The translations under genes were made by a program, and so were the position numbers. From positions 2,400,001 through 2,432,000 of the forward strand of contig NC_017448.1 of assembly GCF_000146505.1 (NCBI RefSeq): a DNA stretch of 32,000 nt, read 5' to 3'. The notes below the pieces were generated by a model that was not told the origin of the DNA, made no database searches, and saw only the letters and a program-made list of their open reading frames with translations. This document shows positions 1-32,000 of the stretch, one piece after another. Source of the stretch: Fibrobacter succinogenes subsp. succinogenes S85. GTDB taxonomy: Bacteria > Fibrobacterota > Fibrobacteria > Fibrobacterales > Fibrobacteraceae. The first letter of the stretch is position 1. Every line of letters begins with the position of its first letter.

Positions 1-16
1 ATGGACGCATTCCGAT

Positions 17-856
17 ATGAATGATACACTAAAGAAAGCTATGCTTTTTGCCGCGGTGACAATGGTTTCCGGTGCCTTCGCGTCTGAGATCGTAGCTCAA
101 CCTGCTGCTTCCAAGGCTGCAAAGGTTGGCCGTTTTGACGAGCAGATCGCTCTGATGCCGGACTCCATTGCTGTCCCGCTCAAGGAACAGCTCAAGTGGA
201 TGGATGAATCTACTGTTTTCCAGATTGTGGAAACTCACGGTGGTGGCTATTCCATTCTTTATAAGACATACGAACAGTCCGTTCGCGCCCGCGATATTCG
301 CGATTCCGTTGAAAATGCCAACGGTACGGCTGTGCTTCCGATTGCTAAGGCTAAGCTCGGCAGCGAATACTGCCAGGGCAAGATGGAAGGTGGCAAGTGC
401 CATGGTGAAGTCCAAAAGTTCACCCTTGGCAAGCTCGTCGAATTCCAGGCTACAGGCCTCATCGTCGTGATGTCTGTGATCATTGGCCTCCTCGTCCTCT
501 GCACTATCATGAGCGCGATCATGAAGAAGCTCGGTTTGGACAAGGTCAAGGCTCCGGCTCCTGCTAAGAAGGCTGCTCCGGCCGCTGCTGCTGCCGCTCC
601 GGCTCCTGCGGTTCGTGCTCCGGCACACTGCGACTGGGATCCGAATGCAAAGAGCATCCATCCGGGATTCACCAACAAGCAGCTCCAGGCGTTCCTCGGC
701 ATTGCCGCCGTCGCCGCTCTTGAAGAACATCCGGGACTTACAAACGAACAGTTCCTCGTGATTGCTACTGCTGCTGCAACGCAGGCTCTTGGTCAGCCCT
801 GCCGCGTGACCGCTTACAGAAACATTAACTCCCCTGCTTGGACGATCGTCAAGTAA
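17..856 (+). CDS. Membrane protein with an OadG-like TM helix and Ala/Pro linker; probable gamma/delta-type anchor subunit of a Na+-translocating biotin decarboxylase
   Basis: 279-aa ORF directly upstream of the biotin-carrier and beta-subunit genes. It has an N-terminal hydrophobic signal-like segment (AMLFAAVTMVSGAFA), an internal TM helix (GLIVVMSVIIGLLVLCTIMSAIM), an Ala/Pro linker (APAPAKKAAPAAAAAAPAPA) and a duplicated HPG(F/L)TN(K/E)Q motif near the C-terminus. The call rests on architecture and operon context, not recognised homology. Confidence 0.5.
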   Translation: MNDTLKKAMLFAAVTMVSGAFASEIVAQPAASKAAKVGRFDEQIALMPDSIAVPLKEQLKWMDESTVFQIVETHGGGYSILYKTYEQSVRARDIRDSVENANGTAVLPIAKAKLGSEYCQGKMEGGKCHGEVQKFTLGKLVEFQATGLIVVMSVIIGLLVLCTIMSAIMKKLGLDKVKAPAPAKKAAPAAAAAAPAPAVRAPAHCDWDPNAKSIHPGFTNKQLQAFLGIAAVAALEEHPGLTNEQFLVIATAAATQALGQPCRVTAYRNINSPAWTIVK

Positions 857-904
857 GGTTCAACTTTTAAAACTTAACAGGCTTTTAAGCCAGGAAAAAT
901 AAAA

Positions 905-1267
905 ATGAAGAAAACAGTCCGTATCAGTTTCGAAGGCAAGACCTACGACGTCGAAGTAGAAGTTCTTGATTCCGCAGTTGCTGCAGCTCCTGCTGCTCCG
1001 GTTGCCGCTCCGGCCCCGGCTCCTGCTGCTGCTCCGGCTCCGGCCGTCGCTGGTGGCACCGAAGTCAAGAGCCCGCTCGCTGGCTCTGTGTTCAAGCTCA
1101 AGGTCAACGTTGGTGACACTGTTGCTGCCAACCAGGAAGTGGCTGTTATCGAAGCCCTCAAGATGGAAAACCCGGTCGTCGCTCCGTGCGCAGGCAAGGT
1201 TACCTCTATCTCCGTCAAGGAAACCGACACTGTTACTGATGGCCAGGTCTTGATGACCATTGCCTAA
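905..1267 (+). CDS. Biotin carboxyl carrier (biotinyl/lipoyl-attachment domain) subunit of the decarboxylase
   Basis: 120-aa ORF with an Ala/Pro-rich linker followed by a biotinyl domain. The EALKMEN motif is a variant of the (A/V)MKM biotin-lysine box. The gene sits between the anchor and beta-subunit genes. Confidence 0.85.
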   Translation: MKKTVRISFEGKTYDVEVEVLDSAVAAAPAAPVAAPAPAPAAAPAPAVAGGTEVKSPLAGSVFKLKVNVGDTVAANQEVAVIEALKMENPVVAPCAGKVTSISVKETDTVTDGQVLMTIA

Positions 1268-1281
1268 TGAGGTAAAAGTCA

Positions 1282-2442
1282 ATGAGTGGAATTATTAACT
1301 CAGTCGCGGACTTCGCCTCGAGCACAGGATTCGCGCAGATTACCGTTCCGATGGTAATCATGTGGATCGTGAGCTTCGTGTTGATGTTCCTTGCGATTGT
1401 CAAAAAATACGAACCGCTTCTGCTCTTGCCGATTGCTATCGGCGCACTTGCGGTGAACATCCCGTCCGTCGCGTTCTACGACGGTGGCTGGAGCATCGAA
1501 GGTATGTTCAGCCCGACTGGCGGTCTCTACTACTACATCAGCCAGGGTATCCATCTGGAACTCTTCCCGCCCATCATCTTCTTGGGCGTGGGTGCCATGA
1601 CGGACTTTGGACCGCTTATCGCTAATCCGCGTACGCTCATCCTCGGTGGTGGCGCACAGTTTGGCGTGTTCATGACCATGTTTGCAGCTGTCGCTCTCGG
1701 TGGCTTTACGCTCGGTGAAGCAGCTTCCATCGGTATCATCGGTGGTGCTGACGGTCCGACGTCCATCTTCACTGCGAACAAGCTTGCTAAGCACCTCATC
1801 GGCCCCATCGCTGTTGCTGCTTACACCTACATGGCTCTCGTGCCGCTCATCCAGCCGCCTATCATGCGCGCTATGACGAACGACGCTGAACGCAAGATTC
1901 GCATGAAGGCTCTCCGCCAGGTTTCCAAGGCCGAACGCATCGTGTTTGCCGTGATGGTGATGATCGTTTGCGTGCTTGTCGTGCCGGATGCTTCTGCCCT
2001 TATCATCATGCTTATGATGGGCAACATCTTCAAGGAAGCTGGTGTCGTTGAACGCCTCGTGAAGACTTCTTCGAACGAACTCATGAACATTGTGACGATC
2101 TTCCTCGGCACGTCCGTGGGTCTCACGATGTCTGCTGACATCTTCCTCAAGCCGCAGACTCTCATGATCATCGCTATGGGTGTGGTTGCCTTTGGCTTCT
2201 CCACTTTCGGCGGTTTGCTCCTCGCAAAGATCATGAACAAGTGCTCTCCGAAGAACCCGGTGAACCCGCTTATCGGTTCCGCAGGCGTTTCCGCTGTGCC
2301 GATGGCTGCCCGTGTTTCTCAGGTTGAAGGTGCCAAGTATGACCCGCAGAACTTCCTCCTCATGCACGCTATGGGCCCGAACGTGTCCGGCGTGATTGGT
2401 ACGGCTGTTTGCGCTGGTTACATGATCAGCCGCTTGAGCTAA
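1282..2442 (+). CDS. Sodium-ion-translocating decarboxylase beta subunit (OadB/MmdB/GcdB family)
   Basis: 386-aa polytopic membrane protein with motifs I associate with OAD_beta (IIGGADGPTSIF, NPLIGSAGVSAVPMAARV). A GAGGT Shine-Dalgarno lies upstream of the ATG. The substrate (oxaloacetate, methylmalonyl-CoA or glutaconyl-CoA) cannot be told from this window. Confidence 0.9.
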   Translation: MSGIINSVADFASSTGFAQITVPMVIMWIVSFVLMFLAIVKKYEPLLLLPIAIGALAVNIPSVAFYDGGWSIEGMFSPTGGLYYYISQGIHLELFPPIIFLGVGAMTDFGPLIANPRTLILGGGAQFGVFMTMFAAVALGGFTLGEAASIGIIGGADGPTSIFTANKLAKHLIGPIAVAAYTYMALVPLIQPPIMRAMTNDAERKIRMKALRQVSKAERIVFAVMVMIVCVLVVPDASALIIMLMMGNIFKEAGVVERLVKTSSNELMNIVTIFLGTSVGLTMSADIFLKPQTLMIIAMGVVAFGFSTFGGLLLAKIMNKCSPKNPVNPLIGSAGVSAVPMAARVSQVEGAKYDPQNFLLMHAMGPNVSGVIGTAVCAGYMISRLS

Positions 2443-2468
2443 GATAATCGCGAACGCTCGCAAAGTTT

Positions 2469-2497
2469 TCCCTCGGTTTTTGCCGGGGGATTTTTTT
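2469..2497 (+). terminator. Putative rho-independent terminator of the decarboxylase operon
   Basis: Imperfect GC hairpin CCCTCGG-ttttt-GCCGGGGG followed by TTTTTTT (2491-2497), about 27 nt after the stop codon. Confidence 0.5.
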
Positions 2498-2536
2498 GTT
2501 CTATAGAATTTGATTTTTGTTTTATGTTTTTGAATT

Positions 2537-2648
2537 TTCTTTGAATACTTTTGAAAATTGCTTAAATTTGCTTAAAATCGCCATTTTTGTTTTTGTGAAA
2601 ATTTGGTTCAGTCTTGCGCGTATCTGTACGATTAAGTAAATTTATAGC
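2537..2648 (+). promoter_or_regulatory. Upstream control region of cassette 1 (diverged copy of the conserved cassette leader)
   Basis: AAAATCGCCATTTTT at 2574-2588 resembles the A5-YGCC-A-T5 box of the other cassettes. TAAATTTA at 2637-2644 ends 4 nt before the ATG. There is no Shine-Dalgarno. Confidence 0.3.
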
Positions 2649-3512
2649 ATGATGAAATCGGTTACTGAATACAAAAACTATCGCGAGTATATTCTCGACT
2701 ACTACAAGGAACGCAAGCGTTGTTCTGCGTTTACGTGGCGAGAATTTGCGAAGGTGGCTGGATTTGCGTCGGGTTCGTACCTGAAACTTGTATGTGATGG
2801 CAAGACGCGTCTTCGCGAAGAAGGAGCGAAAAAGACTGCACTTGCAATGGGCTTACTTGGCTATGAATTGGATTACTTCGTTTTGCTGGTACGTTATGAG
2901 GGAGCAAAGACGGAACAGGAAAAGAAGAAGTGCTTTGAGGAAATGCAGGCGCTTGGTGAAGCGAATCGCGTGAAAATTCTCGGCAGCGAGATGTACACTT
3001 ACTACGAGACTTGGAAACATTCTGTGGTCCGCGAATTGGCTGTGGCTATGCCGGGCGCAAAGCCGAACGAAATTGCCAAAGTGTGCAAGCCTGCGATTTC
3101 TGCTGCGGATGTCAGTGATAGCTTGCGCTTTTTGCTCAAGGCTGGGCTTTTGACTCGCGATATCAAAGGGAATTATCACCAGACGAGTACTTCGCTTTCG
3201 ACGGGAAATTTGAATGTGGTGGCCGTGGCGGTGCATTCGCTGTTGCGCCAGATGGGCGAGTTTGCGCTTGATGCTTTGGATAAATTGCCTATTTCGGAAC
3301 GCCACTTTAGTGGCATCACGATGGGCGTGACGGCAGAAAGCTATGCAAAAATTGTGGATGAAATTGCTGCGTTCCGCAAGCGCATAGTGTCGATTGTTTC
3401 TGCCGACAAAAAGATTGAAAAAGTTTGCCGCTTGAATATGCAACTTTTCCCGCTGACGGAAAAGATTGAATATGGCGATATGAATGTGTTATCAAAAAAT
3501 AGAGGGGAGTGA
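2649..3512 (+). CDS. TIGR02147-type protein (Fibrobacter 'second' paralogous family; putative HTH DNA-binding protein), cassette 1
   Basis: 287-aa soluble ORF. The N-terminus (YKNYREYILDYYKERKRCSAFTWREFAKVAGFASGSYLKLVCDGK) is paralogous to ORFs 6142-6996, 14721-15575 and 20347-21219. The stop codon overlaps the next gene (GTGA at 3509-3512). Confidence 0.8.
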   Translation: MMKSVTEYKNYREYILDYYKERKRCSAFTWREFAKVAGFASGSYLKLVCDGKTRLREEGAKKTALAMGLLGYELDYFVLLVRYEGAKTEQEKKKCFEEMQALGEANRVKILGSEMYTYYETWKHSVVRELAVAMPGAKPNEIAKVCKPAISAADVSDSLRFLLKAGLLTRDIKGNYHQTSTSLSTGNLNVVAVAVHSLLRQMGEFALDALDKLPISERHFSGITMGVTAESYAKIVDEIAAFRKRIVSIVSADKKIEKVCRLNMQLFPLTEKIEYGDMNVLSKNRGE

Positions 3513-5905
3513 CTAGAATTATGCTCACTAAAACAATGACAAAATGGAATCTTTTGGCGGCTCTTGTATTTGGGACGTCTTTTTGGGCTTGTTCTGGTGA
3601 TAAGACGGCCGGTACGGACGAACAGAGCGAAGGCCTTTACGCCATCAAGAACTTGGATATTGCAGGCATTTCCCAAAAGGGCCCGTTCGTGAAGGGCTCC
3701 GCGGTGACGGTGCAGGGAATCAACTGCAAGACAATGGAATTCACGGATAAAGTTTTTGAGGGTGAAGTCAAAAATAACATGGGTGAATTTGTTGTTGAAA
3801 AGGTGAACTTGTCTACGACTTGTGCTGTTGTTGAAGTGACAGGCGAATACCGTAGCGAAATGACGGGGAAAAAAGTCTCGGATAAAATGACGCTCCGTGC
3901 GTTAACGAATCTTAAGGATCGTACGCATGTGAATGTCAACTTGCTTACGAACTTGGAATACGAGCGCGTGATGTACTATGTGACTGAAAAGGGCAAGACT
4001 TTCGACGAGGCTAAGGAATTGGCTGAAAGGGAAGTGCTTGCCGCATTCGGGATGGCTGGTGAATCGGCCGAATTTGAAGATTTGGATATTTTTGGAACAA
4101 GCGATGCGGATGCGACGCTCCTTGCTATAAGCGTGTTGATGCAAGGCGATGCCGATGTGAAAACGCTTGCTAAACGTCTGGATAAATTCAATGATTCCTT
4201 TGCAGAAAGCGGCAAGTGGAACGATGATGATACGAAAAAAGCGATTACCGACTGGATTGCGAATGCCGTGGCTAAAGCCGTGATGGATTCCATTCGTAAG
4301 AATATGGAAAATTGGGGATTCGCAAATGAAGTTCCCGATTTTGAAAAGGCCATTGAAGAAATCAATGTGGCACAGGAAATCCCCGAAGGGTGGAGCTGGG
4401 ATGTGCCCAAGGAAGCTCGCCTGAATCCGAATATCAAATATGATTCGATAATCGACTCGCGCGACAAGAAAGTTTACAAGGTCGTGAAAATTGAAGTGCC
4501 AGACTCGAATTATTCGCAGGTGTGGATGGCTGAAAACCTGAACTATGCCGATAGCGTCAAGACTCCGAGCTTGAAGGGCGGCAACTGGTGCTACAATAAT
4601 GAAGAAAAAAATTGCAAGGTGGGCGGTCGTTATTACAGCTGGGCGGCGGCAATTGACTCTGTTGCCTTGGCGAATGATTCGAAGGAACCGTTGGTTTGCG
4701 GCTATGGTAAAAAGTGCGGACTTGATCGCGCTGTGCAGGGAATTTGTCCTGATGGCTGGCATTTGCCGTCAATCTATGAATGGGGGTTGTTGAGCGTGGC
4801 GTTAGGATCTGGCGGCGTAGCTGGCGAGCCTCTCAAGGCCTTGACCGGGTGGGACTACGCCGGAACGCCTGACAATAACGGTACGGATCTTTACGGCTTT
4901 GCCGCACTCCCGACCGGAAGAAAAATTTCTGCAACTAGTTGGCAAAAGGTGGGCTCGGATGTTTATTACTGGAGCGCCACCGAATACAGTGCCGATCAAG
5001 GCCGGTATTTAAATATAAACAACATTTATACCAATTCTTATACGTATCAGAATAGCAAGTCTTATGGACAAAGTGTCCGTTGCGTCAAAGGGGATCCTTC
5101 GACTGCGCCGGTAAGGCCTTCTTCAAGTTCTGTAGATACCAATGGATGGAGCTGGGATGTGCCCAAGGAAGCTCGCCTGAATCCGAAAATCAAATATGAC
5201 TCGATGGTCGACCCGCGTGACAAGCAAGTGTATAAGGTTGTGAAAATTGACGTGTCAGACACGAATTATTCGCAGGTGTGGATGGCAGAAAACTTGAACT
5301 ATGCCGATAGCGTCAAGACTCCGAGCTTGAAGGGCCGCAACTGGTGCTACAACAATGATGAAAAGAATTGCAATGTGGGCGGTCGTTATTACAGCTGGGC
5401 GGCGGCAATTGACTCTGTTGCCTTGGCGAACGATCCGAAGGAACCGTTGGATTGCGGTTATGGCAAGACGTGCGGACTCAATCATAGTGTTCAGGGAATT
5501 TGCCCGGATGGTTGGCATTTGCCGACACTCCGTGAATGGAGTTTGTTGTGTGAGGCTATAGGGGATTACAGTACGTGTGGAAAGCCTCTCAAGGCTTTGA
5601 GCGGGTGGGACTATGCCGGAACGCCTAACAATAACGGTACTGATAAATATGGCTTTGCATCACTTCCGACCGGAAGAAGGCTTTCTGCAACTAGTTGGGA
5701 AAAGGTGGGTTCGGATGTTTATTACTGGAGCGCCACCGAATACAGTGCCGATGATGGTCGATATTTCAATATAAACAACATTTATACTCAAACTTATACG
5801 TATCAGAATAGCAAGTCTTATGGACAAAGTGTCCGCTGCGTTAAAGGGGATCCTTCGACTGCACCGGTAAGACCTTCTTCAAGTTCTAGCAAAAGCGATG
5901 AGTAA
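3509..5905 (+). CDS. Lipoprotein with the shared N-terminal module and two FISUMP (Fib_succ_major) domains
   Basis: Signal peptide with lipobox (FGTSFWAC|SGD). The motif WMAENLNY...GRYY.WAAA...CPDGWHLP..EW..L...YGF..LP.G...SVRCVKGD occurs twice. The ORF opens at GTG 3509, but ATG 3521 with GGGGAG 11 nt upstream is the more likely start. Confidence 0.85.
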   Translation: MTRIMLTKTMTKWNLLAALVFGTSFWACSGDKTAGTDEQSEGLYAIKNLDIAGISQKGPFVKGSAVTVQGINCKTMEFTDKVFEGEVKNNMGEFVVEKVNLSTTCAVVEVTGEYRSEMTGKKVSDKMTLRALTNLKDRTHVNVNLLTNLEYERVMYYVTEKGKTFDEAKELAEREVLAAFGMAGESAEFEDLDIFGTSDADATLLAISVLMQGDADVKTLAKRLDKFNDSFAESGKWNDDDTKKAITDWIANAVAKAVMDSIRKNMENWGFANEVPDFEKAIEEINVAQEIPEGWSWDVPKEARLNPNIKYDSIIDSRDKKVYKVVKIEVPDSNYSQVWMAENLNYADSVKTPSLKGGNWCYNNEEKNCKVGGRYYSWAAAIDSVALANDSKEPLVCGYGKKCGLDRAVQGICPDGWHLPSIYEWGLLSVALGSGGVAGEPLKALTGWDYAGTPDNNGTDLYGFAALPTGRKISATSWQKVGSDVYYWSATEYSADQGRYLNINNIYTNSYTYQNSKSYGQSVRCVKGDPSTAPVRPSSSSVDTNGWSWDVPKEARLNPKIKYDSMVDPRDKQVYKVVKIDVSDTNYSQVWMAENLNYADSVKTPSLKGRNWCYNNDEKNCNVGGRYYSWAAAIDSVALANDPKEPLDCGYGKTCGLNHSVQGICPDGWHLPTLREWSLLCEAIGDYSTCGKPLKALSGWDYAGTPNNNGTDKYGFASLPTGRRLSATSWEKVGSDVYYWSATEYSADDGRYFNINNIYTQTYTYQNSKSYGQSVRCVKGDPSTAPVRPSSSSSKSDE
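4391..5887 (+). repeat. Intragenic tandem duplication (two 741-nt units, 756-nt period, in frame)
   Basis: Unit 1 (4391-5131) and unit 2 (5147-5887) align without indels. They share exact runs of 41 nt (from 4391 and 5147) and 56 nt (4619-4674 and 5375-5430). Confidence 0.9.
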
Positions 5906-5931
5906 ATAAAACTTTTAAGTAAAGAGGAATG

Positions 5932-5963
5932 CCCCGTGGCCAATATGCCGCGGGGATTTTTTT
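5932..5963 (+). terminator. Rho-independent terminator ending cassette 1
   Basis: Stem CCCCGTGGC (5932-5940) pairs with GCCGCGGGG (5947-5955) across a 6-nt loop. A 7-T run (5957-5963) follows. Confidence 0.75.
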
Positions 5964-5984
5964 GGATTCTAGTGACTTTGATTT

Positions 5985-6011
5985 GTCATTCCCGCGAAGG
6001 CGGGAATCTCC
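5985..6011. repeat. REP-like hairpin element GTCATTCCCGC-GAAG-GCGGGAATCTCC (intergenic copy)
   Basis: Perfect 8-bp stem ATTCCCGC/GCGGGAAT with a GAAG loop. The same arms and flanks recur at 16310-16337 and 17075-17102 inside a CDS. Confidence 0.7.
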
Positions 6012-6141
6012 ATGTTCCAGGAATATGTATGTCATGTTCTAAAATGCTAAAAATTCTAAAATTTATGCAAAAATGGTAAAATCTGTGCAAAAATGCCATT
6101 TTTATGTTCTAGATTTAATGCAATTGAGTATATTTGTACTT
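6012..6141 (+). promoter_or_regulatory. Conserved upstream control region of cassette 2
   Basis: The region contains the near-palindrome ATGTTCCAGGAATAT (6012-6026), TGGTAAAAT (6074-6082), the perfect 7+1+7 palindrome AAAAATG-C-CATTTTT (6089-6103) and TATATTTG (6129-6136) ending 5 nt before ATG 6142. It aligns without gaps to 14591-14720. Confidence 0.5.
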
Positions 6142-6996
6142 ATGAAGGATATCGTTAAATATACGGATTACCGCAAGTACATTCAAGATTACTACGACGA
6201 ACGTAAACGCACTTCGGCGTTTTCTTGGCATATGTTTGCACAAAAGGCGGGTTTCTCGTCGGATGTTTATTTGAAGTATGTTTGCGAAGGAAAGAAAAAC
6301 CTGAGTGTTGGTTCTGCGGGTTCTGTTGCAAGTGCCATGGGCCTTGTCGGCTTCGAACAGACTTATTTCGTTTTGATGGTCTCGTACGCTCATGCAAAGG
6401 ATGACAAGACAAAACGTGCCGCGTTCGAGGAACGTTGTGCGTTAGCGCTTGCCCACAAGATGCGTGTTCTCGGTGATGAAGAATTCAATTACTTTAAATC
6501 GTGGAAAAATTCTGTGATTCGAGAATTGGCTCCGCACATGCCTGGTGCAAAGCCTCTCGAAATGGCGCGAGCTTGCAAACAAAAGATTTCTGCAACGGAA
6601 GTTTCCGAGACGCTTGATTTTTTGGTGAAGGCAAAGCTTTTAAAGAAGGACAGAAACGGAAACTACCAGCAAACGGATAAGGCCATCAGGATGGCGCCTG
6701 TAGAGGCGGTACCTTTGGCTGCTCGCGATTTGCAGCGCCAAATGGGAGAGTTCGCGATTCAGTCGCTGGATTTGCCTCTTTCTGAGCGAATGATGTCGGG
6801 CTATACGCTTGGCCTTACGCGTCGTGCTTACGAACGGATAAAAAAGGAAGTGGATGAGTTTTATCGGCGCATTGTCGCGATTGCGACAGAAGAAGATGAA
6901 ACGGAGCGTGTTTATCGCTTGAATGTGCAACTGTTCCCGATGAGCGAATGGTTGAATAAAAGTGGAACAGTTTTGAATAAGGATGAGAGAAAATGA
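6142..6996 (+). CDS. TIGR02147-type putative HTH protein, cassette 2
   Basis: The ORF is open from 6073, but the paralogues all begin MK(D/E/A)IV(K/E)YTDYRK, so ATG 6142 is taken as the start. The stop overlaps the next start (ATGA at 6993-6996). Confidence 0.8.
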   Translation: MKDIVKYTDYRKYIQDYYDERKRTSAFSWHMFAQKAGFSSDVYLKYVCEGKKNLSVGSAGSVASAMGLVGFEQTYFVLMVSYAHAKDDKTKRAAFEERCALALAHKMRVLGDEEFNYFKSWKNSVIRELAPHMPGAKPLEMARACKQKISATEVSETLDFLVKAKLLKKDRNGNYQQTDKAIRMAPVEAVPLAARDLQRQMGEFAIQSLDLPLSERMMSGYTLGLTRRAYERIKKEVDEFYRRIVAIATEEDETERVYRLNVQLFPMSEWLNKSGTVLNKDERK

Positions 6997-9206
6997 GATA
7001 TAACTTGTACAAATTATTTTCTACCATTGCTGTGGTATCTTTGACCTTTGTTGCGTGCTCTTCGGATAATGATGTCGCAGGCGGCGCTTCGGGCGATGCT
7101 GGCGTTGTTGCTGTCACGGATAGAGAAGTGGCGGGTGTTACGCAAAAGGGTCCGTTCTTGGTGGGTTCATCTGTCGCAATTCAGGAATTGAATGGATTGA
7201 CTTTGGTACAGACCGGTAGAAGCTTTAGATCGAGTATTAAAAATGATTTAGGTGATTTCTCTATCAAGGGTGTAAATCTCTCTTCTCAATATGCTTTGCT
7301 TGAAGTCAATGGGTATTATCGCAATGAAGTTTCTGGCGAAAAATCAAAAGGGATGATAGCTCTGAATGCATTGACCGACTTGAAAGACCGTAGCCATGTG
7401 AACGTGAACTTGATGACTCATTTGACGACGGACCGCATTTTGGCTTTAGTTCAAAAAGAAGGAATGTCTTTTGCTGAAGCGAAAAAACAGGCCGAAAGAG
7501 AAGTGATGACTTCGTTTGGTGTCTTGGACGATTTGGGTAATGGTGAAGACCTCAATTTGTTTGCTGGCGATGGTGGCGCAATGTTGCTTGCCATGAGTGT
7601 GCTGATGCAGGGGGATGGCTCAGAAGCAGATCTTTCTGAACGAGTTTCGCATGTGGCAACGGCGATTGTAAATAATGGCATTTGGAATGGTGACGAAAAA
7701 ACGGAAATAGCAGATTGGGCGTTTCAGATTGATGCTGTGATAAAGAAATCTAAAAAGGGTGGGAGTATGCTTCAGCTAATTCGCGAAAATGTAGAGTCGT
7801 GGCAAGTCGTGGATTCAGTTCCGCCTTTTGAAAAATACGTTAATAAATTTTGGGCTCATGAATATGGCCTTGGTGCATGTGATGAAAAAAATCTTTATGA
7901 AGTAAAAAGTAATACAAATGAATTGAGTCAATATTATAGAAATGAATTTGTATGTAACCCTGACGGCCGTTGGAGTTTGGTTCGCATGAGAGAAATTCAA
8001 AGTTCTCTTTTTGAAGAGATTCAAGATAAGGCTGATGGCGAACATTATAAAGTTATGAAAATAGGGAATAAACAATGGATGGCCGAAAATTTAAGACGAA
8101 AAAGTAATGCTTTTAATAAAGGGAATGATATATCGTATAGTACGTGCTATGACGAAAAACAATCTAATTGCGATTCTTATGGATTACTGTATGAATGGAA
8201 TGCTGCTGCTCAATTATGCCCTGAAGGGTATAAATTGCCTAGTATTTCTGATGTTAAAGCTCTTTTGCATTTTTATGGAGGTGAGGGAAAGGAGTCTGCC
8301 CAAAAACTTCGTGCTGCTGATGGGTTCGGCGCTTTATATGGAGGTCTGTATGAAGAAAAGCTCAAAGATTACATTGGTGGATTTTATTATACTGGAATTT
8401 TCGAATATTTGGGTCTTCATGAAGTGGCTAATTATTGGACTGAATCGCCGGCTTTTTTGCTCCGAATAGATTCTCTTGGTGCAAGGCTTGACAGTGTAGA
8501 TAGAAGACTTTTAGGAACGCCAGTGAGAGCGTCTGTTCGCTGTGTCAAGGATGAACAGACCGAAGCAGAAACGGGTTTTATAAAAGAACGTGTTTGTGAC
8601 CCAGTTGATAAAAATTATTGTAACGATTTCCCGATCTATTATACTGTTATAAATGGAAAAAAATGGATGACAGAGAATAGAACGAATGAATTGCAATTGG
8701 TAGAAACGAATTACGAAGTGTGTTATGACGATGAGCCTTGGTGCTCTGAAGATAATAGGTATGATGCGAAATGTAGCATGATTTCTAGCAAGGAATGTTT
8801 ATATTCATGGGAAGATGCTATGAAAGTGTGCCCTGAAGGATGGCGTTTGCCCACTCGTTCGGAATGGGAGGCCTTAATGGGCGACTCTCCTTATGTGAAT
8901 TCTCAGGGAGAAAATGGAATATATACGATGTATTTTACAGATAATTTTTCATTACATGATATTAGTCATTGGTCTGATGAATATTACGTGTCGTATGCGA
9001 ATTCTTTGGGACTTAGTATTAAACCTGCAGGATATTATGAAATGGGTTATGAAAAAGTTGAATTCGGTGCTGCTTTTTGGACTAGTTCGGATAGCTCGTC
9101 GACGGATGCTTATGCTTTTATGCTTGTAGATGCTCTTGCAGGAACCTATATCATGAAAGTTGCGGATAAACGAAATTATTACTCTGTTCGTTGCATTGAA
9201 AAATAG
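6993..9206 (+). CDS. Lipoprotein with the shared N-terminal module and two strongly diverged FISUMP-like domains
   Basis: Lipobox LTFVAC|SSD. N-module motifs are present (GVTQKGPF.VGSSV, VNVNLMTHL, AKKQAEREV). The C-terminal half retains WMAENL, CPEG(Y/W)(K/R)LP and SVRC(V/I) landmarks but is AT-rich and divergent. Confidence 0.8.
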   Translation: MRYNLYKLFSTIAVVSLTFVACSSDNDVAGGASGDAGVVAVTDREVAGVTQKGPFLVGSSVAIQELNGLTLVQTGRSFRSSIKNDLGDFSIKGVNLSSQYALLEVNGYYRNEVSGEKSKGMIALNALTDLKDRSHVNVNLMTHLTTDRILALVQKEGMSFAEAKKQAEREVMTSFGVLDDLGNGEDLNLFAGDGGAMLLAMSVLMQGDGSEADLSERVSHVATAIVNNGIWNGDEKTEIADWAFQIDAVIKKSKKGGSMLQLIRENVESWQVVDSVPPFEKYVNKFWAHEYGLGACDEKNLYEVKSNTNELSQYYRNEFVCNPDGRWSLVRMREIQSSLFEEIQDKADGEHYKVMKIGNKQWMAENLRRKSNAFNKGNDISYSTCYDEKQSNCDSYGLLYEWNAAAQLCPEGYKLPSISDVKALLHFYGGEGKESAQKLRAADGFGALYGGLYEEKLKDYIGGFYYTGIFEYLGLHEVANYWTESPAFLLRIDSLGARLDSVDRRLLGTPVRASVRCVKDEQTEAETGFIKERVCDPVDKNYCNDFPIYYTVINGKKWMTENRTNELQLVETNYEVCYDDEPWCSEDNRYDAKCSMISSKECLYSWEDAMKVCPEGWRLPTRSEWEALMGDSPYVNSQGENGIYTMYFTDNFSLHDISHWSDEYYVSYANSLGLSIKPAGYYEMGYEKVEFGAAFWTSSDSSSTDAYAFMLVDALAGTYIMKVADKRNYYSVRCIEK

Positions 9207-9218
9207 GAGGATACTTAT

Positions 9219-11354
9219 ATGAAAAAACAAATATTTGCATTTGCTTTAGCTTTAGGTTGCTTTCTTTCAGGATGTACCTCGGAGAATGCTTTCGGTATTG
9301 AAAATTCTGATGAGAAAATCTCTTCTGAGAATATCGTGGGCTATTCACAGAAAGGGCCAATTTTGGCTGGCTCATCTGTGTTTATTCAGGAATTGGATAG
9401 CGTAAATTTTTTGCAGACTGGAAAAAGTTTTAGGGGCAAGGTAATAAGCGATAATGGAGAATTTGTTGTCGAAAATGTGAACTTGAATTCTCCGTATGTT
9501 TTGTTGGAAGTGAATGGCTATTTCCGTAATGAGATTACTGGAAAAAATTCTAATGGTGCCATATTCATGAATGCACTTGCAGATGTTAGCGAACAAAGTC
9601 ATGTAAATATCAATTTGTTGACGCATCTTGAGTATGAGCGAGTTCAGGTATTGTTGGAACAAAAGAAAATGTCCATTGCTGAGGCTAAACGTGTGGCGGA
9701 TCGAGAAATTCTAGCATCTTTTTTTGATGAAACTGATTACGGAAAAGTTGAACAATTGGATATTTTTGGCAATGGTAAAGGGGATGCCGCTCTTTTGGCG
9801 ATTAATGTACTGTTGCTCGGAGAAGGGAAAGAAGCTGATTTTATGGAACATTTTGCGAAACTTGGGAATGACCTTGCGCAAGATGGTGTGTGGAACGACT
9901 CCGCGCTTAGAACTCAAATAGCTGATAGGGCGTGCGAAATGGACCTTGATGGAAATCTTCCTGTTATTCGCAAAAATATTGAAAATTGGAAAATTGCAGA
10001 AAGGGTTGCGCCGTTTGAGCCTTATGTTACATCTTTTTGGAAAAAATCATATGGACTTGGTGAGTGCCGTGAATCTAATATGGGAGAAACCAAGAAAAAT
10101 TCTAATACCTCCAGTATTTATTACGGGTTAAATTTTACCTGTGATAAATCGGAACGTTGGGTTGCAAATTTAGATGTGGTTCGTGCTGGGTGCGATTCTT
10201 GTGGGTTTATGATTGATCCACGAGATGGACACAAGTATCGTACAATAAAAATTGCGGGTGCAAATTGGATGGCCGAGAATTTGGCGTATAACGGCTATGG
10301 TGAAGGTTCGTTTTACCATGATGACGAGTCGTATGGACTTTGGTATGAAGTGGGTGTGGCTATGCTTGGAAATCAAGTCGTGCCTGATTCTAGTGGCAGT
10401 AAATGGACTTATTACATAATGTCCGAAATCACTCCAGTTGTGTATTATTTGCATACTGGTTGTCCTGAGGGGTGGAAATTGCCTACTCGTGAAGATTATT
10501 ATCAATTGATGAATGCGACTGCATCGAATAACTATGAATTGCTGCTGTCTCCAAAAGGGTGGAATTTAAAACTTGGTTATGATTTTGATCCGGTTGCATA
10601 TTTCACTTCGACATTTGATCCTGAGACTCCTTATGGTCAACGACCTACATATTATTATGCTAGAATGTATGCCTCTGGAAGTGAAATCGCTCCTGAAATA
10701 GTTATGGGACGTGGCATGGCCGGCGGCGGATTTATTCGCTGTGTGGAAGAAGGCTTAACGCAAGAAAAATCTGTGTTGCCGGCAAGCGAAGTGGTTGCAG
10801 ATTCTTTTGTGGATGAGCGCGATGGAAAAACGTATAAAACGATCAAGTTTGGCAATCAGGAATGGATGGCTCAAAATGTGGAGTATCCGGTAGGAGATTC
10901 TACTGTTGGGGATGGGGAACGACGTTGTGAGGCGATCTGGGAAGCGACTCCAAGCATGTTTTATCCAGATCCCTGCGATATTGGATGGCGATATGATTGG
11001 TATGAAGTTCAGGAAGCGTGTCCAGAAGGATGGAAAATTCCTAGTGTAGATGATGCGAAAAAAATGCTAGAGTATGTTGGTGGCGCTTCTGGAAATGCTG
11101 CGTTGTTTACGTTAGGGCTTGAGGGTAGTCAAGATATATATGGTTTTTCCGCTTTACCGACGCAATATGAGCAAGTGACTTGCGCGAAGATGATTAATGG
11201 TTGTACCTATAAGCCTGTTGGAGCGAAATTCTGGATATCAGATTCTACTGGACGTGTGCGGAATGTATTGGCTTTTGACAAGTTAGATGTTGGGATTAAA
11301 CCCGCTGTTTCAACTGATTATTTGCCTGTGCGCTGTGTGAAAGACGCTGAATAA
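9219..11354 (+). CDS. Lipoprotein with the shared N-terminal module and two diverged FISUMP-like domains
   Basis: AGGAGG Shine-Dalgarno and lipobox FLSGC|TSE. N-module motifs are present (YSQKGPILAGSSV, HVNINLLTHLEYERV). The C-terminal half retains WMA(E/Q)N, CPEGWK(L/I)P, IRCVEE and VRCVKD. Confidence 0.8.
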   Translation: MKKQIFAFALALGCFLSGCTSENAFGIENSDEKISSENIVGYSQKGPILAGSSVFIQELDSVNFLQTGKSFRGKVISDNGEFVVENVNLNSPYVLLEVNGYFRNEITGKNSNGAIFMNALADVSEQSHVNINLLTHLEYERVQVLLEQKKMSIAEAKRVADREILASFFDETDYGKVEQLDIFGNGKGDAALLAINVLLLGEGKEADFMEHFAKLGNDLAQDGVWNDSALRTQIADRACEMDLDGNLPVIRKNIENWKIAERVAPFEPYVTSFWKKSYGLGECRESNMGETKKNSNTSSIYYGLNFTCDKSERWVANLDVVRAGCDSCGFMIDPRDGHKYRTIKIAGANWMAENLAYNGYGEGSFYHDDESYGLWYEVGVAMLGNQVVPDSSGSKWTYYIMSEITPVVYYLHTGCPEGWKLPTREDYYQLMNATASNNYELLLSPKGWNLKLGYDFDPVAYFTSTFDPETPYGQRPTYYYARMYASGSEIAPEIVMGRGMAGGGFIRCVEEGLTQEKSVLPASEVVADSFVDERDGKTYKTIKFGNQEWMAQNVEYPVGDSTVGDGERRCEAIWEATPSMFYPDPCDIGWRYDWYEVQEACPEGWKIPSVDDAKKMLEYVGGASGNAALFTLGLEGSQDIYGFSALPTQYEQVTCAKMINGCTYKPVGAKFWISDSTGRVRNVLAFDKLDVGIKPAVSTDYLPVRCVKDAE

Positions 11355-11366
11355 GGAAGAGAGAAA

Positions 11367-13364
11367 ATGAGAAACGTGTGCGATTTTTTCAAGAACGGAT
11401 TTGTGGCTTCGGCTTTTGTGGCGATATCGTTTTTGGCGGGGTGTTCGAACGATGACGTTGCTGGCGGCGCTTCGGGTGATTCGGGAGTTTACGCCATCAA
11501 GAATTTGGATGTAGCAGGTGTTACGCAGAAGGGCCCGTTTGTAACGGGTTCTGCCGTGGCCGTGCATGGAATCGATTGCAAAACTATGAAAATCTCGGAC
11601 GAGCATTTTGAAGGTGCGGTCAAGAGCGACAAGGGCGACTTTATCGTGGAAGATGTTTCGCTCAAGTCAACATGCGCCGTATTTGAAGTGACGGGCAAGT
11701 ACCGTAGCGAAATTTCTGGAAAGGAAACGGATAGCAAGTTGACTCTCCGTGCATTGACCGATCTTGAAAATCGCGAGAACGTGAATGTCAACATTCTCAC
11801 AAATCTGGAGTATGAGCGTGTCGTGTACCTTGTGACTAAAAAGGGAATGTTGTTTGCAGGGGCGAAAAAACAGGCTGAAAAAGAGGTGCTTGCCGCGTTT
11901 GATATTGTGGGCAGTTTTGAAGCGTTTGAGAACCTGAACATTTTTGAATCTGGTGATGGTAACGCTGCTTTGCTTGCCGTGAGCGTGATGATGCAGGGCG
12001 GTGCCGATGTTGATGCTCTCGTGAATCGCATGGACAAATTCGATGATTCGTTTGCTGAAAAAGGCGTGTGGAGTGATTCCAGTACGAAGACTGCGATTAC
12101 GGAATGGGTTACTGCTGCTGCGGCTGACGGAACGTTGGATTCAATCCGCAAAAATGTAGAAAGCTGGGGGATGACTGCCGAAGTGCCTACATTTGAAAAG
12201 TTCGTGGAAACGTTTGGAGCCGATTCGTCGATTGCTGCACAAAATACAATGACGGATCCTCGTGATGGAAAAACATATAGGACTGTTAAGATTGGTGATC
12301 AAGTATGGATGGCGGAAAACTTGAACTATGAAACCGAAAAAAGTTACTGCTATAATGATTCCGTGGAATATTGCGCAATGTATGGTCGTTTTTACGAGTG
12401 GAATGCGGCGATGAGAGCTTGTCCTGAAGGTTGGCATTTGCCGCTTTTGGAAGAATTTAAAACTTTAGTGGATGCATTAGGAGATTCTGCGATGGCAGGA
12501 AGTAAGCTCAAGTCCACGAGTGGCTGGTTGAACGATCTCAATGGTACAGATGATTACGGTTTTACGGTGCTTCCCATTGGTGGTAGGTCTGCAAGTGGAA
12601 AATACATAAACAAAGAATGGCTTGCGGATTTTTGGAGTTCTACAGAGAGTGCTGTCGAATTTGCGTACGTGATGCATGTGGGCGCTAACTTCAATACAGC
12701 ACCATTGGATATGGACGAAGGAAAGTACAATGCGTTTTCTGTCCGTTGTCTTCAGGGTGAAAATGATTCGTTGAGATCTTATATTTTTGTGGAAGATTCG
12801 GCTGTGGCTGTTTGCAAGACGGAAAGTACAGATGATTGCGAATACGGAAAGTTGACGGATGAGCGTAATGGTCAAGAATACAAGACCGTGAAAATTGGAA
12901 AACAAGTGTGGATGGCGGAGAACTTGAACTATGAAACGGATGAAAGCTATTGCTATAATGATTCCGCCGAATACTGTACAAAGTATGGTCGCCTTTATAC
13001 GTGGTCTGCGGCGTTGAATGCGTGCCCTACTGGCTGGCATCTGCCTTCGCAAAACGAGGGTATGACTTTGTACTATTCAGTAGGAGGTAGAGATACTGCT
13101 GCAAAAATGCTCAAATCTGTCAATGGTTGGAATGATGATGGCGCCGGTACGGATAGTTTTGGCTTCTCTGCCCTTCCGGTTGGTGATAGAGATGAGTTTA
13201 ATGATTATGAAAATGAAGGTCGTTTTGCAGGTTTTTGGACTTCGACAGAAGTGAATGAAAGATACGCTGCTCATATACATTTGTTTTATATGGATGACGA
13301 TGCTGCTTTGAGTACGACTTTTAATAAAAGATATGCTTATGCAGTCCGTTGCGTCAAGGACTAA
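11367..13364 (+). CDS. Lipoprotein with the shared N-terminal module and two canonical FISUMP domains
   Basis: Lipobox FLAGC|SND. There are two copies of DGK.Y.TVKIG.QVWMAENLNYE...YGR.Y.W.AA..ACP.GWHLP...G(T)D.(Y/F)GF..LP.G...FWSSTE...VRC(L/V). Confidence 0.85.
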   Translation: MRNVCDFFKNGFVASAFVAISFLAGCSNDDVAGGASGDSGVYAIKNLDVAGVTQKGPFVTGSAVAVHGIDCKTMKISDEHFEGAVKSDKGDFIVEDVSLKSTCAVFEVTGKYRSEISGKETDSKLTLRALTDLENRENVNVNILTNLEYERVVYLVTKKGMLFAGAKKQAEKEVLAAFDIVGSFEAFENLNIFESGDGNAALLAVSVMMQGGADVDALVNRMDKFDDSFAEKGVWSDSSTKTAITEWVTAAAADGTLDSIRKNVESWGMTAEVPTFEKFVETFGADSSIAAQNTMTDPRDGKTYRTVKIGDQVWMAENLNYETEKSYCYNDSVEYCAMYGRFYEWNAAMRACPEGWHLPLLEEFKTLVDALGDSAMAGSKLKSTSGWLNDLNGTDDYGFTVLPIGGRSASGKYINKEWLADFWSSTESAVEFAYVMHVGANFNTAPLDMDEGKYNAFSVRCLQGENDSLRSYIFVEDSAVAVCKTESTDDCEYGKLTDERNGQEYKTVKIGKQVWMAENLNYETDESYCYNDSAEYCTKYGRLYTWSAALNACPTGWHLPSQNEGMTLYYSVGGRDTAAKMLKSVNGWNDDGAGTDSFGFSALPVGDRDEFNDYENEGRFAGFWTSTEVNERYAAHIHLFYMDDDAALSTTFNKRYAYAVRCVKD

Positions 13365-13392
13365 ATTTTTACCGGTTTAGCAAAAAGGTGCA

Positions 13393-14511
13393 TTAAAGTG
13401 TCTCCATCCAGCGGGACATGAATACGTTATAGACGCTGTAGGTTTTTCCGTTTAAATCGCTTTGTTCTAGCAGTAGTTCTTTTTCGACAAGGGTTGAAAG
13501 AATTTTTTTAGCGGTGGCGCTGCTTCCTATGCCATATTTCATCAAGAAGGCGCTTGCTGTTGGTTGCTTTACGGAGCCTTCCTTGGCAACGGCGATAAGG
13601 TATTTCCACTGTTTGTCGGTAATCAGGTTGCGGCGTTCAATGAAGTTTGGGATTTCAAATCGTAAAATGCTGGATATAGTTCTTTTGACATCTTCTAGTG
13701 ATATATTTTTTGAAGATTCTGCAAATACTCTATTGCATACAAATTGAGTGTAATAGGTATGACGTTTTGTCCAATCTAATATAAAATCAACTGCATCTTT
13801 GTCAATGTTTTTTTTTGCTCTTTGAAATAGATGTGTAATAAACTCCTTATACTTCTCAGAATCGATACGGTCGATGTGAATTGTTCTGGAGCTTTCGTAA
13901 AAGGGCTTCTTTGCGTTGGTAAACATGTCTGCCATCAAGTGCTTTTTGCTACCGCAGAAAATGAATTTTACATGATGCATTTGCTGAATGTATGTTCGTA
14001 GTAAGGCTTCGGTATTTTTTTCTTTGAATTCTCTGATTTGTTGAAATTCGTCGATGGCGAGGATAATTTGTTTTTCTTGTTTTTCGAGAAAGTCGAAAAT
14101 TGATTTTAACGTCAATTTTCTTTGTTCGTCCAGCTGGAAGGTGAATGTAACTTGAGGGTTGCCTGACATGGAGTCATAACTAAGAAGCGGTCGAACGTTC
14201 TTGAGCGCAATGAAGAATTTTTTTATCAGTGACTCGTTTGCTATGGAGCTGACGATGGCTTCAGACAAGATTTTGATAAAATCGTCTAGACTTTGCGCCG
14301 AAAAAATGTCGGCGTAAATGCAAGTGTAATGTTTTTCCTTGAGGTCCTCGAATGTTCTGAAAATGAGACCCGTCTTGCCGTAGCGTCTTGGAGAAATTAA
14401 TGTGACGTTTGAACCATTGGTTAAAAAGGAGATAATGTCCTTGAGTTCTTGTTCTCGATCGCAGAAATTCTCTTTTGTTGTGTAAGGCTCTAGAGAGAAC
14501 GGGTTTTCCAT
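13393..14511 (-). CDS. AAA-type ATPase of the 'archaeal ATPase'/DUF234-like family
   Basis: 372-aa ORF on the opposite strand. It has an F.DREQEL N-terminus, Walker A SPRRYGKTGL, Walker B ILAIDEFQ and a winged-helix-like C-terminus. A GAGG Shine-Dalgarno lies 5 nt upstream. The gene is AT-rich compared with the flanks. Confidence 0.8.
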   Translation of the reverse strand: MENPFSLEPYTTKENFCDREQELKDIISFLTNGSNVTLISPRRYGKTGLIFRTFEDLKEKHYTCIYADIFSAQSLDDFIKILSEAIVSSIANESLIKKFFIALKNVRPLLSYDSMSGNPQVTFTFQLDEQRKLTLKSIFDFLEKQEKQIILAIDEFQQIREFKEKNTEALLRTYIQQMHHVKFIFCGSKKHLMADMFTNAKKPFYESSRTIHIDRIDSEKYKEFITHLFQRAKKNIDKDAVDFILDWTKRHTYYTQFVCNRVFAESSKNISLEDVKRTISSILRFEIPNFIERRNLITDKQWKYLIAVAKEGSVKQPTASAFLMKYGIGSSATAKKILSTLVEKELLLEQSDLNGKTYSVYNVFMSRWMETL

Positions 14512-14519
14512 AATAACCT

Positions 14520-14568
14520 CAATTAACTTTTAGTAAGTTACTTTTAGTAATATACCAAAAGTTAATTG
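14520..14568 (-). promoter_or_regulatory. Perfect 12-bp inverted repeat with internal direct repeats, abutting the ATPase Shine-Dalgarno
   Basis: CAATTAACTTTT (14520-14531) pairs with AAAAGTTAATTG (14557-14568) across a 25-nt spacer. ACTTTTAGTAA is repeated at 14526-14536 and 14540-14550. One arm ends in the G of the GAGG Shine-Dalgarno on the minus strand. Confidence 0.45.
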
Positions 14569-14590
14569 GAATGTCAATAGGTTGAATATT

Positions 14591-14720
14591 GTATTCCTGG
14601 AATACGGACTTTGTGTTCTGAATTGCTAAAAATTGTGTAATTTCTGCAAATATGGTAAAATTTGGCTAAAAACGCCATTTTTGTATTCCAAAAACTGCGG
14701 AAATGTCTATATTTGTACAC
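14591..14720 (+). promoter_or_regulatory. Conserved upstream control region of cassette 3
   Basis: The region contains the perfect 15-nt palindrome GTATTCCTGGAATAC (14591-14605), TGGTAAAAT (14653-14661), AAAAACGCCATTTTT (14668-14682) and TATATTTG (14708-14715) ending 5 nt before ATG 14721. There is no Shine-Dalgarno. Confidence 0.5.
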
Positions 14721-15575
14721 ATGAAGGAGATTGTAGAATACACAGACTACCGCAAGTTCATCCAGGATTACTACGATGAACGCAAGCGCAGCTCGGCTTT
14801 TACGTGGCGCGAGTTTGCCCGTGATGCGGGATTTTCGTCGGCTGTGTATTTGAAGTACGTTTGCGAGGGCAAAAAGAATCTGAGTGTAGGGTCGGCGGGA
14901 TCCGTTGCTGCGGCGATGGGGCTTGCCGGGTTCGAACAGACGTACTTTGTCTTGATGGTTTCGTATGCGCATGCGAAAGATGACAAGGCGAGACGTGCCG
15001 CGTTCGAAGAACGCTGTGCGCTCGCGCATGCCCACAAGGTACGTGTGCTCGGGAACGAGGAATTCGATTATTTCAAGTCGTGGAAGAATCCGGTATTGCG
15101 CGAGATTGCTCCGCACATGCCTGGTGCCAAGCCTCTTGAAATGGCTCGTAAGTGCAAGCCGCAGATTTCTGCGGCGGAGGTCTCCGAGACGCTTGACTTT
15201 TTGGTGCGCGCGAAGCTCTTGAAGAAGGACAAGAGCGGAAACTACGAACAGACGGACAAGTCGTTATCGATGGGGTCGGTCGATGCAGTGCCTGTGGCGG
15301 CTCGCGATATGCAACGTGAAATGGGGGAATTTGCGGTGAAGGCTTTGGACTTGCCGCTTTCGGAACGTGACATGTCGGGGCTTACCATGGGGCTCACGCG
15401 CCGTGCTTACGAAAAAATCAGGAAAGAAATCGCGGATTTTCGCCGCCGCATTGTGGCGATTGCGAGTGAGGATGACGAGACGGAACAGGTGTACCGCCTG
15501 AATTTGCAGTTGTTCCCGCTGAGCGAACGTCTTGACGATTGCGATGATAAAAATAAAGGTGTTGGGAAAAAGTAA
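14721..15575 (+). CDS. TIGR02147-type putative HTH protein, cassette 3
   Basis: The ORF is open from 14703. The start is set to ATG 14721 (MKEIVEYTDYRKFIQDYYDERKR) by alignment with the paralogues. Confidence 0.8.
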   Translation: MKEIVEYTDYRKFIQDYYDERKRSSAFTWREFARDAGFSSAVYLKYVCEGKKNLSVGSAGSVAAAMGLAGFEQTYFVLMVSYAHAKDDKARRAAFEERCALAHAHKVRVLGNEEFDYFKSWKNPVLREIAPHMPGAKPLEMARKCKPQISAAEVSETLDFLVRAKLLKKDKSGNYEQTDKSLSMGSVDAVPVAARDMQREMGEFAVKALDLPLSERDMSGLTMGLTRRAYEKIRKEIADFRRRIVAIASEDDETEQVYRLNLQLFPLSERLDDCDDKNKGVGKK

Positions 15576-15583
15576 GGAGAAAA

Positions 15584-17680
15584 GTGATGATTAATTGGCG
15601 CAGGATGCTGAATGTTCGCGCGACCATTGTGCTCGCTCTTGCTGTGCTGTTGACGTCGTGTTCCGACGACAAGGTGGCGGGCGGTACTACGGAAGATGCG
15701 GGGCTTGCCATCAAGAATTTGGACGTGGCAGGGCTTGCGCAAAAGGGGCCGTTTGTCAAAGGCTCTGTCGTGACTGTGCAGGGCGTGGATTGCAAGACGA
15801 TGGATTTCACGGACGAAGTTTTCGAAGGCTCCGTGATAAACAATGATGGTGAATATGTTGTTGAAAATGTGAATTTGTCTGTTGCTTGTGCTTTGCTTGA
15901 AGTGACGGGCTATTACCTCAATGAAAATACCGGTAAAAAATCAACGGGTGAAATCTCGCTCCATACGCTGACGGATTTGGGCGACCGCAAGAATGTGAAC
16001 ATCAACGTGTTTACGGAACTGGAATACAAGCGCGTGATGATCCTCAACACTGAAAAGAAGGTGTCTTTTGCGGATGCTAAAAAACAGGCTGAAAAAGAAG
16101 TGCTTGCTGCGTTTGATGTGAAAGCGGAAAATGGCGATTTCTCCTTGTTCGAAGACTTGGACGTCTTTGAAAAGGGTAAAGAGAATGTTGCGCTCCATGA
16201 TGTGAGCGTGATGTTGCAGGCGGATTTGGACGCTACGGAACTCGCAGAACGCTTGGAAAACATTGCCGCCGACATTGCGAAAGATGGCAAATGGGATGAT
16301 CGCGATTCTGTCATTCCCTCCTCGAGCGGGAATCTCCCCTCGTCCAGCAGCTCCTCCGTCATCGCTAGCGAAGCGAAGCAATCTAGTAACAGTATAAAAG
16401 ACTCTTACCTGAATCCAAACATTGCTTATGGCGAAATGACCGACTCCCGTGACGGACAAGTTTACAAGATCGTAAAGATTGGGGAGCAAGTTTGGATGGC
16501 GCAAAATTTGAACTATGAAGCGGCGACCAGTTATTGCTACAATGATGGTGCGGAATATTGCGAAAAGTATGGCCGGTTGTACACCTGGGCCGCGTCAGTG
16601 GACAAGTCGGAGAAAGAGTGCGGACTCGGAAACGAATGCAATCTGGCGTCTGGGAATATTCGTGGTATTTGTCCCGATGGCTGGTATTTGCCCAGCGGAG
16701 CTGATTTTGAGACTTTAATCAAGGCTGTGGGTGGCGAAAAAGGTGCCGGCGCTAAACTGAAGTCTTTGAGTGGCTGGCGTGACGATGGTGGTGTAAGTGG
16801 CAACGGCACTGACACATTCGGATTCTCGGCACTGCCTGTTGGCGTCGGTATGCAGGGCTTCTACGGTGAGGGGTACGGTGCGCAATTCTGGGGCTCTACG
16901 GAATGCGGTAGCGCGAGTGCTGCTGATAAAGGTTACAGCTGTGCGTCTATAATGAGCTTGGACTATGACGATGTCGACGTGAGCTTGAGGAGCTACGCTG
17001 CTAAGGACTTCAAGTTCTCTGTCCGCTGCATCAAGGAAGATGGTGAATTTGTTCCGGTGTCCAGCAACTCCTCTGTCATTCCCGCCTCGAGCGGGAATCT
17101 CCCCTCATCTAGTTCAGTTACCTTAGCAACGCCGTGCAAGACTGAAACAGAAGACAATTGTGAATATGGAACTTTGGCTGATTCCCGTGACGGACAAACC
17201 TACAAGACGGTGAAAATCGGTGATCAGGTTTGGATGGCGGAAAACTTGAACTATGAAAATGGAAATAGTATGTGCTACAGTGATGATAGTACTAAATGCG
17301 GTAAGTCTGGTCGTATTTACACTTGGGATGCTGCAAAAGAGGTTTGTCCGAGTGGATGGCATTTGCCTGATACAACGGAATGGGTTGCTTTATTCTCTGC
17401 GGTGGGAACTCGGGGAATGGCTGGTCGGAATCTCAAGTCGACCACTGGATGGGCTGATAATGGAAATGGCGTTGATGCATATGGTTTTTCTGTATTGCCT
17501 ATTGCTTTTTGGGATGATCCAGATTTCATTGCTAGGGATGAGTATGCGTTGTTCTGGAGCTCTACAGAAGTGGACGCCGATAAAGCTGAATTGCAACATT
17601 TTTACATGAGTTATGATTCGGTAATCCACGGTTCTTTTTCTAAGAAAATGGCCGTCTCTATCCGTTGTCTCAAAGATTAG
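15584..17680 (+). CDS. Lipoprotein with the shared N-terminal module and two FISUMP domains
   Basis: An AAGGAG Shine-Dalgarno precedes GTG 15584 / ATG 15587. Lipobox LLTSC|SDD. There are two canonical FISUMP domains, each preceded by a Ser-rich linker that carries the hairpin element. Confidence 0.85.
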   Translation: MMINWRRMLNVRATIVLALAVLLTSCSDDKVAGGTTEDAGLAIKNLDVAGLAQKGPFVKGSVVTVQGVDCKTMDFTDEVFEGSVINNDGEYVVENVNLSVACALLEVTGYYLNENTGKKSTGEISLHTLTDLGDRKNVNINVFTELEYKRVMILNTEKKVSFADAKKQAEKEVLAAFDVKAENGDFSLFEDLDVFEKGKENVALHDVSVMLQADLDATELAERLENIAADIAKDGKWDDRDSVIPSSSGNLPSSSSSSVIASEAKQSSNSIKDSYLNPNIAYGEMTDSRDGQVYKIVKIGEQVWMAQNLNYEAATSYCYNDGAEYCEKYGRLYTWAASVDKSEKECGLGNECNLASGNIRGICPDGWYLPSGADFETLIKAVGGEKGAGAKLKSLSGWRDDGGVSGNGTDTFGFSALPVGVGMQGFYGEGYGAQFWGSTECGSASAADKGYSCASIMSLDYDDVDVSLRSYAAKDFKFSVRCIKEDGEFVPVSSNSSVIPASSGNLPSSSSVTLATPCKTETEDNCEYGTLADSRDGQTYKTVKIGDQVWMAENLNYENGNSMCYSDDSTKCGKSGRIYTWDAAKEVCPSGWHLPDTTEWVALFSAVGTRGMAGRNLKSTTGWADNGNGVDAYGFSVLPIAFWDDPDFIARDEYALFWSSTEVDADKAELQHFYMSYDSVIHGSFSKKMAVSIRCLKD
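16310..16337 (+). repeat. REP-like hairpin element inside coding linker 1 (GTCATTCCCTC-CTCGA-GCGGGAATCTCC)
   Basis: 27 of 28 nt match the copy at 17075-17102. The arms and flanks match the intergenic copy at 5985-6011. In frame it reads V-I-P-S-S-S-G-N-L. Confidence 0.7.
16358..16383 (+). repeat. Second hairpin-type element in the same linker (GTCATCGCTAGCGAAGCGAAGCAATC)
   Basis: It has the same GTCAT...AATC frame with a different, imperfect stem (ATCGCT/AGCAAT). It reads VIASEAKQS. Confidence 0.4.
17075..17102 (+). repeat. REP-like hairpin element inside coding linker 2 (GTCATTCCCGC-CTCGA-GCGGGAATCTCC)
   Basis: Perfect 8-bp stem ATTCCCGC/GCGGGAAT with a 5-nt loop. It lies 765 nt (255 codons) downstream of the first CDS copy, in the same frame. 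Confidence 0.7.
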
Positions 17681-17705
17681 TGTTTGAAAAAAAAGGAGAA
17701 GGAAA

Positions 17706-20147
17706 GTGAAGAAATTCATAAGTAAATCAATTACTTTGTTGATGGCAATTGCTTCGGCGGGGATGCTCTCGGCTTGCCTGGATGATAAAGTTGCAGGCGG
17801 CGTCACGGAAGATGCAGGGCTCGCCATTAAGGACTTGAATGTGGCGGGCTTGGCGCAAAAGGGCCCGTTTGTCAAGGGATCTGTAGTGACTGTGCAGGGT
17901 GTTGACTGCAAGACGATGAAGTTCACGGAAGAAGAATTTACAGGCGAAGTCAAGAGCAACAAGGGCGACTTTGACGTTGACGATGTGAATCTCTCTGCGA
18001 CTTGCGCGTTGTTCTCTGTGTCCGGCTATTACATGAATGAATTTACCGGTGAGAAATCTTCGGATAAGTTGACGCTCCATGCGATTACGGATTTGAAAGA
18101 CCGCAAACATGTGAACATCAATGTGCTTACGGAATTGGAATACGAGCGCGTGATGAAGCTTGTCTCCAAAGAGAAAATGTCCTTTGACGATGCTAAGATG
18201 CAGGCAGAAAAGGAAATCCTAGCCGCGTTAGGTTTGGTGGATCGCTTTGAGTCGTTCGAAGGCTTGAGCATTTATGAAAAGGGCGACGGGAATGCTGCCC
18301 TCCTTGCGACGAGTGTAATGCTGCAATCGGATTTGGATGCTGAAAAGCTCACGGACCGTTTGGATGGCTTTGCTTCGTCCATCGCGGAAAGTGGCGAATG
18401 GGACGATGAAAAGACGAAAAAGAAAATGACGGATTGGGCGGATTCTGCAAAGTCCAGGGGCAAATACGAAACGATTCGCGACAATCTTGAAAAATGGAGC
18501 GACTCCGATGAAATCCCCGACTTTGAAAAAGTCGTCGATGAAATAAATAAGGATGCCAAGGAAACTACTCAGAAAATCCCTGAAGAGTGGAGCTGGGATG
18601 TACCGCAGTCCGCTCGCCTGAATCCGAATATCAAATACGATACGATGATTGACCCGCGCGATAAACAAGTCTATAAGGTCGTGAAAATTGAAGTGAAGGA
18701 GCATGATTATTCGCAGGTGTGGATGGCAGAAAACCTGAACTATGCCGATAGCGTCAAGACGCCGAGCTTGAAAGGCCAAAACTGGTGCTACAATAATGAT
18801 GAGAAAAATTGTAAGGTAAGCGGTCGCTATTACACTTGGGCGGCGGCGATAGACTCTGTGGCTTTGGCAAACGATTCAAAGAATCCGCTGAATTGCGGTT
18901 ATGGCAAGACGTGTGGAATTAATCGCGGAGTGCAGGGAATTTGCCCTGACGGCTGGCATTTGCCGACGCTCCATGAATGGGGATTGTTGGGCGTAGCTCT
19001 GGGGAACGCTGGCGTGGCCGGAGATAGCCTCAAGGCGCTGACTGGCTGGGATTACGCCGGAACGGCTGACAATAACGGCGTAGATGCCTATGGATTTGCG
19101 GCGCTTCCGACCGGAAGGATGGTTTCTACATCTAGCTGGAGCAATGTTGGTTCTAATGTTTATTATTGGAGTTCCGAAGAGGATGGTACGTATGAAGCGC
19201 GATATTCGAATATAAACAACATTTATACTAAATTCTATTTGTTCCAAGGTTCAAAAAAATATGGACAGAGTGTACGTTGCATCAAGGGTGATCCTTCGAC
19301 TGCAGCGATTAAATCTTCTTCAAGTTCTAGTGTTGGCGAAACGAAGTCTAGCAGCAGTTCTGCAAAATTGAGTAGCAGTGTGGTTGTGTCCAGCAGTAGT
19401 CAAGTAAAAATGAGTAGCAGTTCTGTAGTTCCTTCCGGCTGGAGCTGGGACGTGCCTAAGGAATTGCGCTTTAATCCGAATATCAAATACGACTCAATGG
19501 TTGACCCGCGTGACAAGCGTGTGTATAAAGTTGTGAAAATCGAAGTGAAAGAAAGGGATTATTCAAAGGTGTGGATGGCGGAGAACTTGAACTACGATGA
19601 TAGCGTCAAGACGCCGAGTTTGAAGGGCAATAGCTGGTGCTACCACGATACCACGAAATATTGCGAGGTGAGCGGTCGCTATTACACTTGGGCTGCGGCG
19701 ATTGATTCAGTTGCGCTGGCAAATGATCCTAAGGATCCGTTGAATTGCGGTTATGGCAAGACTTGTGGACTTAATCGCCAGATACAGGGAATTTGTCCTG
19801 ACGGTTGGCACTTGCCGGTTCGTGATGAATGGGGCTGGTTGAGCGTGTACTTAGGGAATGCGGGCGTGGCCGGCGATACCCTCAAGGCTTTGACCGGATG
19901 GGATTATGCCGGAACAGAAGACAATAACGGTGTGGATGCCTATGGATTTACGGCACTCCCGACTGGACGAAGAATCTCTGAAACTAACTGGAGCAACATT
20001 GGTTCTAATGTCTATTATTGGATCTCTGAAGAAGAGGATGCGTATGAGGCTCAGTATTCGAATATAAACAACATTTATACCAAATTCTATTTGTACCAAG
20101 GCTCAAAAACTTATGGACAAAGTGTCCGCTGCGTGAAGGATGAGTAA
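17706..20147 (+). CDS. Lipoprotein with the shared N-terminal module and two FISUMP domains of the 'WSWDVP' subfamily
   Basis: GTG start preceded by AAGGAGAAGGA. Lipobox MLSAC|LDD. The two domains are close paralogues of those in 3509-5905 and are separated by a Ser-rich linker. Confidence 0.85.
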   Translation: MKKFISKSITLLMAIASAGMLSACLDDKVAGGVTEDAGLAIKDLNVAGLAQKGPFVKGSVVTVQGVDCKTMKFTEEEFTGEVKSNKGDFDVDDVNLSATCALFSVSGYYMNEFTGEKSSDKLTLHAITDLKDRKHVNINVLTELEYERVMKLVSKEKMSFDDAKMQAEKEILAALGLVDRFESFEGLSIYEKGDGNAALLATSVMLQSDLDAEKLTDRLDGFASSIAESGEWDDEKTKKKMTDWADSAKSRGKYETIRDNLEKWSDSDEIPDFEKVVDEINKDAKETTQKIPEEWSWDVPQSARLNPNIKYDTMIDPRDKQVYKVVKIEVKEHDYSQVWMAENLNYADSVKTPSLKGQNWCYNNDEKNCKVSGRYYTWAAAIDSVALANDSKNPLNCGYGKTCGINRGVQGICPDGWHLPTLHEWGLLGVALGNAGVAGDSLKALTGWDYAGTADNNGVDAYGFAALPTGRMVSTSSWSNVGSNVYYWSSEEDGTYEARYSNINNIYTKFYLFQGSKKYGQSVRCIKGDPSTAAIKSSSSSSVGETKSSSSSAKLSSSVVVSSSSQVKMSSSSVVPSGWSWDVPKELRFNPNIKYDSMVDPRDKRVYKVVKIEVKERDYSKVWMAENLNYDDSVKTPSLKGNSWCYHDTTKYCEVSGRYYTWAAAIDSVALANDPKDPLNCGYGKTCGLNRQIQGICPDGWHLPVRDEWGWLSVYLGNAGVAGDTLKALTGWDYAGTEDNNGVDAYGFTALPTGRRISETNWSNIGSNVYYWISEEEDAYEAQYSNINNIYTKFYLYQGSKTYGQSVRCVKDE
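18588..20141 (+). repeat. Intragenic duplication of the WSWDVP-type FISUMP unit (852-nt period)
   Basis: TGGAGCTGGG starts a unit at 18588 and again at 19440. The encoded units are collinear and highly similar. Confidence 0.8.
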
Positions 20148-20182
20148 ATAGTGGTTAGTAAATAGTGGTTGGTGGTCAGTGG

Positions 20183-20216
20183 AAAAAGTCCTCGCTAGTG
20201 TGGCGGGGCTTTTTTG
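20183..20216 (+). terminator. Putative rho-independent terminator ending cassette 3
   Basis: Imperfect hairpin AAAAGTCCTCGC-tagtgtg-GCGGGGCTTTTTT with a T-run at 20210-20215. Confidence 0.55.
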
Positions 20217-20346
20217 TGTTCTTAGGATACATTTTGTGTTCTGAAATTTTGCGTAATTCGTATAAAAATGGCTGAAAACGTAAAAATTAAGCGAAAAACG
20301 GCAATTTTTGTATTCCATTATTATTGAATAAACTATATTTGTAATC
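20216..20346 (+). promoter_or_regulatory. Conserved upstream control region of cassette 4
   Basis: The region contains a degenerate palindrome GTGTTCTTAGGATAC (20216-20230), AAAAACGGCAATTTTT (20294-20309) and TATATTTG (20334-20341) ending 5 nt before ATG 20347. There is no Shine-Dalgarno. Confidence 0.45.
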
Positions 20347-21219
20347 ATGAAGGCGATTGTTGAATATACAGATTATCGCAAGTTCATTCAGGATTATTAT
20401 GATGAACGCAAACGCGACTCCGCTTTAACTTGGCGCGAGTTTGCTCAGAAAGCCGGTTTTGCATCGGCCATTTTTCTGAAGTATGTTTGTGAAGGCAAAA
20501 AGAATCTGAGTATCAGCGCTGCGGGTTCCGTTGCAGATGCCATGGGGCTTGTCGGTTTTGAAAGAACGTACTTTGTTCTGATGGTGATGTACGCCCATGC
20601 CAAAGGGGACGAGGCCAAAATGGCGGCGTTCGAAAAATGCTGTGCCTTGGCGAGGGCGCATAAGGTTCGTGTGCTCGGTAGCGAAGAATTTGATTATTAC
20701 AGGTCTTGGAAAAATCCGTTGATTCGTGAACTCGCTCCGCACATGCCGGGAGCAATGCCTTCTGAAATGGCGCGTGCTTGCAGGCCGAAAATCTCTACAG
20801 CCGAAGTTGCTGAAACGCTTGATTTTTTGGAAGATGCAAATCTCCTAAAAAAAGACCAGGAAGGAAATTATGTGCAGACGGACAAGTCCATATCGATGGG
20901 CTCCGTGGAAGCGGTTCCGCTTGCGGCGCGTGATTTGCAACGCCAGATGGGCGAGCTTGCCGTAAGGGCTATAAATTTCCCGCTTGCGGAGCGCTCCATG
21001 TCGGGTGTTGTCTTGGGGCTTACGCAGGAGTCCTATGAGCGTGTCAAGAAGGAACTTTTGGAATGCCGTCGCCGCATTATCGCCATTGCTACGGAAAGTA
21101 ACAAGACGCAGCGTGTGTACCGCTTGAACTTGCAGTTGTTCCCGTTGAGCGAAGATCTGGATGTTGCTAACGATGCTTTAAAAAATAAGGAGGAGAGGAA
21201 TGATAAGAAACGAGTCTAG
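20347..21219 (+). CDS. TIGR02147-type putative HTH protein, cassette 4
   Basis: 290-aa ORF starting MKAIVEYTDYRKFIQDYYDERKR. It overlaps the next gene by 20 nt. Confidence 0.8.
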   Translation: MKAIVEYTDYRKFIQDYYDERKRDSALTWREFAQKAGFASAIFLKYVCEGKKNLSISAAGSVADAMGLVGFERTYFVLMVMYAHAKGDEAKMAAFEKCCALARAHKVRVLGSEEFDYYRSWKNPLIRELAPHMPGAMPSEMARACRPKISTAEVAETLDFLEDANLLKKDQEGNYVQTDKSISMGSVEAVPLAARDLQRQMGELAVRAINFPLAERSMSGVVLGLTQESYERVKKELLECRRRIIAIATESNKTQRVYRLNLQLFPLSEDLDVANDALKNKEERNDKKRV

Positions 21220-23425
21220 ATTTTTTGGGGGAGTTTTTGCTTTCGCATTGGCGTTTGCCTTTGTGTCCATGTTTTCGGCATGCTCTGAAAAGGTTGCGGG
21301 TGGATCTTCTGATGATTCGGGTATCTACGCTGTCAAGGATTTGGATGTGGCAGGCGTTTCGCAGAAGGGGCCGTTTGTCAAGAGTTCTGCGGTGACGGTG
21401 CAGGGTATTGATTGCAAAACGGTGGAACTAACTCATGAAATTTTTGAAGGTTCGGTCAAGAGCGACAAAGGCGACTTTGGCGTTGATGATGTGAACCTTT
21501 CGGTGTCTTGCGCTTTGTTCGAAGTAACCGGTCACTACTTCAATGAAGTGACTGGTAAAAAGTCGGCGGGCGAGGTAACGCTCCATGCGCTCTCGGACTT
21601 GAGCGACCGCAAGCATGTGAATATCAACATGCTCACGGAACTTGAATACAGGCGTGTGATGCATCTCGTGTCAGAAGAGCATATGGATTTTGCGGATGCA
21701 AAGAAACAGGCCGAGAAGGAAGTCCTTGCTGCTTTCGGTATCAAGGGTGACTTTGATAATTTTGAAGACTTGACCATTTTTGAAGGTGGTGATGGAAATG
21801 CGGCGCTCCTTGCTGTAAGCGTGATGATGCAGGCGGAAACGGATGAAGCGGGACTTGCGAAGCGTATAGATAAGTTTGCAGATTCGTTTGCGGAAACCGG
21901 CAAGTGGAAGGATGACGAAACGAAAGCGGCAATTGAAAGTTGGCAGATTGATGCTGCGGCCAATGGTACTCTTGATTCAATTCGCAAGAATGTTGAAAGT
22001 TTGGGCTATGCCGATGTGGTTCCCGCTTTTGAAAAGTTCGTCGAAGCTTTCCAATACTCTTCCAGTGTTACACCGCGGTCAAGTAGTTCGTCAAAGGTCC
22101 CTGAGCCTGCCGAAGAGTCCAGCAGCAGTTCCGCAAAGGCGGATGCCGGCAGTGAATACGATGCTTCAGCAAATACGCTGAAGGATTTGCGCGATGGTCA
22201 AATTTACAGAACCGTTAAAATCGCTGGTCAGGTATGGATGGCAGAGAACCTGAACTACGAAGTGGAAAATAGTTCCTGTTTCAAAAATTCCGCAGATAGC
22301 TGTGCCAAGTATGGTCGCCTATACACCTTGCCTATTCAGGGAGTTTGCCCGAGCGGTTGGCACTTGCCTAGTGGTGTTGAATTAAATGCGCTGGTCACGG
22401 AAGCGGGTGGTCCAATTGTTGCAGGTTTGCATCTCAAGTCACGGACGGATTGGTACAGAACGGTAAGAGGCACGGATGCCTTGGGGTTTGCCGCACTCCC
22501 TGCAGGCAGGTGGAGCGAAGATAACGGTTTCGTTGGTGGTGTTGCTGCTTTTTGGAGTTCTAGTGAACGCGATAGTATTCATGTGTACGCTATGCACTTG
22601 TCCGATTATAGGGCGGATATTACCTTCAGTGATAAGGACAACGTTGCGTATTCGGTTCGTTGTCTAAAGAATAATGATTCAGTAGAAAGTAGTTCTAGCG
22701 GCTCTGAGGCTTCTAGCAGCAGCGTTAAGATTGCGTTGGCCTGTAAAATGAAAAATACGGATTATTGCAAATATGAAACCTTGATTGATGAGCGCGATGG
22801 CCAAACATATAAGACCATAAAAATCGGCACCCAGACGTGGATGGCTGAAAACTTGAATTATGCGTCCTTGCAACCTACGGATAGATTGGATTCAACCAGT
22901 TTCTGTTACGAGAATGAACCCTTTAATTGTGAAAAGGATGGTCGCCTGTATTTATGGAGTGCGGTCATGGATAGCGCTGCGACATGGAGTGATAATGGTA
23001 AAGGCTGCGGTTATGGTGTTGTCTGTTCTCCGACTTTCCCTGTACGTGGCGTTTGCCCGGCTGGCTGGCATGTGCCAAATCGTGATGAAGTGATGGAATT
23101 GTTAGATGCTGTTGGTGGAGTAGATGTTGCTGGAGATATGCTCATATCTGAATATTCAGGTTGTATAGATGAAGTGGATCTTTATGGCTTTTCGTTCCGC
23201 CCTACAGGTCGCAAGAGAAGTGAAGGGTACTATGACGATGATGGTGAGTATGGGTATATGTGGACTACAACGGATGACTATTAGAATTCGGACGAGTTTT
23301 TTCTCAAAAATAATGAACCGTTTGAACTCGTAGCGGCATTTTCTCTGTCGAAAGCAGGCGGTAATCTTGGTATGCACGGATATTACAAAAATACGGGCTA
23401 CCCTGTCCGCTGCATCAAGGACTAG
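21200..23425 (+). pseudogene. Lipoprotein (shared N-module plus two FISUMP domains) interrupted by an in-frame TAG at 23282-23284
   Basis: AGGAGG Shine-Dalgarno and lipobox MFSAC|SEK. The ORF stops at 23284, but the same frame continues for 46 sense codons to a second TAG at 23423-23425. That tail ends with the family signature GYPVRCIKD. Confidence 0.7.
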
Positions 23426-23449
23426 ATTTTAGAAAAGGAAGAATAGCTT

Positions 23450-25039
23450 ATGTTCACGGAAAAGATTTCAATTTTTAAATGGTGTAATTTCTTCGGGTTG
23501 ATTGCGGTGAGCGCCATGTTCTTGGCATGCTCCGATGACAAGATCGCGGGCGGTTCTTCGGATGATGCAGGCATTTACGCTGTCAAGGATTTGGACGTGG
23601 CGGGCGTCTCGCAGAAGGGACCGTTCGTTACGGGTTCGCATGTGACTGTGCAGGGCATCGATTGCAAAACGATGAAATTGACCGGTGAAAGTTTTGAAGG
23701 TACGGTCAAGAGTGACAAGGGCGATTACGATATCGATGGAATTTCGCTTTCGTCTTCGTGCGCGGTTTTTGAAGTGACCGGGCTCTATGTTGATGAATTT
23801 ACGGGCGTGCAGACTACGGAGCCGGTAACGCTTCGCTCGCTTGTGAACCTCAAGGATCGAAAGAGCGTGAATGTCAATGTGCTCACGCAACTGGAGTATG
23901 GCCGTGTCGTGAAGCTCGTGTCCGAACAGAATACTCCTTTTGCAGATGCTAAAAAGCAGGCTGAAAAAGAAGTGCTTGGGGCGTTTGAAATTGATAGTGT
24001 GTTTACGCCGTTCGAAGATCTGAACATTGTTGAAGACGGTGAAGATAACGCCGCTCTCCTTGCTGTAAGCGTGCTTGTACTTGTTTCGGGTGATTCTAGT
24101 AAAAATGTGAATGTCGAGGAACGTTTGGAAAAGATTGGAACTTCTATTGCCGAAACCGGAATATGGGCTGATGAAGAAATTAAATCAGAAATGGCGGAAT
24201 GGGCTTTTGCTTCATGGACGAATGGACAAATGAAAAGTCTAGGCGATAATCTTGAAAAAATGGGCTATCCCAGTAATATTTATGATATCTCGTATTTTAC
24301 AGACGAGTTTGTAGATAGTGTCTGGGTGGACAAGAATCGCGATCCGTCTGTAATTTATTCCGGGATGTATATCAACTGGAGTATTCCTAAAGAAGCTTAT
24401 TTTAATCCGGATATTAAGTACGATTCCGTTGTTGATAGCCGTGATGGGCAAATTTATAAGACCGTGAAAATCGGTAGCCAAACCTGGATGGCTGAAAACT
24501 TGAATTATGCCGACAGCGTTCAGACTCCGAGTCTTTTGGGGCGCAGCTGGTGCTTTGCCAATAAGCCCGAAAATTGCGCAATGGCTGGCCGCCTTTATAC
24601 CTGGACTGCCGCTGTGGATTCTGTAAATCTTGCGACGGATAAGGATAATCCGCAGGACTGCGGCTACGAAAAGCTTTGCAACCTTTCTAAGATCCGAGGC
24701 ATTTGTCCTGAAGGATTCCATTTGCCAGATACAACGGAATGGCGTACATTGATTTCATTTGCGGGTGGCGATCACATTGCCGGCGGAAAGCTTGAATCAA
24801 GGCTTGGAATGTATAGAGATCCAGGTACGGATGATTATGGTTTTTCTGCATTCCCTGCAGGTAACAAGTATCGTGATAGAGAATTTTTCGAAGATAGCCG
24901 CGATGTCTATTTTTGGCTGTTGACCGAATATTCTGATGATGACCACTTGGCTTATTGGTCGGTTTTCTTTTACGAAACATTTAATTTCTCGGGTGGCTTT
25001 AAGGATATGGGAGTCCCTGTCCGCTGCGTTATGGATTAG
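23450..25039 (+). CDS. Lipoprotein with the shared N-terminal module and one FISUMP domain
   Basis: Lipobox MFLAC|SDD. The single C-terminal domain (WSIPKEAYFNPDIKYDS...WMAENLNYADSVQTPSL...CPEGFHLP...VRCVMD) is related to the WSWDVP subfamily. Confidence 0.85.
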   Translation: MFTEKISIFKWCNFFGLIAVSAMFLACSDDKIAGGSSDDAGIYAVKDLDVAGVSQKGPFVTGSHVTVQGIDCKTMKLTGESFEGTVKSDKGDYDIDGISLSSSCAVFEVTGLYVDEFTGVQTTEPVTLRSLVNLKDRKSVNVNVLTQLEYGRVVKLVSEQNTPFADAKKQAEKEVLGAFEIDSVFTPFEDLNIVEDGEDNAALLAVSVLVLVSGDSSKNVNVEERLEKIGTSIAETGIWADEEIKSEMAEWAFASWTNGQMKSLGDNLEKMGYPSNIYDISYFTDEFVDSVWVDKNRDPSVIYSGMYINWSIPKEAYFNPDIKYDSVVDSRDGQIYKTVKIGSQTWMAENLNYADSVQTPSLLGRSWCFANKPENCAMAGRLYTWTAAVDSVNLATDKDNPQDCGYEKLCNLSKIRGICPEGFHLPDTTEWRTLISFAGGDHIAGGKLESRLGMYRDPGTDDYGFSAFPAGNKYRDREFFEDSRDVYFWLLTEYSDDDHLAYWSVFFYETFNFSGGFKDMGVPVRCVMD

Positions 25040-25051
25040 GAGGAATTCATC

Positions 25052-27631
25052 ATGAAAAAAGTAATACTTCTCTTTTTGCTGACTCTTGCAAATATTGCAG
25101 GGGCGTACTCTATTTCGTATAAATATTCCGGTGCAACAGGCGCTTCTTGCGAACCTGCGAGTGCTTCTGGAGGAACAGAAATCAGGTGCTCTGCTCCAGA
25201 TGGATTTGTTTGGTCTGCCGTATCCTTGGATGGGGGCAATTCGTCGATTAAATATTGTATTTCTGGTGCCTGCTTGGCCGAAATTAACGACAATGTCGTT
25301 GTGGATGTCAAGTTCTCTCAAGAGACCGCAGTACACAAGATTGATTGGGTTGCTGTCTGGAGCCAGGTATATACTTTAAGCAATGGCTATATCAAGGTGA
25401 CGGACCTGGATGGTAAATACTTTTTGTTCGCCGCTTCGGAGGGGGATTCCGTCAAGGTTACGCCTGTACCTTCTCTGAGCTATCATTTTCAAGCGCTTCG
25501 TGAAAAGAATAGGGTCGGTGTTAAGATAGATACAGATTATTTTGGAAAGGATAATTTAAGTTTTTTTGCAATGCCGGATGCTGATATTCGTCTAGAAGCG
25601 GAATTTGCACACAATTTGTATAGAATCCTCTATGATATGAATGGACTTGATACGCTTGAATTGTGGGGTACGGACTGTTCGACTCTCCTAAGCTGCACAA
25701 TTTCTAAAGCCATATATGAACGTGAAGGGTATATATTCCGTGGATGGACTTATGAAAAGGACCAACAAGATACGTTTCTTCTTCCTGGTACAAAACTCCC
25801 GCCGGCACCTTATGAGAATGATGCTCGCGTACAGCTTTATGCAAAATGGTTCGAAGTTAAAAAGCCTCAAAAAGTAAATGGCTGCTACCAGATAAATGAC
25901 GAGCACGAACTTTTTGGTTATGCGTATATTGTCAATGGAAAGGACCATTTTGAACAGGAAACTGATGCCTGCGGTGAACTTGTTGCAGATATAGTCGTAA
26001 ATGAAAGTGTGCTGGATTCAATTGCGATGTTGCGCAAGGATCCGGAACGTTTGCTGACGTGGACTCCGATGGGCTCGGCTGAAAAACCGTTTGTCGGAAG
26101 ATTTAATGGTAAGGGACATTCCATAAAGGGGCTTTATGTGCCGGGTTCCGGAAGCTCTGTTGGATTTTTTGCGGTTGCTCAGGGAGATGTTTCTATTGAT
26201 AGTTTGGGAATTATCGACTCTTATTTTGAGGGGTATGAGAGAATTGGTGGAATTGTCGGAAGTTTAGCGAAAAAGTCAAAGCTTTCCGTTACATATTCTT
26301 ATGTGGATTTGACCTTGTCTGGTCGTAATATGGGTGGATTGGTTGGTTATGTCTTTGATTCTTCGTCGGTTTATATAAAGGGGGCTCACCGTTCAGGGAA
26401 GAATATTTCTGAATCTGTTGTTGGAGGATTGGTGGGCAGGGGAAGGTCTGCTTCTGTTTTTACGATATTGAATTCTTATAATGAAAGTTCTTTTGAATGT
26501 GGTATCCATAATTGCACGATTGGTGGGCTTCTTGGGTGTATTGGGGCTGAGTATGAAGATCTTATATATGAAAATATGGGTGATTCCCTAATTATAGATA
26601 GCTGCTATAATACGGGGGCTATGGATGGCAAAGGGAATGATTCATATTATGGTATTGGTCGAAGTATGGGTGGGCTTGTTGGCAGTTTTAATGCTCACTA
26701 TGCTTCCATATCGAATTCGTATAATAAGGGCTCGATGACGACAGAAGATGGGGGGCGCGATACGGATTATATGGGTGGCTTGGTCGCTAGTTTTTCAGGA
26801 ATTTTGGAAATAACACGTTGCCATAATAGCGGAACTCTTAAAGGGGATGGTGTTGCGGGATTTGTTGCAGGTGTTGGTGAAGGTTCTCATATAAATATTA
26901 GCACCTCCTATAATGAAGGTTATTTGTGGGGAAGAGGTATTGCTAGTGGAATGGTTATTTCGGAAGTGGGCTTTTATGGAGTTAATCCTGAGGGGACGAT
27001 TGTCAATTCGTACAATGTAGGCGAAGTCGAAGTGTACGAGTCTTATCGCAAAGCGACATTGTTTGGCTCAGGGTTGTTTGATGGAAATATAAATCTCAAG
27101 ATTATTAATTCGTACAATGTAACTCCGTTTAATTACCGGAAGTGTCAGATATCCTATGATACCTTAGTCAATGTTTTTTATTATAGAAGCTTGGCGTGTG
27201 AGGGGTTTGAAGATCAAAGTTCTCCAGATGATTTTATTGATGGCTCGATTGCGTGGAAACTGTACAATTATAACGAGAACGGGGTTGACGGCCATGTGTG
27301 GGGACAGAAGGTTGGTGTAGATCTTTATCCCGTCTTGAATGGTGCAGGAGTTGAAGGTTATAATCCGGATGCTCCTCGTTCAAGTTCCTCTTCGGGTAGG
27401 GTGTCGCTTACGGCTGAGGTTGTCGATTTGAATGTGTCGGTGAATGTTGCGGATCGGAAAATCCAGATTGAAGGCGCACGCGCCGGTTCGATGTTTGCAT
27501 TGTTTGACATGCAAGGACGAATGCTTTTGGCTGGTTCTATCGAAAAAGGTTCTCGAACGATTGGTGTGCCGATGGCTGGCTCCTACCTCCTCCGTGTCGG
27601 GAGTAAAATGCAGAAAGTACACGTGAAATAA
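25052..27631 (+). CDS. Secreted repeat protein with a Listeria-Bacteroides-repeat-like segment, a GLUG-motif repeat region and a C-terminal sorting-type beta domain
   Basis: AGGAGG Shine-Dalgarno 12 nt after the previous stop. Signal peptide MKKVILLFLLTLANIAGAYS. The EREGYIFRGW...LYAKW segment resembles the Listeria-Bacteroides repeat. There are at least 6 GG(I/L)(V/L)(G/A) motifs (GGIVGS, GGLVGY, GGLVGR, GGLLGC, GGLVGS, GGLVAS). The tail ...FALFDMQGRMLL...GSYLLRVGSKMQKVHVK resembles Por/T9SS-type C-terminal domains. Confidence 0.65.
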   Translation: MKKVILLFLLTLANIAGAYSISYKYSGATGASCEPASASGGTEIRCSAPDGFVWSAVSLDGGNSSIKYCISGACLAEINDNVVVDVKFSQETAVHKIDWVAVWSQVYTLSNGYIKVTDLDGKYFLFAASEGDSVKVTPVPSLSYHFQALREKNRVGVKIDTDYFGKDNLSFFAMPDADIRLEAEFAHNLYRILYDMNGLDTLELWGTDCSTLLSCTISKAIYEREGYIFRGWTYEKDQQDTFLLPGTKLPPAPYENDARVQLYAKWFEVKKPQKVNGCYQINDEHELFGYAYIVNGKDHFEQETDACGELVADIVVNESVLDSIAMLRKDPERLLTWTPMGSAEKPFVGRFNGKGHSIKGLYVPGSGSSVGFFAVAQGDVSIDSLGIIDSYFEGYERIGGIVGSLAKKSKLSVTYSYVDLTLSGRNMGGLVGYVFDSSSVYIKGAHRSGKNISESVVGGLVGRGRSASVFTILNSYNESSFECGIHNCTIGGLLGCIGAEYEDLIYENMGDSLIIDSCYNTGAMDGKGNDSYYGIGRSMGGLVGSFNAHYASISNSYNKGSMTTEDGGRDTDYMGGLVASFSGILEITRCHNSGTLKGDGVAGFVAGVGEGSHINISTSYNEGYLWGRGIASGMVISEVGFYGVNPEGTIVNSYNVGEVEVYESYRKATLFGSGLFDGNINLKIINSYNVTPFNYRKCQISYDTLVNVFYYRSLACEGFEDQSSPDDFIDGSIAWKLYNYNENGVDGHVWGQKVGVDLYPVLNGAGVEGYNPDAPRSSSSSGRVSLTAEVVDLNVSVNVADRKIQIEGARAGSMFALFDMQGRMLLAGSIEKGSRTIGVPMAGSYLLRVGSKMQKVHVK

Positions 27632-27730
27632 TGTGATATAGCTCCCATGGCTTAAAATCATGGGTTGATATTCCCCTCAAAAAATATATGTTTACTTAAA
27701 GGTTCTCATTGGGGTATTCGAGGGGTTTTG

Positions 27731-29635
27731 ATGAAATTGAATTTTCACAGCCTTGCGTTTAAACAGACTGTTTTGATATTGCTCGGCATCACGGTGATCT
27801 TTGTCGCGATGATTTTTATGCTTCAGCAGCAGGTCAGCTCGAGGATGTCGGAACTCATCATGGCACGTGGTCAGGAAATCAGTGAAAAGCACGTGTCTTC
27901 CATCGACAATATCTTTGAAGATAACGCCGCGGTTGTAAAAAACATTGTGGCGATGCTCGAACGTGGCGACTTGAGCAAGAAGGATATCGAGGAGTTTTTG
28001 CCGGTGGAATACGTGCGCACCCATGAGAAAAATCCGATTGCGTCTGCGCTGTTTATCGCCTATGAGCCTGAACGGAACGGTCGCGAGTTCATGCGCATCA
28101 CGGGGCACGGTCTCGAGGGCAAGCTCATGGAGGTGAAGGACTACCGTGAAATGCCTTGGTACAAACAGTCCATCGAAACGGGCAAGGGCCAGTGGTATGA
28201 ACCGTTTATTGGCGTCTATGCGGACCAGCCGGTGGCGCTTTATGCGATGCCTTTTTACCAGACGCTCCCCGATGGTTCCAAGAAATTCAAGGGTGTTGTC
28301 GGGCTTGATATTTTTGTCTCGTTCTTGCGCGATGCGGTCTCCTCGATAAATATTGAAAACTCGGGATATGCGTTTATCCTCTCTGCCGAAAACAGGTTTG
28401 TGGCGCATCCGCGCGATGAATGGGTTTTCAAGGAATCGCTCCATTCGCTGGCGAAGGGTCATGAGGCGGGCTTGTCTGCTTTTGAGAGTGCGGTCCGCGA
28501 TTTGCGCAGCGGACTTTTGCTTGGCAAGACGTTTAGTGGCGAAAAGGCTTGCATCTATTTTTCGCACATGAAGGTGGACGGCTGGATTTTCGGCGTCGTG
28601 TGGCCTGCGGATGAATTCTTTGCAAAACAACGTAAGATGGCGTCGGTGCTTGGCATCCTTGGCTTGGCAAGCTATATCTTGATGATTGTGCTTGTGCTCG
28701 TGATTTCGAGTCGTGTGACGCGACCGCTCAAGGCGCTTGCAGGGGTGGCTAAGCGTTTGGGACAGGGCGACTTTGACGTGGAGATTCCGCCGGTTGATGG
28801 CAAGGACGAAATTGCGGAGTTCGCCGATGCGTTTGGTCGCATGCGTGATTCGCTCAAGGAAAATATTGAAAAGCAGAAGGGTGCCGAACGCGTGGCGAGC
28901 GAACTGGAAATGGCTCGCAAGATCCAGCTCGGGTTGCTTGCGCGTAGCGATGATGACGAGGGCGTGAAGGATGCCCGCCATTTGCTTTCTCCGTTTATTT
29001 TGCCTGCAAAGGCGGTGGGTGGCGACTTCTATGATTTTTGCAAGGTCGATAAGGACAGACTTGCCTTCTTGATCGCAGACGTGTCGGGCAAGGGCGTCCC
29101 GGCGGCGCTCCTCATGATGTCGGCGCGCTCGATGCTCAAGAGTGTTTTGCTTGCGGGCACTTCGGTGGTGGATACGTTCAACGTTGTGAATGACCGTTTG
29201 GCGTTCCGCAATTATCTCAACATGTTCGTCACGGTCTGGATGGGAGTTCTCGATTTGCGTACGGGCGAAGTGGAATTTGCATGTGCGGGGCATAACCCGC
29301 CGGCGATTCGCCGTGCCGACGGTACGGTCGAGTTTGCAAAGAGCAAGCCCGGTCTTGTGATTGCCGCGATGGAAGGGACCCGCTACAAGCGCCAGACGCT
29401 CAAGCTGAATCCAGGCGATACGATTTTCTTGTACACGGATGGTGTGACCGAGGCGACGGATGCGAACGAGAATCTGTTTGGTGACGAAAGGCTCTTGCAG
29501 ACGCTCCGCGATGCCGGCAATCGCGAACCTGCCGAAATTTGCCCGTTCGTGAAGTCCAGGATTGATGAATTTGTGGGCGATGCTCCGCAGTTCGATGACA
29601 TTACCATGCTCGCGCTCAAGTTCGTGGGCGGTTGA
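27731..29635 (+). CDS. Membrane sensor phosphatase: TM, Cache-like extracytoplasmic domain, TM, HAMP, SpoIIE/PP2C
   Basis: The ORF is open from TTG 27665. ATG 27731 has a GAGGGG Shine-Dalgarno. The HAMP domain reads RPLKALAGVAKRLGQGDFDVEIP...DEIAEFADAFGRM. PP2C/SpoIIE motifs are GGDFYDF, LIADVSGKGVPAALLM, AGHNPP, LYTDGVTEA and DDITMLALKF. Confidence 0.85.
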   Translation: MKLNFHSLAFKQTVLILLGITVIFVAMIFMLQQQVSSRMSELIMARGQEISEKHVSSIDNIFEDNAAVVKNIVAMLERGDLSKKDIEEFLPVEYVRTHEKNPIASALFIAYEPERNGREFMRITGHGLEGKLMEVKDYREMPWYKQSIETGKGQWYEPFIGVYADQPVALYAMPFYQTLPDGSKKFKGVVGLDIFVSFLRDAVSSINIENSGYAFILSAENRFVAHPRDEWVFKESLHSLAKGHEAGLSAFESAVRDLRSGLLLGKTFSGEKACIYFSHMKVDGWIFGVVWPADEFFAKQRKMASVLGILGLASYILMIVLVLVISSRVTRPLKALAGVAKRLGQGDFDVEIPPVDGKDEIAEFADAFGRMRDSLKENIEKQKGAERVASELEMARKIQLGLLARSDDDEGVKDARHLLSPFILPAKAVGGDFYDFCKVDKDRLAFLIADVSGKGVPAALLMMSARSMLKSVLLAGTSVVDTFNVVNDRLAFRNYLNMFVTVWMGVLDLRTGEVEFACAGHNPPAIRRADGTVEFAKSKPGLVIAAMEGTRYKRQTLKLNPGDTIFLYTDGVTEATDANENLFGDERLLQTLRDAGNREPAEICPFVKSRIDEFVGDAPQFDDITMLALKFVGG

Positions 29636-29682
29636 CGCTGCTGCGGAATGCCCGAAAGCTCGCGAAATATGCGCGTGAAATG

Positions 29683-29713
29683 AAAAAAGACCTTGCTTTC
29701 GCAAGGTCTTTTT
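29683..29713. terminator. Bidirectional hairpin terminator between the phosphatase gene and tRNA-His
   Basis: AAAAAAGACCTTGC-tttc-GCAAGGTCTTTTT has an 8-bp GC-containing stem flanked by an A-run and a T-run. Confidence 0.75.
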
Positions 29714-29715
29714 CG

Positions 29716-29790
29716 GGTGGATGACCGGACTCGAACCGGCAACATCCAGAATCACAATCTGGGACTCTAACCAATTGAGCTACATCCACC
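29716..29790 (-). tRNA. tRNA-His (anticodon GTG) with encoded G-1; CCA not encoded
   Basis: The reverse complement reads G-GTGGATG-TA-GCTC-AATTGGTTA-GAGT-C-CCAGA-TTGTGAT-TCTGG-ATGTT-GCCGG-TTCGAGT-CCGGT-CATCCAC-C. The cloverleaf was folded by hand. The anticodon loop TTGTGAT gives GTG. An extra 5' G lies opposite the discriminator C, which is typical of tRNA-His. Confidence 0.9.
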
Positions 29791-29809
29791 ATGTAGCGAG
29801 ACCAAATAT

Positions 29810-29840
29810 AAAAAAGCCATCCCAAATTTCAAGGGATGGC
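29810..29840 (-). terminator. Rho-independent terminator of the small CCCH-motif gene (minus strand)
   Basis: GCCATCCC (29816-29823) pairs with GGGATGGC (29833-29840) across a 9-nt loop. On the minus strand TTTTTT (29815-29810) follows. Confidence 0.65.
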
Positions 29841-29881
29841 AAACACTTTTTTCTAAAAAATTTGTTTTTAGCGCGTGACGA

Positions 29882-30238
29882 CTACTTTTTCTGCATGATT
29901 CGGAGGAAATTTGCACGCTTGAAGTCGTTTCTGTGTTCCATGCAGAAGCGCGGGTACACGTACTGCTTCGGGAACATGCGGATCGTGAACGTGTTGTTGC
30001 AGCCTTCGAGGCAGCACTTGAATTCCAAGTCCATGGCTTCCGTGTAGTTGTGGCGGAAAATGATGTTTTTGGATTCGATGTTCTCGATATCCTTCTTTTG
30101 CTTTTGGCGCTGCTTGATGTCGCGGTGCAGTTCGCAGTACTTCGCGATCGGGTGACCCCAGAATTCACGGCCGCAACCGGGTTCCTGGCAGACTTTGAGC
30201 TTGATGCGTTTCTTCTTTTTGTACTTAGGTAATTGCAT
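29882..30238 (-). CDS. Small basic protein with two C-x4-C...C-x2-H zinc-ribbon-like motifs (hypothetical)
   Basis: 118-aa ORF with a GAGGT Shine-Dalgarno 6 nt upstream. The motifs are CQEPGC...YCELH and CLEGC...FCMEH. Both termini are Lys-rich. The competing overlapping ORFs are low-complexity or overlap the tRNA. Confidence 0.6.
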   Translation of the reverse strand: MQLPKYKKKKRIKLKVCQEPGCGREFWGHPIAKYCELHRDIKQRQKQKKDIENIESKNIIFRHNYTEAMDLEFKCCLEGCNNTFTIRMFPKQYVYPRFCMEHRNDFKRANFLRIMQKK

Positions 30239-30375
30239 AGAGACCTCAATTAGTAGTAAAGATAATAAAAAACGTCGTTTTTGTAAAAAAATTGAATTTT
30301 GTTGGGGTTGTTTTAGTCCAAAACGCCTTTTCGTGTGTGTTATATAAATAGGAACCCTTAAAAAAAGGAATGTTT

Positions 30376-31221
30376 ATGAGGATTTTTTGGACTTTGATGG
30401 TGGCGGCTTCGGTCTTTTTGGGCGGTTGCATGTACGTGAGCGGGTCGGCGGAAGGCGAAACTTCGCTGCATGCGACGGCGATAGACGTAGGGCAGGGGCT
30501 AGCGGTGCTCCTCGAATATGACGGTCGCTATGCGATGTACGATTTTGGGCCAGATTCGGTTGGCGTGGTGGATTCGCTTTTGGCGCGCGGGGTCGATACG
30601 CTTGAATGGGTGGTGCTGAGCCATAATCATCGGGACCATATTGGCGGGTTTATGGAACTTGTAGGGCGGGACGTTTTTGTGCGGCGTCTGTACGTGGGGC
30701 CGGATACGGCGGGCGGCTTTTATCGCGATAGTGTCTTGCGGGTGGCGAGAGCGCTTGGAATGCCAGTGGATACGCTATTGCGAGGCGAGAACGTAAGTTT
30801 TGGGGGTGGGTCTAATGGCTTTGATGTGTTGTGGCCGACGAGTTATCTTCGTGTGGGCGAGAATCGCGCGAGCTTGGTGCTACTCGGAAAGTTTGGAGCA
30901 AGCAAGATGCTTTTGACGGGTGACCTGGATTCGGTGGGCGAGCGTCATGTGCTTGAGATGAACCCGACGCTTTCGGCTGAACTTTTGCAGGTGGCGCATC
31001 ACGGTTCGGCCGGGAGCAATACGCTAAGCTTCTTGTCGCAGGTATCGCCGAAGTACGCGTTTGTGAGCGTTGGTGCGGAGAACCGCTATGGGCATCCTGT
31101 GCCATCTGTTGTCCGTAAGTTGAACTTGGTGCTCGGCGATTCGCTGAAACTTTATCGCACCGATTTACAAGGCACTCTTCGCTTTGAACTCTCCCCAAGC
31201 ATGGGCGTGGTTGTACCGTAG
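30376..31221 (+). CDS. ComEC-type metallo-beta-lactamase-fold lipoprotein
   Basis: The ORF is open from ATG 30370. ATG 30376 is better spaced from the AAGGA Shine-Dalgarno. Lipobox FLGGC|MY. MBL motifs are SHNHRDHIGG, LLTGDL and VAHHGS. Confidence 0.75.
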   Translation: MRIFWTLMVAASVFLGGCMYVSGSAEGETSLHATAIDVGQGLAVLLEYDGRYAMYDFGPDSVGVVDSLLARGVDTLEWVVLSHNHRDHIGGFMELVGRDVFVRRLYVGPDTAGGFYRDSVLRVARALGMPVDTLLRGENVSFGGGSNGFDVLWPTSYLRVGENRASLVLLGKFGASKMLLTGDLDSVGERHVLEMNPTLSAELLQVAHHGSAGSNTLSFLSQVSPKYAFVSVGAENRYGHPVPSVVRKLNLVLGDSLKLYRTDLQGTLRFELSPSMGVVVP

Positions 31222-31226
31222 GGGGA

Positions 31227-31376
31227 ATGGGGTATGGGCTCGCTCCCTTCGGTCGCTTTGGGCTATGGGGTATGGGTGTGTAATATCAAGTTATTATCTC
31301 AAGCCCAAAGCCTAGCAGAGCTAGGCGACCTCAAAGCGTAGCGACCCCATAGTGCTTTAGCACGACCTCAAAGCGT
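31227..31376. repeat. Repeat-dense intergenic spacer (direct and inverted short repeats)
   Basis: ATGGGGTATGGG occurs at 31227-31238 and 31265-31276. CGACCTCAAAGCGT occurs at 31326-31339 and 31363-31376. GCTTTGGGCT (31254-31263) is the inverted complement of AGCCCAAAGC (31302-31311). Small hairpins are CCTAGC-aga-GCTAGG and GTGCT-tt-AGCAC. Confidence 0.6.
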
Positions 31377-31437
31377 GCAAACCACCAACCACTTTTTTTA
31401 TATTGTTCCCATCGCAATCGCGAGGTTTTTGAGGGTT

Positions 31438-32000
31438 ATGGTTCACAAGATTCACATCCCGGTGATGGGCATTTGCTATACGGCGGATACGCCGATTCGT
31501 GTAGCGCATTTGGGAATCACGTCCGTGATTTCGCTTGTGGATGATGGCCTCCTTGAAGAATACCGCATGGCTTATGCAGAACGCTTGGGCCTTGACTTGG
31601 GCTCTCCGCAGACAACTCGCATTGGCCGCATCCGCTCGTATTTGGACTTTGTTGCAGACGAAGTAGAACGCAAGTTTACGCGTCTTTGTGCGTGCCGTTT
31701 TGATGGCGGTAGCGACAAGGACCTTTATTTTCTGATGCTTCCGCTAGATTCCAGGCTCCGCGTGGAATACGATGGCATTTTTGCAAAGACGGGGCTTGCC
31801 CGCATTGCAGCCGAGGCGGCCCTCACCGAGAAAATGGAACCGGGCGAAATCCAGGCAAACATCATGGTTGGCCTCAATCACGAAGAGGCTGCTTTTGATG
31901 CGGTTCGCGGCTTTGCCGCTTCAAAGGTATCGGGAGCGCTTGTTCTCAGCGCGGGCGTGAACTTGTCCGTTTTTGAAGAAATTGCAAAGTGCAAGGACTT
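31438..32000 (+). CDS. Hypothetical protein, 3'-truncated by the window edge
   Basis: I translated this frame by hand, as it is not in the supplied track. ATG 31438 follows a GAGGG Shine-Dalgarno. The frame (MVHKIHIPVMGICYTADTPIRVAHLGITSVISLVDDGLLEEY...) stays open to position 32000 with codon usage like the neighbouring genes. I recognise no family. Confidence 0.55.
   Translation, partial: MVHKIHIPVMGICYTADTPIRVAHLGITSVISLVDDGLLEEYRMAYAERLGLDLGSPQTTRIGRIRSYLDFVADEVERKFTRLCACRFDGGSDKDLYFLMLPLDSRLRVEYDGIFAKTGLARIAAEAALTEKMEPGEIQANIMVGLNHEEAAFDAVRGFAASKVSGALVLSAGVNLSVFEEIAKCKD

Follow-up and report, generated by a model that had tools for sequence, protein, structure and literature searches.

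The window, i.e., the whole 32,000-nucleotide stretch of Fibrobacter succinogenes subsp. succinogenes S85 DNA that was analysed, contains four tandem cassettes on the same strand, in each of which a TIGR02147/DUF4423 gene comes first and one or more FISUMP lipoprotein genes lie behind it (Table 1). This ORF layout agrees with the regulator and lipoprotein units described in an earlier note on this DNA, and the profiles named there (TIGR02147/DUF4423 and TIGR02145/PF09603) both matched the ORFs. By ORF layout and HMM matches, the array comprises 8 FISUMP lipoproteins, 15 FISUMP domains and 4 regulators. The gap between a regulator gene and the first lipoprotein gene ranges from -20 to +8 nt, and that between successive lipoprotein genes from 12 to 25 nt. 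As shown in Table 1, the three strongest terminator-like hairpins between 2400 and 21400 all lie in inter-cassette gaps, including those at the ends of cassettes 1 and 3, where terminators had been proposed. The array of four units stands, except that a minus-strand ATPase_2 gene, whose position between cassettes is kept in related genomes, separates cassettes 2 and 3. Similarly, eight of the genes listed as lipoprotein genes do encode FISUMP lipoproteins, with 15 domains, but the ninth, the last gene of cassette 4, does not: its product has no lipobox and gave no FISUMP match in Pfam or NCBIfam profile searches, and its homologues recur at cassette ends in other genomes. The gene for F4a encodes a FISUMP lipoprotein as claimed, but its ORF is interrupted by an in-frame TAG (23282-23284), which is TGG in orthologues.

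Table 1. Genes and sequence features of the cassette array, in coordinates of the window; operators and promoter boxes are candidates.
Feature	Coordinates	Strand	Remarks
Terminator-like hairpin closing the upstream oxaloacetate-decarboxylase operon, before cassette 1	2469..2490	+	9 pairs, T-run
Cassette 1 upstream palindrome	2496..2512	.	TTCTATAGAA core; class-B operator variant
Regulator R1 (TIGR02147/DUF4423)	2649..3512	+	class-B subfamily; start may be second ATG, 2652
Lipoprotein F1a	3509..5905	+	lipobox, N-terminal module, 2 FISUMP; GTGA overlap with R1
Terminator-like hairpin closing cassette 1	5932..5955	+	
Cassette 2 operator-like inverted repeat O1	6011..6027	.	ATGTTCC-A-GGAATAT
Cassette 2 control region between O1 and -10 box	6034..6111	+	half-sites 6034-6042, 6103-6111
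Cassette 2 phased A-tracts	within 6034..6111	+	20-nt repeat, 6044-6096; plus GGTAAAATCTG box
-10/-7-like box of R2	6129..6137	+	TATATTTGT; ends 4 nt before R2 ATG
Regulator R2 (TIGR02147/DUF4423)	6142..6996	+	
Lipoprotein F2a	6993..9206	+	N-terminal module, 2 FISUMP; ATGA overlap with R2
Lipoprotein F2b	9219..11354	+	N-terminal module, 2 divergent FISUMP domains
Lipoprotein F2c	11367..13364	+	N-terminal module, 2 FISUMP
ATPase_2 (PF01637) gene between cassettes 2 and 3	13393..14511	-	outside any cassette
Cassette 3 operator O1	14590..14606	.	TGTATTC-CTG-GAATACG
Cassette 3 operator half-site O2	14611..14619	+	TTGTGTTCT
Cassette 3 operator half-site O3	14681..14689	+	TTGTATTCC; overlaps -35 position
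-10/-7-like box of R3	14708..14716	+	TATATTTGT; 4 nt before R3 ATG
Regulator R3 (TIGR02147/DUF4423)	14721..15575	+	
Lipoprotein F3a	15584..17680	+	N-terminal module, 2 FISUMP
Lipoprotein F3b	17706..20147	+	N-terminal module, 2 FISUMP
Terminator-like hairpin closing cassette 3	20190..20208	+	
Cassette 4 operator O1	20215..20231	.	TGTGTTC-TTA-GGATACA
Cassette 4 half-sites O2 and O3	20234..20316	+	O2 20234-20242, O3 20308-20316; A-rich spacer between
-10/-7-like box of R4	20334..20342	+	TATATTTGT; 4 nt before R4 ATG
Regulator R4 (TIGR02147/DUF4423)	20347..21219	+	
Lipoprotein F4a	21200..23425	+	N-terminal module, 2 FISUMP, second cut by TAG
Lipoprotein F4b	23450..25039	+	N-terminal module, 1 FISUMP
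Cassette 4 last gene, non-FISUMP	25052..27631	+	no lipobox; N-terminal signal peptide by eye only

The four regulators (~285 aa each) scored 293-358 bits against NCBIfam TIGR02147 (cut-off, 50 bits), covering profile positions 1-271 of 272, and 90-104 bits against Pfam DUF4423 (cut-off, 30 bits). Their N-terminus, which had been read as a helix-turn-helix (HTH), appears to be of the Xre type. While the window regulators gave no match to Pfam HTH_3 (PF01381; criterion, >23 bits to the five-helix Cro/cI-type domain) at E<0.01, 10 of 62 diverse TIGR02147 members matched it (best E, 6e-5), member P0451 passed the HTH_3 gathering threshold (26.0 bits, residues 37-76), and the family profile weakly matched C.BclI (E 0.097) and HigA over residues 23-80. 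Weak matches of the same profile to the winged-helix proteins 2x4h and 3b73 (E 1.6-1.9, residues 130-181) and a helix-helix-helix-strand-strand order at residues 124-177 of the regulator model suggest a winged helix inside the central DUF4423 region, a suggestion kept tentative in view of the low confidence of that model (pLDDT 51). Pfam searches of the window proteins and diverse members found neither a TPR nor any other domain known to bind peptides. About 100 residues at the C-terminus of the regulator have no assigned role.

A lipobox Cys is present in all eight FISUMP proteins, which scored 78-198 bits against Pfam PF09603 (Fib_succ_major; cut-off, 33.9 bits); the five proteins compared with NCBIfam TIGR02145 scored 156-340 bits (cut-off, 41.65 bits), and the CP.GW.LP and VRC motifs occur in 15 of 15 FISUMP domains. 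Five of the eight lipoproteins also matched Lcl_C (DUF1566), one alone above the cut-off (35.5 vs 34.9 bits), and no PDB relative was found by sequence. In the literature, FISUMP is placed together with DUF1566 among the C-type-lectin-like targets of diversity-generating retroelements (DGRs) that are carried by surface lipoproteins (PMC5758913), and by analogy the FISUMP domains are probably C-type-lectin-like and ligand-binding and the lipoproteins are probably displayed on the cell surface; the idea of glycan binding has as its whole basis the weak Lcl_C/DUF1566 similarity and this grouping.

The regulator had been thought to pair with FISUMP. The lipoprotein partner holds, but FISUMP is absent from 41 of the 151 partner proteins in Fibrobacter, and the constant part is a ~300-aa N-terminal lipoprotein module made up of a beta-sandwich and a helical bundle. 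Modelling of this module from F4b gave a confident fold (pLDDT 82, pTM 0.80) with a disordered tether, and no relative of it was found in the PDB. Right behind the lipidated Cys stands a conserved tag, which, with the Cys, reads CSDD-x-VAGG-x-S/T-x-D-A/S-G in Fibrobacter and C-x-GTETGNP outside it; apart from this tag, the partner lipoproteins outside Fibrobacter are mutually unrelated. Since all synonymous codons occur in its coding sequence, the tag is under selection at the peptide level. In 485 kb of DNA read in six frames, in which short flanks were sampled, the tag lies directly 3' of a TIGR02147 gene in 46 of 46 occurrences. Plain autoregulation does not account for so specific a tie between the tag and a cytoplasmic regulator. 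About six of the eight window lipoproteins have an acidic, LES-like start (CSDDK twice, CSNDD, CSSDND, CLDDK and CSGDK), taken as the lipobox Cys with a polar residue next to it and acidic ones at +2 to +6, and the CSDD-type sequence is similar to SDDDD and SDDFE, two lipoprotein export signals (LES) of Bacteroidetes (PMC5080379).

A control region common to the cassettes, as previously claimed, is borne out by the motif TTGTRTTCY, which occurs at 8 sites in the window compared to 1.0 expected, a number reached in 0 of 100 shuffles; regulators 3 and 4 have six of these sites upstream of them. The upstream motifs are fixed in position across 110 Fibrobacter cassettes, and an inverted repeat, TGTATTC-N3-5-GAATACA, is found upstream of the regulator genes in all lineages carrying the pair, AT-rich and GC-rich alike. 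Upstream of the distant regulators, GAATACA is enriched 11-fold and AGAATACA 21-fold, and in both upstream sets the palindrome with at most two mismatches is present in just 45% of upstream regions vs 5-6% of controls. This conserved operator footprint suggests that something conserved binds there, presumably the TIGR02147 protein. The -10 box lies 5-8 nt ahead of the regulator ATG, so the regulator mRNA is probably leaderless. As for signs of an invertible promoter, no flanking inverted repeats were found, and none of the 110 cassettes has a promoter motif in reverse orientation.

Similarity to the regulators was used to gather Fibrobacter loci, 62 in all, which come from about 42 MAGs (by distinct isolate names). 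Among regulators with downstream room, 106 of 112 TIGR02147 genes directly precede a same-strand lipoprotein gene of this type, most commonly through an ATGA overlap (modal gap, -4), so that the grammar of one regulator, n lipoproteins and a terminator is strongly non-random, as had been supposed. The families are not confined to Fibrobacter paralogy, however, since the pair and its tag were also found in Bdellovibrio, Elusimicrobiota, and soil and sediment metagenomes. Five distant contexts were compared, from Bdellovibrio, a 'Deltaproteobacteria' MAG, an Elusimicrobiota-related contig and two metagenome contigs. In 5/5, the next gene downstream overlaps the DUF4423 gene and is without a Pfam match, and this gene starts with a lipobox in all four contexts with DNA. 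The metagenomic set comprises 74 unique regulators that have room downstream; a strict Cys + G[TS][ED][TV]GNP partner follows 45 of them and a tag variant about 17 more (counted from the listing), and a -4 overlap is present in 45. No recurring neighbour other than the lipoprotein was found near the distant regulators. Because the distant partners are any lipoprotein with C-x-GTETGNP, the pairing is far older and wider than the term 'Fibrobacter paralogous families' implies; it spans distant phyla without a published function, and no paper mentioning TIGR02147, PF14394 or the tag was found in the literature.

Locus L003 has the flanks of the window (97.5% and 88-92% identical) but two cassettes between them where the window has four. 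The cassettes are paralogous, with 60-90% DNA identity, and the FISUMP domains of F3b are 75-85% DNA-identical to those of F1a, domains having been reshuffled between the two. No DGR was found: the plus-strand ORFs of at least 250 aa and the minus-strand ATPase ORF were all otherwise assigned, none as reverse transcriptase, and the repeats in the window are paralogous domains only, with no template repeat. PADLOC gave only chance-level matches to defence or toxin-antitoxin systems (E 0.007 and 3e-4, different proteins), and a Pfam search found no signs of phage or mobile elements in the flanks. The best reading of this variation is that Fibrobacter expanded tagged-lipoprotein operons into a hypervariable island.

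Overall, we favor, with a probability of about 0.6, the hypothesis that the cassettes are autoregulated operons of an Xre-HTH and winged-helix protein and tagged lipoproteins, multiplied in Fibrobacter. Each cassette would be one operon headed by the TIGR02147 protein, a cytoplasmic DNA-binding protein with an N-terminal Xre-type HTH and a probable central winged helix in DUF4423, which would bind the TGTATTC-N3-5-GAATACA repeat and half-sites upstream of its own gene. Through this binding, and as either an activator or a repressor, it would control its own transcription, from a putatively leaderless mRNA, together with that of the translationally coupled lipoprotein genes. The lipoproteins would consist of the lipobox, the conserved tag in a flexible tether and then lineage-specific cargo, which in Fibrobacter is the beta-sandwich and helical-bundle module with 0-3 FISUMP domains behind it. 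Within the tandem arrays, cassettes and domains may be acquired, lost and rearranged quickly, resulting in a variable lipoprotein repertoire under one family of closely related regulators. The common operator argues for cross-talk between cassettes and, because the recognition helix is also nearly identical among the regulators of cassettes 2-4, cross-regulation among these three appears at least as likely as the individual switching that had been proposed.

Alternatively, the tag may be an LES-like sorting or surface-export signal for envelope machinery and the TIGR02147 protein an ordinary local regulator of an external cue, e.g., substrate, the sole link being that this exported lipoprotein class is always under the TIGR02147 family. 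The LES-like position and acidity of the tag, the CSDDK, CSNDD or CLDDK starts in the window and an operator footprint that suits a standard local regulator are consistent with this explanation, which we nevertheless regard as unlikely; it leaves unexplained the confinement of the tag to TIGR02147 partners and the separate regulator copy in each cassette despite common operators, and Bdellovibrio carries the tag although, to our knowledge, it is not known to use the LES pathway. The pairing could also be a passive by-product of tandem duplication in Fibrobacter of two genes that have no functional tie, or else a selfish module of the defence or toxin-antitoxin kind, given the clear paralogy of the cassettes (60-90% DNA identity), the arrays that differ between strains and the weak profile match to HigA antitoxins. 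This possibility is very improbable and largely refuted because unrelated phyla have kept the dyad, its genes overlapping by 4 nt and its cargo being unrelated; in addition, PADLOC gave no credible match, the flanks lack phage or mobile-element signs, and the downstream genes encode exported lipoproteins and not toxins.

It is quite unlikely, in our estimate, that the C-terminal part of the TIGR02147 protein senses the tag of its partner, before export or as a released peptide, thereby coupling transcription to lipoprotein export or abundance and allowing feedback-controlled, possibly one-at-a-time expression in the array. Such a regulator would resemble secretion-coupled regulators and the RRNPP systems of Firmicutes (PrgX/TraA), in which an Xre-HTH regulator is tied to a pheromone peptide that originates in the N-terminal part of a lipoprotein precursor; in the cassettes, too, a probable Xre-HTH regulator is linked with a short peptide near a lipoprotein N-terminus. 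The tag occurs solely beside TIGR02147 genes in the sampled DNA, is kept across phyla while the remaining lipoprotein is unrelated, and lies in a disordered tether, the two genes are translationally coupled, and the regulator has its C-terminal residues of unassigned role to offer. However, regulator and lipoprotein end in different compartments, a tag common to all lineages cannot tell paralogous cassettes apart, and the 46/46 count covers short flanks, so that tagged lipoproteins may exist elsewhere in the genomes. In contrast to RRNPP regulators, TIGR02147 proteins gave no Pfam match to a TPR or to another domain known to bind peptides, the peptide that is conserved belongs to the mature tether and not to the signal peptide, the hosts are diderm, and peptide release or import finds no support here.

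The hypothesis of autoregulated operons has its closest parallel in the Xre/Cro/cI autoregulating repressors, including the C proteins of restriction-modification systems (C.BclI), which have an N-terminal HTH of the Xre type, as the TIGR02147 proteins probably do, and likewise a gene that comes first in its own operon and inverted-repeat operators upstream. The cI gene of lambda is expressed from PRM as a leaderless mRNA, as the TIGR02147 regulators probably are. Unlike these repressors, the TIGR02147 proteins are about 285 aa long, have the additional DUF4423 region (a probable winged helix and a helical C-terminus), fall below the HTH_3 threshold in the window and have a tagged lipoprotein as constant cargo, in dozens of paralogous copies per genome. 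The capsular-polysaccharide loci (UpxY/UpxZ) and Sus-like PULs of Bacteroides are similar in that many paralogous surface loci exist within the FCB superphylum, each with its own regulator of one family, which invites cross-locus control, and in that surface lipoproteins carry an acidic export signal behind the Cys (here judged by sequence); the cassettes differ in having no NusG-like UpxY, invertible promoter, SusC/SusD, ECF or HTCS, and their regulator family is unrelated. The DGR targets of the DUF1566/FISUMP class, such as Legionella LdtA, are surface lipoproteins with a C-terminal C-type-lectin-like variable ligand-binding domain (PMC5758913), as the cassette lipoproteins may also be, whereas neither a reverse transcriptase nor a template repeat is present in the window, and diversity here appears to arise via duplication, loss and recombination of genes and domains.

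The four-cassette layout proposed in the earlier note, in which each cassette opens with a regulator-like gene followed on the same strand by lipoprotein genes, was reproduced by a six-frame list of open reading frames. The ~285-aa proteins had been assigned to TIGR02147, and full-length NCBIfam matches of 293-358 bits (cut-off 50) bear this out; Pfam DUF4423 is present in all four regulators (R1-R4, opening cassettes 1-4). Profile searches with PF09603/TIGR02145 likewise recovered the expected eight downstream FISUMP lipoproteins with 15 domains (2, 2, 2, 2, 2, 2, 2 and 1), and a lipobox Cys was found in the products of all eight same-strand FISUMP genes after the regulators. The final gene of cassette 4 (25052-27631) had been listed with the lipoprotein genes, which did not hold, since its product has neither a FISUMP match nor a lipobox, and gene 21200-23425 proved to encode a FISUMP lipoprotein as claimed, in a frame that is not intact (in-frame TAG at 23282-23284). 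Cassettes 2 and 3 are separated by an ATPase_2 gene (13393-14511, minus strand), and the region's three best terminator-like hairpins all fall between cassettes.

Regulators, terminator-like hairpins and control-region elements of the cassettes
Feature	Position	Basis or occurrence
TIGR02147 regulator R1	2649-3512	NCBIfam full-length match
TIGR02147 regulator R2	6142-6996	NCBIfam full-length match
TIGR02147 regulator R3	14721-15575	NCBIfam full-length match
TIGR02147 regulator R4	20347-21219	NCBIfam full-length match
Terminator-like hairpin	2469-2490	inter-cassette
Terminator-like hairpin	5932-5955	inter-cassette
Terminator-like hairpin	20190-20208	inter-cassette
TATATTTGT	-13 to -5 from regulator ATG	110 Fibrobacter cassettes
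TTTTGTATTCC	near -40 from regulator ATG	110 Fibrobacter cassettes
GGTAAAATTTG	near -66 from regulator ATG	110 Fibrobacter cassettes
TGTRTTCY half-site	near -110 from regulator ATG	110 Fibrobacter cassettes
Palindrome TTCYnRGAA, full form GTATTCC-n-GGAATAC	near -130 from regulator ATG	110 Fibrobacter cassettes

The TAG in 21200-23425 lies 47 codons short of the gene's natural end, at the position of a conserved Trp in the second FISUMP domain, where three orthologues from other genomes (L003, L023 and L025) have TGG; a recent nonsense mutation or a sequencing error would account for it. The product of 25052-27631 (859 aa) has a signal peptide by eye only, weak InlB-B-repeat/Listeria-Bacteroides-repeat matches and nothing else, and a C-terminal ~80 aa that resembles a T9SS sorting domain by eye, with no HMM support; homologues of up to ~2,560 aa end cassettes in loci L004, L027, L031, L034, L035, L047 and L061. 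The ATPase_2 (PF01637) gene lies in DNA of lower GC (0.40) and is kept at the same spot within the array in L001, L003 and L036, and its promoter region holds a strong sigma-70-like TTGACA-17-TATATT (14577-14549, minus strand), overlapped by a 23-nt inverted repeat (14520-14542 / 14546-14568, 87% complementary). At the start of R1, ATGATG (2649 / 2652), we favour the second ATG as the probable start, both from aligning R1 to the other regulators (MKxIVEY) and from where the AT-rich box lies.

FISUMP proteins have long been suspected in plant-fibre adhesion and, to our knowledge, lack both an assigned function and a known mode of regulation. The domain occurs in 17-119 copies per Fibrobacteres genome, among the most expanded Fibrobacter families (PMC4704652), and one proteomic study found that cells on cellulose substrates, unlike those on glucose, had a FISUMP protein in their envelope (PMC4619616). 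Glycan binding and surface exposure of the window's lipoproteins would rest on analogy with described systems (PMC5758913; PMC5080379). The survey of gene order scanned one genome per species and gave 62 loci, all Fibrobacter, from ~42 MAGs (isolate names counted by hand), to all of which we applied HMMs built on three parts of the window's cassettes, namely the regulators, the FISUMP domains and the N-terminal ~300 aa of the lipoproteins, hereafter the module. The adjacency expected from the earlier note was general: in 106 of the 112 TIGR02147 genes with downstream room, a module gene comes directly next on the same strand, most commonly with a 4-nt ATGA overlap. Conversely, 151/182 module genes lie in regulator-headed runs, the remainder being mostly cut by locus ends, and complete cassettes hold one (57 cases), two (29), three (2) or four (1) lipoproteins. 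FISUMP is absent from 41 of the 151 module-bearing partners, and therefore the constant partner is the module, with FISUMP as exchangeable cargo.

The N-terminal part of F4b (23450-25039, cassette 4), modelled by AlphaFold from 51 sequences, gave a confident structure (pLDDT 82, pTM 0.80) in which residues 1-16 after the Cys form a disordered tether, 19-107 a beta-sandwich and 118-269 a helical bundle. Foldseek against the PDB returned no match at E<1e-3, the best being generic small beta-sandwiches such as PA1324, and the module has no corresponding model in the Pfam and NCBIfam sets searched; sequence searches with the regulator, the lipoprotein and the FISUMP profile returned no significant PDB relative.

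The TIGR02147 family comprises 10,452 clusters at 50% identity (E<=1e-3). The proposal that its N-terminus is a helix-turn-helix appears right because Pfam HTH_3 matches 10 members of a diverse 62-member alignment, one of them (P0451) above the gathering threshold at residues 37-76; the regulator profile also matches Xre-type proteins (C.BclI, HigA) weakly over residues 23-80. A winged helix is only suggested, by weak profile matches at 130-181. A model from the four paralogues alone was poor (pLDDT 51) and unusable for fold search; it has a five-helix N-terminal part and then helix-helix-helix-strand-strand at 124-177. The recognition-helix region is the family's most conserved part and the sole stretch conserved enough to serve as a metagenome search pattern.

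The upstream regions of the four window cassettes align with each other, and the shared control region claimed for them extends to 110 non-identical Fibrobacter cassettes, with the same elements at fixed distances from the ATG. The R1-like subfamily has a second promoter class, TTGCA-N17-TATTTT-N6-ATG. Between the end of the -10 element and the ATG there are 4-7 nt in either class, a spacing which implies that the regulator mRNA would be leaderless or nearly so. TTGTRTTCY occurs at 8 sites in the window against 1.0 expected, six of them in the cassette 3 and cassette 4 control regions. A-tracts phased at ~10 bp (6044-6096; TRF, 20-nt unit x2.6), with equivalents in the other cassettes, separate the promoter-proximal half-site from the operator sites further upstream, which suggests intrinsically bent DNA and possible looping. 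An extra GC-rich hairpin, ATTCCCGC-GAAG-GCGGGAAT (5988-6007), follows the terminator of cassette 1 and precedes the operator of cassette 2, and its type is absent from the other control regions. The conserved E-Y-T near the regulator N-terminus (e.g. 14736-14744) is encoded GAA-TAY-A, and where TAC is used it spells the half-site GAATACA, ~50 nt downstream of the -40 half-site and inverted. Its Glu is GAA in 107/110 Fibrobacter regulators, whereas over the rest of these genes GAA makes up 65% of Glu codons. An in-gene operator half-site was not convincing, TAC and TAT being equally used, and the GAA bias may be codon preference near starts.

The pairing of a TIGR02147 gene with a lipoprotein gene (dyad) extends beyond Fibrobacter. 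P0197, a family member 28% identical to R3, retrieved relatives source-named Elusimicrobiota, Deltaproteobacteria, Bdellovibrio and Fibrobacteres. In all five distant genomic contexts examined the DUF4423 gene and the gene downstream overlap; the latter has no Pfam match and, in the four contexts with DNA available, opens with a lipobox. One Bdellovibrio contig carries three dyads in 12 kb. In the Bdellovibrio MAG contigs L064/L065 the three dyads within 12 kb lie on both strands and are interleaved with paralogous genes of 447-451 aa, secreted-looking by eye; this is perhaps a separate expansion of the TIGR02147-lipoprotein module, on a smaller scale. A metagenome scan with Bdellovibrio-like members added 80 loci with 74 unique regulators having downstream room. 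In 45 of these the partner starts with a signal peptide and a Cys and has G-[TS]-[ED]-[TV]-G-N-P (the tag) no more than a few residues further on, and by hand count ~17 more of the 74 carry variants (STETGNP, VTESGNP, GGTTDTGNS and others); the two genes overlap by 4 nt in 45/74. Apart from the tag, the distant partners fall into many unrelated families, none with the Fibrobacter module or FISUMP, and no other recurring neighbour was found around the distant regulators. The Fibrobacter tether CSDDKVAGGTTEDAG can be aligned by eye to intermediate forms such as CGRSPVAGGTTDTGNS.

In the distant set, the regions preceding the regulators are enriched in GAATACA (= TGTATTC; 22/68 vs 11/400) and in AGAATACA (14/68 vs 3/400), and these k-mers form inverted repeats, (T/C)GTAT(T/A)C-N4-5-GAATAC(A/G). 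The distance from the repeats to the conserved YxDYR codons downstream is ~100 nt, and lineages with AT-rich and with very GC-rich DNA both have them. GTATTC-N3-6-GAATAC, with <=2 mismatches allowed, was found in 45% of upstream regions, distant and Fibrobacter sets alike, compared to 5-6% of windows drawn at random from these loci; the spacer is N3 in Fibrobacter and N4-5 in the distant set. Given this conserved operator and the conservation of the recognition-helix region, the simplest reading is that TIGR02147 proteins would bind the inverted-repeat site and autoregulate. Within the window, cross-talk between cassettes is favoured by the shared operator and by recognition helices that are nearly identical in R2-R4. 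Judged from sequence, the best-supported model is an operon that would be autoregulated by the Xre/winged-helix DNA-binding protein heading each cassette, with N-terminally tagged lipoproteins translationally coupled to it; in Fibrobacter the unit would have been multiplied into arrays, with FISUMP as cargo.

What the tag does can be read in two ways. In 485 kb searched in six frames, all 46 occurrences lie directly downstream of a TIGR02147 gene, and the tag appears selected at the peptide level because every synonymous codon is in use, which also rules out an in-gene DNA operator. This strict tie to a cytoplasmic regulator could mean that the regulator senses its partner lipoprotein; alternatively, it could mean only that the regulator family always governs lipoproteins with a particular sorting signal. 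The CSDD start of the Fibrobacter tether is similar to SDDDD and SDDFE, lipoprotein export signals of Bacteroidetes (PMC5080379). The sensing reading, taken furthest, would make the TIGR02147 protein and its Cys-x-GTETGNP lipoprotein an undescribed multi-phylum module in which a regulator made from leaderless mRNA is mechanistically coupled to its own lipoprotein's tether peptide in an export-transcription feedback. In the hypervariable islands of Fibrobacter, the common operators together with the numerous paralogous regulators would then force a repertoire of lectin-like adhesins to be displayed selectively, possibly one at a time. We regard this full version as speculative, with a probability of roughly 0.15. 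Three other readings were rejected: for phase variation by an invertible promoter, flanking inverted repeats are missing and none of the 110 cassettes has the promoter motif reversed; for a DGR, there is neither a reverse transcriptase nor a template repeat; and PADLOC was negative for a defence system or toxin-antitoxin.

For FISUMP control, these results offer a candidate dedicated regulator family, a probable operator (TGTATTC-N3-5-GAATACA) and a directly testable promoter architecture. Conservation of both the dyad and the new N-terminal lipoprotein tag in Bdellovibrio, Elusimicrobiota and numerous uncultured soil/sediment bacteria turns the 'Fibrobacter paralogous family' into a general, unstudied module of the diderm envelope. 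TIGR02147, PF14394, IPR011873 and the tag are unmentioned in any paper found in our literature search, and the sole mention of DUF4423 is Bd3700, upregulated during growth within prey in a Bdellovibrio proteomics table.

The L003 locus, from a related genome, has two cassettes where the corresponding site of the window (positions 2436-29671) has four, between the same flanking genes, namely oxaloacetate decarboxylase genes (97.5% identity), with the beta gene next to the island, and a metallo-beta-lactamase-fold gene (88-92%). The lipoprotein genes F1a (cassette 1) and F3b (cassette 3) share 75-90% DNA identity in their FISUMP domains and ~65% in their N-terminal modules; cassettes have thus been gained or lost, and domains exchanged, within the island. 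The SpoIIE/dCache/HAMP phosphatase gene (27665-29635) has no megablast match in L003. The Rfam search, which returned no known RNA element in the control regions, had as its sole match a tRNA gene (29716-29789, minus strand, 65 bits) shortly downstream of this gene, on the far border of the variable island.

What the first reader, a model, noticed from the sequence alone, without database searches (positions are those of the whole stretch)
14591..14720. Position-locked palindromes in the ~130-nt leader of each cassette (candidate operators)
Seen in sequence: the upstream regions of cassettes 2 and 3 align base for base without indels over about 130 nt, from 6012 to ATG 6142 and from 14591 to ATG 14721. 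Cassette 4 (20216-20346) aligns with 1-nt slippage, and cassette 1 is a diverged version. Two dyads keep a fixed distance to the start codon. (a) GTATTCCTGGAATAC (14591-14605, perfect 15-nt palindrome) matches ATGTTCCAGGAATAT (6012-6026) and GTGTTCTTAGGATAC (20216-20230). Its centre lies 123-124 nt before the ATG. (b) AAAAATG-C-CATTTTT (6089-6103, perfect) matches AAAAACGCCATTTTT (14668-14682), AAAAACGGCAATTTTT (20294-20309) and AAAATCGCCATTTTT (2574-2588). Its centre lies 46 nt before the ATG in cassettes 2-4. Inference: dyad symmetry at a fixed phase upstream of genes encoding HTH-like proteins suggests autoregulatory operators. The central base and flanks differ between cassettes, so each paralogue could have its own specificity.
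Basis: partly seen in the sequence, partly recalled or inferred. Interest (0 to 1): 0.7.

Follow-up and report, generated by a model that had tools for sequence, protein, structure and literature searches.

The report
Paralogue-specific operators in a leaderless promoter
The 130 bases before each of these Fibrobacter regulator genes look like an untranscribed promoter-and-operator region, not an mRNA leader: one of the two reported palindromes is a real recognition site that changes in step with the regulator, and the other is a by-product of bent, A/T-rich promoter DNA.

Summary

**Dyad (a)** is a real 17-bp palindrome (c3: TGTATTCC-T-GGAATACA).
- Its half-site recurs as single copies at fixed positions 21-22 bp and about 91 bp downstream.
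- The last copy lies where a -35 box should be.
- All four half-sites switch together between paralogue clades (TGTRTTCY, YATGTTCY, TGTATCCA, TTGTTTTA and others).
- The site type follows the N-terminal helix-turn-helix region (T28/R30 versus S28/H or Q30).

**Dyad (b)** is conserved, but not as a palindrome.
- Its inner pairs are mostly broken, it shows no covariation, and it carries no paralogue signal.
- It is the last of about six A-tracts phased at roughly 10 bp, joined to the T-run that flanks the third half-site.

**The "leader"** is probably not transcribed.
- A TATATT box sits 7 nt before the ATG.
- There is no Shine-Dalgarno sequence, although all nine downstream cassette genes have one.
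- Diverged family members carry TTGACN-17-TATATT-7-ATG.

Best reading: a leaderless operon whose first gene is an XRE-like regulator that acts on its own paralogue-specific operators. No binding or transcription start was tested, and the sign of regulation is unknown.

The parts
14590..14606 (.).
   Evidence: Half-site pattern peaks at -131/-130 (59/69 sequences) and, inverted, at -122/-121 (60/69). Two-sided covariation GC:35 / AU:27 with none broken.
14612..14619 (+). S2, cassette 3: single direct copy of the half-site (TGTGTTCT), 22 bp after the left arm of S1
   Evidence: Peak at -110 to -108 in 60/69 sequences.
14620..14667 (.). Array of phased A-tracts between S2 and S3. Includes the highly conserved TGGTAAAAT (14653-14661), which resembles an extended -10 box.
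   Evidence: AAA runs start near -101, -92, -82, -72, -64 and -52. Spectral power at a 9.5-bp period is 3.99 against 0.25 +/- 0.03 in shuffles. The c1 class shows the same.
14668..14682 (.). This is the position an UP element would occupy.
   Evidence: Information content 1.1 bit (A arm), 0.54 (core), 0.78 (T arm). No palindrome covariation. Information about type at most 0.14 bit.
14682..14689 (+). S3, cassette 3: single half-site TGTATTCC at -39 to -32, overlapping the expected -35 position
   Evidence: Peak at -40 to -37 in 61/69 sequences. The sigma-70 scan finds no -35 hexamer on this strand.
14708..14713 (+). -10 box TATATT, 7 nt before the ATG; no Shine-Dalgarno sequence between them
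   Evidence: TAnnTT[TC] starts at -13 in 88 of 110 regions (in 82 it is the only match). Highest information content of the region, 1.5 bit. TTGACN-17-TATATT-7-ATG in L054, L055 and L059.
14721..15575 (+). Cassette 3 TIGR02147/DUF4423 gene, proposed regulator and first gene of the operon
   Evidence: TIGR02147 E = 4e-100. N-terminal five-helix HTH in the AF2 model.
6011..6027 (.). S1, cassette 2: CATGTTCC-A-GGAATATG, A-type
6033..6040 (+). S2, cassette 2: CATGTTCT
6089..6103 (.). Dyad b, cassette 2: AAAAATGCCATTTTT
6103..6110 (+). S3, cassette 2: TATGTTCT
6129..6134 (+). -10 box TATATT, cassette 2; the ATG is at 6142
20215..20231 (.). S1, cassette 4: TGTGTTCT-T-AGGATACA, G-type
20235..20242 (+). 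S2, cassette 4: TGTGTTCT, 20 bp after the left arm of S1
20294..20309 (.). Dyad b, cassette 4: AAAAACGGCAATTTTT
20309..20316 (+). S3, cassette 4: TGTATTCC
20334..20339 (+). -10 box TATATT, cassette 4; the ATG is at 20347
2496..2509 (.). S1, cassette 1: TTGTTCTATAGAAT, c1-type half-site TTGTT(T/C)TA
2517..2526 (+). S2, cassette 1: TTGTTTTATG, 21 bp after S1
2574..2588 (.). Dyad b, cassette 1: AAAATCGCCATTTTT
2587..2596 (+). S3, cassette 1: TTGTTTTTGT, 70 bp after S2 and upstream of a separate -35 box
2614..2642 (+). Cassette 1 core promoter: TTGCGC, 17 nt, TAAATT, then 6 nt to the ATG at 2649
   Evidence: Other members of the c1 class have TTGCAT-17-TATTTT.

Best explanation
The roughly 130 bp before each TIGR02147 gene is an untranscribed promoter-and-operator module, and the mRNA is leaderless.

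Core promoter:
- It is a TATATT -10 box ending 7 nt before the ATG, so transcription should start at or next to the A of the start codon.
- In the main class (cassettes 2-4) there is no -35 hexamer. An 8-nt half-site (S3) occupies -39 to -32 instead.

Recognition sites:
- It occurs again as a single direct copy (S2) two helical turns downstream of S1.
- About six A-tracts phased at roughly 10 bp fill the 70 bp between S2 and S3. They should bend the DNA and could bring the upstream sites towards the promoter.
- Dyad b is the promoter-proximal end of this A/T array, at the position an UP element would occupy. It is not a palindromic operator.

Proposed reader:
- The half-site is read by the XRE-like N-terminal helix-turn-helix domain of the TIGR02147 protein encoded just downstream.
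- Each paralogue clade would then control its own operon: the regulator gene followed by SD-led FISUMP and lipoprotein genes.

Shown by computation: the architecture, the fixed geometry, the concerted type switching, the link to the N-terminal region, the promoter signals and the predicted fold.

Inferred: binding by the cognate protein, a start site at the ATG, DNA bending or looping, and the sign of regulation. I lean towards S3 acting positively on a promoter that lacks a -35 box (as in lambda PRM, PhoB or MotA), with repression possible at high occupancy.
For: Conserved architecture:
- 110 upstream regions were collected, 93 of them non-redundant.
- Half-sites peak at -131/-130, -122/-121 (inverted), -110 to -108 and -40 to -37, each in 59-61 of 69 main-class sequences.
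- The S1-S2 distance of 21-22 bp and the S2-S3 distance of 70-72 bp are kept in the main, c1 and L048 classes.

Concerted switching:
- Other clades carry TGTATCCA, TTGTTTTA, TGTACTC or TGTATAA, each repeated within its own region.
- Columns that carry information about type lie only in S1, S2, S3 and at -14.
- RNAalifold finds only the S1 palindrome, with a GC:35 / AU:27 pair and none broken.

Link to the protein:
- Four protein positions separate A-type from G-type completely: 28, 30, 183 and 241.
- The natural chimera L024_7021 has an A-type upstream region and an A-type HTH (S28, H30), but S183 and R241 as in the G clade.
- The AF2 N-terminal domain has pLDDT 77-90. Its best local Foldseek matches are XRE-type repressors: DdrO, C.BclI, C.Esp1396I, SinR, ClgR, lambda cI and Stl.

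Promoter and leaderless start:
- A -10-like box starts at -13 in 88 of 110 regions.
- L054, L055 and L059 carry a canonical TTGACN-17-TATATT-7-ATG.
- None of the 4 TIGR02147 genes has an SD, while all 9 downstream cassette genes do.
- Other Fibrobacter genes (aroC-, malQ- and pepS-like) show TATATT-N7-ATG.
- Only 37% of genes in Fibrobacteria are reported to have an SD (PMC10783764).

Portability:
- Five loci carry the whole G-type module in front of a lipoprotein gene that has its own SD-containing leader, with no TIGR02147 gene behind the module.

A-tract phasing.
Against: - There is no experimental binding or start-site data, and the searchable literature says nothing about TIGR02147 or DUF4423 function.
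- The type switches are few evolutionary events. The A-type clade is monophyletic, and the second A-type case is a recombinant that carries the upstream DNA and the HTH together because they are adjacent. The counts across sequences therefore overstate independence.
- Membership of the XRE family is not supported by sequence: no Pfam HTH hit (only CYNS_N, E = 0.17) and non-significant hhalign results.
- All Foldseek E-values are 0.05 or higher, and the model's mean pLDDT is 64.
- S2 and S3 are lone half-sites, which is unusual for a dimeric HTH protein.
- A site centred on -35 could repress as easily as activate.
- The conserved TGGTAAAAT could be a second, upstream promoter that would produce a leader of about 55 nt.
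Confidence: 0.62

Rival explanations
1. One reading: both dyads are palindromic, paralogue-specific operators lying in a transcribed 130-nt leader.
For: Both elements sit at fixed distances from the ATG and are conserved in many species. Dyad b is a perfect palindrome in cassette 2.
Against: - The inner pairs of dyad b are broken in 34-49 of 63 sequences, and pairing is no better than in shuffles.
- Core pairing is 37 of 184.
- Dyad b carries no type information.
- The -10 box abuts the ATG and there is no SD.
- No Rfam family matches, and no conserved RNA fold exists beyond S1.
Confidence: 0.08
2. A second promoter at TGGTAAAAT (an extended -10 box, about -65) produces an mRNA with a leader of about 55 nt. 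Dyad b and S3 would then lie just after that start site and act as a roadblock-type repressor site, or on the RNA.
For: - TGGTAAAATTTG is the second most conserved block, at 0.93 bit.
- Many G-type regions have TTG about 17 nt upstream of it.
- SD-less mRNAs with leaders are plausible in Fibrobacter.
Against: - The TG is replaced by CG in the cassette-4 clade, and the hexamer becomes GAAATT or TAAATT in the c1 class.
- The sigma-70 scan finds nothing on this strand.
- The block fits the A-tract phasing.
- This model does not explain the invariant TATATT-7-ATG spacing.
- It could also coexist with the proximal promoter.
Confidence: 0.15
3. The sites are read by something other than the adjacent TIGR02147 protein, such as another paralogous factor, or S1 acts as a DNA or RNA hairpin. 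Dyad b and the A-tract region would be bound by a shared factor such as the RNA polymerase alpha subunit, a nucleoid protein, or the second (winged-helix-like) domain.
For: - The two-sided covariation in S1 is also what a hairpin would show.
- G-T combinations outnumber A-C at arm position 4, 16 against 3.
- The A/T block is independent of type.
- The model shows a helix-helix-helix-strand-strand unit at residues 124-177.
Against: - The same base changes occur in the unpaired copies S2 and S3, which a hairpin does not explain.
- The TIGR02147 gene is the only paralogue-specific gene with a DNA-binding-like fold in each cassette.
Confidence: 0.12
4. There is no function. The similarity is left over from cassette duplication, or the repeats are recombination or inversion sites for phase variation of surface-protein operons.
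For: The cassettes are paralogous and encode likely surface proteins. S1's right arm and S3 are in inverted orientation.
Against: - Conservation is patchy: information content is 0.14-0.28 bit in the spacers and 0.5-1.5 bit in the elements, across species whose proteins are only 55-60% identical.
- All 93 non-redundant regions have the same orientation.
- No recombinase gene lies in the window.
Confidence: 0.03

Closest known systems
Lambda cI at OR/PRM, and lambdoid or 434-type repressors
   Same: - An XRE/Cro-C1-type HTH regulator (fold level only here).
- It is transcribed from a promoter it regulates itself.
- The promoter has a poor -35 box with an operator overlapping or adjoining it.
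- The mRNA starts at the AUG. That cI mRNA from PRM is leaderless is my own knowledge.
- Distant operators cooperate by bending or looping the DNA.
   Different: - Here there is one full palindrome far upstream (-123) plus two lone half-sites, rather than three adjacent 17-bp operators.
- Phased A-tracts connect the sites.
- The protein carries an additional DUF4423 or winged-helix-like part.
- There is no divergent lytic promoter.
- Many orthogonal paralogues occur in one chromosome.
Controller (C) proteins of restriction-modification systems (C.AhdI, C.Esp1396I, C.BclI, C.PvuII)
   Same: - Small XRE-type HTH proteins that appear among the best structural matches.
- They are the first gene of the operon they autoregulate through sites around -35.
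- Leaderless transcripts have been reported for C.PvuII (my own knowledge).
- Different systems have different 'C-box' specificities.
   Different: - C-boxes are two adjacent palindromes (OL and OR) within about 35 bp. Here the sites are spread over about 100 bp.
- TIGR02147 proteins are about 285 aa with extra domains.
- The downstream genes are FISUMP and lipoprotein genes, not restriction enzymes.
Activators whose sites replace the -35 box (PhoB pho boxes, T4 MotA boxes, lambda cII)
   Same: A good -10 box, no -35 hexamer, and a specific site in direct-repeat or half-site form over the -35 region.
   Different: The protein folds are different. Activation is not shown here, and in the c1, L048 and L054 classes a good -35 box coexists with S3 placed further upstream.
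UP elements and A-tract-curved upstream promoter DNA
   Same: Dyad b lies at -53 to -39 and is an A-run followed by a T-run. The upstream tracts are phased at about 10 bp.
   Different: The conserved G/C core (YGS) inside dyad b is not a feature of UP elements. Contact with the RNA polymerase alpha subunit was not tested.

Membership tests
TIGR02147 / DUF4423 (the proteins behind the element) | Score above the curated cut-off of the family HMM | tested here: met
   TIGR02147 scores 293-358 bits against a cut-off of 50. PF14394 scores 90-104 bits against a cut-off of 30.
XRE / Cro-C1 (lambda-repressor-like) HTH regulators | Significant sequence match to an HTH_3-type profile or to a known member | tested here: not met
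   Pfam on residues 1-106 returns only CYNS_N at E = 0.17. hhalign against SinR and 434 Cro gives E = 0.15 and 0.53, although the 434 Cro alignment falls in the expected helix 2-turn register. No PDB sequence homologue.
XRE / Cro-C1 (lambda-repressor-like) HTH regulators | Five-helix domain with a helix-turn-helix that superposes on known members | tested here: inconclusive
   In the AF2 model, residues 10-100 have pLDDT 77-90. The top local Foldseek matches are all XRE-type (DdrO N-terminal domain: rmsd 1.7 over 61 residues, probability 1.0), but E-values are 0.05-0.5 and none is at or below 0.001.
Autoregulatory operator of the adjacent regulator | Site enriched upstream of family members, at a fixed position, and conserved above its flanks | tested here: met
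   For dyad a (S1-S3). Dyad b is conserved and fixed in position, but not as a dyad.
Autoregulatory operator of the adjacent regulator | Site sequence co-varies with the DNA-binding domain of the regulator | tested here: met
   Met for S1-S3: with few independent events. Not met for dyad b, whose information about type is at most 0.14 bit.
Autoregulatory operator of the adjacent regulator | The protein binds the site and changes transcription | not testable with these tools
   Needs EMSA, footprinting, DAP-seq or reporter assays.
Leaderless mRNA | Transcription start at, or within a few nt of, the start codon | not testable with these tools
   Indirect evidence only: the -10 box sits at a fixed distance of 7 nt, there is no SD while all downstream genes have one, and 110 of 113 start codons are ATG.
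Bacteroidota-type promoter (-33 TTTG / -7 TAnnTTTG) | Both motifs present with a spacer of about 19-21 nt (consensus from my own knowledge) | tested here: not met
   TATATTTG fits the -7 motif in the main class, but the nearest TTTG is 24 nt upstream. The c1 and outgroup classes, and the divergent ATPase promoter, are of the TTGACA-17-TATATT type.
Known RNA leader or riboswitch (Rfam) | Match at gathering score, or a conserved covarying fold | tested here: not met
   Only one tRNA in the whole window. The alignment fold finds only the S1 palindrome. The z-score of -3.1 for the single sequence comes from pairing between repeated half-sites.
Intrinsic terminator | G+C-rich stem followed by a T-run | tested here: not met
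   The terminators lie just upstream of S1 in cassettes 2 and 4 (5932-5955 and 20190-20208). Cassette 3 has none, yet it has S1.

The most novel reading that the evidence does not exclude
Fibrobacter may carry a set of at least five or six orthogonal regulator-operator pairs (XRE-like HTH plus DUF4423), one at the head of each paralogous FISUMP surface-protein operon. Orphan modules and occasional half-sites of another type would wire the cassettes together. The network would then decide which surface-protein cassettes are expressed, a locus-specific switch functionally analogous to UpxY/UpxZ control of Bacteroides capsule loci.
Probability: 0.15. Interest if true: 0.75.

Novelty: new variant of a known kind. 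Interest (0 to 1): 0.5.

Why it matters
TIGR02147 and FISUMP (TIGR02145) are among the largest paralogous families of Fibrobacter, a major fibre-degrading genus of the rumen, and neither has a known function.

If this reading holds:
- It assigns TIGR02147 a role as locus-specific transcription factors.
- It gives the operator sequence for each clade and a candidate specificity residue (R30 with G, H or Q30 with A).
- It provides a first promoter model for the phylum: TTGACA-17-TATATT, with frequent leaderless starts.
- It supplies a natural series of orthogonal regulator-operator pairs that could be tested directly or reused as genetic parts.

Tried and rejected
1. **Dyad b as a conserved palindrome.** Rejected.
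2. **A larger inverted repeat, AAAATTTGC-N8-GCAAATTTT.** I thought I saw compensatory changes by eye. Pairing is 70.4% against 70.7% in shuffles, so it is rejected.
3. **A fifth half-site at +15 of cassette 3 (AGAATACA).** It comes from the E-Y-T codons and is not type-specific. Rejected.
4. **A Bacteroidota-type -33/-7 promoter.** The spacing is wrong and it is absent from other classes.
5. **A conserved RNA leader structure or Rfam family.** None found.
6. **Internal operator copies in front of the FISUMP genes of this window.** Only scattered single 8-mers at roughly chance level.
7. **Transcript ends from public assemblies.** The single contig found was uninformative.
8. **Literature.** Nothing on TIGR02147, on DUF4423 function, or on Fibrobacter promoters or start sites.
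10. **Cross-type extra half-sites near -142 in A-type cassettes.** Only 5 cases, too few to interpret.

Full report
**What is in the window**

The window carries four cassettes. Each begins with a TIGR02147/DUF4423 gene, with ATGs at 2649, 6142, 14721 and 20347, followed by FISUMP (TIGR02145) genes. Close matches in the genome collection are all Fibrobacter assemblies.

- Cassettes 2 and 3 align without gaps at 93/130 identity. Shifted registers give 31-48/130 and the preceding 130 nt give 27/130.
- Cassette 4 differs by a net 1 nt but through several indels.

**Comparative set**

I extracted 110 TIGR02147 genes with 220 nt of upstream sequence from 62 Fibrobacter loci plus the window. This reduced to 93 non-redundant regions, of which 69 form a 'main class' like cassettes 2-4. 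Conservation anchored on the ATG is patchy rather than uniform. Spacers carry 0.14-0.28 bit per position and the named elements 0.5-1.5 bit.

**Dyad (a) is one of several copies of a half-site**

A loose pattern that leaves positions 1, 2, 4 and 8 free (NNTNT[TC]CN) shows sharp peaks:
- at -131/-130 (left arm of S1);
- at -122/-121 on the other strand (right arm of S1);
- at -110 to -108 (S2);
- at -40 to -37 (S3).

Each peak is present in 59-61 of 69 sequences. S1 is a 17-bp palindrome. S2 and S3 are single direct copies.

The S1-S2 spacing of 21-22 bp and the S2-S3 spacing of 70-72 bp also hold in the diverged cassette-1 class and the L048 class.

Dyad-a-type 15-mers give 162 strand-hits inside 18.7 kb of TIGR02147 upstream DNA and 22 in the other 940 kb. 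Of the 11 sites behind those 22 hits, 5 precede TIGR02147 genes that my filter had dropped, 5 are orphan modules, and 1 (L041 14177) lies in an unrelated sequence context.

**The copies change together**

It is A in 27 sequences (YATGTTCY, including cassette 2) and G in 35 (TGTRTTCY, including cassettes 3 and 4). Other clades use TGTATCCA, TTGTTTTA (cassette 1), TGTACTC or TGTATAA, each repeated within its own region.

Columns that carry information about type lie only in S1, S2, S3 and at -14. An alignment fold of 63 regions recovers only the S1 palindrome, with one pair split GC:35 / AU:27 and none broken. A hairpin could explain symmetric change within S1. It cannot explain the same change in the unpaired copies S2 and S3, so a trans-acting reader whose specificity differs between clades is the simpler account.

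Caveat: these are few evolutionary events. The A-type clade is monophyletic and nested within G types.

**Link to the protein**

Four of about 284 protein positions separate A-type from G-type perfectly:

| Position | G-type | A-type |
|---|---|---|
| 28 | T | S |
| 30 | R | H or Q |
| 183 | S | T, K, R or M |
| 241 | R | Y, W, C or F |

L024_7021, which was not used to find these positions, is a natural chimera. It has an A-type upstream region and an A-type N-terminal segment (S28, H30, QK, D41), but S183 and R241 as in the G clade, where its protein also sits in the tree. So the site type follows the N-terminal segment. The two are physically adjacent, however, so one recombination event would carry both.

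The AF2 model has mean pLDDT 64, rising to 77-90 for residues 10-100. It shows a five-helix N-terminal domain whose best local matches are all XRE-type repressors (DdrO, C.BclI, C.Esp1396I, NHTF, SinR, ClgR, lambda cI, Stl). Residues 124-177 form a helix-helix-helix-strand-strand unit.

Sequence-level support for XRE membership is absent. Pairing Arg30 with G and His or Gln30 with A would fit common recognition patterns, but that is my inference.

**Dyad (b) is not a palindromic operator**

Only the A-run and the T-run are conserved.
- The three inner pairs are unpaired in 41, 49 and 34 of 63 sequences.
- Overall pairing is 65.5%, against 67.6% when partners are shuffled.
- The common cores are asymmetric: CGCAAA, CGCTAA, TGCAAA.
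- The columns say nothing about paralogue type.
- A larger inverted repeat that I suspected also failed the test.

What the region does show is runs of A starting near -101, -92, -82, -72, -64 and -52. Spectral power at a 9.5-bp period is 3.99, against 0.25 +/- 0.03 in shuffles. The cassette-1 class gives 1.77 against 0.28.

Dyad b is the last A-tract plus the T-run that leads into S3, at -53 to -39, where an UP element would lie. It is therefore a real conserved element, shared by all paralogues. Its palindromic look in cassette 2 is incidental.

**The region is a promoter, not a leader**

- A TAnnTT[TC] box starts at -13 in 88 of 110 regions. TATATTTG-N5-ATG occurs three times in the window, against 0.5 expected.
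- It is the most conserved element, at 1.5 bit.
- Diverged members (L054, L055, L059) have TTGACN-17-TATATT-7-ATG, and the cassette-1 class has TTGCAT or TTGCGC, 17 nt, then a -10 box.
- The divergent ATPase gene next to cassette 3 has TTGACA-17-TGgTATATT (14577-14549, minus strand) and a GAGG Shine-Dalgarno sequence. Fibrobacter therefore uses sigma-70-like promoters.
- None of the four TIGR02147 genes has a Shine-Dalgarno sequence, whereas all nine downstream cassette genes do.
- Other Fibrobacter genes show TATATT-N7-ATG at their true N-termini.
- Published surveys report a weak or infrequent SD in this phylum (PMC10783764, PMC3155529).
- In the main class there is no -35 hexamer and no TG extension; S3 occupies -39 to -32.

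**Orphan modules**

Five loci (L022, L023, L025, L038, L041) carry a complete G-type module about 3 kb downstream of a G-type TIGR02147 gene. Each module has S1, S2, the A-tracts, TGGTAAAAT or a close variant of it, a dyad-b-like block, S3 and cTATATTTGTAGG. Behind it lies a lipoprotein gene with its own leader of about 48 nt and an SD, instead of a regulator gene. A Pfam scan of the L023 lipoprotein and its neighbours found no family for the lipoprotein and identified the gene between regulator and module as FISUMP. This shows the module is a portable promoter-operator unit. It also suggests regulation in trans.

**Mechanism**

My best-supported account is a leaderless operon whose first product, an XRE-like regulator, reads its own clade-specific half-sites.
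- A dimer would sit on S1, with further contacts at S2 and S3.
- Intrinsically bent A-tract DNA would bring the upstream sites towards a promoter that lacks a -35 box.

The closest analogues are lambda cI at PRM and the restriction-modification controller proteins. Both combine an XRE-type HTH, autoregulation around -35 and (from my own knowledge) leaderless transcripts.

I lean towards a positive role for S3 in the main class, because nothing else supplies a -35 function. Repression is equally compatible with its position. Binding, the start site, bending and the sign of regulation are all inferred.

**Novelty**

No paper in the searchable library discusses TIGR02147 function, its operators, or Fibrobacter promoters or start sites. 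The kind of system is familiar. The three-site geometry, the phased A-tracts, the extra protein domain and the many orthogonal paralogues in one genome make it a variant worth testing, not a new category.

Noticed in passing
L023:13217-13345 (also L022 ~11174, L025 ~13224, L038 ~12694, L041 ~12703): Complete G-type operator-promoter module with no TIGR02147 gene behind it. It drives a lipoprotein gene (L023 13389-14309, no Pfam hit) through a leader of about 48 nt with an AAGGAAG SD. A degraded remnant of ATGAAGGAG (GTGAGGGAT) follows the -10 box.
   Followed up: partly
L024, gene starting at 7021: Natural chimera: A-type upstream region and A-type N-terminal HTH segment, fused to a C-terminal part typical of the G clade.
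   Followed up: partly
window 14549-14577 (- strand): Near-consensus promoter TTGACA-17-TGgTATATT for the divergent ATPase gene (13393-14511), which has a GAGG SD. S1 of cassette 3 lies about 56 bp upstream of that promoter's expected start and could also influence it. The GTCAATAGG block recurs upstream of S1 in several loci.
   Followed up: no
window 5988-6007 and 17081-17100: Small hairpin element GTCATTCCCGC-N4/5-GCGGGAATCTCC. One copy lies between the terminator and S1 of cassette 2; it is also found in L043 and L030. A second copy lies inside the FISUMP coding region of cassette 3. It may be a REP-like repeat.
   Followed up: no
window 14721-14735 and the equivalent positions in other loci: The first codons (ATGAAGGAnATcGT) are conserved at the nucleotide level, including third positions (mean 1.47 bit). 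This might reflect constraints on translating a leaderless mRNA.
   Followed up: no
window 14630-14661 compared with 14680-14713: The block TTGTGTAATTTCTGCAAATATGGTAAAAT resembles TTGTATTCCAAAAACTGCGGAAATGTCTATATT. The upstream TGGTAAAAT region may be an old tandem copy of the S3-plus-core-promoter unit, with a degenerate half-site.
   Followed up: no
window 30268-30282 and 30321-30336: Look-alikes of dyad b (AAAAACGTCGTTTTT and CCAAAACGCCTTTTCG) upstream of a metallo-beta-lactamase-fold gene (30370-31221) that has its own SD. The A-run, CG core, T-run pattern is therefore not exclusive to TIGR02147 promoters.
   Followed up: partly
L038 5509, L041 6970, L039 337, L028 10001, L029 10001 (about -142 to -151 from the ATG): Five A-type cassettes carry an extra G-type half-site just upstream of S1. 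This could mean cross-regulation between paralogues, but the numbers are too small to judge.
   Followed up: partly
window 20143-20170: Tandem AGTAAATAGTGGTT x2 just after the stop codon of the gene upstream of cassette 4. Similar short 'AGTAAC/TAGT' repeats occur in L052 and near window 14520-14545.
   Followed up: no
L055:9850-10000: The outgroup member has TGTACTC half-sites, including an inverted copy inside the spacer of a consensus TTGACT-17-TATATT promoter. That position is typical of a repressor site.
   Followed up: no

Follow-up and report, generated by a model that had tools for sequence, protein, structure and literature searches.

The window, that is the whole 32,000-nucleotide stretch of the Fibrobacter succinogenes subsp. 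succinogenes S85 genome analysed here (NC_017448.1, positions 2,400,001 to 2,432,000), contains a lipoprotein gene with an N-terminal domain and two FISUMP domains, which are 49% identical to each other at the protein level. Each of two Ser-rich linkers in this gene carries a copy of a short hairpin repeat, and a third copy lies in an intergenic region (Table 1). FISUMP genes are arranged in tight tandem arrays.

Table 1. Coordinates of the hairpin repeats and their surroundings in the window
Feature	Position	Strand	Remarks
Intrinsic-terminator-like hairpin and T-run of the upstream FISUMP gene	5932..5965	+	Context only
Intergenic hairpin repeat TGTCATTCCCGCGAAGGCGGGAATCTCC	5984..6011	+	8-bp stem, GAAG loop, core GCGAAGC
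Lipoprotein gene, N-terminal domain and two FISUMP (PF09603) domains	15584..17680	+	Likely start ATG 15587, 697 aa
Coding island 1 in linker 1 (hairpin 16310-16337)	16307..16341	+	S-VIPSSSGNLP-S; G>T weakens the stem
Second hairpin-family element GTCATCGCTAGCGAAGCGAAGCAATC	16358..16383	+	VIASEAKQS; 2 mismatches to GTCATTGCGAGCGAAGCGAAGCAATC
Coding island 2 in linker 2 (hairpin 17075-17102)	17072..17106	+	Perfect 8-bp stem, CTCGA loop; S-VIPASSGNLP-S
Decayed copy of a third widespread repeat family (GTCCCTGAGCCTGCCGAAG...)	22097..22120	+	VPEPAEE; Ser-rich linker of the paralogous gene 21200-23284

The repeat has the form GTCATTCCC(G/T)C-loop-GCGGGAATCTCC, of which no occurrence was predicted by chance. 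Scanning of the whole window with the pattern GTCATTCCCNC-N3-8-GCGGGAATC gave matches at 5985, 16310 and 17075 only, all on the + strand, and none in 100 dinucleotide-preserving shuffles; the three copies noticed in an earlier reading of the sequence alone were thus confirmed. That reading had described identical arms with different loops. The loops do differ, being GAAG in the intergenic copy and CTCGA in both coding copies, but the three stems are not quite identical, as the 5' arm of copy 16310 has T in place of G. Folded as single-stranded DNA, copies 5985 and 17075 formed 8-bp hairpins (-8.9 kcal/mol, z = -3.2 and -8.7 kcal/mol, z = -4.9, respectively), whereas the 8-bp hairpin was not formed by copy 16310, which is weakened by the mismatch (z = -1.45). 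No Rfam family was found at the hairpins. The intergenic copy is located between a terminator and the promoter region of the next gene. A function as terminator was rejected for this copy, since it has no T-run and a separate, canonical terminator-like hairpin with a T-run lies 30 nt upstream.

Translation of the coding sequence (15584/15587-17680) agreed with the claim that both coding copies are read in the same frame, as VIP(S/A)SSGNLPSSS, one in each Ser-rich linker. The hairpins are located 10-25 codons past the end of one domain, ahead of the next. An island of 37 nt with one mismatch had been proposed as common to both copies, which is approximately right: the ungapped island is 35 nt long if 1 mismatch is allowed and 38 nt long if 2 are. 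Its surroundings had been called unrelated; this holds upstream, but the downstream flanks are paralogous. Hairpin 2 is identical in the diverged paralogues L099, L113, L130 and L136, where a 46-nt island is 91-98% identical, and among paralogues with unrelated flanks this 46-nt island is 89-100% identical.

The sequence-only reading had described GTCAT-stem-ATC hairpins as scattered over many bacterial genomes. This is correct, and such hairpins carry the names NTS (Neisseria Transformation Sequence) and SRM (Ssn-related motif); the class was described in 2025 as what Ssn GIY-YIG nucleases target in single-stranded DNA (Nat Commun 2025, PMC11893778). Ssn nucleases consist of a single GIY-YIG domain (cd10448), and their genes often have the motif at their flanks. 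In Neisseria, SsnA cuts these hairpins as single-stranded DNA; the 3 nt upstream of the palindrome matter most for cutting and the C after the palindrome for binding (PMC11893778). The hairpins cluster near variable surface-protein genes in Neisseria, and NTS are reported to be rarely intragenic (2% in N. meningitidis) (PMC11893778). Fibrobacter is absent from the main text of that paper. Judged by sequence, the Fibrobacter element belongs to this cross-phylum NTS/dRS3/SRM class. It has the same core, GTCATTCCCGCG-A-A-G-GCGGGAATC-Y, the same asymmetric GTC head and C tail, the ability to fold as a single-stranded DNA hairpin and a spread over phyla; the motif including the TCTCC tail occurred, among the matches listed, in over 120 genome stretches belonging to many phyla, as well as in viral contigs of 41-68% GC. 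The NTS consensus and 5984-6011 agree at 25 of 28 positions, and all three mismatches (positions 1, 27 and 28) are in the outer flanks. The degenerate SRM motif HGTCWY-N0-2-YYVSBRH-N0-5-WNVSBRG-N0-2-RNCYNB matched the window only at 5984-6011, with 0.08 matches expected from first-order Markov shuffles. The assignment is to the wider class: 5984-6011 lies outside NTS sensu stricto (CGTCATTCCCGCGMAVGCGGGAATCYRG with at most 1 mismatch; PMC11893778), the coding copies contain an additional loop base, and both coding copies and the VIASEAKQS element depart from the strict SRM pattern while retaining the GTC head, the stem and the trailing C. Unlike NTS, the Fibrobacter copies are concentrated in linker-coding DNA and translated, their coding copies have a 5-nt CTCGA loop that falls outside the strict SRM pattern, and the tail is TCTCC instead of YRG.

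The Neisseria hairpins have also been handled as REPINs by Bertels and Rainey (bioRxiv 10.1101/2021.07.10.451892), and the core of the Neisseria REPIN ATTCCCGCGCAGGCGGGAATC is the same palindrome as in the Fibrobacter element. With the REP/REPIN elements, which RAYT (Y1) transposases mobilise, the Fibrobacter repeats share short palindromes in many copies and genome-specific sequence families. REPs are, however, extragenic by definition, and repeats of this system lie mostly outside genes and often form inverted doublets (REPINs) less than 130 bp apart. In the window, one copy stands alone and the other two are direct repeats within a coding sequence, at a distance of 765 nt; the S85 head is GTCA, not GT[AG]G. 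Only certain Bacteroidota loci (L015, L030, L064) contained inverted doublets. Rickettsia palindromic elements (RPE) are found as in-frame insertions within protein-coding genes (review: PMC10969869) and resemble the Fibrobacter hairpins in being tolerated in frame and adding peptide segments in permissive regions. Like them, the palindromes studied here lie in frame within ORFs without disruption, in host proteins confirmed by Pfam. RPE are, however, ~100-150 bp long, Rickettsia-specific and scattered in unrelated genes in one conserved frame. The Fibrobacter hairpins, by contrast, are 24-30 nt long and unrelated in sequence; they are found in every frame and orientation, with a concentration in linkers of a single paralogous family.

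The wider distribution was studied in 21 Fibrobacter MAG loci and 80 metagenome loci. In 502 kb of FISUMP-related loci, picked by protein similarity, 35 hairpins of the class were observed against 1.75 expected, ~20 times the number in shuffled sequence. Hairpins with 0, 1 and 2 stem mismatches numbered 24, 4 and 12, compared with 0.1, 0.5 and 4.9 in shuffles, giving a strong peak at zero; of the 119 perfect hairpins with stems of at least 8 bp in these loci, 26 had GTC...C flanks. Ser-rich linker DNA contained 5.0 hairpins per 10 kb, as against 0.26 for the remaining ORF DNA and 0.58 outside ORFs. When linker DNA alone was shuffled, 0.14 hairpins were expected and 18 were observed, by which an artefact of composition was rejected. 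The same stem variant was present in coding and intergenic copies of one locus in S85, L134 and L146. The linker hairpins sit amid long runs of Ser codons, whereas the intergenic spacers lack such runs. While REP and NTS hairpins are held to be extragenic, and NTS to be almost absent from genes, hairpins of the same class are translated here and account for a sizeable share of the inter-domain linker sequence in a large lipoprotein family.

The linker hairpins comprise at least 10 distinct stems, all self-complementary, and are read in every frame: VIPDSVPGS and VIPHPVAES are products of frame 0, SSSTPVEDL of frame 1, HSGLDPESS of frame 2 and DAGTSAGMT of an antisense copy. Since many different self-complementary stems occur in all three frames and in antisense, the conserved unit is the palindrome and not the peptide. 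The reverse, namely that the peptide VIPASSGNLPSSS is conserved (for instance as a glycosylation or recognition motif) and the palindrome coincidental, might be suggested by the recurrence of this peptide in 28 of the best 120 homologues, and by L131 and L133, where VVPASSGNLP is retained together with a partly broken stem and a synonymous change. This explanation is effectively refuted by the diversity of frames and orientations, in which the palindromes of other linkers yield unrelated peptides. Moreover, the 24-nt core GTCATTCCCGC...GCGGGAATC is a non-coding repeat across phyla, and the codons GGG (Gly) and CCC (Pro) are invariant in all perfect copies.

A translational pause had been suggested as another role, in which the mRNA hairpin slows ribosomes at domain boundaries and thereby aids co-translational folding or export. 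The placement of the hairpins shortly after one domain and ahead of the next would suit this role, and palindromes fold as RNA too. The stems are, however, only 8 bp long (~-9 kcal/mol as DNA), the same element is found in intergenic DNA and across phyla, and alleles without the 3' arm are frequent. Antisense copies also retain the strand-specific GTC head of the DNA, so that the asymmetric GTC...C stays on one DNA strand whichever strand codes. The pause thus received no support, and we regard an RNA-level role as very improbable.

In orthologues, coding island 1 is polymorphic: some alleles have lost the loop and the 3' arm through a 33-nt deletion between CCTCG repeats, half elements occur, and lack of the 3' arm is common. 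Close orthologues show the hairpin evolving at approximately the rate of the gene and without compensatory changes, by which constraint on the stem is neither supported nor excluded; the codons of hairpin 2 showed 1 synonymous change in 40 comparisons against 6.6-10% gene-wide, a comparison of very low power. An empty-site allele with clean insertion boundaries was not found, including in an alignment of the three paralogous intergenic regions of the window, and insertion is for this reason deduced rather than seen. The linkers could instead be relics of intergenic DNA, if tandem FISUMP genes were fused by loss of a stop codon and the hairpin-bearing spacer became a linker with no insertion into coding DNA. 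The tight tandem arrays of FISUMP genes are consistent with such fusions, as are intergenic copies just upstream of FISUMP or DUF4423 genes and the L146 linker, whose three different hairpins resemble an intergenic array. We nevertheless consider this origin quite unlikely: linker 1 lies between the N-terminal domain and FISUMP domain 1, for which separate genes were not seen here, the Ser-codon runs around the linker hairpins are foreign to intergenic spacers, and in-frame copies occur within unrelated genes, TaqI_C (L105) and HsdM (L121).

In homologues of the lipoprotein the identity of the N-terminal domain, domain 1 and domain 2 varied independently, and these genes are mosaics with junctions at the hairpin linkers, where modules have been exchanged among strains. 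By nucleotide identity profiles a junction was located within ~50 nt of hairpin 2 in all four mosaics examined (P0016, L130, P0011, P0020), most mosaic genes being from metagenome assemblies that are possibly chimeric at repeats; P0020 occurs on 7 contigs. Near linker 1 the junction was found ~150 nt downstream of the hairpin and not at the hairpin. The proposal that the hairpins are recombination hotspots for domain shuffling is partly supported, in that junctions coincide with hairpin linkers, a coincidence that does not amount to causality; junctions in linkers are in any case to be expected, as other recombinants would not fold.

According to a further explanation, the hairpins are selected cis signals that are recognised or cut as single-stranded DNA by a host enzyme (Ssn-like GIY-YIG, RAYT or similar), resulting in programmed, cassette-like shuffling of FISUMP modules at domain boundaries. 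The strong over-representation of perfect stems over decayed ones fits such signals, as does the conservation of the GTC head and C tail, bases key to cutting and binding by SsnA, while the stems covary. The same stem in coding and intergenic copies of one genome, the position of the junctions beside hairpin 2 and the clustering of Neisseria hairpins of this class at variable surface-protein genes (PMC11893778) also point in this direction. On the other hand, two Ssn-like GIY-YIG proteins taken from L052 and L014 gave no match by tblastn in the window or the Fibrobacter loci (~0.7 Mb) and matched only L052 (Roseivirga) and L014, and inspection by eye of 77 ORFs adjoining Fibrobacter hairpins revealed no obvious GIY-YIG or HUH protein. 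S85 copy 1 and several orthologues carry uncompensated stem-breaking changes, the stem decays in L131 and L133 while the peptide stays, deletion alleles without the 3' arm are common, and the junction near linker 1 is distant from the hairpin. Selected cis signals thus seem unlikely.

Two systems provide analogies for this explanation. NIMEs (Neisseria intergenic mosaic elements) are dRS3-flanked arrays beside surface-protein genes and have been proposed as recombination substrates; they share with the Fibrobacter repeats the hairpin class and the arrays beside variable envelope-protein genes. Unlike the intergenic NIMEs, the Fibrobacter arrays lie within the reading frame, between domains. 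Integron attC sites are imperfect single-stranded DNA hairpins that bound exchangeable cassettes. Under the speculative reading only, and as a functional analogy with no claim of family membership, the Fibrobacter hairpins would likewise bound exchangeable units; unlike attC sites they have neither an integrase nor the conserved attC architecture, and the cassettes would be protein domains. That the linker hairpins are working recombination signals of this kind, with a Fibrobacter Ssn- or RAYT-type enzyme that reads GTC...C and directs breaks or strand exchange to domain boundaries, and with FISUMP domains as in-ORF cassettes in a domain-level analogue of attC/NIME variation, is rather doubtful.

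We consider it probable that REP-like hairpins colonised tolerant linker DNA and now provide identity patches where modules recombine. A mobile or convertible repeat in tolerant linkers had been one of the original proposals, and it is favoured by the intergenic occurrence of the class in many phyla and in Fibrobacter, the stem variants in all three frames and in antisense, the excess in linker DNA, the deletion alleles and the near-identical islands beside unrelated flanks. An element composed of a GTC head, a 7-9 bp stem starting with A(T/C), a short loop, a complementary arm and a trailing C would have entered the Ser-rich inter-domain linkers of FISUMP lipoprotein genes besides intergenic DNA, presumably by a copy or conversion mechanism based on single-stranded DNA, with Ser-codon runs such as TCGTCATCC as a possible target sequence. 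The hairpins may persist in linkers because nearly any frame gives a harmless flexible peptide, and VIPASSGNLP would be a by-product of the palindrome. Once in place, the island would move with the modules through duplication and gene conversion, and some lineages may shed it by point mutation or microhomology deletion. As ~35-50 nt of near-identity between otherwise diverged paralogues, it could be the site at which junctions resolve and give rise to mosaic genes; the islands may thus be a cause and not mere markers of the junctions. Should the exchanges be driven by the islands, domain shuffling and linker birth in bacterial proteins would have a mechanism in short hairpins, either selfish or nuclease-targeted. 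Hairpins within genes would also offer the Ssn field a natural system.

Other repeat families were found in Ser-rich linkers as well. The second element proposed downstream of hairpin 1 is real and is a member of a second widespread hairpin family, as the 26-mer GTCATTGCGAGCGAAGCGAAGCAATC occurs exactly in 105 viral contigs and at other Fibrobacter loci; in orthologues of the lipoprotein gene the VIASEAKQS element is present as variants or half copies. Recurring Fibrobacter 'motifs' such as VIPASSGNLP, VIASEAKQS, SSSTPVEDL and VPEPAEG are explained as translated DNA repeats, which matters for annotation and for the definition of domain families. The third-family element (GTCCCTGAGCCTGCCGAAG...) was detected in many FISUMP linkers and also in other phyla.

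The pattern GTCATTCCCNC-N3-8-GCGGGAATC matched the window three times, always on the + strand, and in none of 100 shuffles of the window, in agreement with the three copies proposed from the sequence alone. When folded as ssDNA, the intergenic copy and hairpin 2 adopted the expected 8-bp hairpin; the stem of hairpin 1 was weakened by a G>T change, and thus the arms are not all identical as had been claimed. The intergenic copy follows a canonical terminator by 30 nt and precedes the next gene by about 60 nt; because of this upstream terminator, a terminator function of the copy itself was ruled out. Both coding copies are translated in the same frame, as VIP(S/A)SSGNLP, within the two Ser-rich linkers of the host lipoprotein gene. 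The island common to them, described in the sequence-only reading as 37 nt with one mismatch in unrelated surroundings, comprised 35 nt with one mismatch; the upstream flanks were indeed unrelated, whereas the downstream ones were paralogous only. The second element of linker 1, VIASEAKQS, was likewise borne out. GCGAAGC stands at or near the centre of both element families (5984-6011 and 16358-16383). Since d(GCGAAGC) is a classic, unusually stable DNA mini-hairpin, this centre fits a role as ssDNA rather than RNA.

The element appears to belong to a class already known. The Neisseria Transformation Sequence (NTS, CGTCATTCCCGCGMAVGCGGGAATCYRG) was described in Neisseria in 2025, together with a wider hairpin class, the Ssn-related motifs (SRM), which cluster near surface-protein genes and are bound and cut by small GIY-YIG nucleases (Ssn) as ssDNA only (PMC11893778). 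Bertels and Rainey classed the Neisseria palindrome as a REPIN linked to REP-associated transposases (RAYT; bioRxiv 10.1101/2021.07.10.451892). The S85 intergenic copy fits the published SRM pattern and agrees with NTS at 25 of 28 positions, though it falls outside the strict NTS definition, and the coding copies fall outside the strict SRM pattern. The S85 element would work like an NTS/SRM hairpin and, by sequence, is nearly one; with the Rickettsia RPEs it shares in-frame tolerance, and it differs from them in size, family and distribution. Among species-representative genomes, at least 120 stretches matched GTCATTCCC-N7-10-GGGAATCTCC; Bacteroidota, Alpha- and Gammaproteobacteria, Chloroflexota, Rickettsiales and numerous Fibrobacter MAGs were among the matches listed, and the motif also occurred in viral contigs of 41-68% GC. 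The sequence-only reading was therefore correct in describing a GTCAT-stem-ATC hairpin that recurs across bacterial genomes. Occurrence inside coding linkers is probably new, as a literature search found no published description of NTS/SRM-type hairpins there. Only two Ssn-like single-domain GIY-YIG genes were present in the DNA examined. The one at locus L052 has a VIPAKAGI hairpin directly upstream and two further copies about 1-1.5 kb away, an arrangement in line with the ssn-SRM association as published.

The coding copies are not peculiar to one gene; the peptide ...VIPxSSGNLP... was present in 28 of the 120 best homologues. Metagenomic loci totalling about 500 kb, whose sole selection criterion was similarity to the protein of the S85 gene, were surveyed for GTCAT-stem-loop-stem-C hairpins. 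In 502 kb, 35 hairpins were observed and 1.75 expected from dinucleotide shuffles; those with 0, 1 and 2 stem mismatches numbered 24, 4 and 12 (0.1, 0.5 and 4.9 in shuffles). Density per 10 kb reached 5.0 in Ser-rich linker DNA, compared with 0.26 in other ORF DNA and 0.58 in non-ORF DNA, and linker DNA alone held 18 hairpins against 0.14 when only this DNA was shuffled. The linker copies use at least 10 different self-complementary stems in all frames and both orientations, giving VIPASSGNLP, VIPDSVPGS, VIPGRDSES and VIPHPVAES (frame 0), SSSTPVEDL (frame 1), HSGLDPESS (frame 2) and DAGTSAGMT (antisense), all in bona fide FISUMP lipoproteins. Of 119 perfect hairpins of at least 8 bp in the same loci, 26 had the asymmetric flanks, with GTC as head and C as tail, and where coding and intergenic copies co-occur (S85, L134, L146) both carry the same stem variant. 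Given this diversity, the kept GTC...C flanks and the shared stem variants, what is conserved is the palindromic DNA together with its flanks, of which the peptides are a by-product. Antisense copies, strand-specific flanks and the diverse frames disfavour both a conserved peptide motif and the earlier suggestion that an RNA hairpin pauses translation at the linker. A sister class of perfect hairpins, GTC-ACCCC...GGGGT-C, is headed by GTCAC, so that the family is broader than the GTCAT rule used in the counts. At L146, a linker of about 60 aa with three different perfect hairpins resembles an intergenic repeat array translated through.

Module-wise identity to the S85 protein revealed independent histories of the N-terminal domain, domain 1 and domain 2 (93/90/44% in homologue P0016, 91/48/92% in P0011, 56/50/92% in P0022). 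In P0016, L130, P0011 and P0020, sliding nucleotide identity switched no more than about 50 nt from hairpin 2, and in P0020 high identity was confined to a short patch around this hairpin; as P0020 occurs on 7 contigs from separate assemblies, a single chimeric assembly is disfavoured. The recombination hotspot proposed earlier is partly supported by these junctions near hairpin 2; the junction past linker 1 lies about 150 nt downstream, within the conserved FISUMP domain start. Being the longest near-identity stretches between mosaic paralogues, the 35-50-nt islands are plausible substrates of homologous exchange; junctions in linkers are also expected as a leftover of selection on protein folding.

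In a DNA alignment of 5 orthologues, the short linker-1 alleles proved to have arisen through loss of 33 nt between direct repeats of CCTCG, which takes out the loop and the 3' arm. One orthologue has additional half elements (GTCATTGCGAGC) in linkers 1 and 2, another an additional GTCATCCTCGACCGAAGGGAGGGGATCC segment (SSTEGRGSS), and a 5'-arm G/T polymorphism occurs at either linker depending on strain; compensatory stem changes were not seen in this alignment. Across 40 codon comparisons in hairpin 2 among close orthologues, one change was synonymous, against 6.6-10% gene-wide, a sample too small to have statistical power. The distant paralogues L131 and L133 keep the peptide VVPASSGNLP with the stem partly lost, and in the diverged paralogues L099, L113, L130 and L136 the islands reach 89-100% identity next to flanks no more similar than background. 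Such variation would be expected if the element were copied or converted as DNA and subsequently decayed; strict structural selection would not produce it.

We consider it probable that hairpin repeats of the SRM type came into linker DNA, where they would stay since their translation is tolerated, spreading along with modules and through gene conversion, with their islands acting as passive homology patches in module exchange. The colonisation of linkers envisaged in the sequence-only reading is favoured by the variety of stems, frames and orientations, the linker excess and the near-identical islands. That the hairpins are instead recombination signals recognised by an enzyme seems unlikely. 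This reading is favoured by the excess of perfect stems, by the agreement of coding and intergenic stems within one genome, and by the kept GTC...C flanks, at positions on which cutting and binding by SsnA critically depend (PMC11893778), but no Ssn-like enzyme gene was found among the Fibrobacter loci examined.

A third widespread repeat (...CCTGAGCCTGCCGAAGG...; GTCCCTGAGCCTGCCGAAGG(G)...), translated as VPEPAEG or VPEPAEE, occurs in many Ser-rich FISUMP linkers (L140, L143, L148, L151, L158, L132, L161, L105, L205); PELVEG and PEPVEG versions were seen in loci from other phyla. At L105, a 418-aa R-M enzyme ORF contains two adjacent in-frame hairpin elements, VIASEAKQS then VIPAKAGIS, just after the end of the Pfam TaqI_C specificity domain match, and a VPEPAEG element farther along. 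In-frame copies also occur outside Fibrobacter, at L121, L042 and L025; in the last, a 963-codon ORF carries arrays in which whole and half hairpins stand in tandem.

Coordinates of repeats and genes in the window and in compared DNA loci (L numbers)
Feature	Sequence	Position	Strand	Remark
Intergenic hairpin	window	5985	+	
Hairpin 1, linker 1	window	16310	+	
Hairpin 2, linker 2	window	17075	+	
VIASEAKQS element	window	16358-16383		2 substitutions from a 26-mer exact in 105 viral contigs
Third-repeat copy	window	22097-22120		gene 21200-23284; 3' arm decayed
Paralogous DUF4423/TIGR02147 genes (4)	window	2649-3512, 6073-6996, 14703-15575, 20347-21219		each 5' of a FISUMP lipoprotein gene block
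tRNA gene	window	29716-29789	-	sole Rfam match in window
Terminator-like hairpins	window	29684-29713, 29816-29840		either side of tRNA gene
Ssn-like gene	L052 (Roseivirga spongicola)	1670-1966		
Ssn-like gene	L014	5194-5472		
Three-hairpin linker	L146	174-317		sense frame 0 VIPDSVPGS; antisense DGGSEAAMT; sense frame 1 SSSTPIEDP
GTCAC sister class	L158, L184, L187, L157, L191	862, 4484, 566, 3474, 155 (respectively)		
R-M enzyme insert	L105 (Fibrobacter sp. MAG RGIG5926)	~806-880	-	
VIPAQAGIS	L121 (Thalassotalea litorea)	~2744		C-terminal part of type I HsdM methylase
VIPGPDRES	L042 (rumen Bacteroidales)	~3408	-	linker past Amidase_3 domain

The window corresponds to CP001792.1, ~1.953-1.985 Mb, and the product of the host gene (15587-17680) is encoded unchanged on the 3.84-Mb chromosome and in 3 independent read-set assemblies. 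Three cassettes in the region each consist of a DUF4423/TIGR02147 gene followed by 1-3 lipoprotein genes, whose products combine a common paralogous N-terminal domain of ~240 aa with 1 or 2 FISUMP (PF09603) domains; the two of the host gene are 49% identical. At least three of the DUF4423/TIGR02147 genes have a conserved upstream region in common (6015, 14594, 20220), directly upstream of one of which lies the intergenic hairpin. The genes 3509-5905 and 17706-20147 each carry two FISUMP domains as near-identical tandem copies (90% identity for 4373-4672 versus 5129-5428), with 75-85% identity between the genes, which suggests that paralogues were recently duplicated or underwent gene conversion independently of the hairpins.
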